Origin: an uncultured Gemmatimonadaceae bacterium
GTDB lineage: Bacteria; Gemmatimonadota; Gemmatimonadetes; Gemmatimonadales; Gemmatimonadaceae
NCBI GenBank assembly: GCA_963781585.1
Contig: CAWAGQ010000008.1
Coordinates: forward strand, 224,001-288,000
Direction: 5' to 3'
Length of the DNA stretch: 64,000 nt
Shown: one piece after another, positions 1 through 64,000 of the stretch
How positions within the stretch are numbered: the first letter of the stretch is position 1
How the letters are laid out: the number at the start of each line of letters is the position of its first letter
Notes under the pieces: generated by a model
What the model saw: only the letters and a program-made list of their open reading frames with translations
The model's database searches: none
Told to the model about the DNA's origin: nothing
Program-made: the position numbers and the translations under genes

Positions 1-2
1 AG

Positions 3-224
3 ATGGTGCCGCTGACCGTGATACCCGTTCCGGCCCACGCCGAAACGCGACTGGTACCCGGTGCCCGCCATGTGATGCTGATGTCGCTGCGCCAGAAGCT
101 CGCTGCCGGTGACTCCGCCACGCTATTCCTGTCGTTCGCGCGCGCCGGGTCCGTGGAAGCACGTGCCCACGTCGTGAAGTACTCGGACCTGGAAAAGGCG
201 CTGGCGCAGGATCGTTCCCGCTGA
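3..224 (+). CDS. Copper chaperone PCu(A)C family, C-terminal part (truncated at window edge)
   Basis: 'LVPGARHVMLMSLRQKLAAGDSATLFLSF' matches the PCuAC C-terminal PGxxHxML motif; abuts a CtaG-like gene. Confidence 0.8.
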   Translation: MVPLTVIPVPAHAETRLVPGARHVMLMSLRQKLAAGDSATLFLSFARAGSVEARAHVVKYSDLEKALAQDRSR

Positions 225-1024
225 TGCAATGGTGGTGCAGCGCGTCCAACCTGCCCTGGGCGTGGACCTGGCGGCCCTACCCCGGCGTCTGGCTGTTCAT
301 CGGGCTCGTCTTCTTCCTCGTCCGGTTGTGGAACAGGACCGCGGCAGGTCGATCCGGCCATCGCCCGCCACCAGTGCACCCTCTTTTCCTGCTCGGCCTG
401 CTGCTTCTCTGGAGCGCGCTCGACTGGCCGCTCGGCACGTTAGGCGCCGGCTATCTTGCCAGCGCGCACATGCTGCAGTTTCTGCTCATGTGTCTGGTCG
501 CGCCACCCCTGCTGCTGCGTGGCCCTTCTGGGGATGCACTCGCGATCCTGGACCGCGAAACCCGCTTCGCGAGGACATTCTGCCGCCTCACGGCGCCCGG
601 TCGCGCATTGATACTGTTCAACGCGGTGGTGCTGGTGACCCACCTGCCACCGGTCGTCGACACACTGATGCGGACCCAGCTCGGCTCGCTTGCCATCGAT
701 CTCATCTGGATCGCCGCCGGGCTGCTCTTCTGGTGGCCGGTGGTGCTGTCGTCGCCGGCCCACCCGAGGTTCTCCCCGCCGCTCAAGATCGGCTACCTGG
801 TCGTGGGCATGATGTTCAGCCCGATCATGTTCGGCCTGGTGGGCTTTCTCGTCTACAGCGACCATCCGCTCTACGGCATCTTCGAGCTCGCGCCTCCGTT
901 CCCAGGTATCAACTCACATGATGACCACCAGCTCGCCGGCGTCATGATGAGCGTCGGCGGCGCGGTGATCGCGTTCACCGCCATCAGCGTGATCTTCTTC
1001 AGGTGGAGCAAAGCCGAGGCCTAG
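224..1024 (+). CDS. ctaG: Cytochrome c oxidase (caa3-type) assembly factor CtaG family
   Basis: Multi-TM protein with 'SAHMLQFLL..LVAPPLLL', 'LLFWWPV' and 'DHQLAGVMM' motifs; stop/start overlap with the copper chaperone. Confidence 0.8.
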   Translation: MQWWCSASNLPWAWTWRPYPGVWLFIGLVFFLVRLWNRTAAGRSGHRPPPVHPLFLLGLLLLWSALDWPLGTLGAGYLASAHMLQFLLMCLVAPPLLLRGPSGDALAILDRETRFARTFCRLTAPGRALILFNAVVLVTHLPPVVDTLMRTQLGSLAIDLIWIAAGLLFWWPVVLSSPAHPRFSPPLKIGYLVVGMMFSPIMFGLVGFLVYSDHPLYGIFELAPPFPGINSHDDHQLAGVMMSVGGAVIAFTAISVIFFRWSKAEA

Positions 1025-1027
1025 CGG

Positions 1028-2653
1028 TCAACGCTCCCGCCCCGCTCTCCACTGCTCGAGCGCCTTCACCCGCGATTCGAGCGCGGCAATCCGGTCTCCG
1101 CCGGGCTGTACCGGCGCTGCCCGTGTGGCGCCCGAAGCGGCCCTCCCCACCCCACCCGGTCGCCGGCCTACTCCGCGTGTCGACACCTGGAGGAACGCGC
1201 GGCCGATCGGCCCCAGCCACACGAGGCGGAACAGGCGCTCACCGATCGGCATGCGGAACGGACCGCGCACCAGCAGAAGGAAACTGACGCCAAGCAGGCT
1301 CAGTCCCGACGCCGACATCACGAAGCGGCCTAACGACCCCCCTTCACCCGATTGCGGATCGCCGCTCCGGGTGATGCCGGCGCCGGTTCCCAGGGAAAAA
1401 CGCACGTTCAGCGATGTTCCGACGAGTACGATCGCCACCGGGAGCAGCAGCACCGCGATCAGGACCGTTCGCCGCCGGCGGCGTCTGGTGTCGGGATCGG
1501 CGCGAAGCTGCTGCCGCAGATTCTCGCGTTCGTCGACCACGGCCCGCAGCCCGCTCGACACATCGCCGGGCTGAAATCCCAGCACCGCCAGCCGACGGGC
1601 GGCGGACGACACCAGCAGCGCCCGCGTCAGCGCTATGACGATCAGGATGATCGCCGGAAGCAGCGCGTACGCCGTTCCGACTTCCTTGCGCATCGTCCGG
1701 ACCGTGAGCCAGCTGGTCAGCGTCAGAAACACGAGCACCAGACCGAGCGTCCCCGCTTCCTGCGCGAACATCCGGATCGGAACCGGGATCTCGGCTCCGG
1801 CCAGCTGGGCGACATCGATTGCTTCGACCAGCGCTTCCGCCGACGCAAATCGATCCTCCGGTTTCTTCGCCACGCAGCGGTCGATCGCGTCGCCTAACGC
1901 TGCCGGGATGTCTCCCCGCAGCTCCACCGCCCGCGGCGGCATCTCGGTCAGCTGCTTGACCAGAATCTGCTGGGTGGTCTCCCCGGTGATCTGCGGCCGC
2001 CCCGTCAGCGCGTAGAGCGCCACCAGCCCGAGCGAATACAGATCGCTCCGCCCATCGACCGAATCGCCCGACGCCTGCTCGGGGCTCATGTACTCCGGCG
2101 TGCCCACCACCTCACCGACCCGCGTCATGCCCTGCGTGCCCACCGCCGCCGTGATCGGCCTCGAGATCCCGAAATCCATCAGCTGCGCACGGCCCGTGGC
2201 GCGCTCGAGCATCACGTTGTCGGGCTTGATGTCGCGATGGACGACCCCGCGTCCATGAGCGTACGCCAGGGCATACCCGATGTCCTGCAGCAGCCGAACG
2301 ATGCCGCGCGCGTCGAGCGGTCCCGCGCGATGGACCCGCTGCGCCAGGCTCTCCCCCTCGACATACCCCATCGCGAACGCCAGCAACCCGTCGCGCTCCT
2401 CCACCGCGTGCACGGGAACGATGTTGGGATGCGAGAACGACGCCGCCGTCCGCGTCTCGCGCAGGAAGCGCTCGCGAAGAGTGGCATCGCCCGCGAACTC
2501 GGGCGGAAGCACTTTCAGTGCGACCGGCCGATCCAGCCGCAGATCGCGCGCGAGATATACCGCGCCCATGCCACCGCGACCGAGCTCGCGCTCGATCGCG
2601 TAGCGGTCGCCAAGTCGCCTGCGAATCTCGTCGAGGGAGGTCTGGTCGGTCAC
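1028..2653 (-). CDS. Hanks-type Ser/Thr protein kinase with C-terminal transmembrane helices
   Basis: GRGGMGAV, VALK, HRDIKPDN, DFG and GTPEYMSPE motifs; hydrophobic C-terminal segments; GTG start at 2653 chosen because the upstream ORF extension is low-complexity. Confidence 0.92.
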   Translation of the reverse strand: MTDQTSLDEIRRRLGDRYAIERELGRGGMGAVYLARDLRLDRPVALKVLPPEFAGDATLRERFLRETRTAASFSHPNIVPVHAVEERDGLLAFAMGYVEGESLAQRVHRAGPLDARGIVRLLQDIGYALAYAHGRGVVHRDIKPDNVMLERATGRAQLMDFGISRPITAAVGTQGMTRVGEVVGTPEYMSPEQASGDSVDGRSDLYSLGLVALYALTGRPQITGETTQQILVKQLTEMPPRAVELRGDIPAALGDAIDRCVAKKPEDRFASAEALVEAIDVAQLAGAEIPVPIRMFAQEAGTLGLVLVFLTLTSWLTVRTMRKEVGTAYALLPAIILIVIALTRALLVSSAARRLAVLGFQPGDVSSGLRAVVDERENLRQQLRADPDTRRRRRRTVLIAVLLLPVAIVLVGTSLNVRFSLGTGAGITRSGDPQSGEGGSLGRFVMSASGLSLLGVSFLLLVRGPFRMPIGERLFRLVWLGPIGRAFLQVSTRGVGRRPGGVGRAASGATRAAPVQPGGDRIAALESRVKALEQWRAGRER

Positions 2654-2879
2654 CGGGCTGGGGTCTGCTCGCGGCGAAGATGCGCCCGGCGGCGAGCTTT
2701 CGCTATGTTTCCGCGCCCCCCGGGTCAGGAAGCGTCTGTGGCTGGACGACTCTCTGGCCCGGGAGCACCTCGGCGTACTGCTCCACTGAGCGCGTACGAT
2801 TCCAGGGGTTCGGGGATTCCCGCTCGTCATCGAGCGAACCCGACATGCACACGTTACCCAAGCACGGTGAGGTGCCACA

Positions 2880-3407
2880 ATGGCACGGATTGAGCCGCTC
2901 CCCTGCAAGAGCGCGCCACCTGAAGCACGCGCGGCCTGCGACGAGCACGAGCAACGCTACGGGCGCATGACGAACATGAAGCGCACCCTGCTCCACTCAC
3001 TCCCCGCGTTCCATGCGCTCATGGCGTGGTATCCGCTCCGGGACACCGTGCGACCGTTCCTCGGCGAACGGGCCACGACCATTTTCGCGTACGCCATCTC
3101 CGCCGAGGTGGATTGCCTCATCTGCTCCACCTTCTTCCGCAGAATTCTCATCGATGCCGGAGAAGACCCCGACAGGTTGACGCTCGACGATCGCGAGGAG
3201 TTGCTCGTCGCCTTCGGTCGCCAGATGGCGAAGAACGCCAAGGAAGTGTCGGACGACCTCTACGCTCGGCTGGCTTCGGTATTTTCGCCACAGGAGATCG
3301 TGGCCCTCACCGCCTTCGGGTGCATCATGCTCGCGACGAATCTGTTCAACGACGCACTGCGCGTCGATCTCGACGGTTACCTGGAGCCATACCGCCGTAC
3401 TGCCTGA
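2880..3407 (+). CDS. Carboxymuconolactone decarboxylase/AhpD-like protein
   Basis: 'AISAEVDCLICS' CxxC, 'VSDDLYARL..FSPQEIVALT' and 'NLFNDAL' are typical of CMD/AhpD-like proteins. Confidence 0.65.
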   Translation: MARIEPLPCKSAPPEARAACDEHEQRYGRMTNMKRTLLHSLPAFHALMAWYPLRDTVRPFLGERATTIFAYAISAEVDCLICSTFFRRILIDAGEDPDRLTLDDREELLVAFGRQMAKNAKEVSDDLYARLASVFSPQEIVALTAFGCIMLATNLFNDALRVDLDGYLEPYRRTA

Positions 3408-3464
3408 CGCGTACCCGGAAGGGGAACGCTCACCCCGGGGAAGGGGACGCGGCCCCTGGCATGT

Positions 3465-3526
3465 GCTGACCGCTGGAAGCGGATGACTGCCCGCTTTACT
3501 TGACAGCTGAGCACTGACGGCTGCGA
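3465..3526 (+). repeat. Degenerate heptamer tandem repeat (GCTGAYN-like), intergenic
   Basis: gctgacc gctggaa gcggatg actgccc gcttta cttgaca gctgagc actgacg gctgcga. Confidence 0.55.
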
Positions 3527-3578
3527 TTCACGCCACGCTCTTCCGCATTGCAAGAATCGGATCTCGAGGACCACCACG

Positions 3579-4382
3579 ATGGGAGAATTTACCGGGCGAG
3601 TGGCGTTCATCACCGGCGCGGCCCACGGACAGGGTCGCGCCACGGCGCTCGCGCTCGCCGCCGCGGGCGCGCAGATCGCCGCCTTCGATATCGCGCGGCC
3701 GCTGGCGTACCCCGGGTATCCGCTCGCCTCGCCCGACGATCTGGCCTCCCTCGCAAGTGCGTGCGCGGAGCTGGGCTCCACGTGTCTGGCCTTCCCCGGC
3801 GACGTGCGGGACGACGTCGCGATCACCGCCGCGGTCTCGGCCACCGTCGATCGCCTGGGGCGCATCGACGTGCTGTTCAACAACGCCGGAATCTGCGCCT
3901 ACGGTCTCGCCCACGAGCTCACTGAAGAGGCGTGGGATAGTATGATCGATATCAATCTCAAGGGGAGCTGGCTGGTTGCGCGGCGCGTCGTTCCAGTGAT
4001 GATCGCCCAGCGTACGGGCGTGATCATCAACAACGCGTCGATCGCCAGCTTCCGCGGCATGAACCGGCTGAGCCACTACGCCGCCTCGAAGTGGGGGCTC
4101 ACCGGCCTCACCAAGTCGTGGGCCATCGAGCTCGCGCCGTACAATATCCGCGTCAACTCGGTGCACCCCACCGGTGTGAACACGCCGATGAACGATGGGC
4201 TCGCGATGCTCGAGGGAACCACGCCGCGCGAAGTCGCCGAACGATCGGCTGGCAACCTGTTGCCCGTACCGTGGATCGAACCGGAAGACGTGGCGCAGGC
4301 CGTGCTCTTTCTCGCATCCGACCGCGCCCGCTATGTCACCGGCGCGCAGTTCGTCATCGACGCGGGTCTCCTGACCCGTTGA
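3579..4382 (+). CDS. SDR oxidoreductase, mycofactocin-coupled (TIGR03971-like) subfamily
   Basis: TGAAHGQG, the 'DIARPLAYPGYPLASPDDL' insertion, NNAG, YAASK and 'VHPTGVNTPM'. Confidence 0.8.
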   Translation: MGEFTGRVAFITGAAHGQGRATALALAAAGAQIAAFDIARPLAYPGYPLASPDDLASLASACAELGSTCLAFPGDVRDDVAITAAVSATVDRLGRIDVLFNNAGICAYGLAHELTEEAWDSMIDINLKGSWLVARRVVPVMIAQRTGVIINNASIASFRGMNRLSHYAASKWGLTGLTKSWAIELAPYNIRVNSVHPTGVNTPMNDGLAMLEGTTPREVAERSAGNLLPVPWIEPEDVAQAVLFLASDRARYVTGAQFVIDAGLLTR

Positions 4383-5130
4383 TCGCGCTCCTGATCACCT
4401 CCTCCGCGTAGTCGATCCCGCGCGGCGTGCGCGATCCGTGCCAGGAGAGCAGTTCACCGTCTACGATATGGAACCGCTCGCGCGGCAGGCCCGTCAGTGG
4501 GGCCAGCTCCTCACGGTTTCGCTCCGCGAAGGGAAAAGGCTCCGTGGACAGGAGCACCAGATCCGGTTCGACCGACGCGATCTCCGACGCCTCCACCGTC
4601 GGATAGCGCTCATCGCGAGACCCGAACGCGTTCACGCCGCCGGCCAGTTCGAGCAGCGCGCTGACGAAGGTGTCGGAACTCACCGACATCCAGGGCTTTC
4701 GCCAGATGAGATAGACGAATCGCACCGGTGGCCGGCTGGTCGCCGCCGCTCGCACACGTTGCGCTCGCGTCTCGATGTCACGGGCGATCACCTCGCCCGC
4801 GTCCGGGCGATCCACCGCCGCGGCGATCGATCGCACCATCGCTGCCGTCTCATCCGGCGTGCGCGGCAGGGAGGAGTGCACGCCAATTCCGGCCCGCTCC
4901 AGCACCCGCGCATCCTCGACCCGGTTTTCCTCGGCGTTCATGAACACCAGATCGGGTGCCAGCTCGATGATGCGTTCGATTTTTGGATTCTTCGTTCCGC
5001 CCACCTTCTCAACCTGAGCGACCAGATCAGCCGGATGCACGCAGAACTTCGTGCGGCCCACCAGCTGATCGCCGACGCCCAGGTCGAACAGGAGCTCAGT
5101 CAGGGAAGGACAGAGGGAGACGAGGCGCAT
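4354..5130 (-). CDS. Helical-backbone (BtuF/cobalamin-Fe siderophore-type) ligand-binding protein
   Basis: 'RLVSLCPSLTELL', 'VGRTKFCVHP', 'VGGTKNP', 'EEN' and 'VDGELLSWHGSR'. Confidence 0.85.
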   Translation of the reverse strand: MRLVSLCPSLTELLFDLGVGDQLVGRTKFCVHPADLVAQVEKVGGTKNPKIERIIELAPDLVFMNAEENRVEDARVLERAGIGVHSSLPRTPDETAAMVRSIAAAVDRPDAGEVIARDIETRAQRVRAAATSRPPVRFVYLIWRKPWMSVSSDTFVSALLELAGGVNAFGSRDERYPTVEASEIASVEPDLVLLSTEPFPFAERNREELAPLTGLPRERFHIVDGELLSWHGSRTPRGIDYAEEVIRSAINGSGDPRR

Positions 5131-5168
5131 CAGGGAGGGGGAGCAAGCGCGTGAGCAAGCGACACGAA

Positions 5169-5750
5169 CTACTTCAACTTGAGCCGATCCAACTCCGCAT
5201 TCACCACATCAGGATTGAACCGCACCCGTGGATGACGACGCTCTGCGACGCCATCCAGGTCCGCCAGTTCTCCCTGGACGGCCGGCCCGCCACCCGAACC
5301 TCCGCCGCTGCGCCACTCCTCGTACGCCCAGGGCCCTCCCACATCAACCGGCGGCGTGCTTCCCTCACCACTCACACAGAGTGGTGTGCGCGCCGCATCG
5401 TCCGGCGGAAGCACTCGCTCCACGCGCACCATCAGGTGCCACGCATGACCGTTCCCATACTCGAACTCGAGTTCGGATCCTGCGTCCGGCAGGAGCTGGC
5501 GTAGCCGTACCTCAACGCCCAGGTCGCGCCATTCTCCACGAGCCCCCTTCCCCTCATACCGCAGCGCCCCAACCGTGAACGCGTACGGGCGCCCGGCGGT
5601 CCACCCCATTGCCACGGCAAACACCCGCGCGACACGCTCGAGCGTGGCTCCCGACGACACCCGTAGACGCCGCCAAACCGTCGGCTCCACGTCGCTTAGC
5701 CTGATCGTCAGTTCGTGAATTCGCGGGGGCGATCGCTTGGATGCGCGCAT
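5169..5750 (-). CDS. Plasmid pRiA4b ORF-3 family protein
   Basis: 'VEPTVWRRLRV', 'AMGW', 'FEYGNGHAWH' and 'PLCVSGEGSTPPVDVGGPWAY'. Confidence 0.8.
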   Translation of the reverse strand: MRASKRSPPRIHELTIRLSDVEPTVWRRLRVSSGATLERVARVFAVAMGWTAGRPYAFTVGALRYEGKGARGEWRDLGVEVRLRQLLPDAGSELEFEYGNGHAWHLMVRVERVLPPDDAARTPLCVSGEGSTPPVDVGGPWAYEEWRSGGGSGGGPAVQGELADLDGVAERRHPRVRFNPDVVNAELDRLKLK

Positions 5751-5919
5751 GCTGACTCCGATCCGTGGAGTGTCGTGGCACACCGCCTTGCCGAGGGCCG
5801 CGCGGCCGATGCCGTCCCGGAGCAACGCCGGCTCTGAGGCATCGCGACCTGCCTGGCCATCGCACAGAACGCTCCAACACCTTTCCTGCACATTACTGAT
5901 AACGTACCCTCTGCATACG

Positions 5920-7698
5920 ATGTCTTCACGTCCGATCCGACTTGACCTCCTGGCGGTAGTGGGGATCGCGGCGGTCGCGCCTCGCGCCGCGCTCCCGGCC
6001 CAGGTGCTCGATGTCCGGCCGGTCGCGCCTCCGGCGACTGCCCCATCCCTGGGGGCCCTCCAGAATGCCCAACAGGACTTCGAGTTCTATCGACGCCAGC
6101 ATCTCCCGTCGTGGCGGAGTTGGCGCTCGCCCCAGAACGCCTGTGACGTCCGGATCGGTCGATTCTGTTACTGGTACGATGAAACCGAACCGCCCCCGCC
6201 GCCCGAACCTCGCACCATCAGCGACGCACGCACGCGGTTGATTCTCCGCCTCGACTCGGCGGGACGTGCCTTCCCGAATGACCGGTGGATATCGGGGCAG
6301 CTGGTTCGCTATTTGACCGAGTCGGGGCGATTCGACGACGCCGTGGCCGCGGCCCGCGCGTGCACGCTGCGGGAATGGTGGTGCACCGCCTTGCAGGGTT
6401 TCGCATTGCATGTCGCGGGGCGCTATGCCGCCGCTGACAGCGCCTTCACGGTCGCGACGGCCCTCATGGGACCACGCGAGAGTTGCGACTTTCGCGACAT
6501 GAAACTTCTGCTCGACGACGCCATGCTGCGGCAGTATGGCGATTCGTCGTGCACTTCCCGCCTCGCACTGGAGCGTCGCCTCTGGTGGCTGGCCAGACCG
6601 ATGCTGTCGTCGCCGGGGAACGACGCCCGCACGGAATACTACGCGCGCGAAATGATGGCGTTCTTTGTTGCCGACGCTCCGTCGACGTACCAGTCGGACT
6701 ACGCCGGCGACGAGCGGGAAATGCTCCTGCGCTACGGCTGGCCCACCGCCTGGAGCCGACGCGGTGAGTCGGGCGGCGCCTGGGGACCGATGCAGGTGTC
6801 GGTCGTCGGGCACGAACCCATGCCGGCGCATCCATACATCCCGGCGGAACGGGTGCTCGACAATCCGGCAGCGAGCGACTCTGCGGAATGGCGCAGCAAG
6901 GGCATTCCGCCGGTGCCTGCGCGCTACGCGCCGGCGTACGCCAAACGTCTTCTGCCCCTCGCACATCAGGAGGCCCTTTTCAGACGTGGGGACTCGGCGC
7001 TGGTGGTCGTGGCGTGGTCCGTTGCCGCAGACTCGGCGCTCTCCGCGGCGGCCCGGACGCCAGGTCAGTTGAGTGCCGCCCTCGTCCTGACCAAGGGCGA
7101 CCCGGCCGACGCGACCATCGTGCACGCGGAGCATCCCGCCGATCGCGGCGTGCTCACCGCAACGGCCGCGTGGGGATCCATGCTGATGAGCACCGAGGTT
7201 GCCGCCCCCGCGCGAAAGACGCTGGCGCGCGCGCGCTACGGCGTGCGCGGCAGTGACCAGCCCAATTCGCGGGTGCAGATCTCCGACCTGCTCCTGTTCG
7301 ATCCGTACGACGGGATGCCGAATCGTCTCGAGGACGCGCTGCCTCACATGCTCGCGTCACGTCGGATCCCCCGTGGCGGCCGCGTGGGAGTCTACTGGGA
7401 GGCCTATAACACCAGCCCCGCGGGTGAACAGATCGCCGTGTCCATCACCGTTGCGCCCCAGGACGCATCCGGAGGATGGCTCCGGCGTGGACTCATCGCC
7501 CTGCGCCTCGTCCGCGAGGCGAAGCCGGTGACCGTTGGTATTCAGGACGTGTCGGCCAGAGGGACCTCCCTGTCGCCACGATCGGTCGTCGTGGACCTCT
7601 CGACGCTGGGGCCCGGTGTCTACCTGATGGAGCTCGAGTTGGATGCGGGTGCTGGGAATGTCGTCCGGGCGGAAAAGGTGATCACGGTGGAGAGGTAA
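5920..7698 (+). CDS. Secreted hypothetical protein with a degenerate GWxTD-like domain
   Basis: N-terminal signal-like segment; 'LWWLARPMLSSPGNDARTEYYAR' and 'DEREMLLRYGWP' resemble GWxTD-domain motifs; Ig-like C-terminus 'LGPGVYLMELEL'. Confidence 0.55.
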   Translation: MSSRPIRLDLLAVVGIAAVAPRAALPAQVLDVRPVAPPATAPSLGALQNAQQDFEFYRRQHLPSWRSWRSPQNACDVRIGRFCYWYDETEPPPPPEPRTISDARTRLILRLDSAGRAFPNDRWISGQLVRYLTESGRFDDAVAAARACTLREWWCTALQGFALHVAGRYAAADSAFTVATALMGPRESCDFRDMKLLLDDAMLRQYGDSSCTSRLALERRLWWLARPMLSSPGNDARTEYYAREMMAFFVADAPSTYQSDYAGDEREMLLRYGWPTAWSRRGESGGAWGPMQVSVVGHEPMPAHPYIPAERVLDNPAASDSAEWRSKGIPPVPARYAPAYAKRLLPLAHQEALFRRGDSALVVVAWSVAADSALSAAARTPGQLSAALVLTKGDPADATIVHAEHPADRGVLTATAAWGSMLMSTEVAAPARKTLARARYGVRGSDQPNSRVQISDLLLFDPYDGMPNRLEDALPHMLASRRIPRGGRVGVYWEAYNTSPAGEQIAVSITVAPQDASGGWLRRGLIALRLVREAKPVTVGIQDVSARGTSLSPRSVVVDLSTLGPGVYLMELELDAGAGNVVRAEKVITVER

Positions 7699-7856
7699 GG
7701 GACTCGGTCACCGAAGCCGATGTCCGGCGCGAGCGACTCGGATGCGCCCCGCGAGCGCACCGACCAGCAAACCGCTATGCTTTACGCGCTCGCATCTCCC
7801 TGTTCGTTGAGCTCGCGTGTTGATCCTGGTCCTCGCCCCTTCCCCATTTCTCCACC

Positions 7857-10800
7857 ATGCCGCGCTCGCCATTGCTCCGATCCATCGCCATCGCTGCACT
7901 CGTGACCCCCACGGTCTCGCCCGTGTTCGCACAGAATGCCGTGATGCCATTCCAGTTCGACTCCACGACCATTGCCTCGTTCCGATGGCGCAACGTCGGG
8001 CCGGCGAACACGCTCGGGCGTATCTCCGACGTGACCGGGATTCCCTCTCCCTCCAAGACGTTTTTCGCCGCGGCTGCGGGAGGAGGGATCTGGAAGTCGA
8101 CCAACAACGGCGTGACCTGGCGTCCGGTCTTCGATACCCAGCGCGTGGTGGCGATGGGCATGCTCGCGATCGCACCGAGTGACACCATGCAGGTGTGGGC
8201 CGGCACCGGCGAGCCGAACTCCCGGAACACGATCTCACCTGGAGGCGGTGTCTACAAGTCGATCGACGGCGGCATCACCTGGAAGCTGATGGGGCTCGAG
8301 CGGACCCAGGCCATCGGTCGCATTGTGGTCCATCCCACCAACCCGGATATCGTCTACGTCGCCGCGTTAGGCGCGCCGTGGAACGCCAGTCCCGAGCGCG
8401 GGCTCTACAAGACCACGGACGGCGGGCAGACGTGGCAGCTGGTGAAGTTCATTTCCGACAAGGCCGGAGTGGTGGATGTCGCGCTCGACCCGGCCAATCC
8501 CGATGTGGTCTGGGCCGCCAGCTGGCAACGGGTGCGTGGCCCGTACTTCCTGAATTCCGGCGGACCGGGCTCGGCACTGTGGAAGTCGGCCGATGCCGGC
8601 AGGACCTGGACCGAGGTCAAGGGCGGCGGCTTCCCCGAAACCACCAAAGGGCGCATCTCCATCGCCATTGCGCTCTCGAATCCGAAGACCATGTACACCA
8701 TGGTCGAAGCCGATACGGCGCCTAACGCCAAGCCGGCACCCGGGAAGCCGCGACAGGAGTCGCCCAGTGGGCTGTACCGTTCCGACGACGGCGGCGCCAC
8801 CTGGAACCGCACCAGCAACCAGAATACGCGGCCGTTCTACTACTCACAGGCGCGTGTCCACCCGAAGAACCCCGATCGTGTGTACTGGTCGTCCACTCCG
8901 GTGCTTGTCTCGAACGACGGCGGACGCACCCCGATCAATGCGACGGTCGGCATCCACGTCGATCACCACGCGATGTGGATCGATCCCATCGATCCCGACC
9001 GCATGATCGTTGGCGACGACGGAGGCGTCGCCATCTCGTTCGACCAGGGCGGAACGTATGTCTTCCCCAACGTCTTCCCCATCGGGCAGCTCTATAACAT
9101 CAGCTTCGACATGCAGGTGCCGTACCGCGTCTGCGGGGGCCTCCAGGACAACGGATCGTGGTGCGGGCCCAGCCGGCGCCGGCAGGGCCCCATCACCAAC
9201 AGCATGTGGTTCAACGTCGGCGGTGGAGATGGGTTCGTTACCCAGCAGGACCCCAACGACCCCAACACCATCTACAGCGAATCACAGGGGGGATCGGTGG
9301 GGCGCCTGAACTACGCGACCGGAGAACGGGTCAGCCTCGTGAAGCCGCAGTGGCGCCCTGCGTACGACGTGTGGGAGGATTCCCTCCTCGTCGACTTCCC
9401 GGATACCACCAGGCCGGCGACCAGGGCGCAGAAGAAGCAGGTGGCCGATATCCGCGCCCGTCAGCGCGCCGATTCCACCGCCCTCGACCTGCGCTGGAAC
9501 TGGAATTCGCCCTATTTCATTTCCCCGCACAACCCGCAGACGCTGTACTTCGGCGCGAATCGGGTACTCAAATCCACGAAGCGGGGCGATGACATGTTTC
9601 CGATCTCGCCCGATCTCACCACCGCGGACACCATGAAGATCCGCGTCTCGATGAGAACCACCGGCGGCATCACCAACGACGCCACCGGCGCCGAGACCTA
9701 TTGCACGATCGTCTCGCTCAACGAGTCGCCGATCCGGCCGGGGATCTTGTTCGCCGGCACCGACGACGGCCGCGTCTGGATCAGCCGCAACGACGGTGGC
9801 GCATGGGAAGAACTCACCGGGCGCTTCCCGGGAGTCCCGGCCGGCACCTACGTCACGCGCATCGAGCCGTCACCGCACGATTCGATGACCTTCTTCGTCA
9901 CCTTCGACAACCACCGGAACGGCGACTTTACACCCTACGCATACCTGACGACGGACTTCGGCAGGACCTTCAGGTCGATCGTCGCAAACCTGCCCAGAGG
10001 GGGGCCGGATTACGTCCACGTCATCCGACAGGACCTCGTCAACAGGAACCTCCTCTTCCTCGGCACCGATGTCGGCGCATATGTCTCGGCAAACCTGGGA
10101 CAGACGTGGCAGCGATTCATGACCGGACTGCCCACTGTGCCGGTACACGATCTCCGCATTCACCCGCGCGATCACGAGTTGATCGCGGCAACTCACGGTC
10201 GTGGAATCTGGATCGTCGACATCTCGGCGCTCGAGCAGGTCACCCCCCAGGTCATGACCCAGGATGTCCATCTGTTCGAAGCACTCACCTCGTACGAGTT
10301 CGGCGATGTGCCCGTGGAGGGACAGTCCACCGGGAACATGGTCTTCGAGGGAACGAGCTCGCCCTACGGCGTTGTCATCGCGTATCGACTGGCTGCGCGC
10401 CAGTCACCAGTCCGCGTGGCGATCATCGACGCCGCCGGCGACACGATGCAGGTGCTCAACGGACCGGGGGCGCCCGGAATCAACCGCGTCGCGTGGGGGT
10501 TCCAGGGCAAGCCACCAAAGCGTCCGCCGCTGTCCATAGCGCAACACCGTGACTCAGTCGCACAGATGGAGCGGATCGTGTTTGTGCTCGATTCCCTCGA
10601 GAAGGCTGGCATGAACACGATGATGCTCGGGATGATGCGGCAACTGGCGAAGACCGGCGACCTCACGCCGATGTTCGAAATGTTCGGCGGGGGCGGACGC
10701 GCAGCGGGACCGGGGGGCTTCGGACCGCCACCGCCATGGAACCCAAGGCCGGCAGAGCAGGCAGGCCGTGGGGGTGGTCGCGGCGGCGCCGCAGGCGGCG

Positions 10801-11096
10801 GTCGTGCGGGCGGGGCCGGTACGCCCGGCATGGATCAGAACGGTCTCCTCCAGGTGATCCAGCTCTTCCAGCTTCCTGGAAAGCCCGCTGCCAGTGGATT
10901 CGCGGCCTTCAACTTCCTCACCAATCTTGGCCTTGGACCCGTCGGCTTCGGCGGCGCAGCGGGTGGCGGGGCCGTGGCGCCCGGTGACTACGTCGTCTCC
11001 CTGACGGCTGGCGGCCAGACGATGCGGCAGAAGGTCCGGGTTGAGCGCGCGAACACCACGGGAGCTGTGACCTCGCCTTTCCAGGAGCGGCCCTGA
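7857..11096 (+). CDS. Secreted VPS10/sortilin-like beta-propeller (BNR/Asp-box repeat) glycosyl-hydrolase-like protein
   Basis: Signal peptide; 'WRNVGPANTLGRI'; many S/T-x-D/N-G-G-x-T-W Asp boxes; 'GGLQDNGSW', 'GGGDGF' and 'ATHGRGIWI'. Confidence 0.88.
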   Translation: MPRSPLLRSIAIAALVTPTVSPVFAQNAVMPFQFDSTTIASFRWRNVGPANTLGRISDVTGIPSPSKTFFAAAAGGGIWKSTNNGVTWRPVFDTQRVVAMGMLAIAPSDTMQVWAGTGEPNSRNTISPGGGVYKSIDGGITWKLMGLERTQAIGRIVVHPTNPDIVYVAALGAPWNASPERGLYKTTDGGQTWQLVKFISDKAGVVDVALDPANPDVVWAASWQRVRGPYFLNSGGPGSALWKSADAGRTWTEVKGGGFPETTKGRISIAIALSNPKTMYTMVEADTAPNAKPAPGKPRQESPSGLYRSDDGGATWNRTSNQNTRPFYYSQARVHPKNPDRVYWSSTPVLVSNDGGRTPINATVGIHVDHHAMWIDPIDPDRMIVGDDGGVAISFDQGGTYVFPNVFPIGQLYNISFDMQVPYRVCGGLQDNGSWCGPSRRRQGPITNSMWFNVGGGDGFVTQQDPNDPNTIYSESQGGSVGRLNYATGERVSLVKPQWRPAYDVWEDSLLVDFPDTTRPATRAQKKQVADIRARQRADSTALDLRWNWNSPYFISPHNPQTLYFGANRVLKSTKRGDDMFPISPDLTTADTMKIRVSMRTTGGITNDATGAETYCTIVSLNESPIRPGILFAGTDDGRVWISRNDGGAWEELTGRFPGVPAGTYVTRIEPSPHDSMTFFVTFDNHRNGDFTPYAYLTTDFGRTFRSIVANLPRGGPDYVHVIRQDLVNRNLLFLGTDVGAYVSANLGQTWQRFMTGLPTVPVHDLRIHPRDHELIAATHGRGIWIVDISALEQVTPQVMTQDVHLFEALTSYEFGDVPVEGQSTGNMVFEGTSSPYGVVIAYRLAARQSPVRVAIIDAAGDTMQVLNGPGAPGINRVAWGFQGKPPKRPPLSIAQHRDSVAQMERIVFVLDSLEKAGMNTMMLGMMRQLAKTGDLTPMFEMFGGGGRAAGPGGFGPPPPWNPRPAEQAGRGGGRGGAAGGGRAGGAGTPGMDQNGLLQVIQLFQLPGKPAASGFAAFNFLTNLGLGPVGFGGAAGGGAVAPGDYVVSLTAGGQTMRQKVRVERANTTGAVTSPFQERP

Positions 11097-11224
11097 ACGC
11101 TGTGCCTGAGCGCGTGTCACCCCTCGCTCGTCGTGGCGAAACGACGCACCCAGGCGGTGCGTCGGGACGGGCGTGGGTCATGGTAGCTGGCTGGTGTGGG
11201 CTGTCTGCGGGCGGAGGGTTGCAC

Positions 11225-11280
11225 CCTCACAGCTGATAGCGGTCCGCTGATGGTTGATCGCTGCTGTTCACAGCAGCTAG
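11225..11280 (+). repeat. Degenerate heptamer tandem repeat (GCTGAYN-like), intergenic
   Basis: cctcaca gctgata gcggtcc gctgatg gttgatc gctgctg. Confidence 0.5.
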
Positions 11281-11334
11281 CGGGTATCTTGCTACCAATC
11301 GGCCCATGCCGGGGTATCCCGGCGGGGGCCGGAC

Positions 11335-11382
11335 TGTCACTGGCCATGTGGGGGCCAATTTGTCACTGGCCATGTGGGGGCC
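11335..11382 (+). repeat. Perfect 22-bp direct repeat x2 (TGTCACTGGCCATGTGGGGGCC), period 26
   Basis: Copies at 11335-11356 and 11361-11382, separated by AATT. Confidence 0.9.
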
Positions 11383-11433
11383 GGTTTGGCAATCTTGGAA
11401 GTATCCGCGAACCCGCAGCCCGATCAGCTCGAG

Positions 11434-13068
11434 ATGTCAGCACTTGCCTCGTATCGCCAATCGCGCACATCGCCGTTCGGACGGCGCGTGGCGTCCGCAC
11501 TGCTTGCCGCGTTGTTCTTGGGCGCCACGGGCAGTCTCGGCGCGCAGGGCGGCAAGCCCCCTGCCAGGCCTCCCGCACGTCCCGCGGCACCCAAGCCAAC
11601 CACAGCACCGGACAGTGCCCGGCCGCAGCCGGACAGCCTCGCTTCCCAGGCGGCGCCGCCTTCGGCCGCGCTTGCCTCGATCAGCGGCAGCGTCTACGAC
11701 AGCGTGCACATGGCCCCGCTGCAGAGCGCAGTAGTGCACGTTGTGGGCACTGCCCGTATGTCGTTCACGAACGAAACGGGACACTATCGCATCGACAGCG
11801 TTCCGCCGGGAATGCGCCGGGTGGGTGTTGAACACGCGCTGCTGGATTCCATTGGCGTGACGATGGTTACGGATTCCTTTGATCTGCATGAGAGCGACAA
11901 CAAGATCCTCGATCTCGCCGTACCCTCGAGCGAGACGATGGTCGCCGTGTCCTGTCCGCCCGCCCGGCGTGCGTTAGGCCCGACGGCAATAATCGGCCGG
12001 CTGCTCGATGCCGACACCGATGCTCCTGTAGCCGGCAGCCGCGTCTCGTTTGCCTGGTCGGAGATCTCCATCACCTCCGGGTTGCGCCGTGTTCCCCGCG
12101 TAATGGACGCCACCACGGGCAAGGATGGCGTCTTCCGGATCTGCGGCCTCCCGAAGGAAGTCGAGGGGACGCTGCAAGCCGAGATGAAGGGCATCACCAC
12201 CGCCGAGGTGCCAATCAAGATCGAGGCGACGGCGCTGAGGATTCAGGGACTGCGCATCGGCAACGCGAAGACGGTCGCGCAGGTGGACAGCGACAGCACC
12301 TCGAAGCCAAAGACCGACGACAAGGTCACCGGCCAGCGCTTTTCGGCGCTCAACATGCAGCGGGGCAATGCCGTCCTGCAGGGACGCGTGGTGTTTGCCA
12401 ACGGACAGCCTGTGGCAGGCGCGCGCGTGGACGTGCGTGGGGCGCCGAGCGCCACGCTGACCAAGGAGGACGGGCAGTTCACGCTCTCGGAACTGCCGTC
12501 GGGTACGCAGACGGTGATCGCACGCCAGATCGGATTCGCCCCGGTGGAAGTACCGGTCGACCTTTCGACGCGCGCCCCGCGGAACGTGACCATCACGATG
12601 AGCAAGCCGGCGGCGCAACCGCTTCCCACCGTGGAGGTGAAGGCCGAACAGGACAAGGGGCTTATAAACCTCGGCTTCCTGTCACGACAGCGCGTGGGCA
12701 ATGGATACTTCGTTACCGGCGAGGATGTCATGAAACGCGCACCCAACGTGCTTACCGACGTGTTCCGGACCATTCCGTTGCTGCGCGTGACACCCGGCGG
12801 AGCGTACGGAAACGAGTACATTGTCGAGGAGACACGCCGGCAGGGCTTGACCAGTTGCGTGCGGTACGTGGTGGACAACGCGCCGTGGGAAGCCCTCTAC
12901 CCGGGTGATCTCGACCGCCTCATGCCTCCGTGGGAAGTCGGCGCCATCGAGGTCTACTCATCGGCAAGCGTGCCGATCCAGTTCACCGGCGCCGGTCAGT
13001 CGGCCTGTACGGTCATCGTGATATGGTCGAAGTCCAGCGTCGACGCGGCGGGCAGGCGGAAGAAGTAG
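11434..13068 (+). CDS. Secreted protein with carboxypeptidase-regulatory-like (CarboxypepD_reg) domains and a C-terminal TonB-plug-like domain
   Basis: Signal peptide plus Pro-rich linker; repeated 'I-x-G-x-V...P-V-A-G-A/S-R-V' Ig-like units; 'EVGAIEVYSS...CTVIVIWSK' plug-like end. Confidence 0.7.
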   Translation: MSALASYRQSRTSPFGRRVASALLAALFLGATGSLGAQGGKPPARPPARPAAPKPTTAPDSARPQPDSLASQAAPPSAALASISGSVYDSVHMAPLQSAVVHVVGTARMSFTNETGHYRIDSVPPGMRRVGVEHALLDSIGVTMVTDSFDLHESDNKILDLAVPSSETMVAVSCPPARRALGPTAIIGRLLDADTDAPVAGSRVSFAWSEISITSGLRRVPRVMDATTGKDGVFRICGLPKEVEGTLQAEMKGITTAEVPIKIEATALRIQGLRIGNAKTVAQVDSDSTSKPKTDDKVTGQRFSALNMQRGNAVLQGRVVFANGQPVAGARVDVRGAPSATLTKEDGQFTLSELPSGTQTVIARQIGFAPVEVPVDLSTRAPRNVTITMSKPAAQPLPTVEVKAEQDKGLINLGFLSRQRVGNGYFVTGEDVMKRAPNVLTDVFRTIPLLRVTPGGAYGNEYIVEETRRQGLTSCVRYVVDNAPWEALYPGDLDRLMPPWEVGAIEVYSSASVPIQFTGAGQSACTVIVIWSKSSVDAAGRRKK

Positions 13069-13127
13069 TGGAGAGACACGGGTCACAGATTATGGCGTCA
13101 TAGGTCATGACTCGAGGCTGTAATGAG

Positions 13128-14030
13128 CTATGAGTTCTGAGCTATGTCCGGTCTCGTCTCTTCGTGCGGCTCCATGTGGATCAGCACGCCCTGCACCGCC
13201 GGAATCTCGCCCATGATTGCCCGCTTCACCTTGCCGCTCACGATGTGAGCGTCGTGGAGTGACATCTCCGGTGCCGCCTGCACGTGGAGGTCAACGAAGT
13301 ACCCCGGTCCGGCGCGTCGCACCTTGAGCTTTTCGATGGCCTGAACGTCGTCCACGCCGCGTGATATCCGTGTGATGCGCTCGAGCAGTTCCGGCTCGGC
13401 GGTTCGGTCCATGAGTGCCTGTACGGCGGGTCGAATGAGTCGGGTCGCACTCCATCCGATCACCGCAGATGCGGCGAGAGCCGCCCAGTCGTCGGCAGAC
13501 TCCCACCCGGGACCCTTCCACAGCGCGATGCTGATGCCGATGAACGCTGCCGCCGAGGTCAGCGCGTCGCTGCGATGGTGCCAGGCGTCCGCGGTGATAG
13601 CCGCACTGCCCACGTCTCTGCCGACGGCGGCCACCCGGCGATAGAGAACCTCTTTCACCACCACCACGCCTACCAGTACCACCAGCGTGAATGGCGCTGG
13701 CGCGTGCTGCGGAGTGATGATCTCGCGGACGGCTTCGATCGCGATGCCCGCGGCCGCGCCGAACATCATCAGCGAAACCGTCGCGGCTGCCAGGGATTCG
13801 GCCTTGCCGTAGCCGAAGGGATACACATCGTCCGCTTCACGCGACGCGATGCGCAGACCGCTCCACACGATCACCGACGACAGGATGTCGCCGGTGGACT
13901 CCACGCCGTCGGCGATCAGCGCATAGGAGTTCCCCACCACACCGGCGACGAGCTTGAAGACCGCGAGCGCGGCGTTGATGAGGAGCCCGAGTTGGGCGAA
14001 TCGGATGCCGCGGGCGATGTCGAGGGGCAT
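13128..14030 (-). CDS. Cation diffusion facilitator (FieF-like) transporter
   Basis: 'ALIADGVES', 'YPFGYGKAE', 'ADAWHHRSD', 'AHIVS' and 'IHMEP'. Confidence 0.92.
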   Translation of the reverse strand: MPLDIARGIRFAQLGLLINAALAVFKLVAGVVGNSYALIADGVESTGDILSSVIVWSGLRIASREADDVYPFGYGKAESLAAATVSLMMFGAAAGIAIEAVREIITPQHAPAPFTLVVLVGVVVVKEVLYRRVAAVGRDVGSAAITADAWHHRSDALTSAAAFIGISIALWKGPGWESADDWAALAASAVIGWSATRLIRPAVQALMDRTAEPELLERITRISRGVDDVQAIEKLKVRRAGPGYFVDLHVQAAPEMSLHDAHIVSGKVKRAIMGEIPAVQGVLIHMEPHEETRPDIAQNS

Positions 14031-14136
14031 GGTGCGCGACGTGGCCGGTGTGTAATGGCCCGCGCATGGCAGCCTGGCAAGGGAGTCCCCACGGTGTGGG
14101 GGACGGTCACCTGTGTCCGAGTCTCGGTTCCAACGA

Positions 14137-14170
14137 CGCGGTGAACCGGGTCAACCCCCGGTTCACCGCG
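14137..14170. terminator. 14-bp GC stem hairpin downstream of the outer-membrane protein gene
   Basis: cgcggtgaaccggg-tcaacc-cccggttcaccgcg; no strong U tail. Confidence 0.6.
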
Positions 14171-14183
14171 AAACGCACAGCCT

Positions 14184-14783
14184 CTACTGTCCGCCCTTCA
14201 TCTTGAAGGTCAGCCCGACGTTGAGCGTGGCAGCGCCGGCTCCCACGTCCCCGTAGAGCGCCATGCTCGAACTCATGAAGTAGCGCGCGCCGGCCCGGCC
14301 GATGAAGTAAATGCCGGAGGAGTACGCCCCGCAGTAATTCGCCAGCGCCCCGGAGCAGCTCACGACTTCAAAACCCAGACCCAACCCGATAAAGGGATCG
14401 AACTTGGTGTTGTTCTCGAGGTGGAAATGGTAGTTGGCCGTGGCGCCGATCGGGATGTAGCTGACACTGCAGTCATAGGGCTTGCAGCCATTCCAGTGCC
14501 ACCAGTCGGCGCTCACCTCGATACCCAGGACGCCGTTGCTCAAACTCGGAAGCGTCTTGATGCCATGTTCAAATCTGCCGCCCAGCGAGATACTGGCCGA
14601 GCCGATGCCGCCCAGGCCGATCACCGGGCCAATGTCCGTGTAGCCGGGTCTGAAGCCTCCTCCGGCAGACGCGCCTTGCGCCGCCGCCGCTGTGCTCCCG
14701 CGACTTGCCTGTGCGTGGGTCGTCGAGTTGAGCACGAAAGTCAGTGCGGCTGCGACACCCAATAAACGCGTCATTCTCGGCAT
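14184..14783 (-). CDS. Small outer-membrane beta-barrel protein (OmpA/OmpW-like 8-stranded)
   Basis: GAGGAG RBS; signal peptide; alternating beta-strands 'ANYHF..FDPFIGLGLG', 'RAGARYF' and 'LNVGLTF'. Confidence 0.75.
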   Translation of the reverse strand: MPRMTRLLGVAAALTFVLNSTTHAQASRGSTAAAAQGASAGGGFRPGYTDIGPVIGLGGIGSASISLGGRFEHGIKTLPSLSNGVLGIEVSADWWHWNGCKPYDCSVSYIPIGATANYHFHLENNTKFDPFIGLGLGFEVVSCSGALANYCGAYSSGIYFIGRAGARYFMSSSMALYGDVGAGAATLNVGLTFKMKGGQ

Positions 14784-15111
14784 CTCTCGCTCCTCCTCGA
14801 CATGAGTGGAAAGGTGCGAGGATCCAACCACGCACCCAGGGGGCATATGTGACGGTTTTAACGGCCCTCACAATACAGTGCGAAAGACCAGTTCGCCACT
14901 CGTCATTTTTCGGCGAATCAGTGTCGTGTCGGAGTCCTCGACCTTCCCTATGCGCAAGATGTCAGGCAATACCCTCAACCCGTGACCGCCAGGTGTTCGC
15001 GCGGACCCCTGGGGCCGGCCATGTCACCCGAGTCGGTTTGTTCGGCCCCGAGACACTTCCTGCGTGATCGCCCTGCCGCCGCGCCACGCGCGGTGAGTCA
15101 TGGGCTGTGGC

Positions 15112-16560
15112 CTACTCCACCACTCGCTTCACGATCGTCCCGGCAGCGAAGGTCGTGCTTACCTCCACACCGTTGATGAGCGCCACGTCAGCAAGGGGAA
15201 TGACCGACGGGTAGGTCTGATTGAACTCAGTCACCGTCATCGCCCTCGGCAACGTCACGAGCGTGATGCGCTGAGGCTTCACGTTCAGTGCCTGCGGATC
15301 GGTCAGTTGCTGAAATGAGGAAATGGCCTGTCGGAGCGCTGCGTCGTACTGGTTCTCCAGCGCCGTCGTGGAATAGCCGAGGATCCTGTAGGTGGTCCCG
15401 TTCAGGCTCACGAACGCCACCCATCCGCTCAGGCTCCCCTGATCCGTCTGGGCACTGAACGAGCCGAGCGACGACGGCAGACCGTTGATGCTCGATGTCC
15501 CGGTCTGCTGTCCGCTCAGTCCTTGCTGGCCCAGGAAAGTTGTCAGGGCCTCGGACGGAGGCGTGGTCCCTGCCAGCGACAGCACGAGCACCGCATCCTG
15601 CGCCGGGCTGACCCCAACCACCTGGTCGGCCTGATTCGCGGTCTTCCATCCGCCCGGAAAATCAAGGCGGAATCGCAGCGTGGGGTGGAGAAACGTCGTG
15701 CCCCGGAAGTATCCCTGACGTGGATCCTCCCCGAAAACGATTCCACTCAGGTGCTGGAGGTACTGGTCGCGGTCGATCTTCAGCCCGCTCGGCAGCGGAC
15801 TCGCTGCGGCGATTCGCTGCTCCGTCTTCGCGACCCGGTTGCCGGGATCCGGATGGGTCGACAGCCAGCCCGGGGTCTTTCCACCGCTCGCGTTGCTGAT
15901 GCGCTCCAGGGTCTGGAACATCTGCTCCATGGCGTGCGGGTCGTAATGCGCCTGGAGCGTGTAGCGGAATCCCAGCTCGTCGGCCTGCGTTTCCTGGTCG
16001 CGGCTGAACTTCAGGAACAGGACGCCCATCGCCTCACTGGCCAGGTTGCCGAACTGCTGGAGTTCCGGACTCACGATCATGCCGACCCCGAGGGCAAGCC
16101 CGGCGATCTGCTGCCGCGACATTTCGTGCACCTGATGCTTCGCGGTGATATGCCCTGTTTCATGTCCCAGCACCGACACCAGCTGGGCTTCCGAATTCGC
16201 GTAGGTCAGCAGGCCTCTGGTGACGAACACCGGACCGCCGGGCAGCGCAAAGGCGTTCACCGACGCATCCTCGACCACCTGGTACGACCAGGGCAGGCCC
16301 GGACGCTCCGATTTCGGGCCGAGCATCATGCCTAACGACGAAACGTAGGCCTGCAGTGTCTGATCGTCGGTGAGTCCGATGGTCTGCGCCACTTCCTGTT
16401 TCCCCTGCTGACCGAGGGTGATCTCGTCCGACTCCGAGATCAGAGACAGCTCGCGCTTCCCGGTCACCGGGTTGGTCGCGCACGCCGCCACGGCGAGGGC
16501 CAACGCGGTGCAGCGAAACGCGGGACGGACCAGCGGGCCGGAGCCCTGAGACGTGCGCAT
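15112..16560 (-). CDS. M48 family Zn metalloprotease lipoprotein (BepA/YfgC-like)
   Basis: Lipobox 'AVAAC-ATNPVTG'; 'VNAFALPGG'; HETGH zinc motif; 'SRDQETQAD'; 'STHP'. Confidence 0.92.
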   Translation of the reverse strand: MRTSQGSGPLVRPAFRCTALALAVAACATNPVTGKRELSLISESDEITLGQQGKQEVAQTIGLTDDQTLQAYVSSLGMMLGPKSERPGLPWSYQVVEDASVNAFALPGGPVFVTRGLLTYANSEAQLVSVLGHETGHITAKHQVHEMSRQQIAGLALGVGMIVSPELQQFGNLASEAMGVLFLKFSRDQETQADELGFRYTLQAHYDPHAMEQMFQTLERISNASGGKTPGWLSTHPDPGNRVAKTEQRIAAASPLPSGLKIDRDQYLQHLSGIVFGEDPRQGYFRGTTFLHPTLRFRLDFPGGWKTANQADQVVGVSPAQDAVLVLSLAGTTPPSEALTTFLGQQGLSGQQTGTSSINGLPSSLGSFSAQTDQGSLSGWVAFVSLNGTTYRILGYSTTALENQYDAALRQAISSFQQLTDPQALNVKPQRITLVTLPRAMTVTEFNQTYPSVIPLADVALINGVEVSTTFAAGTIVKRVVE

Positions 16561-16859
16561 CGTGACCTCGTGCAGTTTGGGCTTGCGCGAACGCGAACGA
16601 AAGAACGGCGTGTGCGGCGCCGGGCCTGACCGGTGCCGTGTGCGGATCCGCGCGGACGAGCGCGTCGGCCGCGTTAGCCACCACTACGATACTACGATCC
16701 CGGGTCGAGTTCCGCCTCCGGGTTGACACGGCTCCATCCGGCGACCGGGAATGTACATCACACTCCGCGACGGACTCGTGCGATCTCGGTCCGCCGACGG
16801 CCAATCTTCCGCTCCGGCCTGCTGCGGCCTACGTTGGATCGACCTCGACCTTCCTCATC

Positions 16860-17621
16860 ATGCTCCCCCCTTCCGCCGGCACAGCACTCCATCGCGTACA
16901 CCGCATCTGGCTCGCCGCACTGACGTGCGCGGGCGCCGTCGCGTGCGCGCACCGCGCTACCAGCCACATTCCAGCCGCCGTGGCCGGCATCGAACCGCAA
17001 TCTCCCCGATCACAGCAGGGCGCATCATGGCGCCCCCTGTTCGACGGGACGTCACTCGCGGCGTGGCGCGGTTACCAGGCGGCCGCAGTTCCTGATGGCT
17101 GGAACATCGTGGACGGCACGCTGGCCAAGGACCATACCACCGGTGACATCATGACGAAGGACCAGTTCGGCAATTTCGAACTGGAGTTCGAGTGGAAGAT
17201 CGGGACCGGTGGCAACGGCGGCGTGTTCTATCGGGCCACTGAGGAATACAACCACATCTACTGGAGTGCGCCCGAGTACCAGCTGCTCGACGACGCCAAT
17301 GCGCCCGACGGCCGGAGCCGCCTCACATCAGCGGGTTCGGACTACGGCCTCTATCCCGCGCCGGCAGGAATCGTGAAGCCGGCGGGCGAATGGAACAGTT
17401 CGCGCATCGTCGTGAATGGCGCTCATGTGGAGCACTGGCTCAACGGCACCAGGCTGCTTTCCTACGAGCTCTGGAGTCCGGACTGGGAGGCGAAGGTGAA
17501 GGCAAGCAAGTTCGCACCCTGGGCCAACTACGGACGCGCGAAAACGGGATACATCGGGATGCAAGGCGATCACAATGGAACGCTGGCCTTCCGCAACATC
17601 CGGATCCGCGAGCTGCAGTAG
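16860..17621 (+). CDS. DUF1080 (3-keto-disaccharide hydrolase/lyase) domain lipoprotein
   Basis: 'WRPLFDGTSLAAW', 'FELEFEWK', 'PEYQLLDD', 'GEWN' and 'GYIGMQGDH...FRNIRIREL'. Confidence 0.9.
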   Translation: MLPPSAGTALHRVHRIWLAALTCAGAVACAHRATSHIPAAVAGIEPQSPRSQQGASWRPLFDGTSLAAWRGYQAAAVPDGWNIVDGTLAKDHTTGDIMTKDQFGNFELEFEWKIGTGGNGGVFYRATEEYNHIYWSAPEYQLLDDANAPDGRSRLTSAGSDYGLYPAPAGIVKPAGEWNSSRIVVNGAHVEHWLNGTRLLSYELWSPDWEAKVKASKFAPWANYGRAKTGYIGMQGDHNGTLAFRNIRIRELQ

Positions 17622-17662
17622 CCTCTGTGGCCTGTGGCCGTGGCCTCTGACCATTCCCCACC

Positions 17663-18913
17663 ATGCCCACTCGGCTGAAGCTTTCCACGATGATGTTCCT
17701 CCAGTACTTCATCTGGGGAGCATGGTTCGTCACGATGGGCACGTATCTGGGCCAGACCCTGCACTTCAGCGACCCGCAGGTCGGCCTGGCGTACGGTGCG
17801 ACAGCGATCGCCGCGCTCGTCTCGCCCTTCTTCATGGGAATCGTCGCCGATCGGTTCTTCGCCACCGAGAAGCTGCTGGCCGCGCTCCACATCATCGGCG
17901 GCGGCGTGATGTGGCTCGTTTCCACCCAGACCACGTTTGCGACCTTCTATCCGCTGTTGATCGTGTACGCGCTGTGCTACATGCCCACCCTGAGCCTCAC
18001 CAACTCCATCTCGTTTCACCACGTTGAGGATGCCGCGCGGGACTTCCCCTTCATCCGCGTCCTCGGAACCATCGGTTGGATCGTCGCTGGAACGCTCATC
18101 GGGAAGGTGCTCCACGTAGAACCGCTCGCCACGCCGATGCGGATCGCGGCAGGGGCGTCGGTCGTACTCGGCCTCTACTCCCTGATGCTGCCGCACACGC
18201 CACCCAGGGCCGCCGGCTCCCCGTTCAGCGTGCGCGACGCCCTCGGCCTCGACGCACTGCAGCTGCTGAAGCAGCGTGACTTCTCGATCTTCGTCCTCGG
18301 CTCCTTCCTGCTTTGCATACCGCTGCAGTTCTACTACACGTTCGCCAATCCCTTCCTGAACGAGATCCACGCGCCCGAGCCGGCGTTCATCCAGACGTTC
18401 GGCCAATGGTCCGAGCTCTTCTTCATGCTGCTTCTGCCGTTCTTCTTGAAGCGCTACGGCATCAAGACGATCATGCTCGGGGGAATGCTTGCCTGGTCGC
18501 TCCGTTATTTCGCCTTCGGCGCGGGGGACGCGGGCGCCGGGATGTGGCTCATCTACGCGGGAATCGTTCTCCACGGCGCCTGCTATGACTTCTTCTTCGT
18601 GGCCGGGCAGATCTACACCGACGAGCGCGCCGGTCCACGCATCCGCGCGGCCGCTCAGGGCCTCATCAACTTCGTTACCAACGGGGTCGGGTACTTCGTG
18701 GGCGCGTTCGTGTCCGGGGCCGTGGTCAGTCGGTATGCGGTCCCGAATCCGGCGTGCAGCGATGCAGCTGCCGCAGCCAATCAGTGCCTGCAGACCCTGC
18801 ATGACTGGCATGGGGTGTGGCAGGTCCCGGCCCTGGGTGCGCTCGCAGTGTTGATCCTCTTCCTCATCCTGTTCCGTCCCCGTCGCAGCGCCGGCGCTCC
18901 AGCTGCGGCGTAA
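17663..18913 (+). CDS. MFS nucleoside:H+ symporter family permease (NupG/YegT-like)
   Basis: '[15 protein letters not shown]', 'ADRFF', 'YMPTLSL', 'GTIGWI' and '[10 protein letters not shown]'. Confidence 0.92.
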
Positions 18914-18915
18914 GA

Positions 18916-19851
18916 ATGGCAGGCGAGCACCCCCGACCCGGTATTGGCATCCGCACCCTCCGGCAGGTCGCGGCGATGACGGCCCGGCCTCCAATCGTCA
19001 TCGCCGCCCATGGACGCCACGCGCAATGCGTCGCGTTCACCCGGACCGGGCGGATTCTGCTGTCCGGTGGCCAGGACGCGCAGATCCGCCTCTGGTCGGT
19101 GCCCGGGTTCCACGCCGTGGGCACCATCGTTGGACATCGCAACAGCGTGAACGGCATCTCCTTCTCGCCTGACGAGAAATGGCTTGCCACCAGTTCGAGC
19201 GATGGGACGGTCCGGATCTGGTCGTTTCCCGAGGGCCATGCCGATCGCATCCTCCAGAAACAGATCTGGTCCGGTTTCTCGCCATCAGGGCGTCTGCTTG
19301 CGACCATTTCAACGAAAGGCGTCGTCACGCTCTGGGACGTCGAATCAGGCAAGGAGGTGACGCGGGTGAGCGCGCTTGATCGGCGGATCCTCAACGCGGC
19401 GTTCACGCCTGACGAGCGCACGCTCCTGCTTGGGGGCACCGGCCACATCCATCGGGTTGCGATTCCGGACGGTGGCGTCGAAGGATCCTTCAGCGCACAC
19501 CAGGGCGTGGTCGTGAGTCTTCGCGTCGCGCCGGATGGATCGACGCTCGCATCGAGCGGGCCGCCGGGCGAGGTCCGGTTCTGGTCCTTGCGCGACTGGG
19601 CGCTCCAGGGCGAGGTCGCGCTCGACGCAGCGGGAATGCTGTCAATGGCCTTCGCGCCCGATTCGTCGGAAGTGACCGTTGGCGTCGACTTCAACCTCCT
19701 GACCGTGCGCGTGGCTGAGCGCGCGATCACGGCGCGGCGTCGCGTCGGTGTGAAGGGCGTCTATGGAATAGCCTACTCGCCCGACGGCAAGTACCTCGCC
19801 AACGCCGCCGCCGACGGAAAGGTACGCGTCTGGGAACGCGATCGGATGTGA
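18916..19851 (+). CDS. WD40-repeat protein
   Basis: Repeats 'GHRNSVNGISFSPD..LATSSSDGTVRIW' and 'AYSPDGKYLA..ADGKVRVW'; alternative start at 18976. Confidence 0.85.
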   Translation: MAGEHPRPGIGIRTLRQVAAMTARPPIVIAAHGRHAQCVAFTRTGRILLSGGQDAQIRLWSVPGFHAVGTIVGHRNSVNGISFSPDEKWLATSSSDGTVRIWSFPEGHADRILQKQIWSGFSPSGRLLATISTKGVVTLWDVESGKEVTRVSALDRRILNAAFTPDERTLLLGGTGHIHRVAIPDGGVEGSFSAHQGVVVSLRVAPDGSTLASSGPPGEVRFWSLRDWALQGEVALDAAGMLSMAFAPDSSEVTVGVDFNLLTVRVAERAITARRRVGVKGVYGIAYSPDGKYLANAAADGKVRVWERDRM

Positions 19852-19888
19852 GCTGTCAGCCGTCCGCTGGTGTTTGGCCTTCCCGAGC

Positions 19889-21121
19889 CTATGGCCTGAA
19901 CTTCCCCCGCGCCACTGCCGGAACGAACTTCTCGATGCCCCTCGGGGGAAATGCCAGGGTCTTTCCCTCTTCCGCGCTCTGATACGCGGTCATCAGCAGC
20001 TTCACCACCTCCACGCCGTCACCGAAGGTCAGCCGCGGTTTTTCCTTGCCGAGGAACGCACGCACGAAATGCTGATCCTCGTTGGAATAGCCGTAGGCGG
20101 CCCATTCCTCGGGCACCACCGGCATCAGCCCCACTTCCGCATTCTGCTTCTCCACCAGATCCTCACCCGCCTTGCCCTGCACCTCACGACTGAAGAAGAG
20201 CGACAGGCCGCTGTCCAGTGAATTCCACTTCATCGAGTACTCCGGACCAAGCAGCTCCGCTGACAGACGCAGGCCCGCGCCCACGAAGCTCCAGGAGGTC
20301 GTTGCCTCGCCAATCACGCGGTAGCCGTCGGTGGTGTCGAATTCCACCGTGAGGCTCGCGAAGTCCTCGGCTGGCGCCTTTCGATAGTTCACCTCGGTGC
20401 CCATCGTCTTCTTCAGGCGCTTCACGTACTCGGGCCGCGTCCACTTCAACGACGCAATGTGGCCGGTCACGCGCGCCGGGCGCACCGAGTCCAGGGACTC
20501 GCCAGGCGCCGTCAACAGATGCCTGACGACCAGTGCGGAGTGACACATCATGTCGTTCAGCACGCCGCCGCCCTGCAGCCGCCCCTGCCAGAACCAGGGC
20601 ATGTGGGGCCCCGAGTGCTCCTCGGCTGCCCGGGCCAGGTAGGGACGTCCCGTCGTCGCCGCTCCGCGTGACCAGAGCAGCGCCTTCCCTGCCTCGATGT
20701 GCGGCGCGAAGAGCTGATTCTCCAGATATCCGGTCACCAACCCCGCGGACTCCGCGAGTCGCCGCACTTCCACTGCTTCCCGCACGTTGCGCGCGAGTGG
20801 CTTCTCGCAGGCAATCGCCCGCAGTCTCCCGCGGCCACGTTTGATCGTATCGACGATCTCTTCCACGTTCTCTACCCGGACGTGGTTCGGACCACATAGC
20901 CAGATCGCCTCGATCGCGGGATCCGCCACCATGCTGGCGATGCTCGCGAACGGCTTTGCGTCCCCCACATCCAGGTCGCGGGCGAGTCGGGCGGCCGCCG
21001 CCGCGCGCTTGGCGTTCGGGCTCCAGACGCCGCGGATGTCCGCGTCGCGCACGCCGCGCCATGCCTTGAAATGAAACTGCGCGTTGAAGCCCGAACCGAT
21101 GAAGCCGACGCCGAGAGTCAT
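19889..21121 (-). CDS. Gfo/Idh/MocA family oxidoreductase
   Basis: 'LGVGFIGSGF', 'CEKPLA' and 'GGGVLNDMMCH'. Confidence 0.92.
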   Translation of the reverse strand: MTLGVGFIGSGFNAQFHFKAWRGVRDADIRGVWSPNAKRAAAAARLARDLDVGDAKPFASIASMVADPAIEAIWLCGPNHVRVENVEEIVDTIKRGRGRLRAIACEKPLARNVREAVEVRRLAESAGLVTGYLENQLFAPHIEAGKALLWSRGAATTGRPYLARAAEEHSGPHMPWFWQGRLQGGGVLNDMMCHSALVVRHLLTAPGESLDSVRPARVTGHIASLKWTRPEYVKRLKKTMGTEVNYRKAPAEDFASLTVEFDTTDGYRVIGEATTSWSFVGAGLRLSAELLGPEYSMKWNSLDSGLSLFFSREVQGKAGEDLVEKQNAEVGLMPVVPEEWAAYGYSNEDQHFVRAFLGKEKPRLTFGDGVEVVKLLMTAYQSAEEGKTLAFPPRGIEKFVPAVARGKFRP

Positions 21122-21360
21122 TGGGATGGTTGGTGGTGATGGCCGCGAAGCCCGGGATACGCTCTGCCACGAACATGTCGCCCTGGAGACCCGCCGAGAA
21201 GACGCACTACCCAAGGACAGCGCCGGCTGTGCGTCGTGCGCGCTCCACATCGCGGCGAGATCGTCCTCAGCATCCACCCTCGCTCAAGTACCCAATCGCA
21301 GCGTCGCGTCGTACGCTGGAGTGGTGATTCCCTGGAACTGGTCGCCGCAGGACGGTCCGT

Positions 21361-22248
21361 TCAGGGAGGTGGCAGTTGCAGAACGACGACCGTTACGTTG
21401 TCCTTGCCGCCCCGTTCCAGGGCGAGGTTGAGCAGATCGCGGGCAATCACCTCTGCTTTTCCGCCGGCCTTGAACCGGGTCAGAAGCTCGTCGTCGCTGA
21501 CGTGCCGCGTGAGCCCATCCGTGCAGAGCAACACACCATCGCCCCACTCGATGTCGGTGACCGCGAGCTCCGGCTCCAGCTGCGGACTCCCCAGGGCGCT
21601 CACAAGGACGTGCTTCCAATGCGTCGCCTCCGCCACTTCCTTCTTCATCACGCCCGAGTCGACCATCGCCTGAGCCATGGTCTGATCCGTGGTCAGACAC
21701 TGAAGCGTCTCACGACGGAAGCGGTACGCTCGGCTGTCGCCCACATTGATGAGAAACCACCGGGGCCAGAAGCCCATCAGCATCGTGAACGTGGTGGCGT
21801 TGGACCCCGGTGCCTCCGGCTTCGTATCGCCCCGCAGTACCTCGTGCGCCTTCAGCACGAACGCGCGCATCCGTTCCGCCACTTCGGCTTCGCGAGCGGG
21901 GTCGGTCTGCATCGAGACCTCTCCCATGTCCAGGATATGCTGCGACACCTCGCGAATGGCCTGCGCACTCCCTTCCGCTGCGTCCGCCAAGGCACCCACT
22001 CCATCGGCCACGAGCATCAGGAAGCCCCGCGTATACGTTGAGAGCGACGGGAACGAGCCCGCGTCGATGCTTGACGAGACCACTTCCATCGCACGGTAGA
22101 ACTTTGCCACCAGGAACTGGTCAGCGTTGCGCGGCCGGACCTTCCCGGGATGGGTCAGACCAAAGACGTCGGGCTCGTGTGGTAGCGGCTTCTGCATGGG
22201 CAGTCTGCTGCGCCTGCTCGTCTCGGCGGCGGGTGCGAAGGTCTTCAT
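21361..22248 (-). CDS. PP2C-family Ser/Thr protein phosphatase
   Basis: 'THPGKVRPRNAD', 'VADGVG', 'VGDSRAY', 'LCTDGL' and 'GKDNVTV'. Confidence 0.9.
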   Translation of the reverse strand: MKTFAPAAETSRRSRLPMQKPLPHEPDVFGLTHPGKVRPRNADQFLVAKFYRAMEVVSSSIDAGSFPSLSTYTRGFLMLVADGVGALADAAEGSAQAIREVSQHILDMGEVSMQTDPAREAEVAERMRAFVLKAHEVLRGDTKPEAPGSNATTFTMLMGFWPRWFLINVGDSRAYRFRRETLQCLTTDQTMAQAMVDSGVMKKEVAEATHWKHVLVSALGSPQLEPELAVTDIEWGDGVLLCTDGLTRHVSDDELLTRFKAGGKAEVIARDLLNLALERGGKDNVTVVVLQLPPP

Positions 22249-22901
22249 GGTCGGCGGTCTCCCGGCGGACGATCACCACCGACAGCATGGCGCGCGGAGC
22301 CGTCGCGCGCCAGAGTGGGAACGCCGTCCATGTTGCGGCCCGCGGCCGAGCCCGCCCTTGGCAGCCGGTTGTTGCGGGGCGGTGTGGAGTCATGTCGCAC
22401 CACCACCAGGTGGCCCGAGAGCGGCACCTCGGCGTCCACCCACTCCGCCCGCCAACGAACGCAGACCTGCCGCGCGCCGCGCGTAGTGTACTGGTCGCAT
22501 ACGTCCTTCCGCTGTCGCGTCATGATCGTGGTGCGCCAGGTACTGGCGCGCGTGGGATCCCTCAGGCTGATCGTGTACACGACCCGCTGAAATCCCTTCG
22601 TCCCCTCGCAGAGATACCGCGCTGCGACCGTCGGATCCGACGCCTCCCCCTCCGAGGTCGGGCGACACGAGCCATCCGACGCCTCGAAGACAACCACCCT
22701 CCCACCGATGATGAATCGGCCATGAACTTCGCTTCGGTCCATGAATGCCACGAAATCGAATGACCCCCGTGAGCTCCCCGGGTCGCGCCCGGGCGGAGGC
22801 GAATGATGACAACCGAGGCCGGCACACAGGACGAGGGCCAGGGGCGCAACCATCGGACCAGCCGCCTGGCGGGCTGCACACTGGTCATTCTTGAGAAACA
22901 C
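22245..22901 (-). CDS. Hypothetical lipoprotein (start uncertain)
   Basis: Lipobox-like 'LCAGLGC'; stop overlaps the PP2C start (ATGA coupling). Confidence 0.5.
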   Translation of the reverse strand: MFLKNDQCAARQAAGPMVAPLALVLCAGLGCHHSPPPGRDPGSSRGSFDFVAFMDRSEVHGRFIIGGRVVVFEASDGSCRPTSEGEASDPTVAARYLCEGTKGFQRVVYTISLRDPTRASTWRTTIMTRQRKDVCDQYTTRGARQVCVRWRAEWVDAEVPLSGHLVVVRHDSTPPRNNRLPRAGSAAGRNMDGVPTLARDGSARHAVGGDRPPGDRRP

Positions 22902-22914
22902 GAGTCGGTCTGGT

Positions 22915-22975
22915 CTGCTATCACCCGTCAGTGTTCAGCGCGGCCAGTGGTCAGCTGTCAGCGCCGCCAGCTGAC
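22915..22975 (-). repeat. Degenerate heptamer tandem repeat (GCTGAYN-like), intergenic
   Basis: Minus strand: gctgaca gctgacc actggcc gc gctgaac actgacg ggtgata gcagacc. Confidence 0.55.
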
Positions 22976-23014
22976 GTCGCGAAGCCTGTGAGCAACGAAC
23001 CATGAGCCATTCCC

Positions 23015-24037
23015 TCAGCGCTCATTCAGCAGCGCTTTCGGCACCATCATGTGCACACCGACGTTCCCATCCACCAGCTCCGTGATCCGGAGATCGGCCG
23101 CGATGCTCGCGAGCTGATACGCGGCCATCTGCGTCAGGTCCTTCTTTTCCATCAGGAGCTTCACCATCTGGTCGATGGCAATGCGCGTCGCCTTGGTGAG
23201 CGACGTATCAGTCCCCATTGTGATCCAGTGTGTTGGTGTCTCTGCGCGGGGCCAGTCCAGCTTCATGTCCTTGCGCACCGTCAGCTGCAGCCGCCCGCGA
23301 AGGCTGGTCTCGATCGCCGTCTGGTCCACCTCGCCGTCGCCCTGCGCGGCGTGCCCGTCTCCGACCTCGAACAGAGCGCCCTTCACGAAAATCGGGATGT
23401 AGAGCGTCGTCCCCGCCACCAGCTCCTTGTTATCGAGATTCCCCGCGTGAGTACTTGGAGGGTTGCTGCTCATCCGGCCCAGGCTCGCGGCCGGCGCCAC
23501 CCCCATGCTGCCAAAGAACGGGTGCAACGGCACCTCGATACCCGGGGCGAACATCCCCACCTTTCGCTTGGCATCCAGCCGGATGATGCGGGTCGCTGTC
23601 GGATCTCCGCGCACGCACAGGTCACGCGCGAAGCCGCTGCAGCCGTTGTACCCATACGGGATCTTGAGATCGATCGAGACGATCCTGACCTCGAGCACGT
23701 CGCCCGAGTCGGCCCCCTCCACGAAGATCGGACCGGTCAGGATGTGGCCTCCGGGTCCGCGCGCGCTCCCGGTCACCTGGGTCACGATGTCTCGCAGCTC
23801 CTGCTCCACCTCGGCCGGTGGTACTCCGGCGGCTTCCAGCCGATTCGGTGAGTTCGTGAGCATGGTGGTGACATCGACCAGATCGCCTGAGGCGATGGTC
23901 AAAGCAGGCTTCGCTTCTGACCAGTAATAGCCGTAGGCCACCGTCTGCGGCGTCGCTGGAAGTTTGTGGACCTTCTGCGCGGCACCCCTGACGAACGGCA
24001 GGCCCATCATGGCCACGCACATGAAGTACCGGATCAT
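23015..24037 (-). CDS. Acetamidase/formamidase family protein, secreted
   Basis: 'GHILTGPIFVEGA..GDVLEV', 'PFFGSMGVAP', 'GNLDN' and 'GDGHAAQGDGEV..TAIE'; signal peptide. Confidence 0.9.
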   Translation of the reverse strand: MIRYFMCVAMMGLPFVRGAAQKVHKLPATPQTVAYGYYWSEAKPALTIASGDLVDVTTMLTNSPNRLEAAGVPPAEVEQELRDIVTQVTGSARGPGGHILTGPIFVEGADSGDVLEVRIVSIDLKIPYGYNGCSGFARDLCVRGDPTATRIIRLDAKRKVGMFAPGIEVPLHPFFGSMGVAPAASLGRMSSNPPSTHAGNLDNKELVAGTTLYIPIFVKGALFEVGDGHAAQGDGEVDQTAIETSLRGRLQLTVRKDMKLDWPRAETPTHWITMGTDTSLTKATRIAIDQMVKLLMEKKDLTQMAAYQLASIAADLRITELVDGNVGVHMMVPKALLNER

Positions 24038-24368
24038 ACCGAAGCCTCTCCTGTCGCATACGGACTCGTGCTCGATCATACCGCACACCCGACGCCGGCG
24101 CCATTTGGCGCCCCCTGTTCCTCCCCACCCCCCCCGGGCTTGCCGTCGACCTTGGCACGGGGCGACCGGCACCGGCGTCCGGTCAGCCAGCGTCCGGCTT
24201 GCTGCCACGGCCCATTCCAGCAAGCCCTTCCCCGCCTCCCCCTCCCCCCTTCCCCCCTCCCCCCTCGTCGCCACCCACTGGCGGATTGCGCTCGCGCCCT
24301 AACATTTCAGGGACATCAACATCGTCCACGGCGGCTTTCGCGCCGCCTTCATTCCGGAGTGACACCGT

Positions 24369-24857
24369 ATGCGACGTACCGCACTGTTCCTGAGCGTGGC
24401 GGCCCTCACGCTCGCGTCCACCACTGCTATTCATGCGCAGGCCGCGAATTTCGCGGGCACGTGGACCATGGTTCCTGATCCCAATGCAGCGGGTGGTGGT
24501 GGTCGAGGGGGGCGCGGCGGACTGGGTCAGGAAGTCACAATCGCGCAGGACGCAAAGACGCTTACCATCACGCGCACCACGCAGGCGGGTGAGGTCAAGA
24601 GCGTCTACAATCTCGACGGTTCCGACAGCAAGAACACCATGAGCATGGGTGGGAACTCGGTCGATCAGATGTCGCAGGCCAAGTGGGATGGCAGCAAGCT
24701 TGTCATCAACTCGAGCATGCCGATGGGCGACACGGAGAGGAAGACGTCGATGACGTTGTCGCTCGATTCCTCGGGTAGCCTCGTCGTGGAATCGACGTCA
24801 CCCGGGCGTGGCGGCGGCGACCCGGTGACCAGAACGTCGACCTACAAGAAGAGCTGA
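24369..24857 (+). CDS. Secreted hypothetical beta-rich protein (lipocalin-like) with GGRGG loops
   Basis: GGAG RBS; signal peptide 'AIHA-Q'; 'NFAGTW', 'YNLDGS' and 'AKWDGSKLVI'. Confidence 0.75.
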   Translation: MRRTALFLSVAALTLASTTAIHAQAANFAGTWTMVPDPNAAGGGGRGGRGGLGQEVTIAQDAKTLTITRTTQAGEVKSVYNLDGSDSKNTMSMGGNSVDQMSQAKWDGSKLVINSSMPMGDTERKTSMTLSLDSSGSLVVESTSPGRGGGDPVTRTSTYKKS

Positions 24858-24878
24858 GCACAAAGTCGACACGTACGA

Positions 24879-24915
24879 GGGCCCGGTGCCGGACGGTACC
24901 GGGCCCCCTTGGTAT
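24879..24915 (+). terminator. Probable intrinsic terminator
   Basis: gggcccggtgcc-ggac-ggtaccgggccc hairpin followed by ccttggtattt. Confidence 0.65.
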
Positions 24916-25023
24916 TTCTCGCCGCGTAGTGGCGGCACGATCCCGCTTCCGCGCGAGGACGACTCGGCGGTGTACGGTGCTGTGGCACCAGCATCCTCCA
25001 GGACCCCGCGACCCTCCGCCCCG

Positions 25024-25992
25024 CTAATACCGGTCCAGGTCCCTGGCCACCACCACCCGGCCGCGATACCCGCCGCGCCTCACGCCGGCAATCAGCTCGT
25101 CAGGCGTACCTCCCATCCATACAACGTGAGTGAGTACCACCAACCGCGGCCCCGCTTGTGCCGCCAGCTTCCCTACCTCCACGTCCGATGTGTGAAATGA
25201 CCGCATGTAGAGCGGCCAGTCTTCCCCGCCCGGTCGCTGCTCTCCTTGTAGCCGCGATTGGGGATAGACCTCGTGGACGAGCACGTCCACTCCAGCGGCT
25301 GCCTTCGCGAGCGCCTCACTGTAGCGCGTGTCGCCCGAGATGACGATGCTTCGACCCCGGGTGTCCACGCGATACGCGAAGGCGTACGGCCAACTGCCGT
25401 GTTGAACCGCGATCGCCGTCACCCGCACGCCGGCGCTGTCGTACACCACACCGCCCCTCACCTCGTGCACCGTGACGCGATATCCTCCCGGTGCATCGTG
25501 CTCGAGTCCAGTCACACGAATGAGGGTGTCCTCGGCCCACGCCGCGATCAGAAGATCGGTCATGCGCTGCAGTCCCGGCGGACCGTATACCGCAAGGGGC
25601 ATGCGCCGTCCCATCACCCACGACGTGAAGATCAGATCCGGATAGCCGAGCGTGTGATCGCTGTGGAGGTGCGTGATGAAGGCGGCCGTCACGCCATCGA
25701 TGGGAAGTCCGGCCGCGGCTATCCGGCGCATCACCCCCGGCCCGGCGTCGAACAGGAACACGCGGTGTCCCACCACCACGGCTGTCGCCGGACCCGAGGC
25801 CGCCGGATCGGGGACCGGCATCCCCGTCCCCAGCATCACCACGACCGTACTGTCGCCTCCGGGCATCGGCGGGCCACCAGGGAAGACCCGCTGCGCGCTT
25901 GCTTGCCCGGTGGCCAGGGTCAGCATCCCGAGCCAGGCCAGCCGCGCCCCGCGCCGACCCCGCCTCCACAGAGTGCCCCGCCCGATTGTCAT
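25024..25992 (-). CDS. MBL-fold metallo-hydrolase (RNase Z/arylsulfatase-like), secreted
   Basis: 'MLGTG.P', 'FDAGPG', 'THLHSDH', 'SGDT', 'LVHE' and 'LTH'. Confidence 0.88.
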   Translation of the reverse strand: MTIGRGTLWRRGRRGARLAWLGMLTLATGQASAQRVFPGGPPMPGGDSTVVVMLGTGMPVPDPAASGPATAVVVGHRVFLFDAGPGVMRRIAAAGLPIDGVTAAFITHLHSDHTLGYPDLIFTSWVMGRRMPLAVYGPPGLQRMTDLLIAAWAEDTLIRVTGLEHDAPGGYRVTVHEVRGGVVYDSAGVRVTAIAVQHGSWPYAFAYRVDTRGRSIVISGDTRYSEALAKAAAGVDVLVHEVYPQSRLQGEQRPGGEDWPLYMRSFHTSDVEVGKLAAQAGPRLVVLTHVVWMGGTPDELIAGVRRGGYRGRVVVARDLDRY

Positions 25993-26008
25993 CGGAGATC
26001 CTGTCCCG

Positions 26009-26617
26009 TTAGGCACCCGGATAACGAACCCCCAGCTTGCGCAGGGCGGGTGCGGGACAGCCGTTCCACACGGTGGCGGTATTCCCGATGTAACCCAGGT
26101 CCTGCACGCCGATTCGGCTCGACCAGAACCCGGACGCCGTAAAATCCCGGAACCGGGAGAAGAACCGGACACCAGCCTCCATCCCGGCGGGCGCTCGCTT
26201 CGGCCAGGCAATATCGTCGAGAACCGCCTTCCGCTGCGCCGATGTGCATGCCGCAAACGACTGCCCGGATCGCTTCACGCACTCGCTGTCGAGCCAGGCC
26301 AGGCCCTCGTGCATCCACCGCTGCATCGACGAGCGGTCGCCGAGAATGAAATCCATGAACTCCGGCACACCGGCGTCGGTGGCGCTCCCGGATCGCGCAT
26401 CACGCGGAATCACCAGGTTCACCAGGATGCGCACTGTCCGCCATTCGTCCGCCGAAAAGTTCTTCGGCTGATACGCCTGGCCACGTCGCGCCAGCGTCTC
26501 CAGCGTGTCGCGTGTGAGCCCCGCCGCCCGATCGATATCGAGCGCGCTCACCGCGAAGTCGGCCAGCGATGCCGCCGCCAGGAATTTCAGTACATCGCGT
26601 CTCGTGACGTCATCCAT
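26009..26617 (-). CDS. Gluconate 2-dehydrogenase subunit 3 family (LacC-like) protein with Tat signal
   Basis: 'TRRDVLKF' twin-Arg; 'SATDAGVPEFMDF'; 'GFWSSRIG..DLGYIGN'. Confidence 0.9.
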   Translation of the reverse strand: MDDVTRRDVLKFLAAASLADFAVSALDIDRAAGLTRDTLETLARRGQAYQPKNFSADEWRTVRILVNLVIPRDARSGSATDAGVPEFMDFILGDRSSMQRWMHEGLAWLDSECVKRSGQSFAACTSAQRKAVLDDIAWPKRAPAGMEAGVRFFSRFRDFTASGFWSSRIGVQDLGYIGNTATVWNGCPAPALRKLGVRYPGA

Positions 26618-26649
26618 GCGGTTGAACCCTCTGGCCCTTGGCCTCCTGT

Positions 26650-28344
26650 CTAGACCTCTCCCGCCTTGCGAAGCTCCATGATTCGATCCGCGGTTCGCAT
26701 CGCCAACGCCAGAATCGTCCAGGTGGGATTCTTGTCCGCTTGTGACACAAACGGCCCGCCGTCCGCCACGAACAGGTTCTTGCAGTCCCACGCCTGCGAC
26801 CAGGAATTCACCACCGACGACTTCGGATCGCTCCCCATCCGCACCGTGCCCAACTCGTGGATGATCGAGCCCCCGGTGCTGATGCCGTATCCACGCTCCT
26901 GCGACGGCATCGGGGAGAACACTTCGCCGCCCATCTCCGACACCAGCGCGCGGAACGTCTCCTGCATGTGTTTCACCTGGTTGATCTCGTAATCGCTCCA
27001 CTTCCAGTGGAAGCGCAGCACCGGGATTCCCCAGATATCCGTGCGCTCGGGATCCAGCTCGCAATAGCAGTCCTCGCTGGGAATCTGCTCCCCGCGGCCG
27101 GAGAATCCGATGGTGGAGCCGTAGTAGCGTCGATATTCGTTCTTCAGCGACGCGCCATAGCCGCCACCCGGTTCATACCGTTCGATCCCCCCCATGAAGC
27201 CGTACGACGGCACACCCAGTCCGCCCCACACTTCGATGTGATAGCCCCGCGGAAAATCGAGCTTCTTGTTGTCCACCCACCACGGCATGTAGATGTGCCC
27301 GCCACCCACGCCATCGCAGTTGTGCGGCACATGATCCATCAGCTTCGGAACGAAGCCTGAGACGTCTGTCCCTGTGGTGTCGGTCAGATATTTCCCCACT
27401 ACCCCGCTCGAGTTTGCCAGCCCCTGCGGAAACGCCGACGACTTGGAGTTGAGCAGCAGGCGCGCCGATTCACACGCGCTCGCCGCGAGCACCACCACCC
27501 GCGCCCGTACCGTCCGGTCGCGCCCTGACGTCTTGTCGATGTACGACACGCCCGACGCCAGCCCGCGATCGTCAACCGTGACCTGGTGAGCCATCGCGTT
27601 CGTGATGATCTTCAGGCGTCCGGTCTGCATCGCCGGAAAAAGCAGCACGTTCGGGGACGTGAAGTTCGAGTTCGTCATGCACCCGCGATTGCACTCGCCG
27701 CAATAGTGACACGGCGCCCGGCTGCCTAACGGCTTGGTGATGATCGACAGTCGCCCGGGGATGCACCAGATCCCCAGCTTGTCGGCCGCCTGCTTCACGT
27801 ACAGCTCGTAGCACCTGGGCCTCGGCGGTGGCTGGAAGATTCCGTCGGGATGATTCGGCAGGTTCTCCCGGCTGCCGAAGATGCCGATCAAACGGTCGAT
27901 CCGGTCGTAGTACGGCCGGACATCTTCATACGTGATCGGCCAGTCCTCGCCCAGACCGTCGAGGCTCTTGCGCCGGAAGTCATCCGGTCCGAAACGGAGC
28001 GAGATGCGTCCCCAGTGATTGGTGCGTCCGCCCAGCATCCGGGCGCGCCACCACGAGAAGTTCGTCCCCTCGGCTCGCGTGTACGGCTCCCCCTCCACCT
28101 CCCAACCGCCGATGCACGCATCGAACTCGCCGAACGGACGCTCCGGGGTCGAGGCGCCGCGGCGCGGAGACTGGTACGGCCAGCGAAACATCGCGCTGTC
28201 CTTCGTGTTGTCCCACCAGCCACCCGCCTCCAGCACCACCACCCGCGCGCCCGCTTGCGTCAGCCGGTACGCCGCCATGCCCCCGCCGGCACCAGAACCG
28301 ACGATGCAGACGTCGTACACTTCGTTCTGGATGATACCTGTCAT
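26650..28344 (-). CDS. GMC family FAD oxidoreductase (glucoside 3-dehydrogenase/LacA-like)
   Basis: 'IVGSGAGGG', 'LGGRTNHWGR', CxxCxxC 'CHYCGECNRGC', 'IHELGTVRMG' and 'NPTWTILALA'. Confidence 0.93.
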   Translation of the reverse strand: MTGIIQNEVYDVCIVGSGAGGGMAAYRLTQAGARVVVLEAGGWWDNTKDSAMFRWPYQSPRRGASTPERPFGEFDACIGGWEVEGEPYTRAEGTNFSWWRARMLGGRTNHWGRISLRFGPDDFRRKSLDGLGEDWPITYEDVRPYYDRIDRLIGIFGSRENLPNHPDGIFQPPPRPRCYELYVKQAADKLGIWCIPGRLSIITKPLGSRAPCHYCGECNRGCMTNSNFTSPNVLLFPAMQTGRLKIITNAMAHQVTVDDRGLASGVSYIDKTSGRDRTVRARVVVLAASACESARLLLNSKSSAFPQGLANSSGVVGKYLTDTTGTDVSGFVPKLMDHVPHNCDGVGGGHIYMPWWVDNKKLDFPRGYHIEVWGGLGVPSYGFMGGIERYEPGGGYGASLKNEYRRYYGSTIGFSGRGEQIPSEDCYCELDPERTDIWGIPVLRFHWKWSDYEINQVKHMQETFRALVSEMGGEVFSPMPSQERGYGISTGGSIIHELGTVRMGSDPKSSVVNSWSQAWDCKNLFVADGGPFVSQADKNPTWTILALAMRTADRIMELRKAGEV

Positions 28345-28572
28345 GGTGCTCTGAAGTCGCTCGTATCCTGGGTTGGCTGCTGCCCACGGCCAAATCACCG
28401 CGAGCCGCGCGCCATGGCGCGGGGAGCCGGAGGGCTGCTCTCCAATCCTCGCTCATTGAAGCCGGGGACGCTACCCTGAACACCGCCTGTACCACGCCAC
28501 TGCCCGCGCGAATGCGGGCGGCGTCTTCCGGACCGCTCCACGCGCCAAGGTGTTGCCGCCGGCCGCCGCCAG

Positions 28573-29598
28573 TCAGAAAACGATCGAGAGACCGAGACGG
28601 GTCGGCGTCATGATCGGCTCGATCCGGACTCCCCTGGTATCGCCGGATTCTCCCGACCGTCCGGGCTTGAGACGCGTGCGGCCGCGCGCCACCGCGGCAT
28701 CCGCCACCGTGGCCCCGATGCCGATCGCCAGGGGATAGTCGCTAGCCCAGTGGACCCCGGTGTTGACCATGGCGAATGACAGGATCCCCAGCAACGTGTA
28801 CCCCACCGGCCGCACGAACCGGTTCTCCGGATAGTTGCCCGCCACCACCCACACCGTCGCCACCGCGGCCGCCAGGTGACCTGACGGAAACGCGTCGAAC
28901 GCCGGCGTGTTGCGCGAGTAGGCCGCGAGGCTGGGGAACGGACGCCAGCGCCCGCGCGGGACCGTGGCTTCCGACGGCGTCTGCCGCCCGAACGTGTGCT
29001 TCAATCCCTGCGTGATGATACCTAACGTGAAGAGCGACTCGGTGATCTCGCTCGCGGTCCGCAGCGCCCGGTAGTCGTTATGCCACACCCCGACCACGAA
29101 GAAATGCCCCGCCACCGCCATGCTCATCCACCCGTCGCCAAGGAAGTACATCGCCGAAGCAATCGTCGTCGGAAATGGCAGCACTTTCACCCCGGCCACC
29201 ACCAGATTCGCCGACGGATGCGTCGGAGGAATGTCGAGATGCCGCGCCACGTTGCGTGTCTTGTCCAGCACCCATTCGTCGGCCGCGATCAGCCCCAGCG
29301 TACTGGTGGTGATCGCCACCCACCCCCCCACCCGATCACGACGGAAGGCGAGAGCCATCGTCCGCCCTAGCGTCCCGGGAACGTTCCGAAACGCCTGCAG
29401 GCGTCCGGGTCGCGTATACGCAAACCGGCCAAACGCCCCCAGGTCCACCTCCTGGGCCACTCGTGGCCCGCGCGACCCGTTGGGCACCGCACACGGCGCC
29501 GTGGAATCCGCGTCCGGGCAGCTGTCCTGAGCCGCCAGGACCCCCGGTACCAGGATCCAGACCACCAGTACGGGCGCGAGGCGCCGTGCGATACGCAT
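28573..29598 (-). CDS. PAP2 family phosphatase
   Basis: 'LKHTFGR', 'FPSGH' and 'HWASD'. Confidence 0.85.
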   Translation of the reverse strand: MRIARRLAPVLVVWILVPGVLAAQDSCPDADSTAPCAVPNGSRGPRVAQEVDLGAFGRFAYTRPGRLQAFRNVPGTLGRTMALAFRRDRVGGWVAITTSTLGLIAADEWVLDKTRNVARHLDIPPTHPSANLVVAGVKVLPFPTTIASAMYFLGDGWMSMAVAGHFFVVGVWHNDYRALRTASEITESLFTLGIITQGLKHTFGRQTPSEATVPRGRWRPFPSLAAYSRNTPAFDAFPSGHLAAAVATVWVVAGNYPENRFVRPVGYTLLGILSFAMVNTGVHWASDYPLAIGIGATVADAAVARGRTRLKPGRSGESGDTRGVRIEPIMTPTRLGLSIVF

Positions 29599-29669
29599 GC
29601 TGCGCTGTCCTTCAAGGGCCACTGTCGGCAGGCTCGAACGAAAGCGCGGCGACGCCGGAAACGTCAAGC

Positions 29670-30449
29670 CTACCGCCGGCTGTTCGAACCGGCGGCCGGC
29701 GGAAGGCGCCGGAGCACGCTCTCCGCACTCAACACGCCTAACGCCGCACCCGAGAGTACGTCGCTCGTCCAGTGGTCGTTCTGATAGATGCGCGAAATCC
29801 CGACCAGCGTCGCCGCACCAAAGAACACCGCCCTCAGCGCCGTGCGATGACGCGGATGCGCCCCGCCCAACTGGCTGGCCAGCGCCGTCGCCGCCGCGAA
29901 CGCCCCGCTCGTGTGCCCGGACGGAAACGACGTGTGGCTCCCGTCGAAGAAGCCGCGCCCCGGATTGTACATGTCCGGATCCCCAGGATGACTCTTCGGC
30001 CGCCCTCGGCCGATCAGCCCCTTCGTCAGCTCCGTCAGCACCGCGCTCAGCAATACGGCATGCGCCGTCACCCCTCCCACCTGCTGCATCACACTGTCAT
30101 GACTCACCCGACCCACCAGCCACAGCGTACCACCCGTCACCAGCGGCGCCGCGCCACCGATCGAACTCACGTCCAGCGAGGCGTGCCGCAGCGTCGCCCC
30201 GCCGTGCGCGTTCAGCTCCTGCGACGCGTCCGACAGCCGAGCATCGAACAGTGACACCGTCGCCGACGCGGCCAGCGAGATCGCTCCCGCCACCATCAGG
30301 GGACGAATGCTCGCAGCCGGAGTGGGGACGCGCGTCGCGACGGTGTCAGCGCCCTGTGCCGAAACCACCCGACCGATTGCGGCTCCCATCACTATCAACG
30401 TCAACCCACAACACCTCGCAGCCATTGCCACCTCGTCGAACGAGCGCAT
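29670..30449 (-). CDS. PAP2 family phosphatase
   Basis: 'KGLIGRGRP', 'SFPSGHT' and 'SRIYQNDHWTSDV'. Confidence 0.88.
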   Translation of the reverse strand: MRSFDEVAMAARCCGLTLIVMGAAIGRVVSAQGADTVATRVPTPAASIRPLMVAGAISLAASATVSLFDARLSDASQELNAHGGATLRHASLDVSSIGGAAPLVTGGTLWLVGRVSHDSVMQQVGGVTAHAVLLSAVLTELTKGLIGRGRPKSHPGDPDMYNPGRGFFDGSHTSFPSGHTSGAFAAATALASQLGGAHPRHRTALRAVFFGAATLVGISRIYQNDHWTSDVLSGAALGVLSAESVLRRLPPAAGSNSRR

Positions 30450-30536
30450 GCCGAGCCTGCCACTCGTCTAAGACTCGGCCCCCTCGCGCCGTGTCGCAAT
30501 GGCGGAACTCCGGAATCAGGGCTTCCCTCGCGGGAT

Positions 30537-33029
30537 TCACCTCCACCGGAGAACGCTGAGGATGTCGGAATAGTCATCCGTCCACACTCGGGTCGCCGGC
30601 TCAGGCGGGAGCGGGGTCCAGTCGGGCTGTCGCAACAGCGTCGCCAGCGTCGCCGGCTTTCTCGCCAACACCACCCACCGGCTCCCGTAGTAGAGCTTGA
30701 GCCGCTCCTCCGACGTCACATCGCGGTCGCCCACCGCACCGGGAATCCGCGCATCGTCGGCCAACCCGGTCAGTACCGGGCGCAAGTCCACGTATCGATT
30801 GCTGATGTGGAATGCCACCTCTCCACCATCCCGCAGCTTCCGGAGGTAGAGCGCCAGCGCCTCGCGGGTGAGCAGATGCGCCGGGATCGCATCCGAGGTG
30901 AACGCATCCAGGATGATCAGGTCGAACTCGGAGTCCGGCGCCTGCGTCAACGAGAGCCGCGCGTCTCCCAGAACGATGTCGATCGTGGGCGGGCAGTCGC
31001 GAATGTAGGAAAACAGAGAAGAGCGGGCGATCCGCACCACCAGCGGATCGATCTCGTAGTACGTCCAGCGCTCCCCCGTCCTGCCGTAGCACGCCGTCGT
31101 CCCCGTTCCCAGTCCCACCACCGCGACCCGCCGCAGACCACCTGACGTCGCCACGTTCTCGAAGATCTGGCCCAGCGGACCGCCACGGAAATAGTACGTG
31201 ATGGGCTCCAGCCGCCGATCGGGGTCCGTGCTCTCGGCACCGTGCGTCGTGGTGCCGTTTTGCAGCACCGTATACTCGAGGATCTGCCGCACCCGGTACA
31301 CGCCGAAGAAGCTGCGCCGTTGGAAAATGATGTCGCTGTTGGCTGCATCAGCGAACCGGGCCCCTCCGTAGATCGCGAACGCGCCGAGCGCCAGCCGGAA
31401 TGGTCGCTTCCAGAAGACGGCCACAACCAGCGCCGCCGCGCCGAGAAATATCTGCGTGCCGTACAGCCCCCACTCGTCAGGCGGTTTCGGAAGCCGGAAC
31501 CCGCCCCACACCGCCGCACATACCAGCGCCGGGAACAGCAGGTCCAGCAGCAGCACACGCCGGCTGCCGAACTGCCGTGAGAAGGACGGCCGCAATCCGA
31601 ACGCGATCACCAGCGCGAACGGATACTCGATCAGCGTGTCGTACAGTTGCGGCGCCAGGATGACGTTGAACACGCCCCCCAGGACCCCGCCCAGAGACAT
31701 CCACAGATAAAACTCGGTCAGATGCTCGACTCTGGGCCGGCTGTCAGCCAGCTCCCGGTGACAGACCATCGCTGTGACGAAGAACGCCAGGAGATGCAGG
31801 GCCGCCTGCGTCGTAATCCGACGCCCCGGGCCGGCGCAGATGGACACCATCAGGGCGAGCCCTAACGCCAGCTGCAGGAACAGCATGAAACTCCGCCCGA
31901 GTGGAGGCCGCCGCGAGAACACCAGCACGAAGGTCAACAGGTACAGCGCGAGTGGAATGACCCAGAGGAAGGGAACCGACGCGATATCGGTGCTGAGATA
32001 CGTCGTCACTCCGATGAGCAGACTCGACGGCGCGAACGCCAGCAGTACCCAGCGCAGTCGCCAGTGCCGATTCGGGACGATCGTGGGTCGGCCCACAGGC
32101 TTCATCGCGGCGTCCGGCACAAACGCGTCGGGCTGGCTGGCGTCGGGCATCGTCGTGTCTGCGGCTGCCTCGCCGCCATCGCTTGCCGCGCCGACATCGG
32201 CGGCACCGGCAATCCCTGCGCTTGCCCCCGCTTGCGGCCGTACCGTCCCCGCATCAGCACTCGCGGTACGCGGCTTCACTACTGCCGCATCCGCCGGGAC
32301 CGAAACCACTGGTGCCGTTGCACGCGGCCCGCGCAGCAGGTACGTCACCACGGCGCAGAGCGCGATCAGCGCGATGAGAAAATAGTAGATCTCCAGCCAC
32401 GACACGGTCTGCTCGGAAACACGCAGCCTCGGCTCGATCAGGAAGGGATACGCCAGCAGCGCGGCGAAACTTCCGAGATTGCTCGCCGCATACAGGAAGT
32501 ATGGATTGTCCGCTGCCCGATGGCGCGTGGACGCAAACCAGCGCTGCAACATCGGCGCTCCCGCCGCCAGCAGAACGAACGGAAGTCCCAACGACACCGT
32601 CAGAAGCCCCAGCAGCCAGGGAATCGGCAGCACCGTGCCGTTCGGGTGCGACCAGGTCAGTGGCACGTGGATCGGCAGAAGCGCCAGGGAACCCAGCAGC
32701 AGCAGCAGGTGCACGCCGGCCTGCACCTTCGGCGACCAGATACGCGACGTTAGGTGTGCGTAGAGATACCCGGCCAGCAAGGCGGTCTGGAAGAACAACA
32801 GGCAGGTGTTCCAGATCGCCGGAGACCCGCCCAGCAGCGGGAGTACCATCTTCGTGAACATCGGCTGCACGGCGAACAGGAGCGCCGCATTGAGGAAGAT
32901 GGCCGAGGCAAACGTGACCAGCAGCAGCGCCGCTCTCGTTCCCGACAGGGAGCCCACGTCCTCCCCGGTGGTGGGACCAGTGACAGTCTGCAGGGCCGCT
33001 TCGGCCACCACCGGCGTTACCTCCGACAT
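30537..33029 (-). CDS. Fused MFS-like membrane domain/spermidine synthase-like SAM-dependent domain protein
   Basis: 'LPLLGGSPAIWNT', 'PYFLYAASNLGS', 'VVGLGTGT', 'YEIDP', 'GDAR', 'LDAFTSDAIP' and 'WTDDYS'. Confidence 0.9.
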   Translation of the reverse strand: MSEVTPVVAEAALQTVTGPTTGEDVGSLSGTRAALLLVTFASAIFLNAALLFAVQPMFTKMVLPLLGGSPAIWNTCLLFFQTALLAGYLYAHLTSRIWSPKVQAGVHLLLLLGSLALLPIHVPLTWSHPNGTVLPIPWLLGLLTVSLGLPFVLLAAGAPMLQRWFASTRHRAADNPYFLYAASNLGSFAALLAYPFLIEPRLRVSEQTVSWLEIYYFLIALIALCAVVTYLLRGPRATAPVVSVPADAAVVKPRTASADAGTVRPQAGASAGIAGAADVGAASDGGEAAADTTMPDASQPDAFVPDAAMKPVGRPTIVPNRHWRLRWVLLAFAPSSLLIGVTTYLSTDIASVPFLWVIPLALYLLTFVLVFSRRPPLGRSFMLFLQLALGLALMVSICAGPGRRITTQAALHLLAFFVTAMVCHRELADSRPRVEHLTEFYLWMSLGGVLGGVFNVILAPQLYDTLIEYPFALVIAFGLRPSFSRQFGSRRVLLLDLLFPALVCAAVWGGFRLPKPPDEWGLYGTQIFLGAAALVVAVFWKRPFRLALGAFAIYGGARFADAANSDIIFQRRSFFGVYRVRQILEYTVLQNGTTTHGAESTDPDRRLEPITYYFRGGPLGQIFENVATSGGLRRVAVVGLGTGTTACYGRTGERWTYYEIDPLVVRIARSSLFSYIRDCPPTIDIVLGDARLSLTQAPDSEFDLIILDAFTSDAIPAHLLTREALALYLRKLRDGGEVAFHISNRYVDLRPVLTGLADDARIPGAVGDRDVTSEERLKLYYGSRWVVLARKPATLATLLRQPDWTPLPPEPATRVWTDDYSDILSVLRWR

Positions 33030-33075
33030 GCCCGCGAATGTGATGCCCGGCCCGCGCCACGTCCATCAGCGGATC

Positions 33076-33206
33076 TAGACGCGCGCCTACCATCGCGCGT
33101 AGACGCGCCCACCATCGCGCGTAGACGCGCCCACCATCGCGCGTAGACGCGCCCACCATCGCGCGTAGACGCGCCCACCATCGCGCGTAGACGCGCCCAC
33201 CATCGC
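33076..33206 (+). repeat. Tandem array of 22-bp unit TAGACGCGCCCACCATCGCGCG, about 6 copies (REP-like, GTAG plus palindrome)
   Basis: Variant first copy 33076-33099, four exact copies 33100-33187, partial copy to 33206. Confidence 0.95.
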
Positions 33207-33510
33207 AACAGCGACATCGCGCCTGTTCCATGGTTGGACGACCGTCACTGCCAGCCGTGTTTCCGCCGACCACCTTCGCCGGTTCGCGTCATGCGGCCAG
33301 ATTGCGCTGGCCAGTTGCCGGACAGCCGCGAGTCATCCCACAGCCACCGCGCCTTGTCCCGCCCGACTGGCCACTGCGAACCCTCGCCTTCCTTCTTCGC
33401 TCGCATGGATCCACCCCTCGGCTGGCTGGTGGTCGGCTTCCGCTGCACCGTATACAGTCCTAGTCTCCTTTCCACTGAGATCCGTCGCCGTCTTCAATCC
33501 TCTTCCTCCG

Positions 33511-35145
33511 ATGACTTCTCGCCGGGACTTTCTTCAGCAGAGTGGGGTCGCCGTCGGCGCCATTGCCCTTGGCGGGGCTCTTCGCGCCGCTGATGCCGCA
33601 GTTCCTGCTCCACCCGCCACCCCGCCTGGCCCCGATGCACCGGCAATGGACGCCGCGGTCAAGGAGCTTCTCATGGAGGCGCTCAACGCCGCCAGGCTGG
33701 CCGGAGCGACCTACGCGGATGCCCGAATCGCCCGTTACCTCCAGCAGTTCATCCAGACCCGCGAACAGCAGATCCAGACGGTTGCTGACACGGATTCCAT
33801 CGGGTGCGGCGTCCGCGTGCTGATCGCGGGAACCTGGGGGTTCTCCGCCACCCGCGAGCTCACGAAGACGGGAGTCGCCGGCGCCGCACGCGAAGCGGCC
33901 GCCATCGCCCGCGCCGACCGCGTGGCGCGCGATCACGAGGTCGAACTGGCTCCCACCCCGCCGGTAACCGACGCTACCTGGAAGAGTGCGTTCGAGATCG
34001 ATCCATGGACCATCCCGCTCGAACAGAAAGTCGACGTGCTGCTCAGGGCCAACGCCGAAGGAATGAAGGCGAAGAACGTGAAGTACGTGTTCAGCGGCAT
34101 GTTCTTCCGCAAGACGCAGCGCGACTACGCCGACACGAACGGCTCGGTGATTTCCCAGACCATCGTGCAGAGTTGGGCGCCCCTCCAGTTCACCGCGGTG
34201 GCACCGGACTTTTCCGACTTCCAGAACCGCGGCAACATGACCGCGCCCATGGGGCGCGGCTATGAGTACGTCACCGCGCTGGACTTGGTTGGCAACGCCG
34301 GCAAATGGGGCGACGAAGCGAGCCAGAAGCTCTCCGCCAAGCCGGTCGAGGTCGGACGATATGACCTGGTGCTCCATCCCTCACACCTCTGGTTGACGGT
34401 GCACGAATCCATCGCGCATCCGACCGAACTGGACCGCGCGTTAGGCTACGAGGCGAATTACGCCGGCACCAGCTTCGTCGCGCCCCCCGAGAAGTTCCTC
34501 GGCACATTCCGGTACGGTCCGGAGTTCATGAACATCCGCGGCGATCGGTCACAGCCTGGCACCCTCGGTCAGATCGGCTTCGACGACGAGGGAGTAGCGC
34601 CGGATGATTTTCTTATCATCCGCAACGGAATCGTCAACGACTATCAGACCACCCGCGAGCAGGCGATGTGGCTGAAGTGGTGGTACGATGCGCAGAAACG
34701 GCCGGTGCGCTCGCATGGCTGCTCGTACGCCGACAACTGGTCCAGCGTGCAGTTCCAGCGCATGCCGAATGTCTCGCTCCTGCCCGGCGAGAAGGACCTG
34801 TCGTTCGACGACCTCGTTGCGGCCACCGACCGCGGCATCGCCATCATTGGCGACGGGTCGTTCTCCATCGACCAGCAGCGCTACAATGCGCAGTTCGGCG
34901 GACAGCTCTTCTACGAGATTCGTGGCGGCAAGATCACCGGCATGCTCAAGGACGTCGCGTATCAGATGCGCACCCCGGATTTCTGGAATTCCATGGACAT
35001 GCTGGGCGGCGAATCGAGCTATCAGATCGGTGGATCGTTCTTCGACGGCAAGGGACAGCCGGGGCAGATCAATGCCGTCAGTCACGGCGCCGTCCCCGCC
35101 CGATTCCGGAGCCAGAACGTGATCAACACCGGGAGGAAGACATGA
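33511..35145 (+). CDS. tldD: TldD metalloprotease subunit with Tat signal
   Basis: 'SRRDFL' Tat motif; 'HESIAHPTELDR' HExxxH; 'QRMPNVSL'; 'GKGQPGQ...SHG'. Confidence 0.92.
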   Translation: MTSRRDFLQQSGVAVGAIALGGALRAADAAVPAPPATPPGPDAPAMDAAVKELLMEALNAARLAGATYADARIARYLQQFIQTREQQIQTVADTDSIGCGVRVLIAGTWGFSATRELTKTGVAGAAREAAAIARADRVARDHEVELAPTPPVTDATWKSAFEIDPWTIPLEQKVDVLLRANAEGMKAKNVKYVFSGMFFRKTQRDYADTNGSVISQTIVQSWAPLQFTAVAPDFSDFQNRGNMTAPMGRGYEYVTALDLVGNAGKWGDEASQKLSAKPVEVGRYDLVLHPSHLWLTVHESIAHPTELDRALGYEANYAGTSFVAPPEKFLGTFRYGPEFMNIRGDRSQPGTLGQIGFDDEGVAPDDFLIIRNGIVNDYQTTREQAMWLKWWYDAQKRPVRSHGCSYADNWSSVQFQRMPNVSLLPGEKDLSFDDLVAATDRGIAIIGDGSFSIDQQRYNAQFGGQLFYEIRGGKITGMLKDVAYQMRTPDFWNSMDMLGGESSYQIGGSFFDGKGQPGQINAVSHGAVPARFRSQNVINTGRKT

Positions 35146-36557
35146 GTCCGTCTCGAGACACGCTCGGGTCCGGAGCGCCGCGTCGACTCATCGAACGCCC
35201 CGTGATCGACGTCCCGGCCGGCGCTGTGCTCTCGCGCGATGAGGCCCAGGCGCTCATCCAACGCGTCATTCGCATGTCGCACGCCGAGACGGTCAAGGTG
35301 ATCATCGGCGGCGGGTACAGCACCAATATCCGCTTCGCCGACAATCAGATTTCCACCGCTGGCAGCAACACCGACTTCAATATCCAGGTCGAGAGCGCCT
35401 TCGGCCCCAGGCATGCGATCGTGGTCACCAACGACACCAGCGATCAGGCGCTGAGCCGTGCGGTCGAACAGTCCGAGCGCCTCGCCCGCCTGTCGCCGGA
35501 CGACCCCGAGGCAATGCCACCACTGGCCTCCCAGACCTATCAACCGGTCGGAGCATACTTCGATTCGGCAGCCGACATGACGCCGGATGACCGGGCTGGA
35601 GTCGCGCTCACGGCGCTCGACCCGGCTCGCAAGGCCGGTGACCTCAAAGCCGCCGGCTTCCTCGTTCTCAATGCCGGGTGTACTGCGCTCGGCAACAATC
35701 ACGGCTTGTTCGCCTATCACCGATCCACCAACGCGAACTACACGCTCACCGTTCGCACCACCGACGGTACCGGCTCGGGTTGGGCCGGCGCCGAGCATAA
35801 CGACGCGGGCAAGGTCGCGTTCGGCGCCGTAAGCCGGCAGGCCATCGAGAAGGCCAGACTCTCCCGGCAGCCGGTCGCGATCGAGCCCGGACACTACACG
35901 GTGATCTTTGAACCGCAGGCTGTCGGCGACCTCTGCCAGCTCATCGGCTTCTACATGGATGCCCGCTCCACCGACGAGGGCCGGAGTCCGTTCGTCAGGC
36001 AGGGCGGCGGCACCAGGATCGGCGAGAAGATCATCGACCAGCGGGTCAGCATTTACGCCGACCCGTTCGACCCCATGGTGCTGGCCCAGCCGTTTGACTC
36101 CGACGGATTGCCGTTAGGCAGGCAGGATTTCATCCGCAATGGCGTGCTTCAGACGCTGTACTACTCCCGCTTCTGGGCGAAGAAGAAGGGCGTCGAACCC
36201 ACCGGAGCGCCCACCTCGTTCGTCATGAGTGGCGGCGATACGACCCTCGCGGAGATGATCGCCAGTACCCCGCGCGGCATTCTGGTCACCCGCCTCTGGT
36301 ATCTCCGCGAGGTGGACCCCAGGACCATCCTCTACACCGGCCTCACGCGCGACGGCACCTTCCTCATCGAGGACGGAAAGATCACCAAGGCCATCAAGAA
36401 CTTCCGGTTCAACGACTCACCCCTGATCATGCTCAACAACCTCGACATGATCGGACAGCCGGTGCGCCTGGCCGGCACGGAGGCCGGCGGTGCCGTGGTC
36501 GTGCCGCCCATCAAGGTGCGCGACTTCAACTTCACCAGCCTGTCGGACGCGGTCTAG
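35142..36557 (+). CDS. pmbA: PmbA/TldE family partner subunit
   Basis: ATGA overlap with tldD; 'RFADNQI', 'PGHYTVIFEP', 'TGLTRDGTFLIEDG' and 'FRFN'; no HExxxH. Confidence 0.88.
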   Translation: MSPSRDTLGSGAPRRLIERPVIDVPAGAVLSRDEAQALIQRVIRMSHAETVKVIIGGGYSTNIRFADNQISTAGSNTDFNIQVESAFGPRHAIVVTNDTSDQALSRAVEQSERLARLSPDDPEAMPPLASQTYQPVGAYFDSAADMTPDDRAGVALTALDPARKAGDLKAAGFLVLNAGCTALGNNHGLFAYHRSTNANYTLTVRTTDGTGSGWAGAEHNDAGKVAFGAVSRQAIEKARLSRQPVAIEPGHYTVIFEPQAVGDLCQLIGFYMDARSTDEGRSPFVRQGGGTRIGEKIIDQRVSIYADPFDPMVLAQPFDSDGLPLGRQDFIRNGVLQTLYYSRFWAKKKGVEPTGAPTSFVMSGGDTTLAEMIASTPRGILVTRLWYLREVDPRTILYTGLTRDGTFLIEDGKITKAIKNFRFNDSPLIMLNNLDMIGQPVRLAGTEAGGAVVVPPIKVRDFNFTSLSDAV

Positions 36558-36576
36558 ACGGCGAGACGGAACGCCC

Positions 36577-38151
36577 TCACCGGCGCTCCGTCTTCTCCCG
36601 CCGCAGCAGGGCGCGCCCGGCCATGACCCCGGTCACCCGGCCGTCCTCCACCGCCGGCTTGCCATTGACCCACACGTACCGCACCCCCACCGCCAGTCGC
36701 TCGGGCTCCCGATACGTGGCACGATCCGCGTACGTCAGGGTGTCCAGCACCACCACATCGGCAAAGTATCCCTCGCGGAGCAGCCCGCGCGCCGCCAGCC
36801 CCAGCTCCTCCGCCGCCAGACGGCTGCTGCGCCGAACCGCCTCCGCCAGCGACATCACTCCCTTGCCGAATACGTACTGGTGGAATTTCCGCGGAAACGT
36901 GCCGTACTTGCGCGGATGACCGTCCGATCCGTCCGACCCCGTCATCACGAAATCCTGCTTCATGAAATTCACGATGTCGGATTCCTGCATGTTGAAACTG
37001 GCAATGCCGGCACCGCCCGTCATGATGATGTCGATCGCCGCCTGGATCGGATCAACGCCTCGCGCTGTCGCAATCTCGGCCAGTGTCTTGCCCACCAGAT
37101 CCGCCCGCGACTGGTCCGTGATCAGAATCGCTGCCGCGCCACCGCGACGGCGCAGATTCTCGCGCATATCCCCTTCCAGCCGGGAACGCGTCGCGCCGTC
37201 GGCCACCCGGCGCCGCAACGAGTCGCGCCCCCCGGCTTCGGCCCACCGTGGAAGCAGCGACGCGCTCACACTCGACCCGCTCGCCGTATACGGATACTGA
37301 TCGGCCGTCACCCGCTCTCCCGACGCCCGGGCCGCACGTATCATCGCAATGATCGAGTCGCTCATCCCCCACACATCCGTGCCGAGCGCCTTAATGTGCG
37401 AGATGTGCACCGCCACGTGCGCCTCACGCCCGATTCGCAGCGCCTCCGCTACCGCCCCCGACAACCCGATCGTGTACGAACTCTCGTCGCGGAGGTGCGA
37501 GTCGTAGACTCCGTCCGGGGTGATCTCACGCGTCAGCGCGATCACCTCCTCCGTCGTCGCATAACTCTGCGGAGCGTAGTACAACCCCGTGCTCATCCCC
37601 AACGCGCCATCGGCCATCGCCCGCCGCACCAGTCCGCGCATCGAATCGAGCTGTGCCCGTGTCGGCGTGGCCGATGACAGGCCGAGCAGCCGTTGACGCA
37701 CGCTGCCGAATCCGATGTACAGCGCGGCGTTCGTACCGATCCCTTGCCGCTCCCAGTTCGCCAGTGTACCGCCGACGTCTACCGGCCCGCCCCCATCGTT
37801 GCCGGTGATCGTGGTCGTCACACCCTGCAGCAGATACGGCGCGTTGACGCGCCGGCTCGAATCACGGCTCCCCAGGTCCCCCATCACGTGCGCGTGCGGA
37901 TCGATGAATCCCGGAACCACCACTAGCCCCTCGGCATTCACGGTCCGCACCGCCGTGATCCCTGCGCGCGCCGCGTCGCCGATGAATGCGATCCGATCAC
38001 CCCGGATGCCGACATCGGCGATCCGCGGCGCACTGCCGCTGCCGTCCACCACCAAGCCACCCCGCACAAGGATGTCCAACCGCCCACTGCCTTGCGCAGC
38101 CAATCGGAGGGTCACGCTCCACACAGCGAGCGCCGCGACCCCGAGTCGCAT
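36577..38151 (-). CDS. N-acyl-D-amino-acid deacylase (amidohydrolase family), secreted
   Basis: 'PGFIDPHAH', 'GMSTGLYYAP', 'SHLRDE', 'HISHIK', 'DQYPY', 'GSDG..HPRKYGTFPR' and 'GYFADVVV'. Confidence 0.9.
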   Translation of the reverse strand: MRLGVAALAVWSVTLRLAAQGSGRLDILVRGGLVVDGSGSAPRIADVGIRGDRIAFIGDAARAGITAVRTVNAEGLVVVPGFIDPHAHVMGDLGSRDSSRRVNAPYLLQGVTTTITGNDGGGPVDVGGTLANWERQGIGTNAALYIGFGSVRQRLLGLSSATPTRAQLDSMRGLVRRAMADGALGMSTGLYYAPQSYATTEEVIALTREITPDGVYDSHLRDESSYTIGLSGAVAEALRIGREAHVAVHISHIKALGTDVWGMSDSIIAMIRAARASGERVTADQYPYTASGSSVSASLLPRWAEAGGRDSLRRRVADGATRSRLEGDMRENLRRRGGAAAILITDQSRADLVGKTLAEIATARGVDPIQAAIDIIMTGGAGIASFNMQESDIVNFMKQDFVMTGSDGSDGHPRKYGTFPRKFHQYVFGKGVMSLAEAVRRSSRLAAEELGLAARGLLREGYFADVVVLDTLTYADRATYREPERLAVGVRYVWVNGKPAVEDGRVTGVMAGRALLRREKTERR

Positions 38152-38391
38152 CCACCGGCATGGGCCGGCAGTCCGACTGAAAGAGAAACGAGCCTTCACC
38201 GACATGCCGGCCAAACTATGGCTTGGCATCGGGGAGAGTCAGGGGCTCCGGCCAGGATTCCCAACCGGCCACGGTTGCCCCGTCGCGCACCTCAGCGCAT
38301 CGTAGCCCACTCCCTCGACGAGACCAGCTTGATGCCATCGATCCGATCCGCCCAATCACCGACCTCGCTGTCGACACGCCTGGCGCGGTCG

Positions 38392-39801
38392 ATGCGGTCG
38401 CGGGGCGTCCGCTCCCCAGTCCACGAGCTCCGCCCGGTACCCGCACAGCACCGGCAGCGCCGCCGGTGCCTGTCCGCGCTGCTCCTGGCTGCGCTTCTCG
38501 TCGCGCTTCCATCCAACCTCCATGCACAGCGGCTCCGGGATCGTCTCTCGCAGCTGTTCATCTTCGGTCCGGGAGAGGAACCCCTGTTCCTGGCCGGAAC
38601 CGCCACGGCTTCCAACCCGGACATCATCCGCATCCACGGCAATCACTTCGTCCCGTCCGCCGTGGCGGAGAACGGATCCGTCATCGGGTTCGTGACCGGC
38701 GCCCTGGCGTCGCGTGTGGCAAGTGTTCCCATCGGCGCGACCACGAGCGGCGAGACCTTCCGTTTCGAAGGCGGCGTCCCGGTCAGCACGTCCACCTCTG
38801 CCGGTCCGGTATTCGCCGAACGGGCCCAGACACTGGGACGCGGCCGCGTGCTCGCTGGCTTGAACCAGACGAATCTCACGTTCACGTCGTTGCGAGGGGT
38901 CCCACTCAGCGGCCTGCACCTCACGTTCACACATGAGAACGTGAATTTCGACGGGTGCAGCGAACAGCAAGGAGATGACTGCGCCAAGATGGGTGTGCCG
39001 GTGCTCGAAAACGATCTCATGCAGTTCGATCTCGGCCTGGACATTCACGTCGCTGTCACCTCGTTCTACGCCACCTACGGAATCAGCGACAAGGTCGATT
39101 TCGGCATCGTGCTCCCTCTCATGCGCACCACCATCACCGGTCGCAGTGACGCCCGGATTCAGCCCTTTGGAGGCACGACCGCCACGCACTTCTTCGCCGG
39201 CACGCCCGAGAATCCGGTGCTTGAAGCCAGTCGCACCATCTCGGGTTCGGCATTCGGCATCGGCGACGTCGCCGCCCGTCTCAAAATCAATGCTCGCCAG
39301 ACTCCGAACAGCGGTGTTGCCTTGCTCTTCGAAGCCCGCTTCCCAACTGGCGACGACGCGGATCTGCTCGGCTCCGGTCACTTCGGCGGCCGTGCCCTCG
39401 CCATTCTGTCGTCCACCATCGGGGCGTTCTCCCCGCATTTCAATGCGGGATACCTCTACACCGCCGACCGCACACGAAACGACTTCGTGGTTGCCACCGC
39501 GGGGTTCGATCAGCTCCTCGCCAAGGGGGTGACCATGGCCGCCGACGTTGCCGGAGAGTTCCAGGTCGGCGCGAGCAAACTGATCCTGCCACGCCCGGTC
39601 GTGTACGACTCGCCGTTCCATCGCACCGTGAACCCGACATCGATCCCTGACATCCGCGATGATGTCATCAATGGCAGCTTCGGCCTGAAGTACTCGACGC
39701 CGAGTCGCGTCACACTGGTCGCCAACACCATATTCCCGCTCAACGACGGCGGTCTGCGTGCGCGCCTCACCTACACGTTAGGTATCGAATACTCCTACTG
39801 A
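38392..39801 (+). CDS. Outer-membrane beta-barrel 'transporter' (MetA-pathway/phenol_MetA_deg-like); start uncertain
   Basis: Signal peptide; 'GPVFAERAQTLG', 'GIGDVAARLK', 'PTGD' and C-terminal 'LGIEYSY' aromatic barrel signature. Confidence 0.65.
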   Translation: MRSRGVRSPVHELRPVPAQHRQRRRCLSALLLAALLVALPSNLHAQRLRDRLSQLFIFGPGEEPLFLAGTATASNPDIIRIHGNHFVPSAVAENGSVIGFVTGALASRVASVPIGATTSGETFRFEGGVPVSTSTSAGPVFAERAQTLGRGRVLAGLNQTNLTFTSLRGVPLSGLHLTFTHENVNFDGCSEQQGDDCAKMGVPVLENDLMQFDLGLDIHVAVTSFYATYGISDKVDFGIVLPLMRTTITGRSDARIQPFGGTTATHFFAGTPENPVLEASRTISGSAFGIGDVAARLKINARQTPNSGVALLFEARFPTGDDADLLGSGHFGGRALAILSSTIGAFSPHFNAGYLYTADRTRNDFVVATAGFDQLLAKGVTMAADVAGEFQVGASKLILPRPVVYDSPFHRTVNPTSIPDIRDDVINGSFGLKYSTPSRVTLVANTIFPLNDGGLRARLTYTLGIEYSY

Positions 39802-39818
39802 CCCGCCGCAGCGTTTCC

Positions 39819-41696
39819 CTAGCGCACCGACACGATGATCCAGCGGTTCGCGTCCCGACGAAAGGTGGCGCGAAACGCCACGCGTTGCTGCTGTTCCTTC
39901 CCTGCGGCGTCGGTGTAGTCGTACGTGCCGCTCACCTCGGCCGTTGCTGAGGCGGCGTTGATCGTAGGGGTACCTGCCGCCAGTCTGGCGCGCAGCGACT
40001 TCACCGTCGCAAAGAACCGCTGGAATCCGTTCTGTTGCTCTGCGCTGATTGCGGGATACACTGCCTTGATTGCCGCAAGGTCGCGCGCTTCTATCGCCCG
40101 CGCATACTCGGCCACCAGAGCCGCAATCTCCACTGCCGCCGGCGGCGCCTCGGGTACGGTACGGCTCGGAGGCGGCGCCGCCACCTTGGGTGGTGACACA
40201 ACCGGGGGCGGCGCCACCCGCGAAAGTGCGCTGTCTGAAGTCGCCCGCGTACTGTCCGACTTTGCCGGTACCGCAGATGCGGACGCTGCACTCCCCATGG
40301 TTCTCTCCGCATCCGACCACGTGCTCCAGGCCTTGTTCATCCCCGCCACCGCATCCGCATAACGCTTCTGGGCAGCGAGCCGGTCCGCCACGACAAGCTG
40401 TGCATCCCCTTCCGCCAGCCTTGCCGCCGCAACCCCGCTGGCCGCTGCGCTGGCTCGCGCCCTCATGGCCGAGGCACGGACCTCCGTCACCACTGCCACC
40501 ATCTCCCCATCGGTCCGCGTGGGTGCCACAACTCCTTCCGCGCGGGACGACTTCGGGGCCGGTGTCGAGCTCGGCGGTGGCACAGACACCTTCGACACCG
40601 AGTCCCCGGAGCCGGCTGGTGGGCTTGGGGTCATCACCAGAGCTGCCGTATCGCTTCTCACCGACCCGAGGGCCTCCGCTGCCGGCCGCGAACGCCAGGT
40701 GTAGATCCAGGTCGCCCCCACCAGCCCCAGCGCTCCGACCACGCTGGCCACGATTGCGCGCGCCGGAGTCCACCGCCGGGATTCAAGATCGGCCCGTGAT
40801 CTCGTGCGGCGCTCGCCCGTACGCGCGGCGATCGTCGCTCCCAACGACAACGTCGACGTGGGCGCACCCGGACTCAGCGCAGCACGAATCGCCGTCAACT
40901 CGTTGGCCATCTCCTGCGCCGATTGATATCGCTCGCCAGACTCCTTGGCGAGTGCCTTACGCAGCACCGGATCAAGGGCCTTGGGAAGTTCCGGCGCGAC
41001 CATCGCCAGCGGCGGGGGGTCCTCCGAAACCACCTTGAACAACACGTTGTGCAGCGACTCGGCGCCAAACGCCTTGTGATGCGTGAGCAGCTCGTACAAT
41101 ACGGCAGCCGCGGCGAAGATGTCGGTTGCAGGGCCGACCTTTTGACCGGTCACTTGCTCGGGTGCCATGTAGTTCGGCGTCCCGACCATGACGCCGGTCG
41201 CCGTCATCTTGGTCGACTCCAGATGCGCGACGCCGAAGTCCATGATCTTCCCACGGCCATCCTCCGTCACGCGGATATTCGCGGGCTTGATATCGCGGTG
41301 TACGATGCCGCCACGATGCGCATACGTCAGGCCGACGAGCACGTCGATCATGATCCCGAGCTTGTCGTCCAGCGACATCGGAATCCGCTGCTCGATCATC
41401 TGCTCCAGATCGATGCCATCCACGTATTCCATCGCGATATAGAGGTGCCCGTCCACCTCCCCGAAGTCGTAGATCGTGACCACGTTCGGGTGCTGCAACG
41501 AGCCGGCTGCCTGTGCCTCGCGCATGAATCGGTCGCGCAGCGAGAGATCTCGCGCGATCGCATCGCTCATCACCTTGACAGCCACCGTGCGGTTGAGCAC
41601 CGGGTCGAGAGCACGATACACGTTGCCCATCGCACCCTCTCCCACCAACTCGAGGATCTGGTACTTGCCGACGAAAGTGGCCGGAGCGTTTGCCAT
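39819..41696 (-). CDS. Transmembrane Ser/Thr protein kinase with extracytoplasmic NTF2-like C-terminal domain
   Basis: 'GEGAMGNVY', 'VAVK', 'HRDIKPAN', 'DFG' and 'GTPNYMAPE'; one TM; C-terminal 'YARAIEARD...RWIIVSV'. Confidence 0.92.
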   Translation of the reverse strand: MANAPATFVGKYQILELVGEGAMGNVYRALDPVLNRTVAVKVMSDAIARDLSLRDRFMREAQAAGSLQHPNVVTIYDFGEVDGHLYIAMEYVDGIDLEQMIEQRIPMSLDDKLGIMIDVLVGLTYAHRGGIVHRDIKPANIRVTEDGRGKIMDFGVAHLESTKMTATGVMVGTPNYMAPEQVTGQKVGPATDIFAAAAVLYELLTHHKAFGAESLHNVLFKVVSEDPPPLAMVAPELPKALDPVLRKALAKESGERYQSAQEMANELTAIRAALSPGAPTSTLSLGATIAARTGERRTRSRADLESRRWTPARAIVASVVGALGLVGATWIYTWRSRPAAEALGSVRSDTAALVMTPSPPAGSGDSVSKVSVPPPSSTPAPKSSRAEGVVAPTRTDGEMVAVVTEVRASAMRARASAAASGVAAARLAEGDAQLVVADRLAAQKRYADAVAGMNKAWSTWSDAERTMGSAASASAVPAKSDSTRATSDSALSRVAPPPVVSPPKVAAPPPSRTVPEAPPAAVEIAALVAEYARAIEARDLAAIKAVYPAISAEQQNGFQRFFATVKSLRARLAAGTPTINAASATAEVSGTYDYTDAAGKEQQQRVAFRATFRRDANRWIIVSVR

Positions 41697-41913
41697 GGGG
41701 CGGGTGAGCGTCTGGTCCCGGACTCGATTCGGGACGTCTATAGTGGGCGCACCGCTCCCCGCTCGCAACTGTGTGCATCGAGGCGGGACACCGAAGCACG
41801 GGTGGCCCGCTCCCGTGACATCGCCCCGCGCGGAACCGACCCACTCCCTCCCGACCTGCACGGCGACCGCCGCCTGGGTGCCGTGTGCGGCGCCCCAGTG
41901 GTCGCACAATGCG

Positions 41914-42282
41914 TTAGGCGACGACGATTCTCAGTTGGATGTGATCACCGGGTTCGATCAGCACGTCCCGGCTGGTGATCGTAACCTGCGCTCCGAATCG
42001 TCGCACCATGAAACGCATCGAAGCCCGCGCCCGCGTCAGCGATCGAGGAAGCGTGAATGTCGTCTTCTGCATCGCGTGGACCACCCCGAGCTCCGTCGGT
42101 AGGCCCCCGTACACCACGTACACCACCATGTCATCGAGACGCTCATTCCGCACCTCGAGCACGGTCTTCGTGGAGTCGACCGGATCGGGAGTGGTCGTCT
42201 CCACGAGCACGGATTGCGCCCGCGCCGTCCCACCAACGGAAGCGACTGCCACGAGCGCCAGCATCACAACAAGGGGCCGCAT
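41914..42282 (-). CDS. Small secreted hypothetical protein
   Basis: GGAGG RBS; signal peptide; 'LEVRN...VVYVV...LGVV' beta-sandwich. Confidence 0.7.
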   Translation of the reverse strand: MRPLVVMLALVAVASVGGTARAQSVLVETTTPDPVDSTKTVLEVRNERLDDMVVYVVYGGLPTELGVVHAMQKTTFTLPRSLTRARASMRFMVRRFGAQVTITSRDVLIEPGDHIQLRIVVA

Positions 42283-42521
42283 GGTACCTCCCCGTTTCTT
42301 TGGGATGGAACCTCGGCCGTTGTCTACCCCTGCCGGTGGTACGGGTTCGAATCGGCACCCCCTCGAGCACCGTTCATGCCCTTTGGTGTCCTGCATCACG
42401 CCCGTATGGCGATGCGGCATCGGGATTTGAGCGAAGAGCACCGGGACCTCGCCATGGCTCGAGGTATTGCCTCGGCCCCCGAGAATCCGCCAGCACCTCG
42501 CCGCAGCACCGACCCTCCGAG

Positions 42522-42593
42522 AGGCGCGGGCCGGAATCGAACCGGCGAATGGGAGTTTTGCAGACTCCTGCCTTACCACTTGGCTACCGCGCC
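42522..42593 (-). tRNA. tRNA-Cys (GCA)
   Basis: GGCGCGG-TAGCCAAGTGGTAAGGC-A-GGAGT-CTGCAAA-ACTCC-...-GCCGGTTCGATTCCGGC-CCGCGCC-T cloverleaf; CCA not encoded. Confidence 0.97.
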
Positions 42594-42814
42594 CTGACCA
42601 CGGCAAGGTAGAGTCGACCAGACCCTTCCTCAAGCGTCCATACGCCCTGCCCAAGCGGAACACCCGACGCGCTCAAGGACACCCCTTCCTCGGCCCGCCG
42701 TCGCCGCGAGGTGTCGTGCGGAGTGACGTCACGGCATCTTGGTGCTGCAGGCCGGGACTTGCTCATGGCTTCCGTTGTCGATCATCCGTTCGCTTCCTCT
42801 CTCGCTATCGGGAC

Positions 42815-43783
42815 TTGCCGCCCTCAGTCACACCACCGCTGGTCCCCCTCGCCGCCATCCGCAACGCCCGCGACGCGATAGGCGCGCGACTGCATCGCAC
42901 ACCACTCGTCAGTTCGAGCTACCTCAGCCATGTCGTGGGTGCAGATGTCTCGCTCAAACTCGAGCTGTTTCAGAAGACGGGCTCCTTCAAGCCGCGCGGT
43001 GTACTCAATGCCCTGGCCACCCTCGATGCCGCTTCGCGCGCCCGCGGCGTCGTCTCCCTCTCCGCAGGGAATCACGCGCAGGCACTGGCATGGGGTGCTA
43101 CCACGCTCGGCATCCGCAGTACCATCATCATGCCCCTGACCGCTGCACGCTCGAAGGTCGACGCTACCCGAGCGTACGGCGGCGAAGTCGTCCAGACCGA
43201 GAATGACCTGCTCGGCACAACGCTGCAGGTCCAAAGCGAGCGTCACCTGACGATGGTGCATCCGTTCGACGATCCGCGGATAATCGCCGGACAGGGCACC
43301 GTAGGCCTCGAAATCCTGGAAGATGCGCCGGACGTGGACGTCGTGATCGTGGGCTGCGGTGGAGGCGGCCTGCTCTCCGGCGTCGCTGCGGCAATCAAGC
43401 AGACGCGTCCCGCGGCATACATCGTTGGCGTCGAGCCCGCGGGCGCGGATGCCATGCGACAGAGCATTGCCCGCGGAGAACCAGTGCGGCTTGAGAAAAT
43501 CGATACGATCGCCGACGGCCTGGCGGCGCCCTTCGCCGGCACCCTCACGCTTGCCCACGCCATCAGTTTCGTCGACGAGATCATCGCCCTGGAGGATCGT
43601 GAAATCCTCGACGGCATGCGCGTTCTCATGCAGCGTTGCAAGATCCTCCCCGAGCCCGCGGGGGCAGCCGCAACGGCCGCGCTCCTGACTGCACGCCTGA
43701 CCATTCCCCCGGGGGCGCGCGTGGTCAGCGTCGTGAGCGGCGGAAACGTCGACCTGCACCGACTCGCGACCTACCTCCAATAA
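42815..43783 (+). CDS. Threonine/serine dehydratase (PLP fold II); start approximate
   Basis: 'KLELFQKTGSFKPRG', 'SAGNHAQ', 'HPFDD..IAGQGT', 'GGGGL' and 'SGGNVD'. Confidence 0.9.
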   Translation: MPPSVTPPLVPLAAIRNARDAIGARLHRTPLVSSSYLSHVVGADVSLKLELFQKTGSFKPRGVLNALATLDAASRARGVVSLSAGNHAQALAWGATTLGIRSTIIMPLTAARSKVDATRAYGGEVVQTENDLLGTTLQVQSERHLTMVHPFDDPRIIAGQGTVGLEILEDAPDVDVVIVGCGGGGLLSGVAAAIKQTRPAAYIVGVEPAGADAMRQSIARGEPVRLEKIDTIADGLAAPFAGTLTLAHAISFVDEIIALEDREILDGMRVLMQRCKILPEPAGAAATAALLTARLTIPPGARVVSVVSGGNVDLHRLATYLQ

Positions 43784-43790
43784 CTCCGGT

Positions 43791-44801
43791 CTACCGTGTC
43801 CGGTGCGGCAGCCAGGGACCCTCCCACCTGGCATCCGTTCCGCGCACATCTACGTGCACGAACGGTCCGTGAGGCCCCATCGCCGCGTACGTCCCCAGCC
43901 CACCAATCAGGTCCGGGAACCGAGTCTCCAGTCGCGCGATGGCACTCGTGATGGGCCGAATGTCGCCCAGATCAGATCTTCCGTCCCGGTTGAGGTCGTC
44001 CATGCGCCCATCACCGTCCTCGTCGATCACCAGGTCTGCGGCGTCACCGTACTGGTGTCGACTCGCCCGCGCCATACCCTCTCCTTCGCCACGCTCGTTG
44101 TAGTACGGGGCCCGAAATCCGGAGAGAATCAGGGGATGATCCGCCGGATGGCCATGCGCTGACAGGTCCTCGAGAATGAGCTCGAGCTTGTCAATCAGCT
44201 TCGGTTCCAGAACCACGTACTTCGGCCAGACCGACTCCTGATCATGCGTTACGAACTCTCCCAGAAGGAAATGTCGCGACAGTCGAAGTGCTGCTGTCTC
44301 CGGCGTTACCTCGATGAAGCCATCGGGGTTGAGATAGTTTCGCGCCATGATCCAGCGTTCCGCCGGCCAGAGCCCGAGACGATACCCGTTCACGTATTCC
44401 CCGTGCTTGGAACCAAAGGGGCGGAGCGTGATGAGGGCGAACGAATCGGCTCCCGCTCGCACAAAGTGCGCAGCCGGAGTTCTTATTGCCGATTCGCCGA
44501 AACTCGTCAGGAATCCCGAGAGCCTTTCTGCAACCGAGGGCGTCAGCGTCGCAAACAGGACTACGCCGCTGTGCCCCCGCAACGAGTCCGGCAGAGCCAT
44601 GGTCACAGCAGCGCTGTCGGTTGCGCTGTCGCTCCTGGTCTCGTCAGGCACTGTCAGAGTCCCCGTCGGGCTTGCTCCGTAACCGGATCCTACGAAGGCC
44701 CGAAACGCCGCGTAGGCTCGCGTCGAAAGGACCACCAGCACGATGGCGCCGACGACAAGCGCAAGGCGGCGTTTGAACGATAGCGAAGGCCGATGACTCA
44801 T
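43791..44801 (-). CDS. Peptidase M15A (D-Ala-D-Ala metallopeptidase/YcbK-like)
   Basis: 'SGFRAPYYN', 'SRHQYGDAAD' and 'FVHVDVRG'; N-terminal TM. Confidence 0.85.
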   Translation of the reverse strand: MSHRPSLSFKRRLALVVGAIVLVVLSTRAYAAFRAFVGSGYGASPTGTLTVPDETRSDSATDSAAVTMALPDSLRGHSGVVLFATLTPSVAERLSGFLTSFGESAIRTPAAHFVRAGADSFALITLRPFGSKHGEYVNGYRLGLWPAERWIMARNYLNPDGFIEVTPETAALRLSRHFLLGEFVTHDQESVWPKYVVLEPKLIDKLELILEDLSAHGHPADHPLILSGFRAPYYNERGEGEGMARASRHQYGDAADLVIDEDGDGRMDDLNRDGRSDLGDIRPITSAIARLETRFPDLIGGLGTYAAMGPHGPFVHVDVRGTDARWEGPWLPHRTR

Positions 44802-44967
44802 CCGCGACAGGCTCCGTCAGCCCAGGCGTCGGGCGCGTGTCTTGACCCGGCAGGTCTGCCAAAGGTCCCAGCACCCTGCAACCCTCGCCCTCCGCAACCA
44901 GGCCAGAGGAGGTATCCTGCCAACCGCTTCATCCATCCCGGATCCGATCAGTGCATCCTGATTCGGC

Positions 44968-46640
44968 CTACCATGCCACTGCATATGCCTCCCGCCGGGG
45001 ATCGGCTCCCGCCAACCGCGCTCCTGATCGGTCAATCACGATCATTTGGGCGCCTCCGAACTCTGCGCTGGGCTCCTGCACCGTCACGCTCTGTCCCCTG
45101 CGCCTGAGATCACTGCGCACGTCTTCGCCAATTCCCGGTTCCACGGCGATGCGCCCCCGGTTGAACACACGCCAGCGCGGCGCCTCAACCGCCTGCTGGG
45201 GCGTCATCCCGAATCGCCAGACGTTGTTCAGGATCTGGATCAGCGTCTGTGGCTGACCATCTCCGCCCGGAGTCCCGAACACCGCCGCCAGTGACCGATC
45301 TGCATTCAGCGCCATCGCCGGACTCAGGGTGTGGAAAGGTCGCTTTCCCGGCGCGATCACGTTCGGGTGCGAGGGATCGAGGCTGAACAACGACCCCCGA
45401 TTCTGAAGAATGATCCCCGTACCAGGCACCATCCTCCCGCTCCCGAATTCGGCGAACAGACTCTGAATCATCGATACCGCGTTCCCATCCTTGTCCACTA
45501 CACAGAGGTAGACCGTATCGCCGGCCCCATCGAATGGCGGATTCCCCTGGTTAGGCGCGGCGACGCTGTCGATCCGAATGCGACTGCCCAGGTCCCGCGC
45601 ATACGCCTTCGACAGCAGCCGGTCCAGCGGAACAGGGGAAAACGCGGGATCGGCCAGATAACGGTCACGGTCGGAATAGGCCAGCTTGGCACCCTCGGCC
45701 AGGATGTGGATGTACGCAGCCGAGTTCCACCCCGCGTGCGTCAGGTCCGTCAGCTCCGCGAGATTGAGCATCTCGAGAAACGCCATGCCCTGCGAGTTTG
45801 GAGGGAATGCCAGCACCGTCCTTCCCAGATAGAGCGTGGATATTGGCTCCTCCCAGGTCGAGCGGTGACTGGACAGGTCCGGACCCGTTAGGAGCCCTCC
45901 CTCTTTCTCCATGAATTGCACAATCCTGCCGGCAAGGGCTCCGGAATACAGCCCCTCCGAGCCCTCGCGCGCGATTGTGCGAAGCGTGCCGGCGAGGTCG
46001 TGTTCGACCAGCATGCTGCCCGGTCGCGGCGCGGCGCCATCCTGCAGGAAAACCCGCGCAAGCTCCGGATCGGCCGCAACTTTTGCTTTCTCCTCCGTGA
46101 TATCGCTCCACAGCCGGCTGCTTACCGGAAAACCGCGCTCGGCATAGGAAATCGACGGCGCGAGTGCCTGGTCGAGCGTGATCGTTCCGAACCGCTTCAA
46201 CGCATCCTCCCAGGCCCGCACCGCGCCCGGTACTGAAACCGAGAGAATTCCCGTCGCCGGTACCGAATTGAGATTTCGCTCGGCAAAGAAGGCGGCGTCG
46301 CTCGAGCGCCGGCTCGTCCACTGCCATTCAGTGCGTACACGCGGCCGGTCCGCGCCTCGCGAATGAGAAGGAACGCATCTCCCCCCACGCCGTTCATGTG
46401 CGGCCGCACCACCGCCAGAACACCCGCCATCGTGATCGCGGCATCAACCGCGTTCCCCCCACGCCGCAACACCGCCGCGCCCGCCGCCGACGCCAGGGCA
46501 TGATCAGACACGACTGCAGCTTCTGATCCCATTACATCCGGACGCATCATTGGTCGCTGAGCTCCGAGCATGCCGGAAAGAGCAAGACCTGAAGTGAGAA
46601 TCAAGCCGTTGACAGCGGGCGCTCGGTGATGGACGGTCAT
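44968..46640 (-). pseudogene. ggt: Gamma-glutamyltransferase, split by a 1-bp frameshift near 46295
   Basis: N-part 'GGNAVDAAI..HMNGVGGDAF..ALNGSGRA' is in one frame; 'AFFAERN..SVSVPGAVRAW..GDTVYL..RPFHTL..GTPGGDGQPQ' is in another. Confidence 0.85.
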
Positions 46641-47108
46641 CAGTAGTTCCTCACTTCTGGCACAGGTGTGATGCATACCTTGGGAATTGTGGCGGCACGC
46701 GCAACCCACCTGGCACACCTTCGGCCAGACACGTGCCGATGAGACGAGGCACTGGCCAGCACATGCCTTCGCAGGCCAGGTATCGCCGGGGCGGGTGAGG
46801 GTCTGACTACGGCATCTGAGGCTGTCTGCCTTCCCAGACTCGGACTATACACTCTATGTCGCTGTCGGAGCAGCACTTGGAGCAACGATCTGATCATCCC
46901 GTACCGATGCGTGCTACGGCGACGTGAAGTTGCAGGGACTCGCTACGAAATCCTGGTAGTCCGCCAACGTTACCCTGTAAACAGGTGTTCCAGATGCGGG
47001 GCTGAACCTGTCTTGGCAGCATTTCGCGCTTTGACGGCGCACTCTATTCTTTGCACAATCGGCAGGCCACATTGCACGTTCCGCCGGAAATGCGTTAATT
47101 CATGCCCG

Positions 47109-47137
47109 ATTGCACCATGAATGGTGCAATACTTGCA
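47109..47137 (+). promoter_or_regulatory. Sigma54 -24/-12 promoter overlapped by an NtrC-like palindrome, upstream of GSIII
   Basis: TGGTGCAATACTTGCA (47122-47137) has exact GG-N10-GC spacing; palindrome ATTGCACCAT-GA-ATGGTGCAAT at 47109-47130. Confidence 0.75.
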
Positions 47138-47284
47138 CGAAAGAATGGTCACTGCATGGTCGGATCGTCTGAAAATCAGCACCGTGAGCTCCACGTTTCC
47201 GCGACGCACCCCCGTCCCATCATCTCTGAAGCCCGCTCCTCGTTCACCTCCGCTTTCGGTATCGACCTACTCCCCGGATCTCCC

Positions 47285-49519
47285 ATGGCGACAACCGCGA
47301 ACTCCACGCGCAAAGACGTCCTTCATGCCGTCTCCGCGCGTCTCGTGAAATCCACTCCTCCCTCCACCAACGGCACGGGGGTGCATCACGCCGCTCCGGT
47401 GTCCGAATACTTCGGCGTCAACACCTTTGGCGTTAGGCAGATGCGCTCGAAGCTCCCGGTGGATGCATGCGACAAGCTGGTCAGCGCCATCCGCCATGGC
47501 AAGAAACTCGACGTCGACATCGCCTCCACCGTCGCTCAGGCAATCAAGGAGTGGGCCATCGCACGCGGCGCAACCCACTTCACACATTGGTTCCAGCCGC
47601 AAACTGGCCTCACTGCTGAGAAGCACGATGCCTTCCTGACCTTCGACGAGAACCGCCAGCCGATCGAGCAGTTCTCCGCCGCCCAGTTGATCCAGAGCGA
47701 GCCAGACGCCTCGAGCTTCCCCTCCGGTGGATTGCGCGCCACCTGGGAAGCCCGCGGTTATACCGCCTGGAATCCCGCAAGTCCGGTCTTTGTCTTCGAA
47801 TCGGGAGGTGTGCGCACCCTCTGCATTCCATCCGTGTTCATTGGTTATAACGGAGAAGCGCTCGACGAGATGACGCCGCTGCTGCGCAGCTCAGACGTCC
47901 TGTCGGCAAAGGCGATCGAACTTCTCGAGCTGCTCGGGGACAAGCAGGTCTACCGCGTCTTCACCACGCTCGGCCCGGAGCAGGAGTACTTCCTGATCGA
48001 CCGCCAGCACTTTGCATTGCGACCGGATCTGGTCATGGCAAATCGCACGCTCGTCGGCGCCGCCCCACCAAGGGGACAGCAGCTCGAAGACCACTACTTC
48101 GCTGGCATTCCCGAACGCACCCATGCCTGCATTGCGGAGGTCGAACACGAGCTCTACAAGCTTGGAGTGCCGATCGTCACTCGACATAACGAGGTCGCAC
48201 CCTCGCAGTTCGAGATGGCGCCTGTCTTCGAGGAAACCGACATCGCCGTCGACCACAACCAGCTGGTCATGGCCCTGCTTCGACGCGTCGCCCTTCGCCA
48301 CGGCCTGCAGGCCATCGTTCATGAAAAACCGTTCGCGGGAATCAATGGCTCCGGGAAGCACTGCAATTGGTCCATGGCGGTTGCCGCAGACAGCGATCTC
48401 GATGGACTGAACTTGCTCAAGCCGGGACGCACACCCCACCAGAACCTCCGCTTCCTGCTCTTCCTTGCAGCCGTCCTCAAGGCGGTTCACGAACACGCCG
48501 GGCTCCTCCGGGCCGGCGTAGCCAGTTCCGGAAACGAGCATCGACTCGGTGCAAACGAAGCTCCCCCTGCAATCATCTCCGTCTTCATGGGCGACATGCT
48601 CACCCGCCTGATCGAAGGCATCATCGCCGGTCGCGCACACAGCAAGAGCGCCGAGCAGGAACTCATCCGACTCGGGGTCGCTAAGCTTCCGGAGATCGAG
48701 AAGGACAATACGGACCGCAATCGCACCTCTCCCTTCGCCTTCACCGGCGCCAAGTTCGAGTTCCGCGCCGTTGGCGGAGGCCAATCCATAGCTTGGCCCG
48801 TCACCCTGCTCAATGCCGCGGTTGCCGGTGCGATCGAGCACATCACCGACGATCTCCGCGCCGAGAAGAAGAAAACGCGCAACATCGACGATGCCGTCCT
48901 GCGCGTCGTTCGCCGCATCTTCAAGGAAACAGCGCCGGTACGCTTCGAGGGAAACAACTACGCGGAGTCGTGGGTGACCGAAGCGGCTCGCCGCGGACTT
49001 CCCAACTACCGCCGCACACCTGAGGCACTCGGCCAGCTCATTACCAGGAAGTCCCGCGCGTTGCTCGTCGGTCTCGGTGTTCTCACCGACCGCGAACTCG
49101 ACTCACGCTATCACGTGCGCATGGAAAGGTACGTGAAGGATATGCTCATCGAGCTGCACATGATGCGTGAAATGGTGGACACCATGGTACTCCCGGCCGC
49201 GTTCGGATACGCCGGAAGTCTCGCGGCCGCGGCAGCTCAGGCGAAGGCGGCCGGCATTAGGGAGATCCCCCAGATCGACCGCGCCAATGAGGTCGGCAAA
49301 CTCGCGAAGGAGCTCAAATCCAGGCGCGACGCGCTCGTGAAGGTCATCGAGAAAGCGGAAGCCGCGCACGACGACGCCACCAGGGCCGCATTGTTGCTTA
49401 CCGGCGACGGCGCGGCAGCCATGGAGATGGTCCGCATTGCCTCCGACTCGCTCGAGCTCCTGATTGCCGACGATCAGTGGCCGCTTCCAAAGTATCGCGA
49501 AATGCTGTTTCCCGTCTGA
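47285..49519 (+). CDS. Glutamine synthetase type III
   Basis: 'THWFQPQTGLTAEKHDAF', 'EPDASSFPSGG', 'HNEVAPSQFE', 'GINGSGKHCNWS', 'HRLGANEAPP', 'RNRTSPFAFTG..FEFR' and 'WPLPKYREMLF'. Confidence 0.96.
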   Translation: MATTANSTRKDVLHAVSARLVKSTPPSTNGTGVHHAAPVSEYFGVNTFGVRQMRSKLPVDACDKLVSAIRHGKKLDVDIASTVAQAIKEWAIARGATHFTHWFQPQTGLTAEKHDAFLTFDENRQPIEQFSAAQLIQSEPDASSFPSGGLRATWEARGYTAWNPASPVFVFESGGVRTLCIPSVFIGYNGEALDEMTPLLRSSDVLSAKAIELLELLGDKQVYRVFTTLGPEQEYFLIDRQHFALRPDLVMANRTLVGAAPPRGQQLEDHYFAGIPERTHACIAEVEHELYKLGVPIVTRHNEVAPSQFEMAPVFEETDIAVDHNQLVMALLRRVALRHGLQAIVHEKPFAGINGSGKHCNWSMAVAADSDLDGLNLLKPGRTPHQNLRFLLFLAAVLKAVHEHAGLLRAGVASSGNEHRLGANEAPPAIISVFMGDMLTRLIEGIIAGRAHSKSAEQELIRLGVAKLPEIEKDNTDRNRTSPFAFTGAKFEFRAVGGGQSIAWPVTLLNAAVAGAIEHITDDLRAEKKKTRNIDDAVLRVVRRIFKETAPVRFEGNNYAESWVTEAARRGLPNYRRTPEALGQLITRKSRALLVGLGVLTDRELDSRYHVRMERYVKDMLIELHMMREMVDTMVLPAAFGYAGSLAAAAAQAKAAGIREIPQIDRANEVGKLAKELKSRRDALVKVIEKAEAAHDDATRAALLLTGDGAAAMEMVRIASDSLELLIADDQWPLPKYREMLFPV

Positions 49520-49721
49520 CCTCCGTTGCCCTCCATTCGCCAGGTGGACGCGCCGGCTTCTCGCAGCGAGCCGGCGCGTGCTGCACAGTCCCTCGCACTC
49601 GCCGACGAGAATCCCGCGACTCACCGCTCCAGCCGACGCCGCCGTCCCCGACGACATCTCGTCATGGCGGGCGCGGCGCCCGTCTCTTGAACCGCTCCTG
49701 ATGACACGACCGGGAGACGAG

Positions 49722-50729
49722 TCAGTCCCCACTCGGAGAGCGTCCCACCGCCGTCGACGGGTCGAGCACCGAGCCCAGTCGTTCGGGACTCACATTGCCC
49801 CCGCATAGAATCACGACGATCCTGGCGTTTCGTAGCACTGGAGCCGTGTGGAAGAGCGCCGCGACGGCCACCCCAGCGGAGCCCTCGGCCACCACGTGCT
49901 CCCTCAGGAGGCAATGACGCATCGCGCTCGCGATCTCCTGCTCAGGTATTTCTACCCAGCGATCAACCAGCGTCCGGCATAGATCGAACGTGATGCTGTC
50001 GGGCTCGATGCCGCCCGCCGTCCCATCAGAAAGGGTCGGTCGGCTCGGCATCTCGATGACTCTCCCCGCTTCAACGCTTCGCGCCATGACAGGAGAGGCT
50101 TCGGGCACTGCACCGATAACCACCACTTCCGGGAGGAAGGCTTTCAGGTCCGCTGCCAATCCACCGACCAGGCCGCCACCACCCACCGCAACGATGATCG
50201 CGTCGAATCGCTCGGCTTGTCGGCGAAGCTCCGCCCCAATCGTTCCCTGTCCGGCCACCACCGCCAGATCGTTGTACGGCGAGATGTAGGGGCGCCCCGA
50301 GGCGGCCGCAACGCGACGCGCGTGCTGCTCCGTATCGAGACCGTCGCCGCCGGCAACCTGCACATCTGCCCGCGCTTCGCGTATTGCGCCGACCTTGGTC
50401 TCGGAGGCTCCTTCCGGCACGAACACCGTCACCGGAAGCCCCAGCACACGTCCGGCGTGTGCCACCGCCACGCCGTGGTTCCCCGACGACGCCGCTACCA
50501 CGCCCTGGCGCGCTTCTTCACCAAGGCTCAGCAGACAGTTCGTTGCGCCTCGCAATTTGAACGAGCCCGTGTACTGCAGATTCTCGAGCTTCAGCAGTAC
50601 CCGTTCTTTCGTCAGCGCGCGCAGCGCCGGCGATTCCAGTAGCGGCGTTTCGCGGATGAACGGCGCGATCCGGTGACAGGCAATCGCGATCTCGGCGCGC
50701 AGGGCATCCAGTGTTCGCTCAGGAGACAT
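49722..50729 (-). CDS. Threonine/serine dehydratase (second paralog)
   Basis: 'KLENLQYTGSFKLRGA', 'SSGNHG', 'SPYND..VAGQGT', 'VGGGGL' and 'CGGNV'. Confidence 0.9.
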   Translation of the reverse strand: MSPERTLDALRAEIAIACHRIAPFIRETPLLESPALRALTKERVLLKLENLQYTGSFKLRGATNCLLSLGEEARQGVVAASSGNHGVAVAHAGRVLGLPVTVFVPEGASETKVGAIREARADVQVAGGDGLDTEQHARRVAAASGRPYISPYNDLAVVAGQGTIGAELRRQAERFDAIIVAVGGGGLVGGLAADLKAFLPEVVVIGAVPEASPVMARSVEAGRVIEMPSRPTLSDGTAGGIEPDSITFDLCRTLVDRWVEIPEQEIASAMRHCLLREHVVAEGSAGVAVAALFHTAPVLRNARIVVILCGGNVSPERLGSVLDPSTAVGRSPSGD

Positions 50730-50790
50730 GTGGTCGTGACACGTCAGGGCGAGCGCTTGAAGACCGCGTCACCCTCACTGTCGTCGGCAA

Positions 50791-52167
50791 TCAGTACTTC
50801 AGCAGGTAGTTGTCGAGCTCCCACCTGGTGACCTGCGTGATGTAGTCGCGCCACTCCTCGCGCTTGGCGTGGAGAAAGTGCTTCGCCACGTGCTCGCCCA
50901 GCGCCGCCATGATCACACCGTCCTTCTCCAGTTCGTCGCATGCCTCGCTCAGATCGTGCGGGAGATCATCGATGCGCAAGCGGCGCTTCTCGCGGTGCGA
51001 CATCTCGAAGATGTTCGTATCCACCGGCTCGCGGTGATCCGCCTTGCTGTCGATGCCATCGAGTCCGGCCGCCAGCATCACGGCTAGCGCGAGGTACGGG
51101 TTCGCCGACGGATCCGGCATGCGGAGTTCCAGTCGCGTGCCGGTACTGCGCCGCTGGGGCACGCGGATCAGGGGCGAGCGGTTCCGCATCGACCATGCGA
51201 CGTTAACCGGTGCTTCGTAACCGGGCACCAGTCGCTTATAGGAGTTGACCAGTGGGTTGGTGATGGCGCAGAAGCCGCGGGCATGTGCGAGCAGACCGCC
51301 CAGATAGTGGAGCGCCACGGGACTCAGTTCCCACATGCTGTCGGCATCCCAGAAGGCGTTCTTCCCATCGTGAAACAGCGACTGGTGAGTGTGCATTCCG
51401 CTCCCATTCTGCCCGAAAATCGGCTTCGGCATGAATGAGGCGATCAGCCCGAATTGCCGGGCAACGTACTTCACCACAAATCGAAAGGTCGCGATGTTGT
51501 CGGCCGTGGTCAGGGCATCAGCATATCGAAAGTCGATCTCGTGCTGCCCGTGAGCCACCTCGTGGTGCGCTGCCTCCACTTCGAAGCCCATTTGCTCAAG
51601 CGCAGCCACGATGGCCCGGCGAGCGTCTTCTCCCAGATCGGCTGGGGCCAGATCGAAGTAGCCTCCCACGTCCTGCGTTACCGTTGTCGGAAGACCGGTG
51701 GTTTCCGGTTTGAAGACGAAGAACTCCGCCTCCATTCCCGCGTTCATGGTAAAACCCATCCCCGCTGCTCGGTCCAACTGACGTTTCAGCACTCCGCGTG
51801 GATCACCCTCGAACGGCTGGCCGTCCGGTCGGTTGATGTCGCAGATCAGACGCGCTACCCGGCTCTCCGCATCGCCCCAAGGGAAGATCCGGAACGTCGA
51901 CAAGTCAGGCGCGAGCAACATGTCGGACTCCTCGATCCGCACAAATCCCTCAATCGAGGAACCGTCGAACATGATGTCGCCGGCAAGGGCCTTCTCGAAC
52001 TGCGAGCCGGGAATCTCGACATTCTTGTTGACGCCAAGAATGTCCGTGAATTGCAGACGCAGAAACCGCACGTTCTGGCGCGACGCCAGTTCGAGGATGT
52101 CGTGCCTGGTCGCTCCGGCCAGACTTCGCGTGTTAGTCACGTGGGGAGAGGTTGACACGATTGGCAT
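50791..52167 (-). CDS. glnA: Glutamine synthetase type I
   Basis: 'FDGSSIEGF..ESDM', 'HHEVAHGQHEI', 'FMPKP..NGSGMHTHQS', 'SYKRLVPGYEAP' and 'RLELRMPDPSANPYL'. Confidence 0.96.
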   Translation of the reverse strand: MPIVSTSPHVTNTRSLAGATRHDILELASRQNVRFLRLQFTDILGVNKNVEIPGSQFEKALAGDIMFDGSSIEGFVRIEESDMLLAPDLSTFRIFPWGDAESRVARLICDINRPDGQPFEGDPRGVLKRQLDRAAGMGFTMNAGMEAEFFVFKPETTGLPTTVTQDVGGYFDLAPADLGEDARRAIVAALEQMGFEVEAAHHEVAHGQHEIDFRYADALTTADNIATFRFVVKYVARQFGLIASFMPKPIFGQNGSGMHTHQSLFHDGKNAFWDADSMWELSPVALHYLGGLLAHARGFCAITNPLVNSYKRLVPGYEAPVNVAWSMRNRSPLIRVPQRRSTGTRLELRMPDPSANPYLALAVMLAAGLDGIDSKADHREPVDTNIFEMSHREKRRLRIDDLPHDLSEACDELEKDGVIMAALGEHVAKHFLHAKREEWRDYITQVTRWELDNYLLKY

Positions 52168-52323
52168 TGCGGTTCGCCCTGCCGCCCGATCCGCTTCCGG
52201 TGCGTGGCCCGTAGCTTACGCACTCGGAGCACACGCCTCAACGCCAAGTAATGGGAACTGCACCCCTCTCTGGCGCAGGGAAGTATCTTACTCGTGCGCC
52301 CAACACCCTTCCCGATTCATGCC

Positions 52324-53142
52324 ATGAGTGCCCCGTCGCCCCCATCCCAGATCATATGCCCCGCCTGTGGCACAGCCGGAACAGGTCGGTACTGTGCAGA
52401 GTGTGGTGCCGTCCTTCAGGGTGCCACCTGCGCGGCCTGTCGTTCGCTTCTCGCTCCCGGGGCAAAGTTCTGCCACCGATGCGGAGCGACAGTCGGCTCG
52501 GCTCTCCCCGCGGCAACTCCCCTTCCGCCTGCCCACCGGGCGCCTGGTGCCCCTTCGGTAGGCTCACTCCCCTGGCTCTTTGCGGGCCTTGCCGTCGTGG
52601 CCTTGATCGTGATCCTGCTCGCTCAACGATCCGGCAATGCTGGCGTCGCAGGCGGAGGGACACCGGGCGGTGCTCCGTTTGCGGGCACTTCAGGCATGGC
52701 GTCCGCCCCCGACATCTCGTCCATGACACCTGAAGAGCGGGCCAGCCGACTTTTCGATCGTATCATGCGGTTGGCCACCGAAGGCAAGCAGGACAGCGTG
52801 AGCCTCTTTGCCTCGATGGCCATTCCCGTCTATGAGTCGTTAGGCCCCCTCAATGCGGACCAGCACTACGACTTCGGCCGTGTTGCCGAAGTGAGCGGCA
52901 GTCTCGACATCGCCGCGGCCCAAGCGGATTCGATTCTGAGACAATCACCGACTCACCTCCTCGGACTGATACTCGCCGCGCGTGTCGCCGACATGAAGGG
53001 CAACCAGGCCGCCCGGAATGCTTTCGAAAAACGATTCCTGGCCGCCCAAGCCGCCGAACTCGCGAAGAACCTCCCCGAGTACACTCTGCACCGCACCGAC
53101 ATCGAGGCCGCCGCTGCTGCCGCCAACTCTGGCAAGGGCTGA
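52324..53142 (+). CDS. Double zinc-ribbon membrane protein with TPR-like extracytoplasmic domain
   Basis: CPAC-CAEC-CAAC-CHRC; one TM; 'PTHLLGLILAA' TPR-like segment. Confidence 0.75.
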   Translation: MSAPSPPSQIICPACGTAGTGRYCAECGAVLQGATCAACRSLLAPGAKFCHRCGATVGSALPAATPLPPAHRAPGAPSVGSLPWLFAGLAVVALIVILLAQRSGNAGVAGGGTPGGAPFAGTSGMASAPDISSMTPEERASRLFDRIMRLATEGKQDSVSLFASMAIPVYESLGPLNADQHYDFGRVAEVSGSLDIAAAQADSILRQSPTHLLGLILAARVADMKGNQAARNAFEKRFLAAQAAELAKNLPEYTLHRTDIEAAAAAANSGKG

Positions 53143-53196
53143 CCCACTCGGCTGCTCCGCCTGCGTTCTAACCGTCAACTCCGCCGATCTTCACTC

Positions 53197-54039
53197 GTGA
53201 CCCCCCCCCGCACGATCCGAGTGTGCCACAGTCCGGACTCGGACGACGCCTTCATGTTCTTTGCCCTTGCCAAGGGACGGATCGCGACCGACGGCCTGAC
53301 ATATGTGCACGAACTTCAGGACATCGAAACGCTGAATCAGCGGGCCTTGCGTCGGGAGCTCGAAGTAACCGCCGTTTCCATTCACGCCTACGCTTACCTG
53401 GCGAATGACTACCTGCTTCTACCGCACGGCGCGTCGATGGGAGATCGCTACGGGCCGCGATTGGTCGCCAGGGGTCCCCTTAGTCGAACGGACATTCGCG
53501 GTCGTCGCGTGGCGATTCCGGGTCTCCTCACCAGCGCGTATCTCGCGCTCCGTCTGCTCGAGCCAGAATTCGAGGCGGTTACGACTCCGTTTGACCAGAT
53601 CGAGGCCGCAGTCGCCAGCGGAAGCGTTGATCTCGGACTCCTGATTCACGAGGGACAACTCACCTACCGCGATGTCGGACTCCACCTCGTCGTCGACCTC
53701 GGAGAGTGGTGGTATCATTCCACCGGTTTGCCACTTCCATTAGGTGGGAATATCATCCGCAGAGACCTTGGTAGCGACTTGATAGCGACAATTTCAAGAC
53801 ATCTACGAGACAGCATCGACTACTCACTAGCACATCGTCAGGACGCCTTGGATCACGCCATGGACTTCGCTCGAGGCCTCGACCGATCGCGTGCCGACAC
53901 ATTCGTGGACATGTACGTCAATAACTGGACCCGCGACTACGGCTCCCGCGGGCGCGAGGCCGTTCGCACGTTCCTGCAGCGCGGCGTTGACTCCGGCATC
54001 ATCCCGCATCCCATTCACGTCGAGTTCGCACCCGGCTGA
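53197..54039 (+). CDS. mqnD: 1,4-dihydroxy-6-naphthoate synthase (MqnA/MqnD family)
   Basis: 'HSPDSDDAFMF', 'DIETLN', 'YGP', 'IHEGQLTY', 'DLGEWW...LPLPLG' and 'MYVN'. Confidence 0.9.
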   Translation: MTPPRTIRVCHSPDSDDAFMFFALAKGRIATDGLTYVHELQDIETLNQRALRRELEVTAVSIHAYAYLANDYLLLPHGASMGDRYGPRLVARGPLSRTDIRGRRVAIPGLLTSAYLALRLLEPEFEAVTTPFDQIEAAVASGSVDLGLLIHEGQLTYRDVGLHLVVDLGEWWYHSTGLPLPLGGNIIRRDLGSDLIATISRHLRDSIDYSLAHRQDALDHAMDFARGLDRSRADTFVDMYVNNWTRDYGSRGREAVRTFLQRGVDSGIIPHPIHVEFAPG

Positions 54040-54324
54040 CACTGCTGCTGGGCGTCGCTGCAGCGCGTCATGCCGTGATCATCGGCACCGGCAAGAACCA
54101 CAGCCGCGAATGCGTACAGGCCTCGCTCCAGCACTCGGGTCAAATGCACACGCGGTCACCGTCCGACTCGACCGCGCTCCCAGTGCTGGCACCGTCGCAC
54201 CGCAGGGCCTAACGTTCGGGAGCGGCTCTGCTACGCCCGTACCGGCCATGCCCTGAGATAGACCGCCGTTCTGTAGCTCGGGCTTCCCCTCCCCTCCGTT
54301 GCCTGCCGAGCTCATTCTTCCGGC

Positions 54325-54353
54325 TTGACGCCGCGAGAACATGATTGTACTAC
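54325..54353 (+). promoter_or_regulatory. Putative sigma70 promoter
   Basis: TTGACG-N17-TACTAC, about 145 bp upstream of the 54497 ORF. Confidence 0.4.
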
Positions 54354-54496
54354 GGTGTTCGCGCCGGGACCGTCTTGACCACGGCACGTCGCCGTGCGTA
54401 TCGGCACGGTGCTACCGACGCACGGGTTGCGACTGGCAGCGGCTCGTGATCTGACTTGGCATCTGTTTGGTTGATCACATCAAGCAGGAGGCGGTC

Positions 54497-55030
54497 ATGC
54501 CGCGCGGCGAGGAGTGGACGAGGAAGCTGAGGTTCTCCGACGAGGATGAGGTGGACGACCTCGGGTATGGCGGCTCCTCGTTCGACGATGATGAGGATGA
54601 CGACGAATCGGGATGGACGTCCGCGAAACAAAGCAGCGGTCTTTGGGACGAGCCGGAGGAAGCAGTCCTCGAGGAAGAAGAGGACCTCGTCGATCTCGCT
54701 GATGAGGAACCCGCAACCACGGTTGAAGCCGAGGAGGAGGAGATCGCGGTCTTCGGGGCACCACCCCCTGTCGCACGAGTGCGGGCAGCCAGAGGTTCCA
54801 CAACGCCTCGCAAGGAGACTGCAAAACCCGCTGCGGCCAAACCCCCGGCCCGGAAGCACCCCGCGGCAGCCGTGCGAAAGTCGGCCCCCAAGAAGAAGGC
54901 CGCGAAGAAAGCCCCGCCCAGGCGCTCGAAGCCCCCGGTGAAGAAGAAGGCCACCAGAAAAGGCGCCCCGAAACGCACTGTCGCTTCCAGGAGCTCCAAG
55001 CGCAGCAAACCCGCAAAGCACAAGAAGTAA
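54497..55030 (+). CDS. Disordered bipartite protein: acidic N-half, histone H1/Hc2-like Lys-Ala-Pro C-half
   Basis: AGGAGG RBS; D/E runs, then 'KPAAAKPPARK..KKKAAKKAP..KKKATRK'. Confidence 0.75.
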   Translation: MPRGEEWTRKLRFSDEDEVDDLGYGGSSFDDDEDDDESGWTSAKQSSGLWDEPEEAVLEEEEDLVDLADEEPATTVEAEEEEIAVFGAPPPVARVRAARGSTTPRKETAKPAAAKPPARKHPAAAVRKSAPKKKAAKKAPPRRSKPPVKKKATRKGAPKRTVASRSSKRSKPAKHKK

Positions 55031-55147
55031 TCACGTCTCCGCCTCACCCGTCGTTGGCGGGCGCTGCGTCTGCAAAGGCGCAAAACACGACCATCATCGA
55101 GCCTGTCGTCTGGCGGACCAAAGCGGACCCGGGGTAATCTTCGCGTC

Positions 55148-55693
55148 ATGGCGGAGTCCCCCCTCGCACTGCTTCGCGCTCACGCGCGTCACGCTCCCTG
55201 GAATGCGCGGGGACTCGCGGCACATGTGACTGCGCTCGTTGATGCAGCCGGCGTGCGACCGACCAACACGTCGGCGCGCGCCGCACCCACCGCGCGGGCG
55301 GTGCGATTCTACGTGTCCAATCAACTGATGGACCGCCCTGACGGACTCGGGACTGCGGCCACCTACAACTACCGTCACTTCCTTCAACTCCTTGCCATCA
55401 AGATACGACAGCGCGAGGGCATTACGCTCAGCGCGATCAAGAAGGAGATCAGGGAGACAACCGGTGATGCGCTGGAACGTCGTGTAGCGCAGGCCCTCGC
55501 CCCGGTCCTTCTCACCGGCACCCCCACTGCAGCCGGACACGACGATGAGCACGCTGCGTCATGGCGGCGCATTCCCGTCGCCGACGGTATCGAACTGCAC
55601 ATACGCGACGACTCTCCTGCATCACGAGATGATACCGTGGTTGCCATGCGGGAAGCCGTCAGAACCACGTTAGGCCGAACGGAGATGCGCTGA
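55148..55693 (+). CDS. MerR-family HTH transcriptional regulator
   Basis: 'ARAVRFYVSNQLMDRP..ATYNYRH..LLAIK..EGITLSAIK'; C-terminal 'WRRIPVADGIELHI'. Confidence 0.8.
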   Translation: MAESPLALLRAHARHAPWNARGLAAHVTALVDAAGVRPTNTSARAAPTARAVRFYVSNQLMDRPDGLGTAATYNYRHFLQLLAIKIRQREGITLSAIKKEIRETTGDALERRVAQALAPVLLTGTPTAAGHDDEHAASWRRIPVADGIELHIRDDSPASRDDTVVAMREAVRTTLGRTEMR

Positions 55694-55700
55694 GGCGCCG

Positions 55701-56423
55701 ATGAGCACGACCACGGACTTCCGACAATCGGTAATCGTTATCACCGGGGTCGGGCGTCGAGGACAGGTTGGAGAGATCGTCGCCCGGGCGTTCCTTCAGC
55801 GCGGTGCAACGGTGTGCGTCGTCGAACGCGATCGTATGCTCATCGACGAGCGCGTCGCAGACCTCGCAGGGGCCGACAACAGAGTCTACGGGTTCGCATG
55901 TGACCTCACCGATCCTGCGGCCGTGGCACCGGTCGTTGATCGTCTCGAGACCCTTGCCCCTGCTGGCGTCGCCGCCTTGGTGAACATGGCAGGCGGTTTT
56001 GCCATCAGCGGTCCAGTCGGCGGCTCCGATCCCGAGACGTGGCACCGGCTCTTCTCGATAAACCTCACGACCGCGTACGTAGCTACTCGCGCCCTCCTCC
56101 CTCTGCTGCGCCGCGCACATGGCTCGATCGTCTACTTCTCCTCGGCGAGCGCCTTGCCGGGAGCGAGTGTCGCCGAAATCGCCGCCTACGCCGGCGCCAA
56201 AGGTGCCGTCCTCACCCTCATGCGCGCCGTCGCCTCGGAGGAGCGCGAGGCCGGCGTTCGTGCGAACGCGCTCGCACCAAACGCGATACGAACGACGGCA
56301 AACCTCCAGGCGATGGGCGATCGCACAACCTATGTCGAGCGGGAGACAGTTGCTGACTGGGTACTCTGGCTTGCGGCCCCGGGCTCTGGACCGGTCACAG
56401 GTCAGGTGATCAAACTCGGGTAG
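55701..56423 (+). CDS. SDR family oxidoreductase
   Basis: 'ITGVGRRGQVG', 'NMAGGF', 'YAGAK' and 'VTGQVI'. Confidence 0.88.
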   Translation: MSTTTDFRQSVIVITGVGRRGQVGEIVARAFLQRGATVCVVERDRMLIDERVADLAGADNRVYGFACDLTDPAAVAPVVDRLETLAPAGVAALVNMAGGFAISGPVGGSDPETWHRLFSINLTTAYVATRALLPLLRRAHGSIVYFSSASALPGASVAEIAAYAGAKGAVLTLMRAVASEEREAGVRANALAPNAIRTTANLQAMGDRTTYVERETVADWVLWLAAPGSGPVTGQVIKLG

Positions 56424-56433
56424 CGGAGTCCCC

Positions 56434-57321
56434 GTGCTCGGTGATCCGACTCCATCCAGGACCGATGGCTATCCGAGCTCCACTGGAAGGCGCGTGCCGG
56501 GTCGCCTTGTTCTGCTCGACCGCTCTCTGGAAGGCCTCCCGCTCTTTCGGCTCAGCGACTCATCGGAAGAGTCAGCAATCGTTTTCTTGCCGGAAGCGGG
56601 CGGGAGGTGGCGTGTGATCCCGAATCCCGGAGATCGACTTCCGGGTACCTTCGACCAGGATGTCTATGTCGAGGTGTGCCGCCGCTATGTCGATTCCGGC
56701 ATGCCTCCTGATGGGATCATCCGTTTCAAGTTGCACGCCTTTCTCCGGTCGATTGGTCGGCGCGCGGATGGCCGTACCTACGAACAACTCCGCAGTGCCC
56801 TCGTTCGGCTCGAACGCACATCGCTGGAATCCACCGCCAGTTACTGGAACGCCTCCGCAGGAAGCGCGCTCAATCTGCGCTTCAGCCTCTTTCAAGCGGT
56901 GGCCATTGACCGCAGAAGAACCCTCGACCGCGATCAGATACCTCTGTTCTCATCGCTCGCTGCCAACGAACCCGGTGACGCACGCGTCACCTTGGCGCCG
57001 ACCATACGGACCAACATCGCCGCCGGTCATGTGTCCATGGTCTCCACCGCACAGTACTTCTCACTCTCCTCTCCTGTCGCACGCAGGCTCTACCGCCTGC
57101 TCGAGGTGGCGCGCGCGGAAGGACTGTTGGTGTGGCGCATCCCGCTTACGCAACTGGCCGATCGTGTGCCGCTCTCACAGCACTATCCCTCTCACTTGAG
57201 GCGAGTCCTCCAACCGGCCCACGAAATGCTCCTTTCCGCCGGGATAGTGCGGGACGCTCGGTTTCGACAGGTCGGCCGCCGCTGGATTGCCGACTATGTT
57301 CTTGCCACTCGGCTCAGGTGA
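56434..57321 (+). CDS. Replication initiator protein A-like (plasmid RepA/TrfA-like winged-helix) protein
   Basis: 'LEGLPLFRLS', 'LPGTFDQDVY', 'GRTYEQLRSALVRL..T' and 'YFSLSSPVARRLYRLL' resemble the RepA family; recognised from memory, not searched. Confidence 0.7.
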   Translation: MLGDPTPSRTDGYPSSTGRRVPGRLVLLDRSLEGLPLFRLSDSSEESAIVFLPEAGGRWRVIPNPGDRLPGTFDQDVYVEVCRRYVDSGMPPDGIIRFKLHAFLRSIGRRADGRTYEQLRSALVRLERTSLESTASYWNASAGSALNLRFSLFQAVAIDRRRTLDRDQIPLFSSLAANEPGDARVTLAPTIRTNIAAGHVSMVSTAQYFSLSSPVARRLYRLLEVARAEGLLVWRIPLTQLADRVPLSQHYPSHLRRVLQPAHEMLLSAGIVRDARFRQVGRRWIADYVLATRLR

Positions 57322-57690
57322 AGTACTCACATTTGGCCCCAGGACGATGTCACGGTAGCGGGCAACCCAATGCTCTGACCACCCTTGATGCTGCTTCGCC
57401 TCCTCCCCCGCTGTCGGGATTTGTCGCCTGACCCCCATCCCGAGAACCCTCGGACCCTACCCGGCGTCGAACTGAGCAGTCGGGACTTCCGGGATCATCT
57501 TGCGCTGCGCTAGGCTTGAAGTAATTACCATCGGTTCGCACATCCGCGGTGTTCCCTCCCGGGCTGCGGCATCATCTTCGTGACCTCCAAAGCGGCGGCC
57601 ACGTCATGGAAGTACTCGGGGCCGAAGGAACTTGCGGCGCCCGACCACGTATTCAGACGGTAGCAAATTCACCTCTCACCGAGTCTCTCG

Positions 57691-59274
57691 ATGCGCCGGA
57701 TCCGCAAAGTCGCACTCGCGGGCGTTGTCCTTGTTCCGCTCCTTGCGGGGGCTTTCGTCGTCCAGGAACGGTCGTCCCGCGAGGGAGGGCGCCTCTTCAG
57801 TCAGGTCCTTGATCTGGTTTCGAACAAGTTTGTCGACTCGGTGAACGATGGGGATCTCTACGAGAAGGCCGCACGCGGTCTCGTCGAGCAGCTACAGGAC
57901 CCCTATTCGGAGCTGATGTCGCCTAAACAGCTCCAACAGTTCAACACCACGACCGCAGGGCGCTACGGCGGACTGGGGATGCGAATTGAGGAGCAGGCCG
58001 GCAAGGGCGTCATCGTGTCACAGGTCTTCCCCAACACGCCGGCGGAGAACGCAGGTATTCGCGAGGGCGACCAGATTGTGGCCGTGGACTCGCTATCTAC
58101 ACGAGGCTGGAACTCGCGCCGCATCTCTGATTCGCTGACAGGCACTCCGGGGACCAAGGTCACCGCCAGCTTCGCCCGGCCCGGTGTGCCTGAGCCTATC
58201 AAAGCGACGTTTACACGCGCCCTGATCCACGTCCCCGCGGTCCCCTACGCCATCGTCCTGGACGGCGGCGTCGGTTACGTCCCTCTGCAAGGATTCATGG
58301 AGACGGCGACCACCGAGATGGCGACGGCCGTCCGAAATCTGCAGACGCAGAACGTCAAGGGACTCATCATCGATCTTCGTGGCAACCCGGGTGGCTTTCT
58401 CGAGCAGGCACTTGCGATCAGCAATCTCTTCCTCAAGGAAGGGACGGAGATCGCAAGCGTTCGCGGACGAAACATGGACCCGCAGACCTACTTCGCACGC
58501 GAGCGGCCCCTCGCCGCGACGTTGCCGCTGGTCGTCCTGACCGACCAGTACACTGCGTCAGCGTCTGAAATAGTTGCGGGCGCTCTGCAGGATCATGATC
58601 GAGCGGTCATTGTCGGTTCGACGTCCTTCGGGAAAGGTCTTGTACAGAGCCTTTTCTCACTCGATGGCGGCTACGCACTCAAGATGACGACCGCGAAGTG
58701 GTATACGCCGAGCGGTCGCTCAATTCAGAAGGAGCGGCGCCTCAACGACGAGGGTATTTTGGTCGAGGTCCATCCTGACTCGCTGGAAACGGATTCGGCA
58801 CGCAAAGCGCGTCCGGTTTTCCATTCGGACGACGGCCGTATCGTGTACGGAGGAGGGGCCATCACCCCGGACCTGGTTGTACAACCCGACACGTTCACCA
58901 CCGCCGAGCAAGAGTTTCGCAAGGTCACGGCGGCAAAATGGCCGGACATCTACAGCGTGATCTACGACTACTCACTCGAACTGAAGCCGACGGTTTCGCG
59001 CGACTTTACCGTGAAGCCAGCCTGGCGTGAAGAGCTCTACCAGCGGCTCCACAAGAAGGGGATCGAGATCGACAAGAAACTCTACGATGGCGCGGCTCGG
59101 TACATCGACGACTACCTAGAACAGCGCATCACCCGGTTCGCGTTCGGGGATTCCACTGCCCGACGGCGAAGTCTCCACGACGATCCGCAGTTGCGTCGCG
59201 CCTTGGACCTTCTGCAGCATGGCCAGTCGCAGAAGGAGCTATTTACGCTCGTCGCAGCCAACAATCCGCATTAG
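57691..59274 (+). CDS. ctpA: S41A carboxyl-terminal processing protease with PDZ domain
   Basis: 'LQDPYS', 'GGLGM', 'DLRGNPGG', 'TASASEIVAGALQD', 'SFGKGLVQ' and 'TAKWYTPSGRSIQ'. Confidence 0.93.
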   Translation: MRRIRKVALAGVVLVPLLAGAFVVQERSSREGGRLFSQVLDLVSNKFVDSVNDGDLYEKAARGLVEQLQDPYSELMSPKQLQQFNTTTAGRYGGLGMRIEEQAGKGVIVSQVFPNTPAENAGIREGDQIVAVDSLSTRGWNSRRISDSLTGTPGTKVTASFARPGVPEPIKATFTRALIHVPAVPYAIVLDGGVGYVPLQGFMETATTEMATAVRNLQTQNVKGLIIDLRGNPGGFLEQALAISNLFLKEGTEIASVRGRNMDPQTYFARERPLAATLPLVVLTDQYTASASEIVAGALQDHDRAVIVGSTSFGKGLVQSLFSLDGGYALKMTTAKWYTPSGRSIQKERRLNDEGILVEVHPDSLETDSARKARPVFHSDDGRIVYGGGAITPDLVVQPDTFTTAEQEFRKVTAAKWPDIYSVIYDYSLELKPTVSRDFTVKPAWREELYQRLHKKGIEIDKKLYDGAARYIDDYLEQRITRFAFGDSTARRRSLHDDPQLRRALDLLQHGQSQKELFTLVAANNPH

Positions 59275-59285
59275 ATTCTCGAGGC

Positions 59286-60332
59286 ATGCGAGTCTTGTTC
59301 TGCGGCGCCGCCACCACTCTCGTGGCGGCGCTCTCATCTGTGCAGGCGCAGAAGCCGGTAGCCATCACCCCCGAGCCCACGGAGCGCCACCTCACCAACG
59401 TCGTGCGGCTGACGGCCGGCGGCGAAAACGCCGAAGCGTACTTCAGCCACGACGGCCAGTGGATCACGTTCCAGACAACCCGCGACGGCTACCCGTGTGA
59501 TCAGCAGTACGTGATGCGCGTCGACGGCACTGCACTGCATCGCATTTCCAACGGCCGTGGGAAGACCACGTGTGGCTGGTTCTTCCCGGGAGACCGTCGA
59601 CTCTTCTTCGCGTCATCGCAGGCATACGACAGCGTCTGTCCGCCGCGACCCGACCCCTCGAAGGGATACGTCTGGGGACTGGACCGCTACGACATCTATA
59701 CGGTCAACCGGGACGGTACCGATTTGCGACGCCTCACCAACTACGGCGTCTACACGGCCGAAGGCGTGCTGTCTCCGGATGGAGGCAGGATTGTCTTCAC
59801 GTCGTTGAAGGATGGCGACCTTGAGATCTACACGATGAACGTCGACGGCTCCGACGTTCGCCGCCTAACGAACGCAGCTGGATACGACGGTGGGCCGTGG
59901 TGGTCGCCCGATGGCACCAAGATCGCGTATCGCGCCTACCATCCCACCGACCCCGCCGAACTCGCAGACTACCAGAGCCTGCTCCAGCAGCGGCTCGTCC
60001 GGCCGACCAAGATGGAACTCTGGGTGATGAATGCCGACGGAACCAACCAGCACCAGATCACCCACCTCGGTGGAGCGAACTTCGGACCTTCGTGGACCCC
60101 CGACGGCAAGCGCATCATCTTCTCATCAAACTACAAGAACCCGAAAAGCCGCAATTTCGATCTGTATCTAGTCAACCTCGACGGAACAAGGCTCGAGCAG
60201 ATCACCACGCATCCGGAGTTCGACGGCTTTCCGATGTTCAGCCCGGACGGCAGGAAACTCATCTGGGCCTCCAATCGAGACGCCGCGAGAGAGGGGGAAA
60301 CCAACCTCCTGATCGCCGACTGGAAGAACTAG
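59286..60332 (+). CDS. TolB-like PD40 beta-propeller, secreted
   Basis: 'GENAEAYFS', repeated 'SPDG..I.F.S', 'YDGGPWWSPDG' and 'FDGFPMFSPDG'. Confidence 0.9.
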   Translation: MRVLFCGAATTLVAALSSVQAQKPVAITPEPTERHLTNVVRLTAGGENAEAYFSHDGQWITFQTTRDGYPCDQQYVMRVDGTALHRISNGRGKTTCGWFFPGDRRLFFASSQAYDSVCPPRPDPSKGYVWGLDRYDIYTVNRDGTDLRRLTNYGVYTAEGVLSPDGGRIVFTSLKDGDLEIYTMNVDGSDVRRLTNAAGYDGGPWWSPDGTKIAYRAYHPTDPAELADYQSLLQQRLVRPTKMELWVMNADGTNQHQITHLGGANFGPSWTPDGKRIIFSSNYKNPKSRNFDLYLVNLDGTRLEQITTHPEFDGFPMFSPDGRKLIWASNRDAAREGETNLLIADWKN

Positions 60333-60830
60333 CTCTAACACGACCCGGCCGCGCATCCCGCTGAACTCCCCCACGAGAGGGCAGCGACTGATCTGCCTGA
60401 TCTGTCGTTGTCTGGAGGGCCGTGCCTTCCCTCCCCAAGGCAAGGGGGCTCCAACATCTCATGCGGCACGGCGCGCAGTCGGCTCACGCAGGGCAGTTGG
60501 CATTATTGTCGGAAGGTGTCGGGTGTCACGGCGCGCGGCTTAGAGTTGTGGTAGTTGGTTGCGCTCGGTGCCACAACGTTGTCGCTCGAATGCGCGTTAT
60601 GAACGCGGCCGCCCTTCGGAAATACAGTTCGATCCGGATTGCCCCTCAGCTTGGGGCAAGGTGTTTGCTGCGGCCGAGTCGGAGGGAGCCGCCAATCGGC
60701 TCGCACAGCTCCATGTATCACGGCACATGGTTGAGTGCCAAACTTGGCGATGTGACCTTTGGTGGTTACTTTTCAGGTGGCCCCGGTTCCCCAGCGGGGA
60801 AACGTTGGCTGCACCATCCAAGGAGGCCTA

Positions 60831-61040
60831 ATGCGCAAACCCCGTCCGGCGACATACAACCCCGCACAGGCTCTGCATCTCATCGCCAGCGACAGGAATG
60901 GTGCTCCGCTCAGCTGTCCGTCGTGCGCTGGCGCAATCGAACGCTCCCCGGCGCTCGTGCCACCGCCGCCGCGTTCGCACGTGACGCTGCGCTGCACGTC
61001 TTGTGGGCGGGTGGCCCGTTACATCGCCGGAGCTGCTTAG
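60831..61040 (+). CDS. Small zinc-ribbon protein (69 aa)
   Basis: AGGAGG RBS at 60821; CPSC...CTSC; followed by a hairpin. Confidence 0.7.
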
Positions 61041-61092
61041 CAGTTGCCGCCACCAGCAGCTCGTGCGTCACTCAGTTCCGCCAGGTAAGGAC

Positions 61093-61120
61093 CGCTCCCG
61101 ACATTGCCATGTCGGGAGCG
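61093..61120. terminator. Perfect 12-bp hairpin between the zinc-ribbon gene and the cold-shock gene
   Basis: cgctcccgacat-tgcc-atgtcgggagcg. Confidence 0.55.
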
Positions 61121-61252
61121 CGCTCGTTATGGGGCCGCAATACCGAGGGTTTGCTCGCTCCCATGATTCACATCCGCGCACTCGCCTCAGGCGTTTGCAT
61201 GCGGTGCATGTACTACCGTCAGCCCCCGGCAGTGGGGAAGAGGAACAGCTGC

Positions 61253-61459
61253 ATGACACGCATCAGCGGAACAGTGAAGTGGTTCAACGATGCCAAGGGC
61301 TTTGGCTTCATCTCCCGTGAGGGCGGGCCGGATGTTTTCGTCCATTTCAGTGCGATCCAGATGCCCGGCTTCAAGTCGCTTGCAGAGGGCGACCGGGTTG
61401 AGTTTGAAATCGTCCAGGGCCAGAAGGGACCGCAGGCCTCCGAAGTCGTGAAGGTGTAG
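61253..61459 (+). CDS. Cold-shock protein (CspA family)
   Basis: '[15 protein letters not shown]', 'DVFVHFSAI' and 'GQKGPQA'. Confidence 0.97.
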
Positions 61460-61483
61460 ACCGCAACCTCACGCCAGAACAAC

Positions 61484-61524
61484 GCGCCCCCAAGAGCCGC
61501 AGGCCCTGGGGCGCTTTCGTTTGT
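61484..61524 (+). terminator. Intrinsic terminator after csp
   Basis: gcgcccc...ggggcgc stem followed by tttcgtttgt. Confidence 0.7.
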
Positions 61525-61862
61525 GACAACCACATGTCGTACCCAGGGACCGAATTACGCCGAGAGCCGCGATGTTGACAGGGACGCATAACTGTCGTAG
61601 ATGCTGGTAACAGTTACTATTCTGCCATTGTCGTGCTCGGTCCTCAAGATTCAACTGCAAGAAGCCCAAGACAACTCACACCCGCTGTGCCAGCACCTGC
61701 TTGCCCCGGGACTGCTTGCAAGTAAAGCACTGAGCTTTGGGCCGGGGCCCGGGCTGGGATGGGGCTCGTAACGAATCACTCGTCTAGTTCGTCACGTATT
61801 CGGTCGAAAACGGGTGTCATCCCTCGCCTTGCCCTCTCTTGCCCACTAATAGCCCCCCTGAG

Positions 61863-62147
61863 ATGCAGGGTCGCAGAATCCTCTACCGGCGCGAGCTTCC
61901 CGGTGGAGGATTCGTCAACGTTCACGAAGCGCCGGTCGCGGCGGGAGAACCGCACAGGGCGTACATCTCCGTGGAGCGTCGATCGGACCCGGAGCGGCGC
62001 GACGGGCATGCCGCACCCGTCATCGCTACTGCCGAAGGCACGTCGACTCACACCGTGTTTCGCCAGCTTCTCGAGATCGCCTCAGATAATGTCGCCATTG
62101 CACGCGCATTACTGCGATGGCAGTCCGATGGGAAGGCGCGGTTCTAG
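61863..62147 (+). CDS. Small hypothetical protein
   Basis: Protein-like composition, 'ILYRRELPGGGFV..VERRSDPERR..IASDNVAIARAL'. Confidence 0.6.
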   Translation: MQGRRILYRRELPGGGFVNVHEAPVAAGEPHRAYISVERRSDPERRDGHAAPVIATAEGTSTHTVFRQLLEIASDNVAIARALLRWQSDGKARF

Positions 62148-62284
62148 TCAGCAGTAAACGGTTGTCTGGGGTAACTCACCCTCTACCTGCTTCCAGGTCG
62201 CGGCAGCTCACTATTCCGCCATGCCTGTGAACTGCTGTGGCGGCGGATGGTCCTACCAGTCTCGCCCGGCGCTGCTCGGAAGTG

Positions 62285-62602
62285 TCAGCCGGCACCGAGG
62301 TGGGACGTCGCGCGCTCGAAGGGTAGCTCCATCTGCCGCATCTCGGTGTCTTGCCCGGCTGGCGATCGTCGACGCGTAGCGGGATCGCTGCAGACCCCCA
62401 GCAGATGTGCCGTCTGGTGGTACAGATGCAGCGCAAGCAGGGGGGCGACGAACGCGCGCCGCTGACCATCGGCAATCGCGACGGCTTCGTCTCGCACGGC
62501 GCGGGGAAGGGCTCGCGAAAGCGGATGCGCCAGGAGCGCACGGATGCGCTCGCAATCACGCGCGATCAGGGCACCGCAGAGTGAGTCGAGGAAGGCGAGC
62601 AC
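62285..62602 (-). CDS. Small hypothetical protein
   Basis: GGAGG RBS 4 nt before GTG; helical composition; ends 'QMELPF'. Confidence 0.55.
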   Translation of the reverse strand: MLAFLDSLCGALIARDCERIRALLAHPLSRALPRAVRDEAVAIADGQRRAFVAPLLALHLYHQTAHLLGVCSDPATRRRSPAGQDTEMRQMELPFERATSHLGAG

Positions 62603-62848
62603 GGCGCCTCCAAGGCTTTTTATGTAATTAACACCTTGCAACTAATATAACGGGCCGCCACACAATCCAAGACGTCACTGGAATGAACCGCACGTGCCGA
62701 CCACGTTCCCCATGCAGGCAGTCTGAAGAGTCATCGTCACACCGGCGTCACGCACCTGCAACGGCTGCGCCTAGATACCACCGGCCACGAATCTCGTTCC
62801 TCTCCATCGCCAGCCTTCGTCGACCTTCGACTCACCCCCACGCCTCCC

Positions 62849-63547
62849 TCAGAGGAGGTCAAACCGAACACCTCGCGGTCGCCGACGGCGCCGGCGCCGG
62901 CGAGCTGCGTACCGAAACAGCTGCGCGGGCCTCCCACGCCCCTCACTTCTCCATTCGTCGGTCGGTTCCACCAGCCACGCGGCGTGCAGCGCCCGTCGGA
63001 AACTCGCCTTATGCACCGGCCGCCCTAGCAGCAGTTCGTACACCTGCTGCAGATCACTCAGCGTGAATCGGGCCGGAAGGAGTCGGAACGGAATCGGCTC
63101 GTAGTCCATCCGCTGACGCAGTGCATTCAGCGCGGCACGGACCATCGCGTCTTGGCGGGCACCAAGTCCAGGCACGTCCTCGCTGTCTCTCCAACCAGCG
63201 GAACGCGCGATTTGATGACTCGTCCCGGACGGTGTCACCGATACGAAACACACCGACAGCGATGCGCCGCTCGGATGGTTCGCGGTTTCCGCAAACGCCC
63301 CCACCTGCTCCATCCACAACGCGTCCAGTCCAGCGACAGCTCTGGTGATGCGCCGCGCAACGGCATCAAGCGCCTCATGGGCCTGCGGAACCGCCCATGG
63401 AATTTCTCGGGTCCTCCCGCGTCGGTCCGGCGCCTCAACGCACAGCACCCCGAGCTTCCCCAGATAGGGCGTCACGACCACGACGTCTACCGTGTACCAC
63501 GATTGGCGCCCAGGTGCACGATGCGAAAGAATAGGCCGGTCGCGCAT
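62849..63547 (-). CDS. nrtR: NrtR-type regulator (degenerate Nudix domain plus winged helix)
   Basis: 'TVDVVV', 'WMEQVGAF', 'FRLLPARFTLSDLQQVYE', 'HKASFRR' and 'GRGRPAQLFR'. Confidence 0.85.
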   Translation of the reverse strand: MRDRPILSHRAPGRQSWYTVDVVVVTPYLGKLGVLCVEAPDRRGRTREIPWAVPQAHEALDAVARRITRAVAGLDALWMEQVGAFAETANHPSGASLSVCFVSVTPSGTSHQIARSAGWRDSEDVPGLGARQDAMVRAALNALRQRMDYEPIPFRLLPARFTLSDLQQVYELLLGRPVHKASFRRALHAAWLVEPTDEWRSEGRGRPAQLFRYAARRRRRRRRPRGVRFDLL

Positions 63548-63675
63548 GACGCGCGAATTAGTCACAAACTGAAACTTATGTCAAGCCCGCCATCCGCACG
63601 TTCTCCGGCCGATGGGCCGCGATTACCTCAGTCCCTCGCGCGCGGGATAGTATGGCGCACCACACCCGGCGTCAA

Positions 63676-64000
63676 TCACGGCGACGCACCTGCGCGCCTT
63701 GACCGTGTCAGCCCCGCACCCTTCGTCAGGTAGGGTGGAATCGAAACCGGAAGATGAGCGCTGATCGGTGTGATTCCGGTGAGTGCGCGCGCCGCCGCCC
63801 GCTGTGTAGCATTCATTCCCCCCCAAACTACCAGATACGTGGAAACGGACGGCGCCTGCGCCAGCAGGTACGGCGTGCCGAAGGAGATGAGAACCACCGG
63901 CAGTGCACGCGATTGAACCCGATCGAGCAGCAGGGCAAAGCTTCCCGGCGCGCTCGACGTTGCGGTGCTCGAACTGATGTTTACGTAACTCCCGACCACA
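63676..64000 (-). CDS. Glycoside hydrolase family 3 (beta-N-acetylhexosaminidase-like) C-terminal end, truncated at window edge
   Basis: 'VVLISFGTPYLL..YLVVWG..QRAAARALTG..ISAHLPVSIP..GAGL'. Confidence 0.75.
   Translation of the reverse strand, partial: VVGSYVNISSSTATSSAPGSFALLLDRVQSRALPVVLISFGTPYLLAQAPSVSTYLVVWGGMNATQRAAARALTGITPISAHLPVSIPPYLTKGAGLTRSRRAGASP

Follow-up and report, generated by a model that had tools for sequence, protein, structure and literature searches.

A hyper-abundant, self-avoiding octamer in Gemmatimonadaceae that may mark DNA for exchange

Why does the heptamer CGTTAGG recur along a 64,000-nt stretch of a Gemmatimonadaceae genome (the window, meaning the whole stretch of DNA analyzed), in several reading frames and by way of very rare codons? 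The window holds 23 copies against 1.5-2.1 expected under order-2 and order-3 Markov models, and the frames assigned in an earlier sequence-only reading agree with our gene calls. The true length of the word is eight, since the next base is C in 18 of the 23 copies and T in three; below, it is C unless stated. Fifteen copies are read in frame as x-Leu-Gly. Eight of these lie on the plus strand, at 438..444 (in a ctaG-like gene), 8365..8371, 11972..11978, 34439..34445 (tldD-like), 36112..36118 (pmbA-like), 39776..39782 (close to the gene end; next base T), 52838..52844 and 55668..55674, and seven on the minus strand, at 1329..1335 and 1893..1899 (the same Ser/Thr kinase gene), 16331..16337 (M48 peptidase-like), 27725..27731 (GMC oxidoreductase-like), 29021..29027 (next base T), 29737..29743 and 31861..31867 (next base G). 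Three antisense copies supply CTA-ACG (Leu-Thr): 32748..32754 (plus; next base T), 45886..45892 (plus, in a gamma-glutamyltransferase-like gene; next base A) and 59864..59870 (minus, in a TolB-like gene). Another antisense copy reads CCT-AAC (Pro-Asn; 8721..8727, minus) and one reads GTT-AGG (Val-Arg; 47431..47437, plus). Two plus-strand copies provide the TAA stop of minus-strand genes (26007..26013 and 41912..41918), and one copy falls between called genes (54208..54214, minus). Positions 8720, 54207 and 59863 of the sequence-only reading are the plus-strand first bases of the 8-mer, where the 7-mer begins at 8721, 54208 and 59864. The copy at 59864 lies past the end of the span given in that reading (438..55675).

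The pattern extends to the whole genome. The bin contains 1,706 CGTTAGG, and the core octamer CGTTAGGC occurs 1,442 times, 32 times expectation, at about one per 4,000 bases and evenly over all 17 contigs. Both strands are used and 289 copies lie outside called genes. The ends of the word tolerate change in a graded fashion, and small lineage dialects exist. In the window, the word holds 15 of the 16 in-frame TTA codons of called genes, the remaining one being a near-match at 53740; the TTA that the earlier reading gave at 62109 falls in an open reading frame outside our set of called genes. Genome-wide the word holds 879 of 1,280 (69%). TTA makes up 27.3% of Leu codons in NCG-Leu-GGN (879/3,221) and 0.2% where neither neighbor fits (230/117,140), as expected from the claim that TTA is concentrated in the word. 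The broader claim, that rare TTA, CTA and AGG codons and TAA stops fall within it, was overstated for CTA (76/1,145) and AGG (31/5,750); 51 of 338 TAA stops are in the word.

Could the word act through translation or at the level of mRNA, as bldA-type TTA gating, a dicodon or an RNA motif? The 69% share of TTA would fit such control. However, the word is used antisense, between genes and in four reading frames; antisense Pro-Asn opportunities are filled at least as often (311/1,114) as sense x-Leu-Gly ones (879/4,824). Between two co-binned strains with 78% third-position identity, the word is kept at 186 of 209 sites and controls at 8/35, 2/28 and 128/212. Where Leu is retained, TTA is kept in 187 of 201 cases inside the word and in 25 of 75 outside. 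At the orthologous sites of a word-poor relative, G003, 30 of 61 encode x-Leu-Gly with common codons in ungapped columns. Copies arise by point mutation and are conserved at silent sites. Moreover, the housekeeping genes pyrG, atpD and ddl carry the word, the genome has an ordinary tRNA-Leu(UAA), and the host is a member of the Gemmatimonadaceae, not a streptomycete. Neither the coding-strand-only use nor the confinement to non-essential genes that would go with bldA-type control was seen, and translational control is rejected, with next to no chance left to it. The antisense filling, the 289 extragenic copies and the retention of TTA only inside the word support the earlier proposal that the pressure is exerted on the DNA word and not on translation. 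Genome-maintenance genes are not favored in a small sample, mutS, polA, dnaA and dnaN being without copies.

The copies avoid each other within about 500 bp. Pairs less than 100 bp apart number 2 against 27 expected, those at 100-200 bp 5 against 29, and those at 200-300 bp 11 against 27; the observed-to-expected ratio is about 1 beyond 1 kb. The exclusion is identical for all relative orientations. Inverted pairs in intrinsic terminators are nearly absent; a single pair of convergent genes has two copies lying close together head to head between them. The 13 pairs under 110 bp share no gene type, and a role as regulatory clusters was rejected. In Haemophilus influenzae, two USS within 100 bp give no gain in uptake, and short fragments yield narrow uptake peaks on USS (PMC7811141).

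A second feature is compositional. Silent-site GC is raised by 3.5 points beside each copy and declines with a decay length of about 230 bp. Within the same gene, near sites exceed far sites by 2.45 points (CI 2.1-2.8); the difference is positive in 659 of 943 genes, and the null gives 0.17 ± 0.16. This GC halo is symmetric around the word and keeps its sign in each of the 32 four-fold contexts and between genes as well. Neither 1,554 unoccupied x-Leu-Gly sites nor 281 TTA codons elsewhere show it. Near the word, A/T sites are less conserved and G/C sites more so, in a comparison that was not gene-centered. The orthologous positions of word-poor G003 are without a halo (-0.6 ± 0.45 versus +1.1 ± 0.45), a contrast of only about 2.7 standard errors with sites treated as independent. 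The halo recurs in pooled loci of other word-rich genomes and was not seen in a group of 72-73% GC (121 kb of L164 and G303 stretches). GC-biased gene conversion in bacteria is a contested question. One survey reports a weak or nil correlation of GC content with recombination in most bacteria tested (PMC4866539).

Across genomes the word is patchy in three Gemmatimonadales families, at densities of 3 to 1,250 per Mb, the densest genomes reaching 940-1,250; within one genus, density is 13 per Mb in G292 and up to 970 in G239 and G296, and genera g79 and g33 likewise offer rich-poor contrasts. It is present on a megaplasmid of the cultured Gemmatirosa kalamazoonensis, at equal density (soil isolate KBS708 has 801 copies on plasmid 1), as well as in one provirus (densely) and in two contigs of Chthoniobacterales, where the word and its tolerated variants recur in a second phylum. 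Within the host genome, occupancy is 7% in low-GC3 genes and 25-29% in high-GC3 genes; genes of atypical GC3 are low in the word, and several of the longest word-free gaps hold CRISPR-cas or IS21 genes. Strain-specific genes carry it as often as shared ones. No substitute word exceeded 3.1-fold in 800 kb of word-poor G003, and literature searches found no earlier description of the word.

The sequence-only reading left open whether selection or a mutational drive is at work; the spacing and the GC halo favor a recombination-linked drive, without proving it. Our preferred reading, to which we give roughly even chances, is that CGTTAGGC acts as a double-stranded tag, in the manner of a DNA uptake sequence, and accumulates by drive. 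A sequence-specific protein would favor word-bearing kin DNA, either at uptake or at the hand-over to recombination, and word alleles would therefore overwrite wordless ones. The word would build up by point mutation wherever the protein sequence permits, even by way of TTA. If the exchanged pieces are short, a few hundred bases, a nearby second copy would gain nothing, hence the exclusion zone, and the flanks would undergo more gene conversion and become GC-richer. The exclusion and the halo both fit short recombination tracts centered on the word, which is why we prefer an uptake-like drive. We infer recombination as the cause of the halo, uptake as the biased step, and the existence of a reader.

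Like CGTTAGGC, DUS of the Neisseriaceae and USS of the Pasteurellaceae are short asymmetric words with hundreds to thousands of copies on both strands, preferred frames, a point-mutational origin and dialects (PMC7811141, PMC2817400, 10.1101/2025.10.24.684340). They are also low in newly acquired DNA; for CGTTAGGC, the low-GC3 genes and the gaps with cas and IS21 genes point the same way, and the strain-specific genes and the dense provirus do not. In contrast, CGTTAGGC is a different word in other phyla, is patchy within genera, takes very rare codons where DUS and USS take preferred ones, and occurs in two phyla where DUS dialects are family-bound. It also lacks terminator pairs, whereas about half of DUES are reported in terminators (10.1101/2025.10.24.684340). 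No receptor for it was found among the pilins examined. The DUS receptor of the Neisseriaceae is ComP. Of 48 pilin-like sequences in six genomes, none was conspicuous as ComP-like, in a reading that covered some of the pilin loci in five of these genomes. The distribution of one PilW-like gene from a minor-pilin cluster, followed in 80 genomes, did not match that of the word. The host has ComEA-like and type IV pilin genes, and comEC is present in 40 of 41 genomes, equally so in word-poor ones, which also have the other competence genes. None of the ComEA, MutL and UvrD families, compared in five genomes each, tracks the word. Ku is associated with the word (21/22 rich and 33/50 poor genomes) yet insufficient, and habitat may explain the association. 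Literature searches found no report of natural transformation in Gemmatimonadota.

Other readers of a DNA word have to be weighed against this. The Chi site of the RecBCD/AddAB helicase-nuclease is likewise an asymmetric octamer, of similar density (here one per 4 kb) and tied to recombination, which the halo also suggests. However, CGTTAGGC is non-polar: sense and antisense copies number 224/88 in leading genes and 110/48 in lagging ones (p=0.67), and intergenic copies divide 38/36. The absence of leading/lagging bias in these counts excludes replichore-polar signals (Chi, KOPS), and flat occupancy along a 1.1-Mb contig with a skew switch excludes terminus-bound sites. Less than 50 kb from dnaA, where GC is lower, occupancy in each strain falls to 8-13%. 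Moreover, the cognate enzyme class is mostly missing from word-rich genomes: RecBCD or AddAB was not found in the host, and PF12705 (the AddA/AddB/RecB nuclease domain) occurs in 2 of 22 rich genomes, never paired, and in 25 of 50 poor ones (nominal p=0.001, with kin not independent and six rich bins under 90% complete). Classical Chi is thus rejected as already largely refuted, and we hold it very improbable; an unrecognized resection enzyme would be needed to save it. A binding site for an abundant chromosome protein, serving nucleoid organization or protection and kept by purifying selection, an idea also put forward for HIP1, would account for a word that is conserved, evenly spaced, without strand bias and equally dense on a megaplasmid; bound DNA would exclude neighbors and shift composition. 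Conservation and periodicity are also described for HIP1 (PMC5861425). Against such a site, the spread in density, 3-1,250 per Mb overall and 13-970 in one genus, is hard to square with a structural need, and protection alone would lower only GC-to-AT change, whereas AT-to-GC shifts too (in the comparison that was not gene-centered). We regard this account as quite unlikely.

A repair ratchet inside the cell is a more specific proposal. Here a methyltransferase or other reader would mark the word, repair within a few hundred bases would copy the marked strand, and new copies would be fixed only where no copy is near. In Elhai's model for HIP1, copies are expected to level off at about one per kb, with nothing gained beside a site already there (PMC4390886), and both the densest genomes (940-1,250 per Mb) and the observed exclusion match a prediction of this type. 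MutS and MutL are present, and there is a candidate, a type IIG-like N6-adenine methyltransferase with an SNF2 helicase neighbor, whose catalytic motifs are intact. All but one of 41 relatives have it, as do all 19 further Gemmatimonadales examined and families f4 and f5, with only weak matches elsewhere. Type IIG enzymes read asymmetric 6-7-mers. However, genomes that carry just 3-30 copies conserve the candidate equally well, and no alignment column splits 16 rich from 22 poor enzyme sequences better than shuffling does (best 0.65, shuffled 95th percentile 0.64). The methyltransferase-SNF2 pair is order-wide, word-poor genomes included, and was rejected as a rich-specific factor; with this one conserved candidate profiled, no methyltransferase co-distributed with the word was found. 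A one-strand mark predicts exclusion in the same orientation only, and the observed exclusion is orientation-blind. Between the strains, silent divergence does not change as one moves away from the word and therefore gives no sign of a zone of lower mutation or better fidelity around it. Such a ratchet seems to us unlikely. HIP1 itself (GCGATCGC, cyanobacteria) shares with CGTTAGGC hyper-abundance as an octamer, purifying selection and patchy losses, and recent work ties it to transformation (PMC13756078, PMC5861425); it differs in being palindromic and holding sites of two known methyltransferases, where CGTTAGGC is asymmetric. An integron link, in which an integrase or derived protein binds or recombines at the core site GTTAGGC and the word accumulates, has a letter-for-letter match in its favor: the word is the exact right-hand end (R') of attC sites in the cassette arrays of two relatives, G027 and G025, and fits the core consensus GTTRRRY (PMC12901181). 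The second phylum has the same word and tolerated variants, and intI is present in most word-rich genomes. Yet many poor genomes have a full intI, whereas none was found in rich G005, G015, G024, G130 and G172 (incomplete bins), and a tree of integrases intermixes 13 from rich with 14 from poor genomes (10 changes, 9.9 when shuffled); neither presence nor clade of IntI tracks the word, and IntI was rejected as its determinant. The genomic copies are single, without the inverse core, L boxes or hairpin of attC: 16 inverse-core/core pairs, a few of them true attC, stand against 1,706 copies. The base before the word is C in only 11% of genomic copies, whereas it is usually C or T in the arrays of G027 and G025. 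A cut site would, moreover, probably be lost by conversion rather than gained. We hold an integron link of this kind improbable.

What, then, would an uptake-like tag mean? To our knowledge, just two families of bacteria have established uptake tags. It is a possibility, offered tentatively, that CGTTAGGC belongs to a system in which tagged DNA is exchanged, the third of its kind and independent of the others, shared by distant soil phyla (Gemmatimonadales and Chthoniobacterales), with a reader tuned to the integron core GTTAGGC. The case also warns that an argument from rare codons, such as one for TTA control, can be an artefact of a DNA word, and the GC halo is a rare fine-scale, motif-centered signal of the kind predicted by GC-biased gene conversion. 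HIP1 has been without a settled explanation for thirty years, and a new test case now stands beside it, another hyper-abundant word, in soil phyla that are themselves abundant. Word-rich and word-poor genomes inside one genus are built-in controls, and a cultured strain carries the word; should the word enhance uptake, Gemmatimonadota genetics could put it to practical use. If the third exchange system is real, these bacteria would draw on short fragments in soil for gene cassettes as well as for kin DNA, and the words stamped into their chromosomes, with the base-pair-scale footprint of GC-biased conversion around them, would be side effects.

The 7-mer CGTTAGG occurs 23 times in the window, C8:224001-288000 of bin G000 (13 copies on the plus strand and 10 on the minus), against 1.5-2.1 expected. 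It runs through the whole 5.7-Mb bin, whose best GlnA matches are Gemmatimonadaceae MAGs at no more than 85% identity. The bin holds 1,706 copies, a total that contains duplicates, the bin being a mix of two close strains, and 17 of 17 contigs carry 2.4-3.8 copies per 10 kb. Its top-ranked 8-mer is the core form of the word, CGTTAGGC (1,442 copies versus 44 expected at order 2); the ends are loose, with variants CGTTAGGT (n = 183), TGTTAGGC (n = 79) and CGTTAGGG (n = 53). All frame counts depend on gene calls from our own dicodon model (4,514 genes, 83% coding, low-GC genes missed). With these calls, 877 copies read as x-Leu-Gly in the sense frame, 309 as Pro-Asn and 76 as Leu-Thr in antisense frames, and 31 as Val-Arg; 289 lie outside called genes and 124 at gene edges, among which 50 supply TAA and 72 supply TAG stops. 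The frames assigned by the sequence-only reading were all reproduced in the window. Its proposal that the word harbors the rare codons holds for TTA, with 879 of 1,280 inside a copy, and not for CTA (76 of 1,145) or AGG (31 of 5,750). Indeed, TTA makes up 27.3% of Leu codons in NCG-Leu-GGN and 0.2% elsewhere, the enrichment on which that reading had staked its case.

At many loci in the bin (e.g., C5:101611, C5:230665, and C2:7499), a degenerate unit of 6-7 bases, of the GGCCTTT type, is repeated in tandem tens of times. ARAGORN reported a tRNA-SeC as well as a single tRNA-like prediction with the anticodon TTA ("Stop"). In the window, a 345-aa open reading frame (60422-61459) ending in a cold-shock protein gene (61253-61459) is probably read-through of noncoding DNA.

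That the force acts on DNA rather than on the message, as had been inferred from the window, agrees with the filling of opportunities: 28% antisense and 18% sense. No leading/lagging bias was found on three contigs with replichores set by dnaA and GC skew. The two related strains are seen in the contig pairs C5/C8, C2/C6 and C11/C17 (355, 193 and 62 kb; 88-91% identical), with two dnaA genes, one of them 45-110 kb from the window. In each strain, the region around dnaA (C8 295-357 kb and C5 250-350 kb) has a lowered GC content of 61-63%, the strongest GC skew and fewer word copies. Pairing the strains yielded 460 orthologue pairs. Counted from both sides, the word is retained at 186 of the 209 sites read as x-Leu-Gly and at 42 of the 58 read as Pro-Asn, far exceeding codon-matched controls. 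For the word-poor relative G003, 800 kb were fetched, giving 302 orthologues and 13 word copies. Its sites aligned to words in G000 are ordinary codons without gaps, with x-Leu-Gly still encoded in 30 of 61, and therefore the word arises by point mutation.

Copies exclude one another at short range. Relative to a null of 100 resamplings of codon opportunities, the pair ratio is 0.07 below 100 bp, 0.17 at 100-200, 0.41 at 200-300, 0.59 at 300-500, 0.75 at 500-1,000 and about 1 farther out, with a fitted length of about 500 bp. Only 2 of 235 x-Leu-Gly opportunities with another copy within 100 bp are occupied, versus about 23% past 1 kb, and the exclusion is alike for same, convergent and divergent pairs.

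Each copy also sits in a halo of raised silent-site GC. At 13-40 bp, GC at four-fold sites exceeds the distal level of the gene by 3.6 points, and the excess decays over 229 ± 18 bp, symmetrically and for both orientations. Gene by gene, near minus far GC is +2.45 (CI 2.1-2.8), the difference being positive in 659 of 943 genes; shuffling sites within their own genes gives 0.17 ± 0.16. All 32 codon contexts shift in the same direction, and intergenic GC drops with distance from 0.688 to 0.640. No halo surrounds unoccupied x-Leu-Gly and Pro-Asn sites or other TTA codons. In comparisons that are not gene-centered, A/T sites near the word lie opposite G/C in the other strain at 0.55 versus 0.43-0.45, and G/C sites opposite A/T at 0.066-0.069 versus 0.080-0.084; total silent divergence between the strains is flat with distance. 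The halo recurs in four of five locus groups from other rich genomes and was not seen in the group at 72-73% GC. At orthologous positions the GC shift is -0.6 ± 0.45 in G003 and +1.1 ± 0.45 in G000. The causation might run in reverse, with copies gained preferentially where GC is already high for some reason peculiar to the lineage, but this account is weakened. A context-free GC bias over short tracts would be the expected trace of gene conversion.

A density of at least 100 copies per Mb was reached by 9 of 40 near relatives (maximum, 1,247). Among 300 genomes of the phylum, a sample overlapping the first, 9 of the 70 from family f1 reached it, as did 3 of the 125 from f2, these three all belonging to genus g79; none of the 3 f3 genomes and none of the 102 from outside the order did so. 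Rich f3 members (G036 and G040) occur among the 40. Rich and poor genomes are interleaved in a quick single-gene tree, and genus g51 has two genomes at about 950 per Mb and one at 13. The unpublished G008 was counted among the poor in several comparisons and is the sole basis of no claim. In cultured Gemmatirosa kalamazoonensis, plasmid NZ_CP007129.1 carries 801 copies of the 7-mer versus 38 of the reversed control. A metagenome scan for paired copies about 300 bp apart gave at least 121 matches and 36 loci of at least 5 kb. Two of these, at 58-59% GC, carry the word on both strands, with 21 and 12 copies in 20 kb where 0.4-0.5 would be expected; a pair in each locus is owed to the scan's selection. 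Their Acs and RhlE are 81-89% identical to Chthoniobacterales/Verrucomicrobiota records, and the loci, from the same assembly, may represent one organism. A viral scan gave at least 120 matches and 62 loci of at least 8 kb; among the matches listed, 21 of the 62 had five or more copies, most of these unannotated loci having the word on one strand and paired with inverse cores, as in cassette arrays. A provirus with terminase, portal and holin (IMGVR_UViG_3300037261_000237) carries 26 copies scattered over 25.5 kb, chiefly in Pro-Asn and Val-Arg frames.

In the poor genomes G027 (C95:1-20000) and G025 (C3:1-9000), long integron cassette arrays have an attC site about every 550 bp with CGTTAGGC as its right end, and these ends match GTTRRRY (PMC12901181). 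However, poor genomes commonly carry intI, and a comparison of 29 integrases shows no grouping by word status. Three identical 303-aa integrase-like genes lie at C7:172407, C7:183006 and C13:309327, two of them beside a full intI (C7:185885), with relatives in three other genomes (G001, G014, and G027).

Among candidate readers, C2:155388-160996 encodes a type IIG/DrmMI-like N6-adenine methyltransferase (1,076 aa) overlapping a DrmD/DpdE-like SNF2 helicase (797 aa). The pair occurs in single copy and is conserved throughout Gemmatimonadales and in families f4 and f5, more in the manner of housekeeping genes than of a mobile defence system. No rich-specific residues were found in this order-wide methyltransferase, and none of comEC, ComEA, MutL, pilins and one PilW-like gene separates rich from poor. 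A C5 cytosine methyltransferase fused with a Vsr endonuclease domain lies at C7:477045-478676. Type IIG enzymes recognize asymmetric sites of 6-7 bases, and Chi sites are oriented with respect to replication. In 80 genomes picked by density, with kin non-independent, the AddAB/RecB nuclease domain is present in 2 of the 22 rich genomes, 3 of the 8 middle ones and 25 of the 50 poor ones; for Ku the corresponding counts are 21, 7 and 33. Both leanings may reflect soil habitat. The scarcity of the nuclease domain in rich genomes all but excludes a Chi site. Across the same 80 Gemmatimonadales, a strong AddAB/RecB nuclease match is missing in 50, including the complete G303, and Ku is present in 61.

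A literature search, with most subscription papers outside its scope, did not find CGTTAGGC as a whole word; GTTAGGC or GCCTAAC turns up in two papers, in other contexts. The titles and abstracts searched describe no iterated word in Gemmatimonadota or Chthoniobacterales, and the tables of oligomer surveys (e.g., PMC3497702 and PMC1939737) could list it. ComP is the receptor of DUS. The word was not classed with DUS/USS because it fails on the terminator pairs found there and has no known receptor. A repair ratchet is an unlikely explanation, a chromosome-protein site a more doubtful one still, and an integron link slightly less likely again. The word behaves most like an uptake sequence, a reading to which we give an even chance.

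Follow-up and report, generated by a model that had tools for sequence, protein, structure and literature searches.

CGTTAGG(C), a hyper-abundant non-palindromic word in a clade of uncultured Gemmatimonadaceae, as a candidate DNA-uptake-like signal

Short DNA words that reach hyper-abundance are rare. DUS of Neisseriaceae, USS of Pasteurellaceae, and HIP1 are those that have been studied well, and the repeated occurrence of CGTTAGG in a 64-kb stretch of DNA (the window) from an uncultured Gemmatimonadaceae bacterium raises the question whether this word is a further case and what might maintain it. The heptamer occurs 23 times in the window, 13 times on the plus and 10 times on the minus strand, and 18 of the 23 copies extend to the octamer CGTTAGGC (Table 1); CGTTAGG and CGTTAGGC are the top-ranked over-represented 7-mer and 8-mer of the window. 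The octamer differs from its own reverse complement and so is not palindromic. Every copy listed in the preliminary description, with the same totals and strands, was found again, although some of the minus-strand starts given there are those of the octamer, one base below the heptamer start. An earlier description of a CGTTAGG(C) word was not found in the literature.

Table 1. Copies of the word in the window, with reading frame, location, and state of the same site in relatives (A and B, sense frames; E and F, antisense frames)
Form	Position	Strand	Frame and codons	Location	Same site in relatives
octamer	438..445	+	A, ACG TTA GGC (T-L-G)	CtaG-like gene 224-1024	
octamer	1328..1335	-	A, TCG TTA GGC (S-L-G)	Ser/Thr kinase gene 1028-2908(-)	
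octamer	1892..1899	-	A, GCG TTA GGC (A-L-G)	Ser/Thr kinase gene 1028-2908(-)	
octamer	8365..8372	+	A, GCG TTA GGC	BNR/Sortilin-like gene 7857-11096	
octamer	8720..8727	-	E, CCT AAC GCC (P-N-A)	gene 7857-11096(+)	
octamer	11972..11979	+	A, GCG TTA GGC	CarboxypepD_reg gene 11374-13068	
octamer	16330..16337	-	A, TCG TTA GGC	M48 peptidase gene 15112-16560(-)	
octamer	26007..26014	+	E, CCT AAC GGG (P-N-G)	gene 25024-26256(-)	
octamer	27724..27731	-	A, CCG TTA GGC	GMC oxidoreductase gene 26650-28398(-)	motif in L004
heptamer	29021..29027	-	A, ACG TTA GGT	PAP2 gene 28573-29667(-)	motif in L004, L016
octamer	29736..29743	-	A, GCG TTA GGC	PAP2 gene 29670-30449(-)	
heptamer	31861..31867	-	A, GCG TTA GGG	gene 30537-33029(-)	9/9 aligned relatives without motif (e.g. 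GTG CTC GGG)
heptamer	32748..32754	+	F, CAC CTA ACG (H-L-T)	gene 30537-33029(-)	
octamer	34439..34446	+	A, GCG TTA GGC	TldD-like gene 33511-35145	motif in none of best 40 of 78 aligned relatives; these mostly A-M-G, L004 GCC CTG GGC
octamer	36112..36119	+	A, CCG TTA GGC, conserved P-L-G	PmbA-like gene 35142-36557	motif in L008, L010, L012, L020, L024; CTC/CTG in 9 other clade members
heptamer	39776..39782	+	A, ACG TTA GGT	close to 3' end of gene 38218-39801	
octamer	41912..41919	+		outside called genes, 2 nt past predicted TTG start (41909) of kinase gene 39819-41909(-)	
heptamer	45886..45892	+	F, CTC CTA ACG (L-L-T)	gene 44968-46221(-)	
octamer	47431..47438	+	B, GGC GTT AGG (G-V-R)	type III glutamine synthetase gene 47102-49519	motif in L004
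octamer	52838..52845	+	A, TCG TTA GGC	gene 52294-53142	
octamer	54207..54214	-		intergenic, between 54039 and 54467	
octamer	55668..55675	+	A, ACG TTA GGC	ORF 55148-55693	
octamer	59863..59870	-	F, CGC CTA ACG (R-L-T)	gene 59286-60332(+)	

A zero-order model predicts 7.71 heptamers and 2.49 octamers for the window, in agreement with earlier estimates of 7.5 and 2.5, and Markov models of order 1 to order 3 predict 1.5-3.2 and 0.5-1.1, respectively. Dinucleotide-preserving shuffles contained on average 3.08 heptamers (sd 1.80, maximum 8) and 1.06 octamers (sd 1.16, maximum 5), and the observed counts were reached in none of 100 shuffles. When synonymous codons were permuted 1000 times inside each of the 49 called genes, as the preliminary description had proposed, 2.27 +/- 1.45 heptamers and 0.68 +/- 0.77 octamers were obtained in genes; the 21 and 16 copies observed there (z = 13 and z = 19.8, respectively) were reached in none of the permutations, and both kinds of shuffling confirm the over-representation claimed earlier. 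Order-4 and order-5 Markov expectations climb to 11.5 and 20.7 because the 5- and 6-mer sub-words are almost confined to the motif (23 of the 44 TTAG tetramers of the window lie inside it), so that with only 64 kb of sequence a high-order Markov test becomes circular. The fold excess of the octamer amounts to 17 (18 versus 1.06), 29 (18 versus 0.62), or, within genes, 24 (16 versus 0.68).

Relatives were sampled as +/-10 kb around one gene each. A single clade (SH-aLRT 99 in a quick tree) unites L014 with each of the 16 sources that have 3 or more copies, and its 17 sources contain 119 heptamers in 319 kb (0.37 per kb), with densities from 0 (L014, 5.4 kb) to 12.5 per 10 kb (L008). The enrichment is not restricted to the window, a possibility considered in the preliminary description, as 96 copies were detected in 255 kb of 16 other species-level genomes of the clade. 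In the 11-member sister clade, no copies were found in 134 kb, so that the word is present in 16/17 sampled clade genomes versus 0/11 in the sister clade, and 51 other relatives yielded 12 copies in 739 kb (0.016 per kb). For the octamer, the density is 0.28 per kb in the clade versus 0.0068 per kb in non-clade relatives, a 42-fold difference. The word has a single origin among uncultured Gemmatimonadaceae, in the clade that keeps it at a density of about one copy in 2.7 kb.

Position 8 in a logo of 116 copies is mostly C (87 copies), less often T (19), G (6), or A (4), and the information outside positions 1-9 is at most 0.26 bit each, as expected from the earlier remark that flanks are not conserved. 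Some one-off variants are enriched as well (CGTTAGGT, 19 versus 2.6; CGTTATGC, 24 versus 3.6; G/TGTTAGGC, 14 versus 3.6), and the 14-bp palindrome expected from two half-sites is absent in all 17 clade sources. Chance, composition, or a dispersed repeat of the MITE/REP type, which could draw only on the general TA-poverty of the genome, is refuted by the dinucleotide and codon shuffles, by the replication in 16 other genomes, and by the absence of conserved flanks, and its probability is negligible.

Genes contain at least 80% of the copies; the DNA outside called genes, 9.5% of the total, holds up to 23/116. The 93 coding copies (of 116) comprise 58 in frame A, 25 in frame E, 4 in frame B, 4 in frame F, and 2 in stop-containing frames. 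The word had been described as strand-unbiased, which holds for replication (13:10 in the window, 29:25 in clade loci) but not for genes, where 15/23 window copies are read in the sense frame nCG-TTA-GGn ([S/P/T/A]-Leu-Gly). Such a preference could reflect a translation or mRNA signal, in which a special context of the rare Leu codon TTA (nCG-TTA-GGC) would cause a pause or serve regulation; bldA/TTA in Streptomyces is an example of a regulatory codon context. Of the TTA codons, 15/20 in window genes and 58/113 in the clade set are inside CG_TTA_GG, and frame A is the most enriched frame relative to codon usage. However, enrichment is just as strong in intergenic DNA and in the antisense frame CCT-AAC-G: among flank-matched sites of the clade, 51/114 (45%) are filled in the sense frame and 16/33 (48%) in the antisense frame (Fisher p = 0.84), and the same sites in relatives outside the set are filled in 0/172 and 0/79 cases, respectively. 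In addition, none of 157 P-N sites in relatives carries the motif, the word interrupts no ORF, and the +1 frameshift-like frame (GTT AGG C) accounts for only 1/23 copies in the window and 4/116 in the clade. The antisense and intergenic enrichment largely refutes an mRNA signal, which we regard as very improbable.

As antisense and intergenic sites are equally enriched, and as there is neither replichore bias nor flank conservation nor pairing at terminators, CGTTAGG(C>T) is a signal in duplex DNA and does not act at the level of mRNA, codons, or protein. Its copies sit wherever coding constraints permit, in sense mainly as nCG-TTA-GGC, in antisense as CCT-AAC-G (Pro-Asn), and more freely in intergenic DNA, and copy orientation follows the gene strand because placement is limited to the tolerated frames.

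Filling also differs among frames. Flank-matched frame F (nGC-CTA-ACG) is filled at 2/28 sites and frame B at 2/73; filling in frame F is about 6-fold lower than in frames A and E, a deficit (p about 1e-4 to 5e-4) that is not accounted for by how CTA and TTA are used in general. A frame dependence of this kind (A/E versus F/B) is not predicted by known drive models or by a purely frame-blind drive.

With regard to replication, GC skew is negative in 16/16 4-kb segments of the window, yet copies are oriented 13:10, and pooled clade loci with |skew| of at least 0.02 gave 29:25 (p = 0.68), skew-based replichore assignment being weak at 6-22 kb. A Chi-like recombination hotspot, read by RecBCD, AddAB, or AdnAB, would be in keeping with the strong excess of the word in genes and with its form, which is short, non-palindromic, and as long as such a site should be. 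Chi is oriented with replication, about 75% of E. coli Chi sites being co-oriented, whereas the orientation observed here is nearly balanced under a constant skew sign; this bears out the earlier argument against Chi and KOPS, and a Chi-like role appears quite improbable. The spacing of copies looks random (CV 0.8-1.1), and for HIP1 a periodicity of 10-90 kb has been reported. Neighboring copies are 120 bp or less apart in 5/101 cases, with 1 inverted pair (95 bp apart) and 4 direct ones, and none of 7 terminator-like sites at 41-56 kb of the window overlaps a copy.

At the conserved P-L-G site of Table 1, 6/15 clade members carry the motif, and their distribution is at odds with the tree. At a 4-fold-site identity of 0.5-0.85, motif sites are retained in 33/71 cases versus 34/136 for control synonymous 7-mers, although the sub-bin 0.7-0.85 reverses this order (motif 1/7 versus control 3/6). 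At saturating divergence, the motif also occurs in the other genome at 57/326 motif sites (17%) versus 117/567 compatible non-motif sites (21%), and its presence in one genome is no predictor of its presence in the other. The maintaining force is sequence-specific and genome-wide, and what it maintains is the density of copies, not their individual locations. A DNA-binding protein that is abundant and specific to the clade, with a nucleoid-associated or chromosome-organizing function and a site density kept by selection, might account for an orientation-independent duplex-DNA signal that is dispersed about once every 2.7 kb and conserved across the clade, and such a role was put forward for HIP1 by Xu et al. 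(2018; PMC5861425). However, long-term positional conservation is lacking at saturating divergence and spacing is near-random, and we consider a nucleoid protein site decidedly unlikely.

As the most likely mechanism we tentatively propose a DNA-uptake-like 'self' word, considering the enrichment throughout the clade, the equal filling of sense and antisense sites, the 29:25 orientation, and turnover combined with maintenance. In the known systems a dedicated receptor (ComP; ComN/PpdA have been proposed) gives DNA with a DUS or USS preference in binding, uptake, and transformation, and competence machinery comprises ComEC, ComEA, DprA, and the type IV pilus. In the Gemmatimonadaceae clade, a surface receptor of the transformation machinery would favor DNA with the word, word-bearing alleles would be taken up and recombined more often, causing molecular drive, and the word would be a 'self' tag for clade DNA. 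Against this proposal, no pilin or com/competence genes are present in the 64-kb window, inverted pairs are scarce and terminator-like sites at 41-56 kb carry no copy, the word is shorter than DUS or USS, and frames F and B show a deficit; no report of transformation in Gemmatimonadota was found in the literature.

The same distribution fits equally well with a HIP1-like word, which would result from a ratchet in which a clade-specific methyltransferase or a mismatch-specific repair enzyme recognizes all or part of the word and biased repair converts near-matches until a set density is reached. Depending on the null, the octamer is 17- to 42-fold over-represented, inside the 15- to 300-fold range reported for HIP1 (Xu et al., 2018; PMC5861425), and, like HIP1, the word occurs in coding and non-coding DNA and is retained above control at moderate divergence. 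The enriched one-off variants may be compared with Elhai's HIP1 one-offs, described as mostly at end positions (PMC4390886), and the filling ceiling of about 45-48% in the two favored frames suggests saturation as in Elhai's model. However, the word is not palindromic and the window contains no methyltransferase or Vsr-like gene. A single-transition (deamination-type) ratchet at position 5 is also unsupported: at P-N sites of the clade, CCG (20) and CCC (12) are depleted alike versus 31 and 15 scaled from relatives. By itself, the methylation or repair ratchet seems unlikely; a HIP1-like methylation/repair word or a nucleoid word would together be nearly as likely as the uptake-like word. It is doubtful, if conceivable, that the word represents a third, independently evolved uptake 'self-recognition' sequence and the first outside Proteobacteria, in an uncultured soil Gemmatimonadaceae clade.

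The known words DUS, USS, and HIP1 opened the question of how sequence-specific drive or selection shapes genomes and proteomes, and to these a new hyper-abundant word is added, which fills about 45% of the sites able to encode it and claims half of the TTA codons of the clade set. Its first appearance falls on a node that can be dated, within a phylum that has few cultured members and is not known to undergo transformation, and the comparison of clade and sister clade (16/17 versus 0/11) offers a clean design for locating the responsible gene. If the word is an uptake tag, abundant soil bacteria would be naturally transformable and would exchange DNA preferentially within their clade, and uptake specificity would provide a handle on gene flow and a route to better genetic tractability of soil bacteria. 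If a methylation or repair ratchet is at work, the word would be a non-palindromic counterpart of HIP1, and models for the origin of HIPs could be tested against each other with its help.

Among known systems, Chi and KOPS/AIMS are likewise short over-represented chromosomal words, but they are co-oriented with replication and the Gemmatimonadaceae word is not (13:10, 29:25). REP/MITE repeats are conserved in sequence past the core and mostly intergenic, whereas here flanks hold at most 0.26 bit per position and most copies lie in genes. HIP1 (GCGATCGC, cyanobacteria) shares with the word its octamer length, a tens-fold excess in and between genes, lineage specificity, retention of sites above control, and partly enriched one-off variants; it is palindromic, as are all HIPs described in PMC5861425 and PMC4390886, and the Gemmatimonadaceae word is not, belongs to a different phylum, and has no known associated methyltransferase. 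DUS/USS frames are said to favor preferred codons (PMC2817400), unlike the very rare codons TTA and CCT used here, and about half of the DUS/USS copies are located in terminators, often as inverted pairs, according to bioRxiv 10.1101/2025.10.24.684340, whereas at least 80% of the copies described here are inside genes and inverted pairs in terminators are absent. With 8 bp the word is also shorter than uptake sequences, which have 9-12 bp plus flanks (10-12 bp for DUS). With DUS/USS it shares a short, non-palindromic sequence (hundreds to thousands of copies per genome being an extrapolation here), higher density outside genes, a single origin, a distribution by phylogeny, and turnover among orthologous sites. 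Also shared, as reports on uptake sequences show (Findlay and Redfield, 2009, PMC2817400; Frye et al., 2013, PMC3630211), are a strong reading-frame bias, occurrence in both orientations with no replichore bias, clade-wide conservation, and a density of similar magnitude, the clade word standing at 0.37 per kb over 319 kb beside about 1 per kb for DUS/USS.

The 64-kb window contains 23 copies of the heptamer CGTTAGG, 13 on the plus and 10 on the minus strand, and 18 of them are the octamer CGTTAGGC, in which C follows at position 8. The copy coordinates of the preliminary description were all correct, some of its minus-strand entries being octamer starts. The word ranks first among the over-represented 7-mers and 8-mers of the window, and its observed counts were reached in 0 of 100 dinucleotide-preserving shuffles, which gave 3.08 ± 1.80 heptamers and 1.06 ± 1.16 octamers. 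Markov models of orders 0 to 3 predict 7.7, 3.2, 1.5 and 2.1 heptamers and 2.5, 1.1, 0.5 and 0.6 octamers in the window, respectively. At orders 4 and 5 the heptamer expectation rises to 11.5 and 20.7 because sub-words occur almost solely within the motif, and these models are therefore circular at the 64-kb scale; 44 TTAG tetramers are present (zero-order expectation 227), of which 23 lie within the word. High-order Markov z-scores were for this reason replaced by codon shuffles and by relatives as an empirical null. Genes were called by a codon-usage score (49 calls covering 88% of the window, most of them with Pfam support), and synonymous codons were permuted 1000 times inside each gene. 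The claimed over-representation held against this codon-shuffled null, with 21 genic heptamers versus 2.27 ± 1.45 (z = 13) and 16 genic octamers versus 0.68 ± 0.77 (z = 19.8), and the null is conservative because the rare codons contributed by the motif are retained in the shuffles.

The gene content of the window, like the 78 loci related to it, indicates Gemmatimonadaceae. The word was counted in these loci (L handles; 1.13 Mb, one genome per species), fetched via the TldD-like protein of the window, the best relative of which, in L004, shows 83% amino-acid identity, and the proteins were placed in a tree by a quick IQ-TREE search. In the TldD tree, all 16 sources carrying 3 or more copies group in one clade (SH-aLRT 99). 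Its only further member is L014, a 5.4-kb locus with 0 copies and nearly identical to L015. Across the clade 119 copies were counted in 319 kb (0.37 per kb), the highest density being 12.5 per 10 kb, in L008, whereas 0 copies in 134 kb were found in its 11-member sister clade and 12 copies in 739 kb (0.016 per kb) in the remaining 51 loci. Enrichment is not restricted to the window, as 96 copies in 255 kb are left in the clade when the window is set aside. Word counts and tree together indicate that the enrichment is not local, has one origin and was kept in every adequately sampled member; extrapolated from the loci, about 1,500 copies would be present per 4-Mb genome. De novo word ranking in motif-negative relatives yielded candidate "dialect" words that were actually local intergenic tandem arrays of 7-bp units, not dispersed words. 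In the 12.5-kb locus L025, GTTGGGC, one base off GTTAGGC, has 16 dispersed copies, about 3-4 times as many as in other loci, 6 of them in the frame xxG TTG GGC (Leu-Gly), which is too weak for any dialect claim of a word related to the motif. The TldD-like gene of L072, a locus entered as a Pseudoxanthomonas MAG, nests in a Gemmatimonadota clade (SH-aLRT 100), and L072 is probably a mis-binned contig.

The word had been described as strand-unbiased, which is correct with respect to replication and incorrect with respect to genes. All 16 of the 4-kb segments have a negative GC skew, so that the whole stretch is one replichore arm and the word lacks a replication-linked bias. These orientation data disfavor a Chi-like role, which we regard as improbable. 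The orientation of copies does track gene strand and one reading frame, and the 13:10 split reflects that of the genes themselves, 25 on the plus and 24 on the minus strand. Fifteen of the 23 window copies lie in the sense frame nCG|TTA|GGn (frame A; [S/P/T/A]-Leu-Gly), 1 in sense GTT|AGG (frame B), 2 in antisense CCT|AAC|G (frame E; Pro-Asn), 3 in antisense CTA|ACG (frame F; Leu-Thr) and 2 outside called genes; CG_TTA_GG holds 15 of the 20 TTA codons of window genes. Only 1 of the 23 copies lies in the frame of the +1 frameshift heptamer known from yeast Ty1, and none of the ORFs is interrupted where the word occurs; this likeness was discarded.

Frames were also counted in a clade set of 15 sources (307 kb, 90.5% called coding, 116 copies). 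Frame A accounts for 58 copies, E for 25, B and F for 4 each and stop-containing frames for 2, and the other 23 copies are not within called genes or only touch their edges. Several of the 23 fall right at the start of a gene, provide a TAG stop or belong to genes that were not called, so that the 2.4-fold excess per kb in intergenic DNA is an upper bound. The word is present at 58 of 275 [SPTA]-L-G sites and at 25 of 74 P-N-[VADEG] sites of the clade set, versus 1 of 495 and 0 of 157 in an outgroup of 51 gene-called loci outside the clade set. Four loci with 1-2 copies (L017, L025, L042, L062) were kept apart, nine loci below 5 kb or containing N had no gene calls, and L014 was counted in the outgroup for these totals and for the position-4 and position-5 tests and excluded from the flank-matched comparison. 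In this comparison, sites were selected at which the flanking codons already match, so that a rare middle codon completes the octamer; frame A was filled at 51 of 114 sites (45%; outgroup 0/172), E at 16 of 33 (48%; 0/79), F at 2 of 28 (7%; 0/33) and B at 2 of 73 (3%; 0/143). Frames A and E are filled alike (p = 0.84), and this equality of sense and antisense filling, combined with the excess of copies in non-genic DNA, excludes a signal at the level of codons, mRNA or peptides; a translation-level reading, disfavored by the antisense data, is very improbable. The tie to gene strand is an effect of codability, because two frames hold stops and [SPTA]-L-G is about 4 times as common as P-N-[VADEG]. 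A strong reading-frame bias is likewise documented for the uptake sequences USS and DUS, in the relevant passages of Findlay and Redfield (2009; PMC2817400). Relative to the number of codons, [S/P/T/A]-L-G is 1.38 times commoner within the clade than in loci outside it, and no effect on the proteome was concluded since tripeptides of unfilled frames are also 1.2-1.3 times commoner.

Filling is about 6 to 17 times lower in frames F and B than in A and E, the deficit of F being about 6-fold against both A and E (Fisher p = 1.4e-4 and 5e-4), and the rare codons concerned are overall used at comparable levels. Outside the motif CTA is not rarer than TTA (99 versus 55 codons), and frame F, like E, needs wobble changes only. 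Wobble falls on motif positions 2, 5 and 8 in A and E and on 1, 4 and 7 in B and F, and in A and E the three least-constrained motif positions, position 8 included, are all synonymous. The F deficit is not predicted for a force that acts on the whole word regardless of frame. A degenerate position 4 was rejected as its cause, T being specifically enriched outside genes (T 23, G 23, C 7, A 5, versus T 0.8, C 9.7, A 2.0, G 6.1 in relatives, scaled to size). A deamination-type (transition) ratchet at position 5 alone was likewise rejected, CCG and CCC being equally depleted at P-N sites. A suggestive difference, from a small sample, is that TTG was found at 0 of 114 nCG_L_GGC sites in the clade and at 9 of 173 such sites in relatives.

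Presence or absence of the word at a conserved P-L-G site of the PmbA-like gene cuts across the TldD tree (see table). For all clade pairs, codons were mapped by tblastn and retention was binned by 4-fold-site identity. At identities of 0.5-0.85, 33 of 71 motif sites were retained versus 34 of 136 synonymous 7-mers serving as controls at comparable sites, with the opposite direction in the small sub-bin of 0.7-0.85 (1/7 versus 3/6). At saturation (<0.5), retention was 57 of 326, or 57 of 212 among still amino-acid-compatible sites, which is not above the chance of a compatible non-motif site being a motif in the other genome (117/567). Existing copies are thus protected or replenished; in the long term positions turn over, and density is held constant. 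Such dynamics fit mutation balanced by drive or weak selection and do not favor position-specific roles.

In a logo of the 116 copies from the window and 14 gene-called clade loci (L038, which contains N, was left out), seven bases are fixed, position 8 is C in 87, T in 19, G in 6 and A in 4 copies, and position 9 is mildly A or G. Conserved flanks had been reported as absent, and indeed no position beyond these exceeds 0.26 bit, leaving aside the GC periodicity of 3 bases that is typical of coding sequence. The one-off variants CGTTAGGT (19 versus 2.6), CGTTATGC (24 versus 3.6) and CGTCAGGC (59 versus 19.8) are modestly enriched, and no 14-bp palindrome of two half-sites was found in the clade sources. 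Copies are spaced almost at random, with a CV of 0.82 in the window and of 1.1 for the pooled data; five neighboring pairs lie at most 120 bp apart, four of them direct (one tandem, in L071) and one inverted at 95 bp. No terminator-like site at 41-56 kb of the window contains the word.

Several further features were recorded at the loci (see table). Several non-genic copies lie 0-12 nt upstream of a predicted start on the gene strand, as CCTAACG-N(0-12)-ATG/TTG, which could reflect a preference for 5' ends, start codons called wrongly, or chance. In one orthologous gene the stop codon at the 3' end is part of the word (CGT TAG). The 7-bp arrays of motif-negative Gemmatimonadaceae (units AGAAAGC, CAGGTAG, ACCTTTC) are intergenic and often come as two inverted arrays 40-100 bp apart; they look like an undescribed repeat habit of the family, separate from the word. 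The split of the gamma-glutamyltranspeptidase gene, away from any motif copy, is probably a frameshift (pseudogene or assembly error), and the tRNA overlap implies that the true start of the PALP enzyme gene is probably located more downstream. The distal segment of the window may be an integrated element and nonetheless holds 4 motif copies.

Positions of individual sites and of other features in the window and in related loci (L handles)
Feature	Source	Position	Details
Conserved P-L-G, PmbA-like gene	window	36112	word in window, L008, L010, L012, L020, L024; CTC or CTG in L001 (A-L-G), L004, L007, L014, L015, L016, L019, L022, L038, L071
Motif site	window	34439	closest relative GCC CTG GGC; A-M-G in most relatives
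Copies near predicted starts (examples)	L019; L008; L012; window	14591; 5192; 16537; 41912	
Word as stop codon	L071; L012; L016	18922-18937; 17337; 13104	tandemly duplicated in L071, CGTTAGGCCGTTAGGC
Short runs comparable to 7-bp arrays	L012; L071	~17345; ~18940	after motif copies at gene ends
7-bp-unit arrays	L021	663-770, 1529-1673, 2104-2281, 14626-14796	
7-bp-unit arrays	L039	12946-13100	
7-bp-unit array	L068	4145-4186	
Tandem repeat, 22-bp unit TAGACGCGCCCACCATCGCGCG	window	33076-33206	near-perfect; 5.9 copies, 98% matches; intergenic, gene 30537-33029(-) to TldD-like gene
tRNA-Cys (GCA)	window	42521-42593(-)	sole Rfam/ARAGORN match in window; overlaps 5' extension of ORF 42467-43783
Gamma-glutamyltranspeptidase, two overlapping ORFs	window	44968-46221(-); 46197-46718(-)	Pfam profile positions 88-511; 2-63
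Distal segment	window	44000-64000	GC falls from about 0.65-0.67 to 0.62-0.63; coding scores weak beyond 52 kb
Motif copies in distal segment	window	52838-59870	4 copies
Replication-initiator-protein-A family gene (PF10134)	window	56434-57321	

The word is clade-specific, belongs to duplex DNA, is orientation-free and is maintained in density, and some protein would be expected to recognize it. Two known phenomena have this signature, namely uptake sequences and HIP1, the hyper-abundant cyanobacterial octamer. A "self" tag of the uptake type is ranked first, as a tentative reading: it shares with DUS and USS (Frye et al. 2013, PMC3630211; PMC2817400) the lack of a palindrome and of a fixed orientation, the frame bias, a higher density outside genes, an occurrence throughout the clade and the turnover of copies. 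Crits-Christoph et al. (2020; PMC7305173) have argued, in passages that say nothing on this clade, that natural competence is widespread among abundant soil bacteria. Against an uptake tag stand the word length of 8 bp only, the underfilled frames F and B, and the lack of an association with terminators or inverted pairs, which about half of the known uptake sequences (DUES) show according to the section concerned of bioRxiv 10.1101/2025.10.24.684340. No methyltransferase, restriction, pilin or competence gene was recognized when the ORFs of the window were scanned against Pfam and NCBIfam. A HIP1-like ratchet driven by a methyltransferase or by mismatch repair seems rather unlikely when taken singly, and a HIP1-like nucleoid function somewhat more so; a HIP1-like origin of either kind is nearly as likely as an uptake tag. 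Background for both is given in parts of Elhai (2015; PMC4390886) and Xu et al. (2018; PMC5861425).

Literature searches found no description of the word, nor of other hyper-abundant words in the Gemmatimonadota, in agreement with the preliminary description, which knew of none. The top-ranked matches for the word itself (best 20 of 478) were apparently all unrelated, no paper joining Gemmatimonadetes with an uptake sequence was found, such a word was absent among the matches listed on Gemmatimonad DNA uptake, and searches on competence and methylomes returned nothing for Gemmatimonadota; Gemmatimon* is mentioned 0 times in the ComEC evolution paper PMC6299819. What is new here is the occurrence in another phylum of a known type of feature, a lineage-specific hyper-abundant short word. 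It differs from HIP1 in being non-palindromic, whereas HIP1 is palindromic, and from DUS in being mostly genic and located away from terminators.
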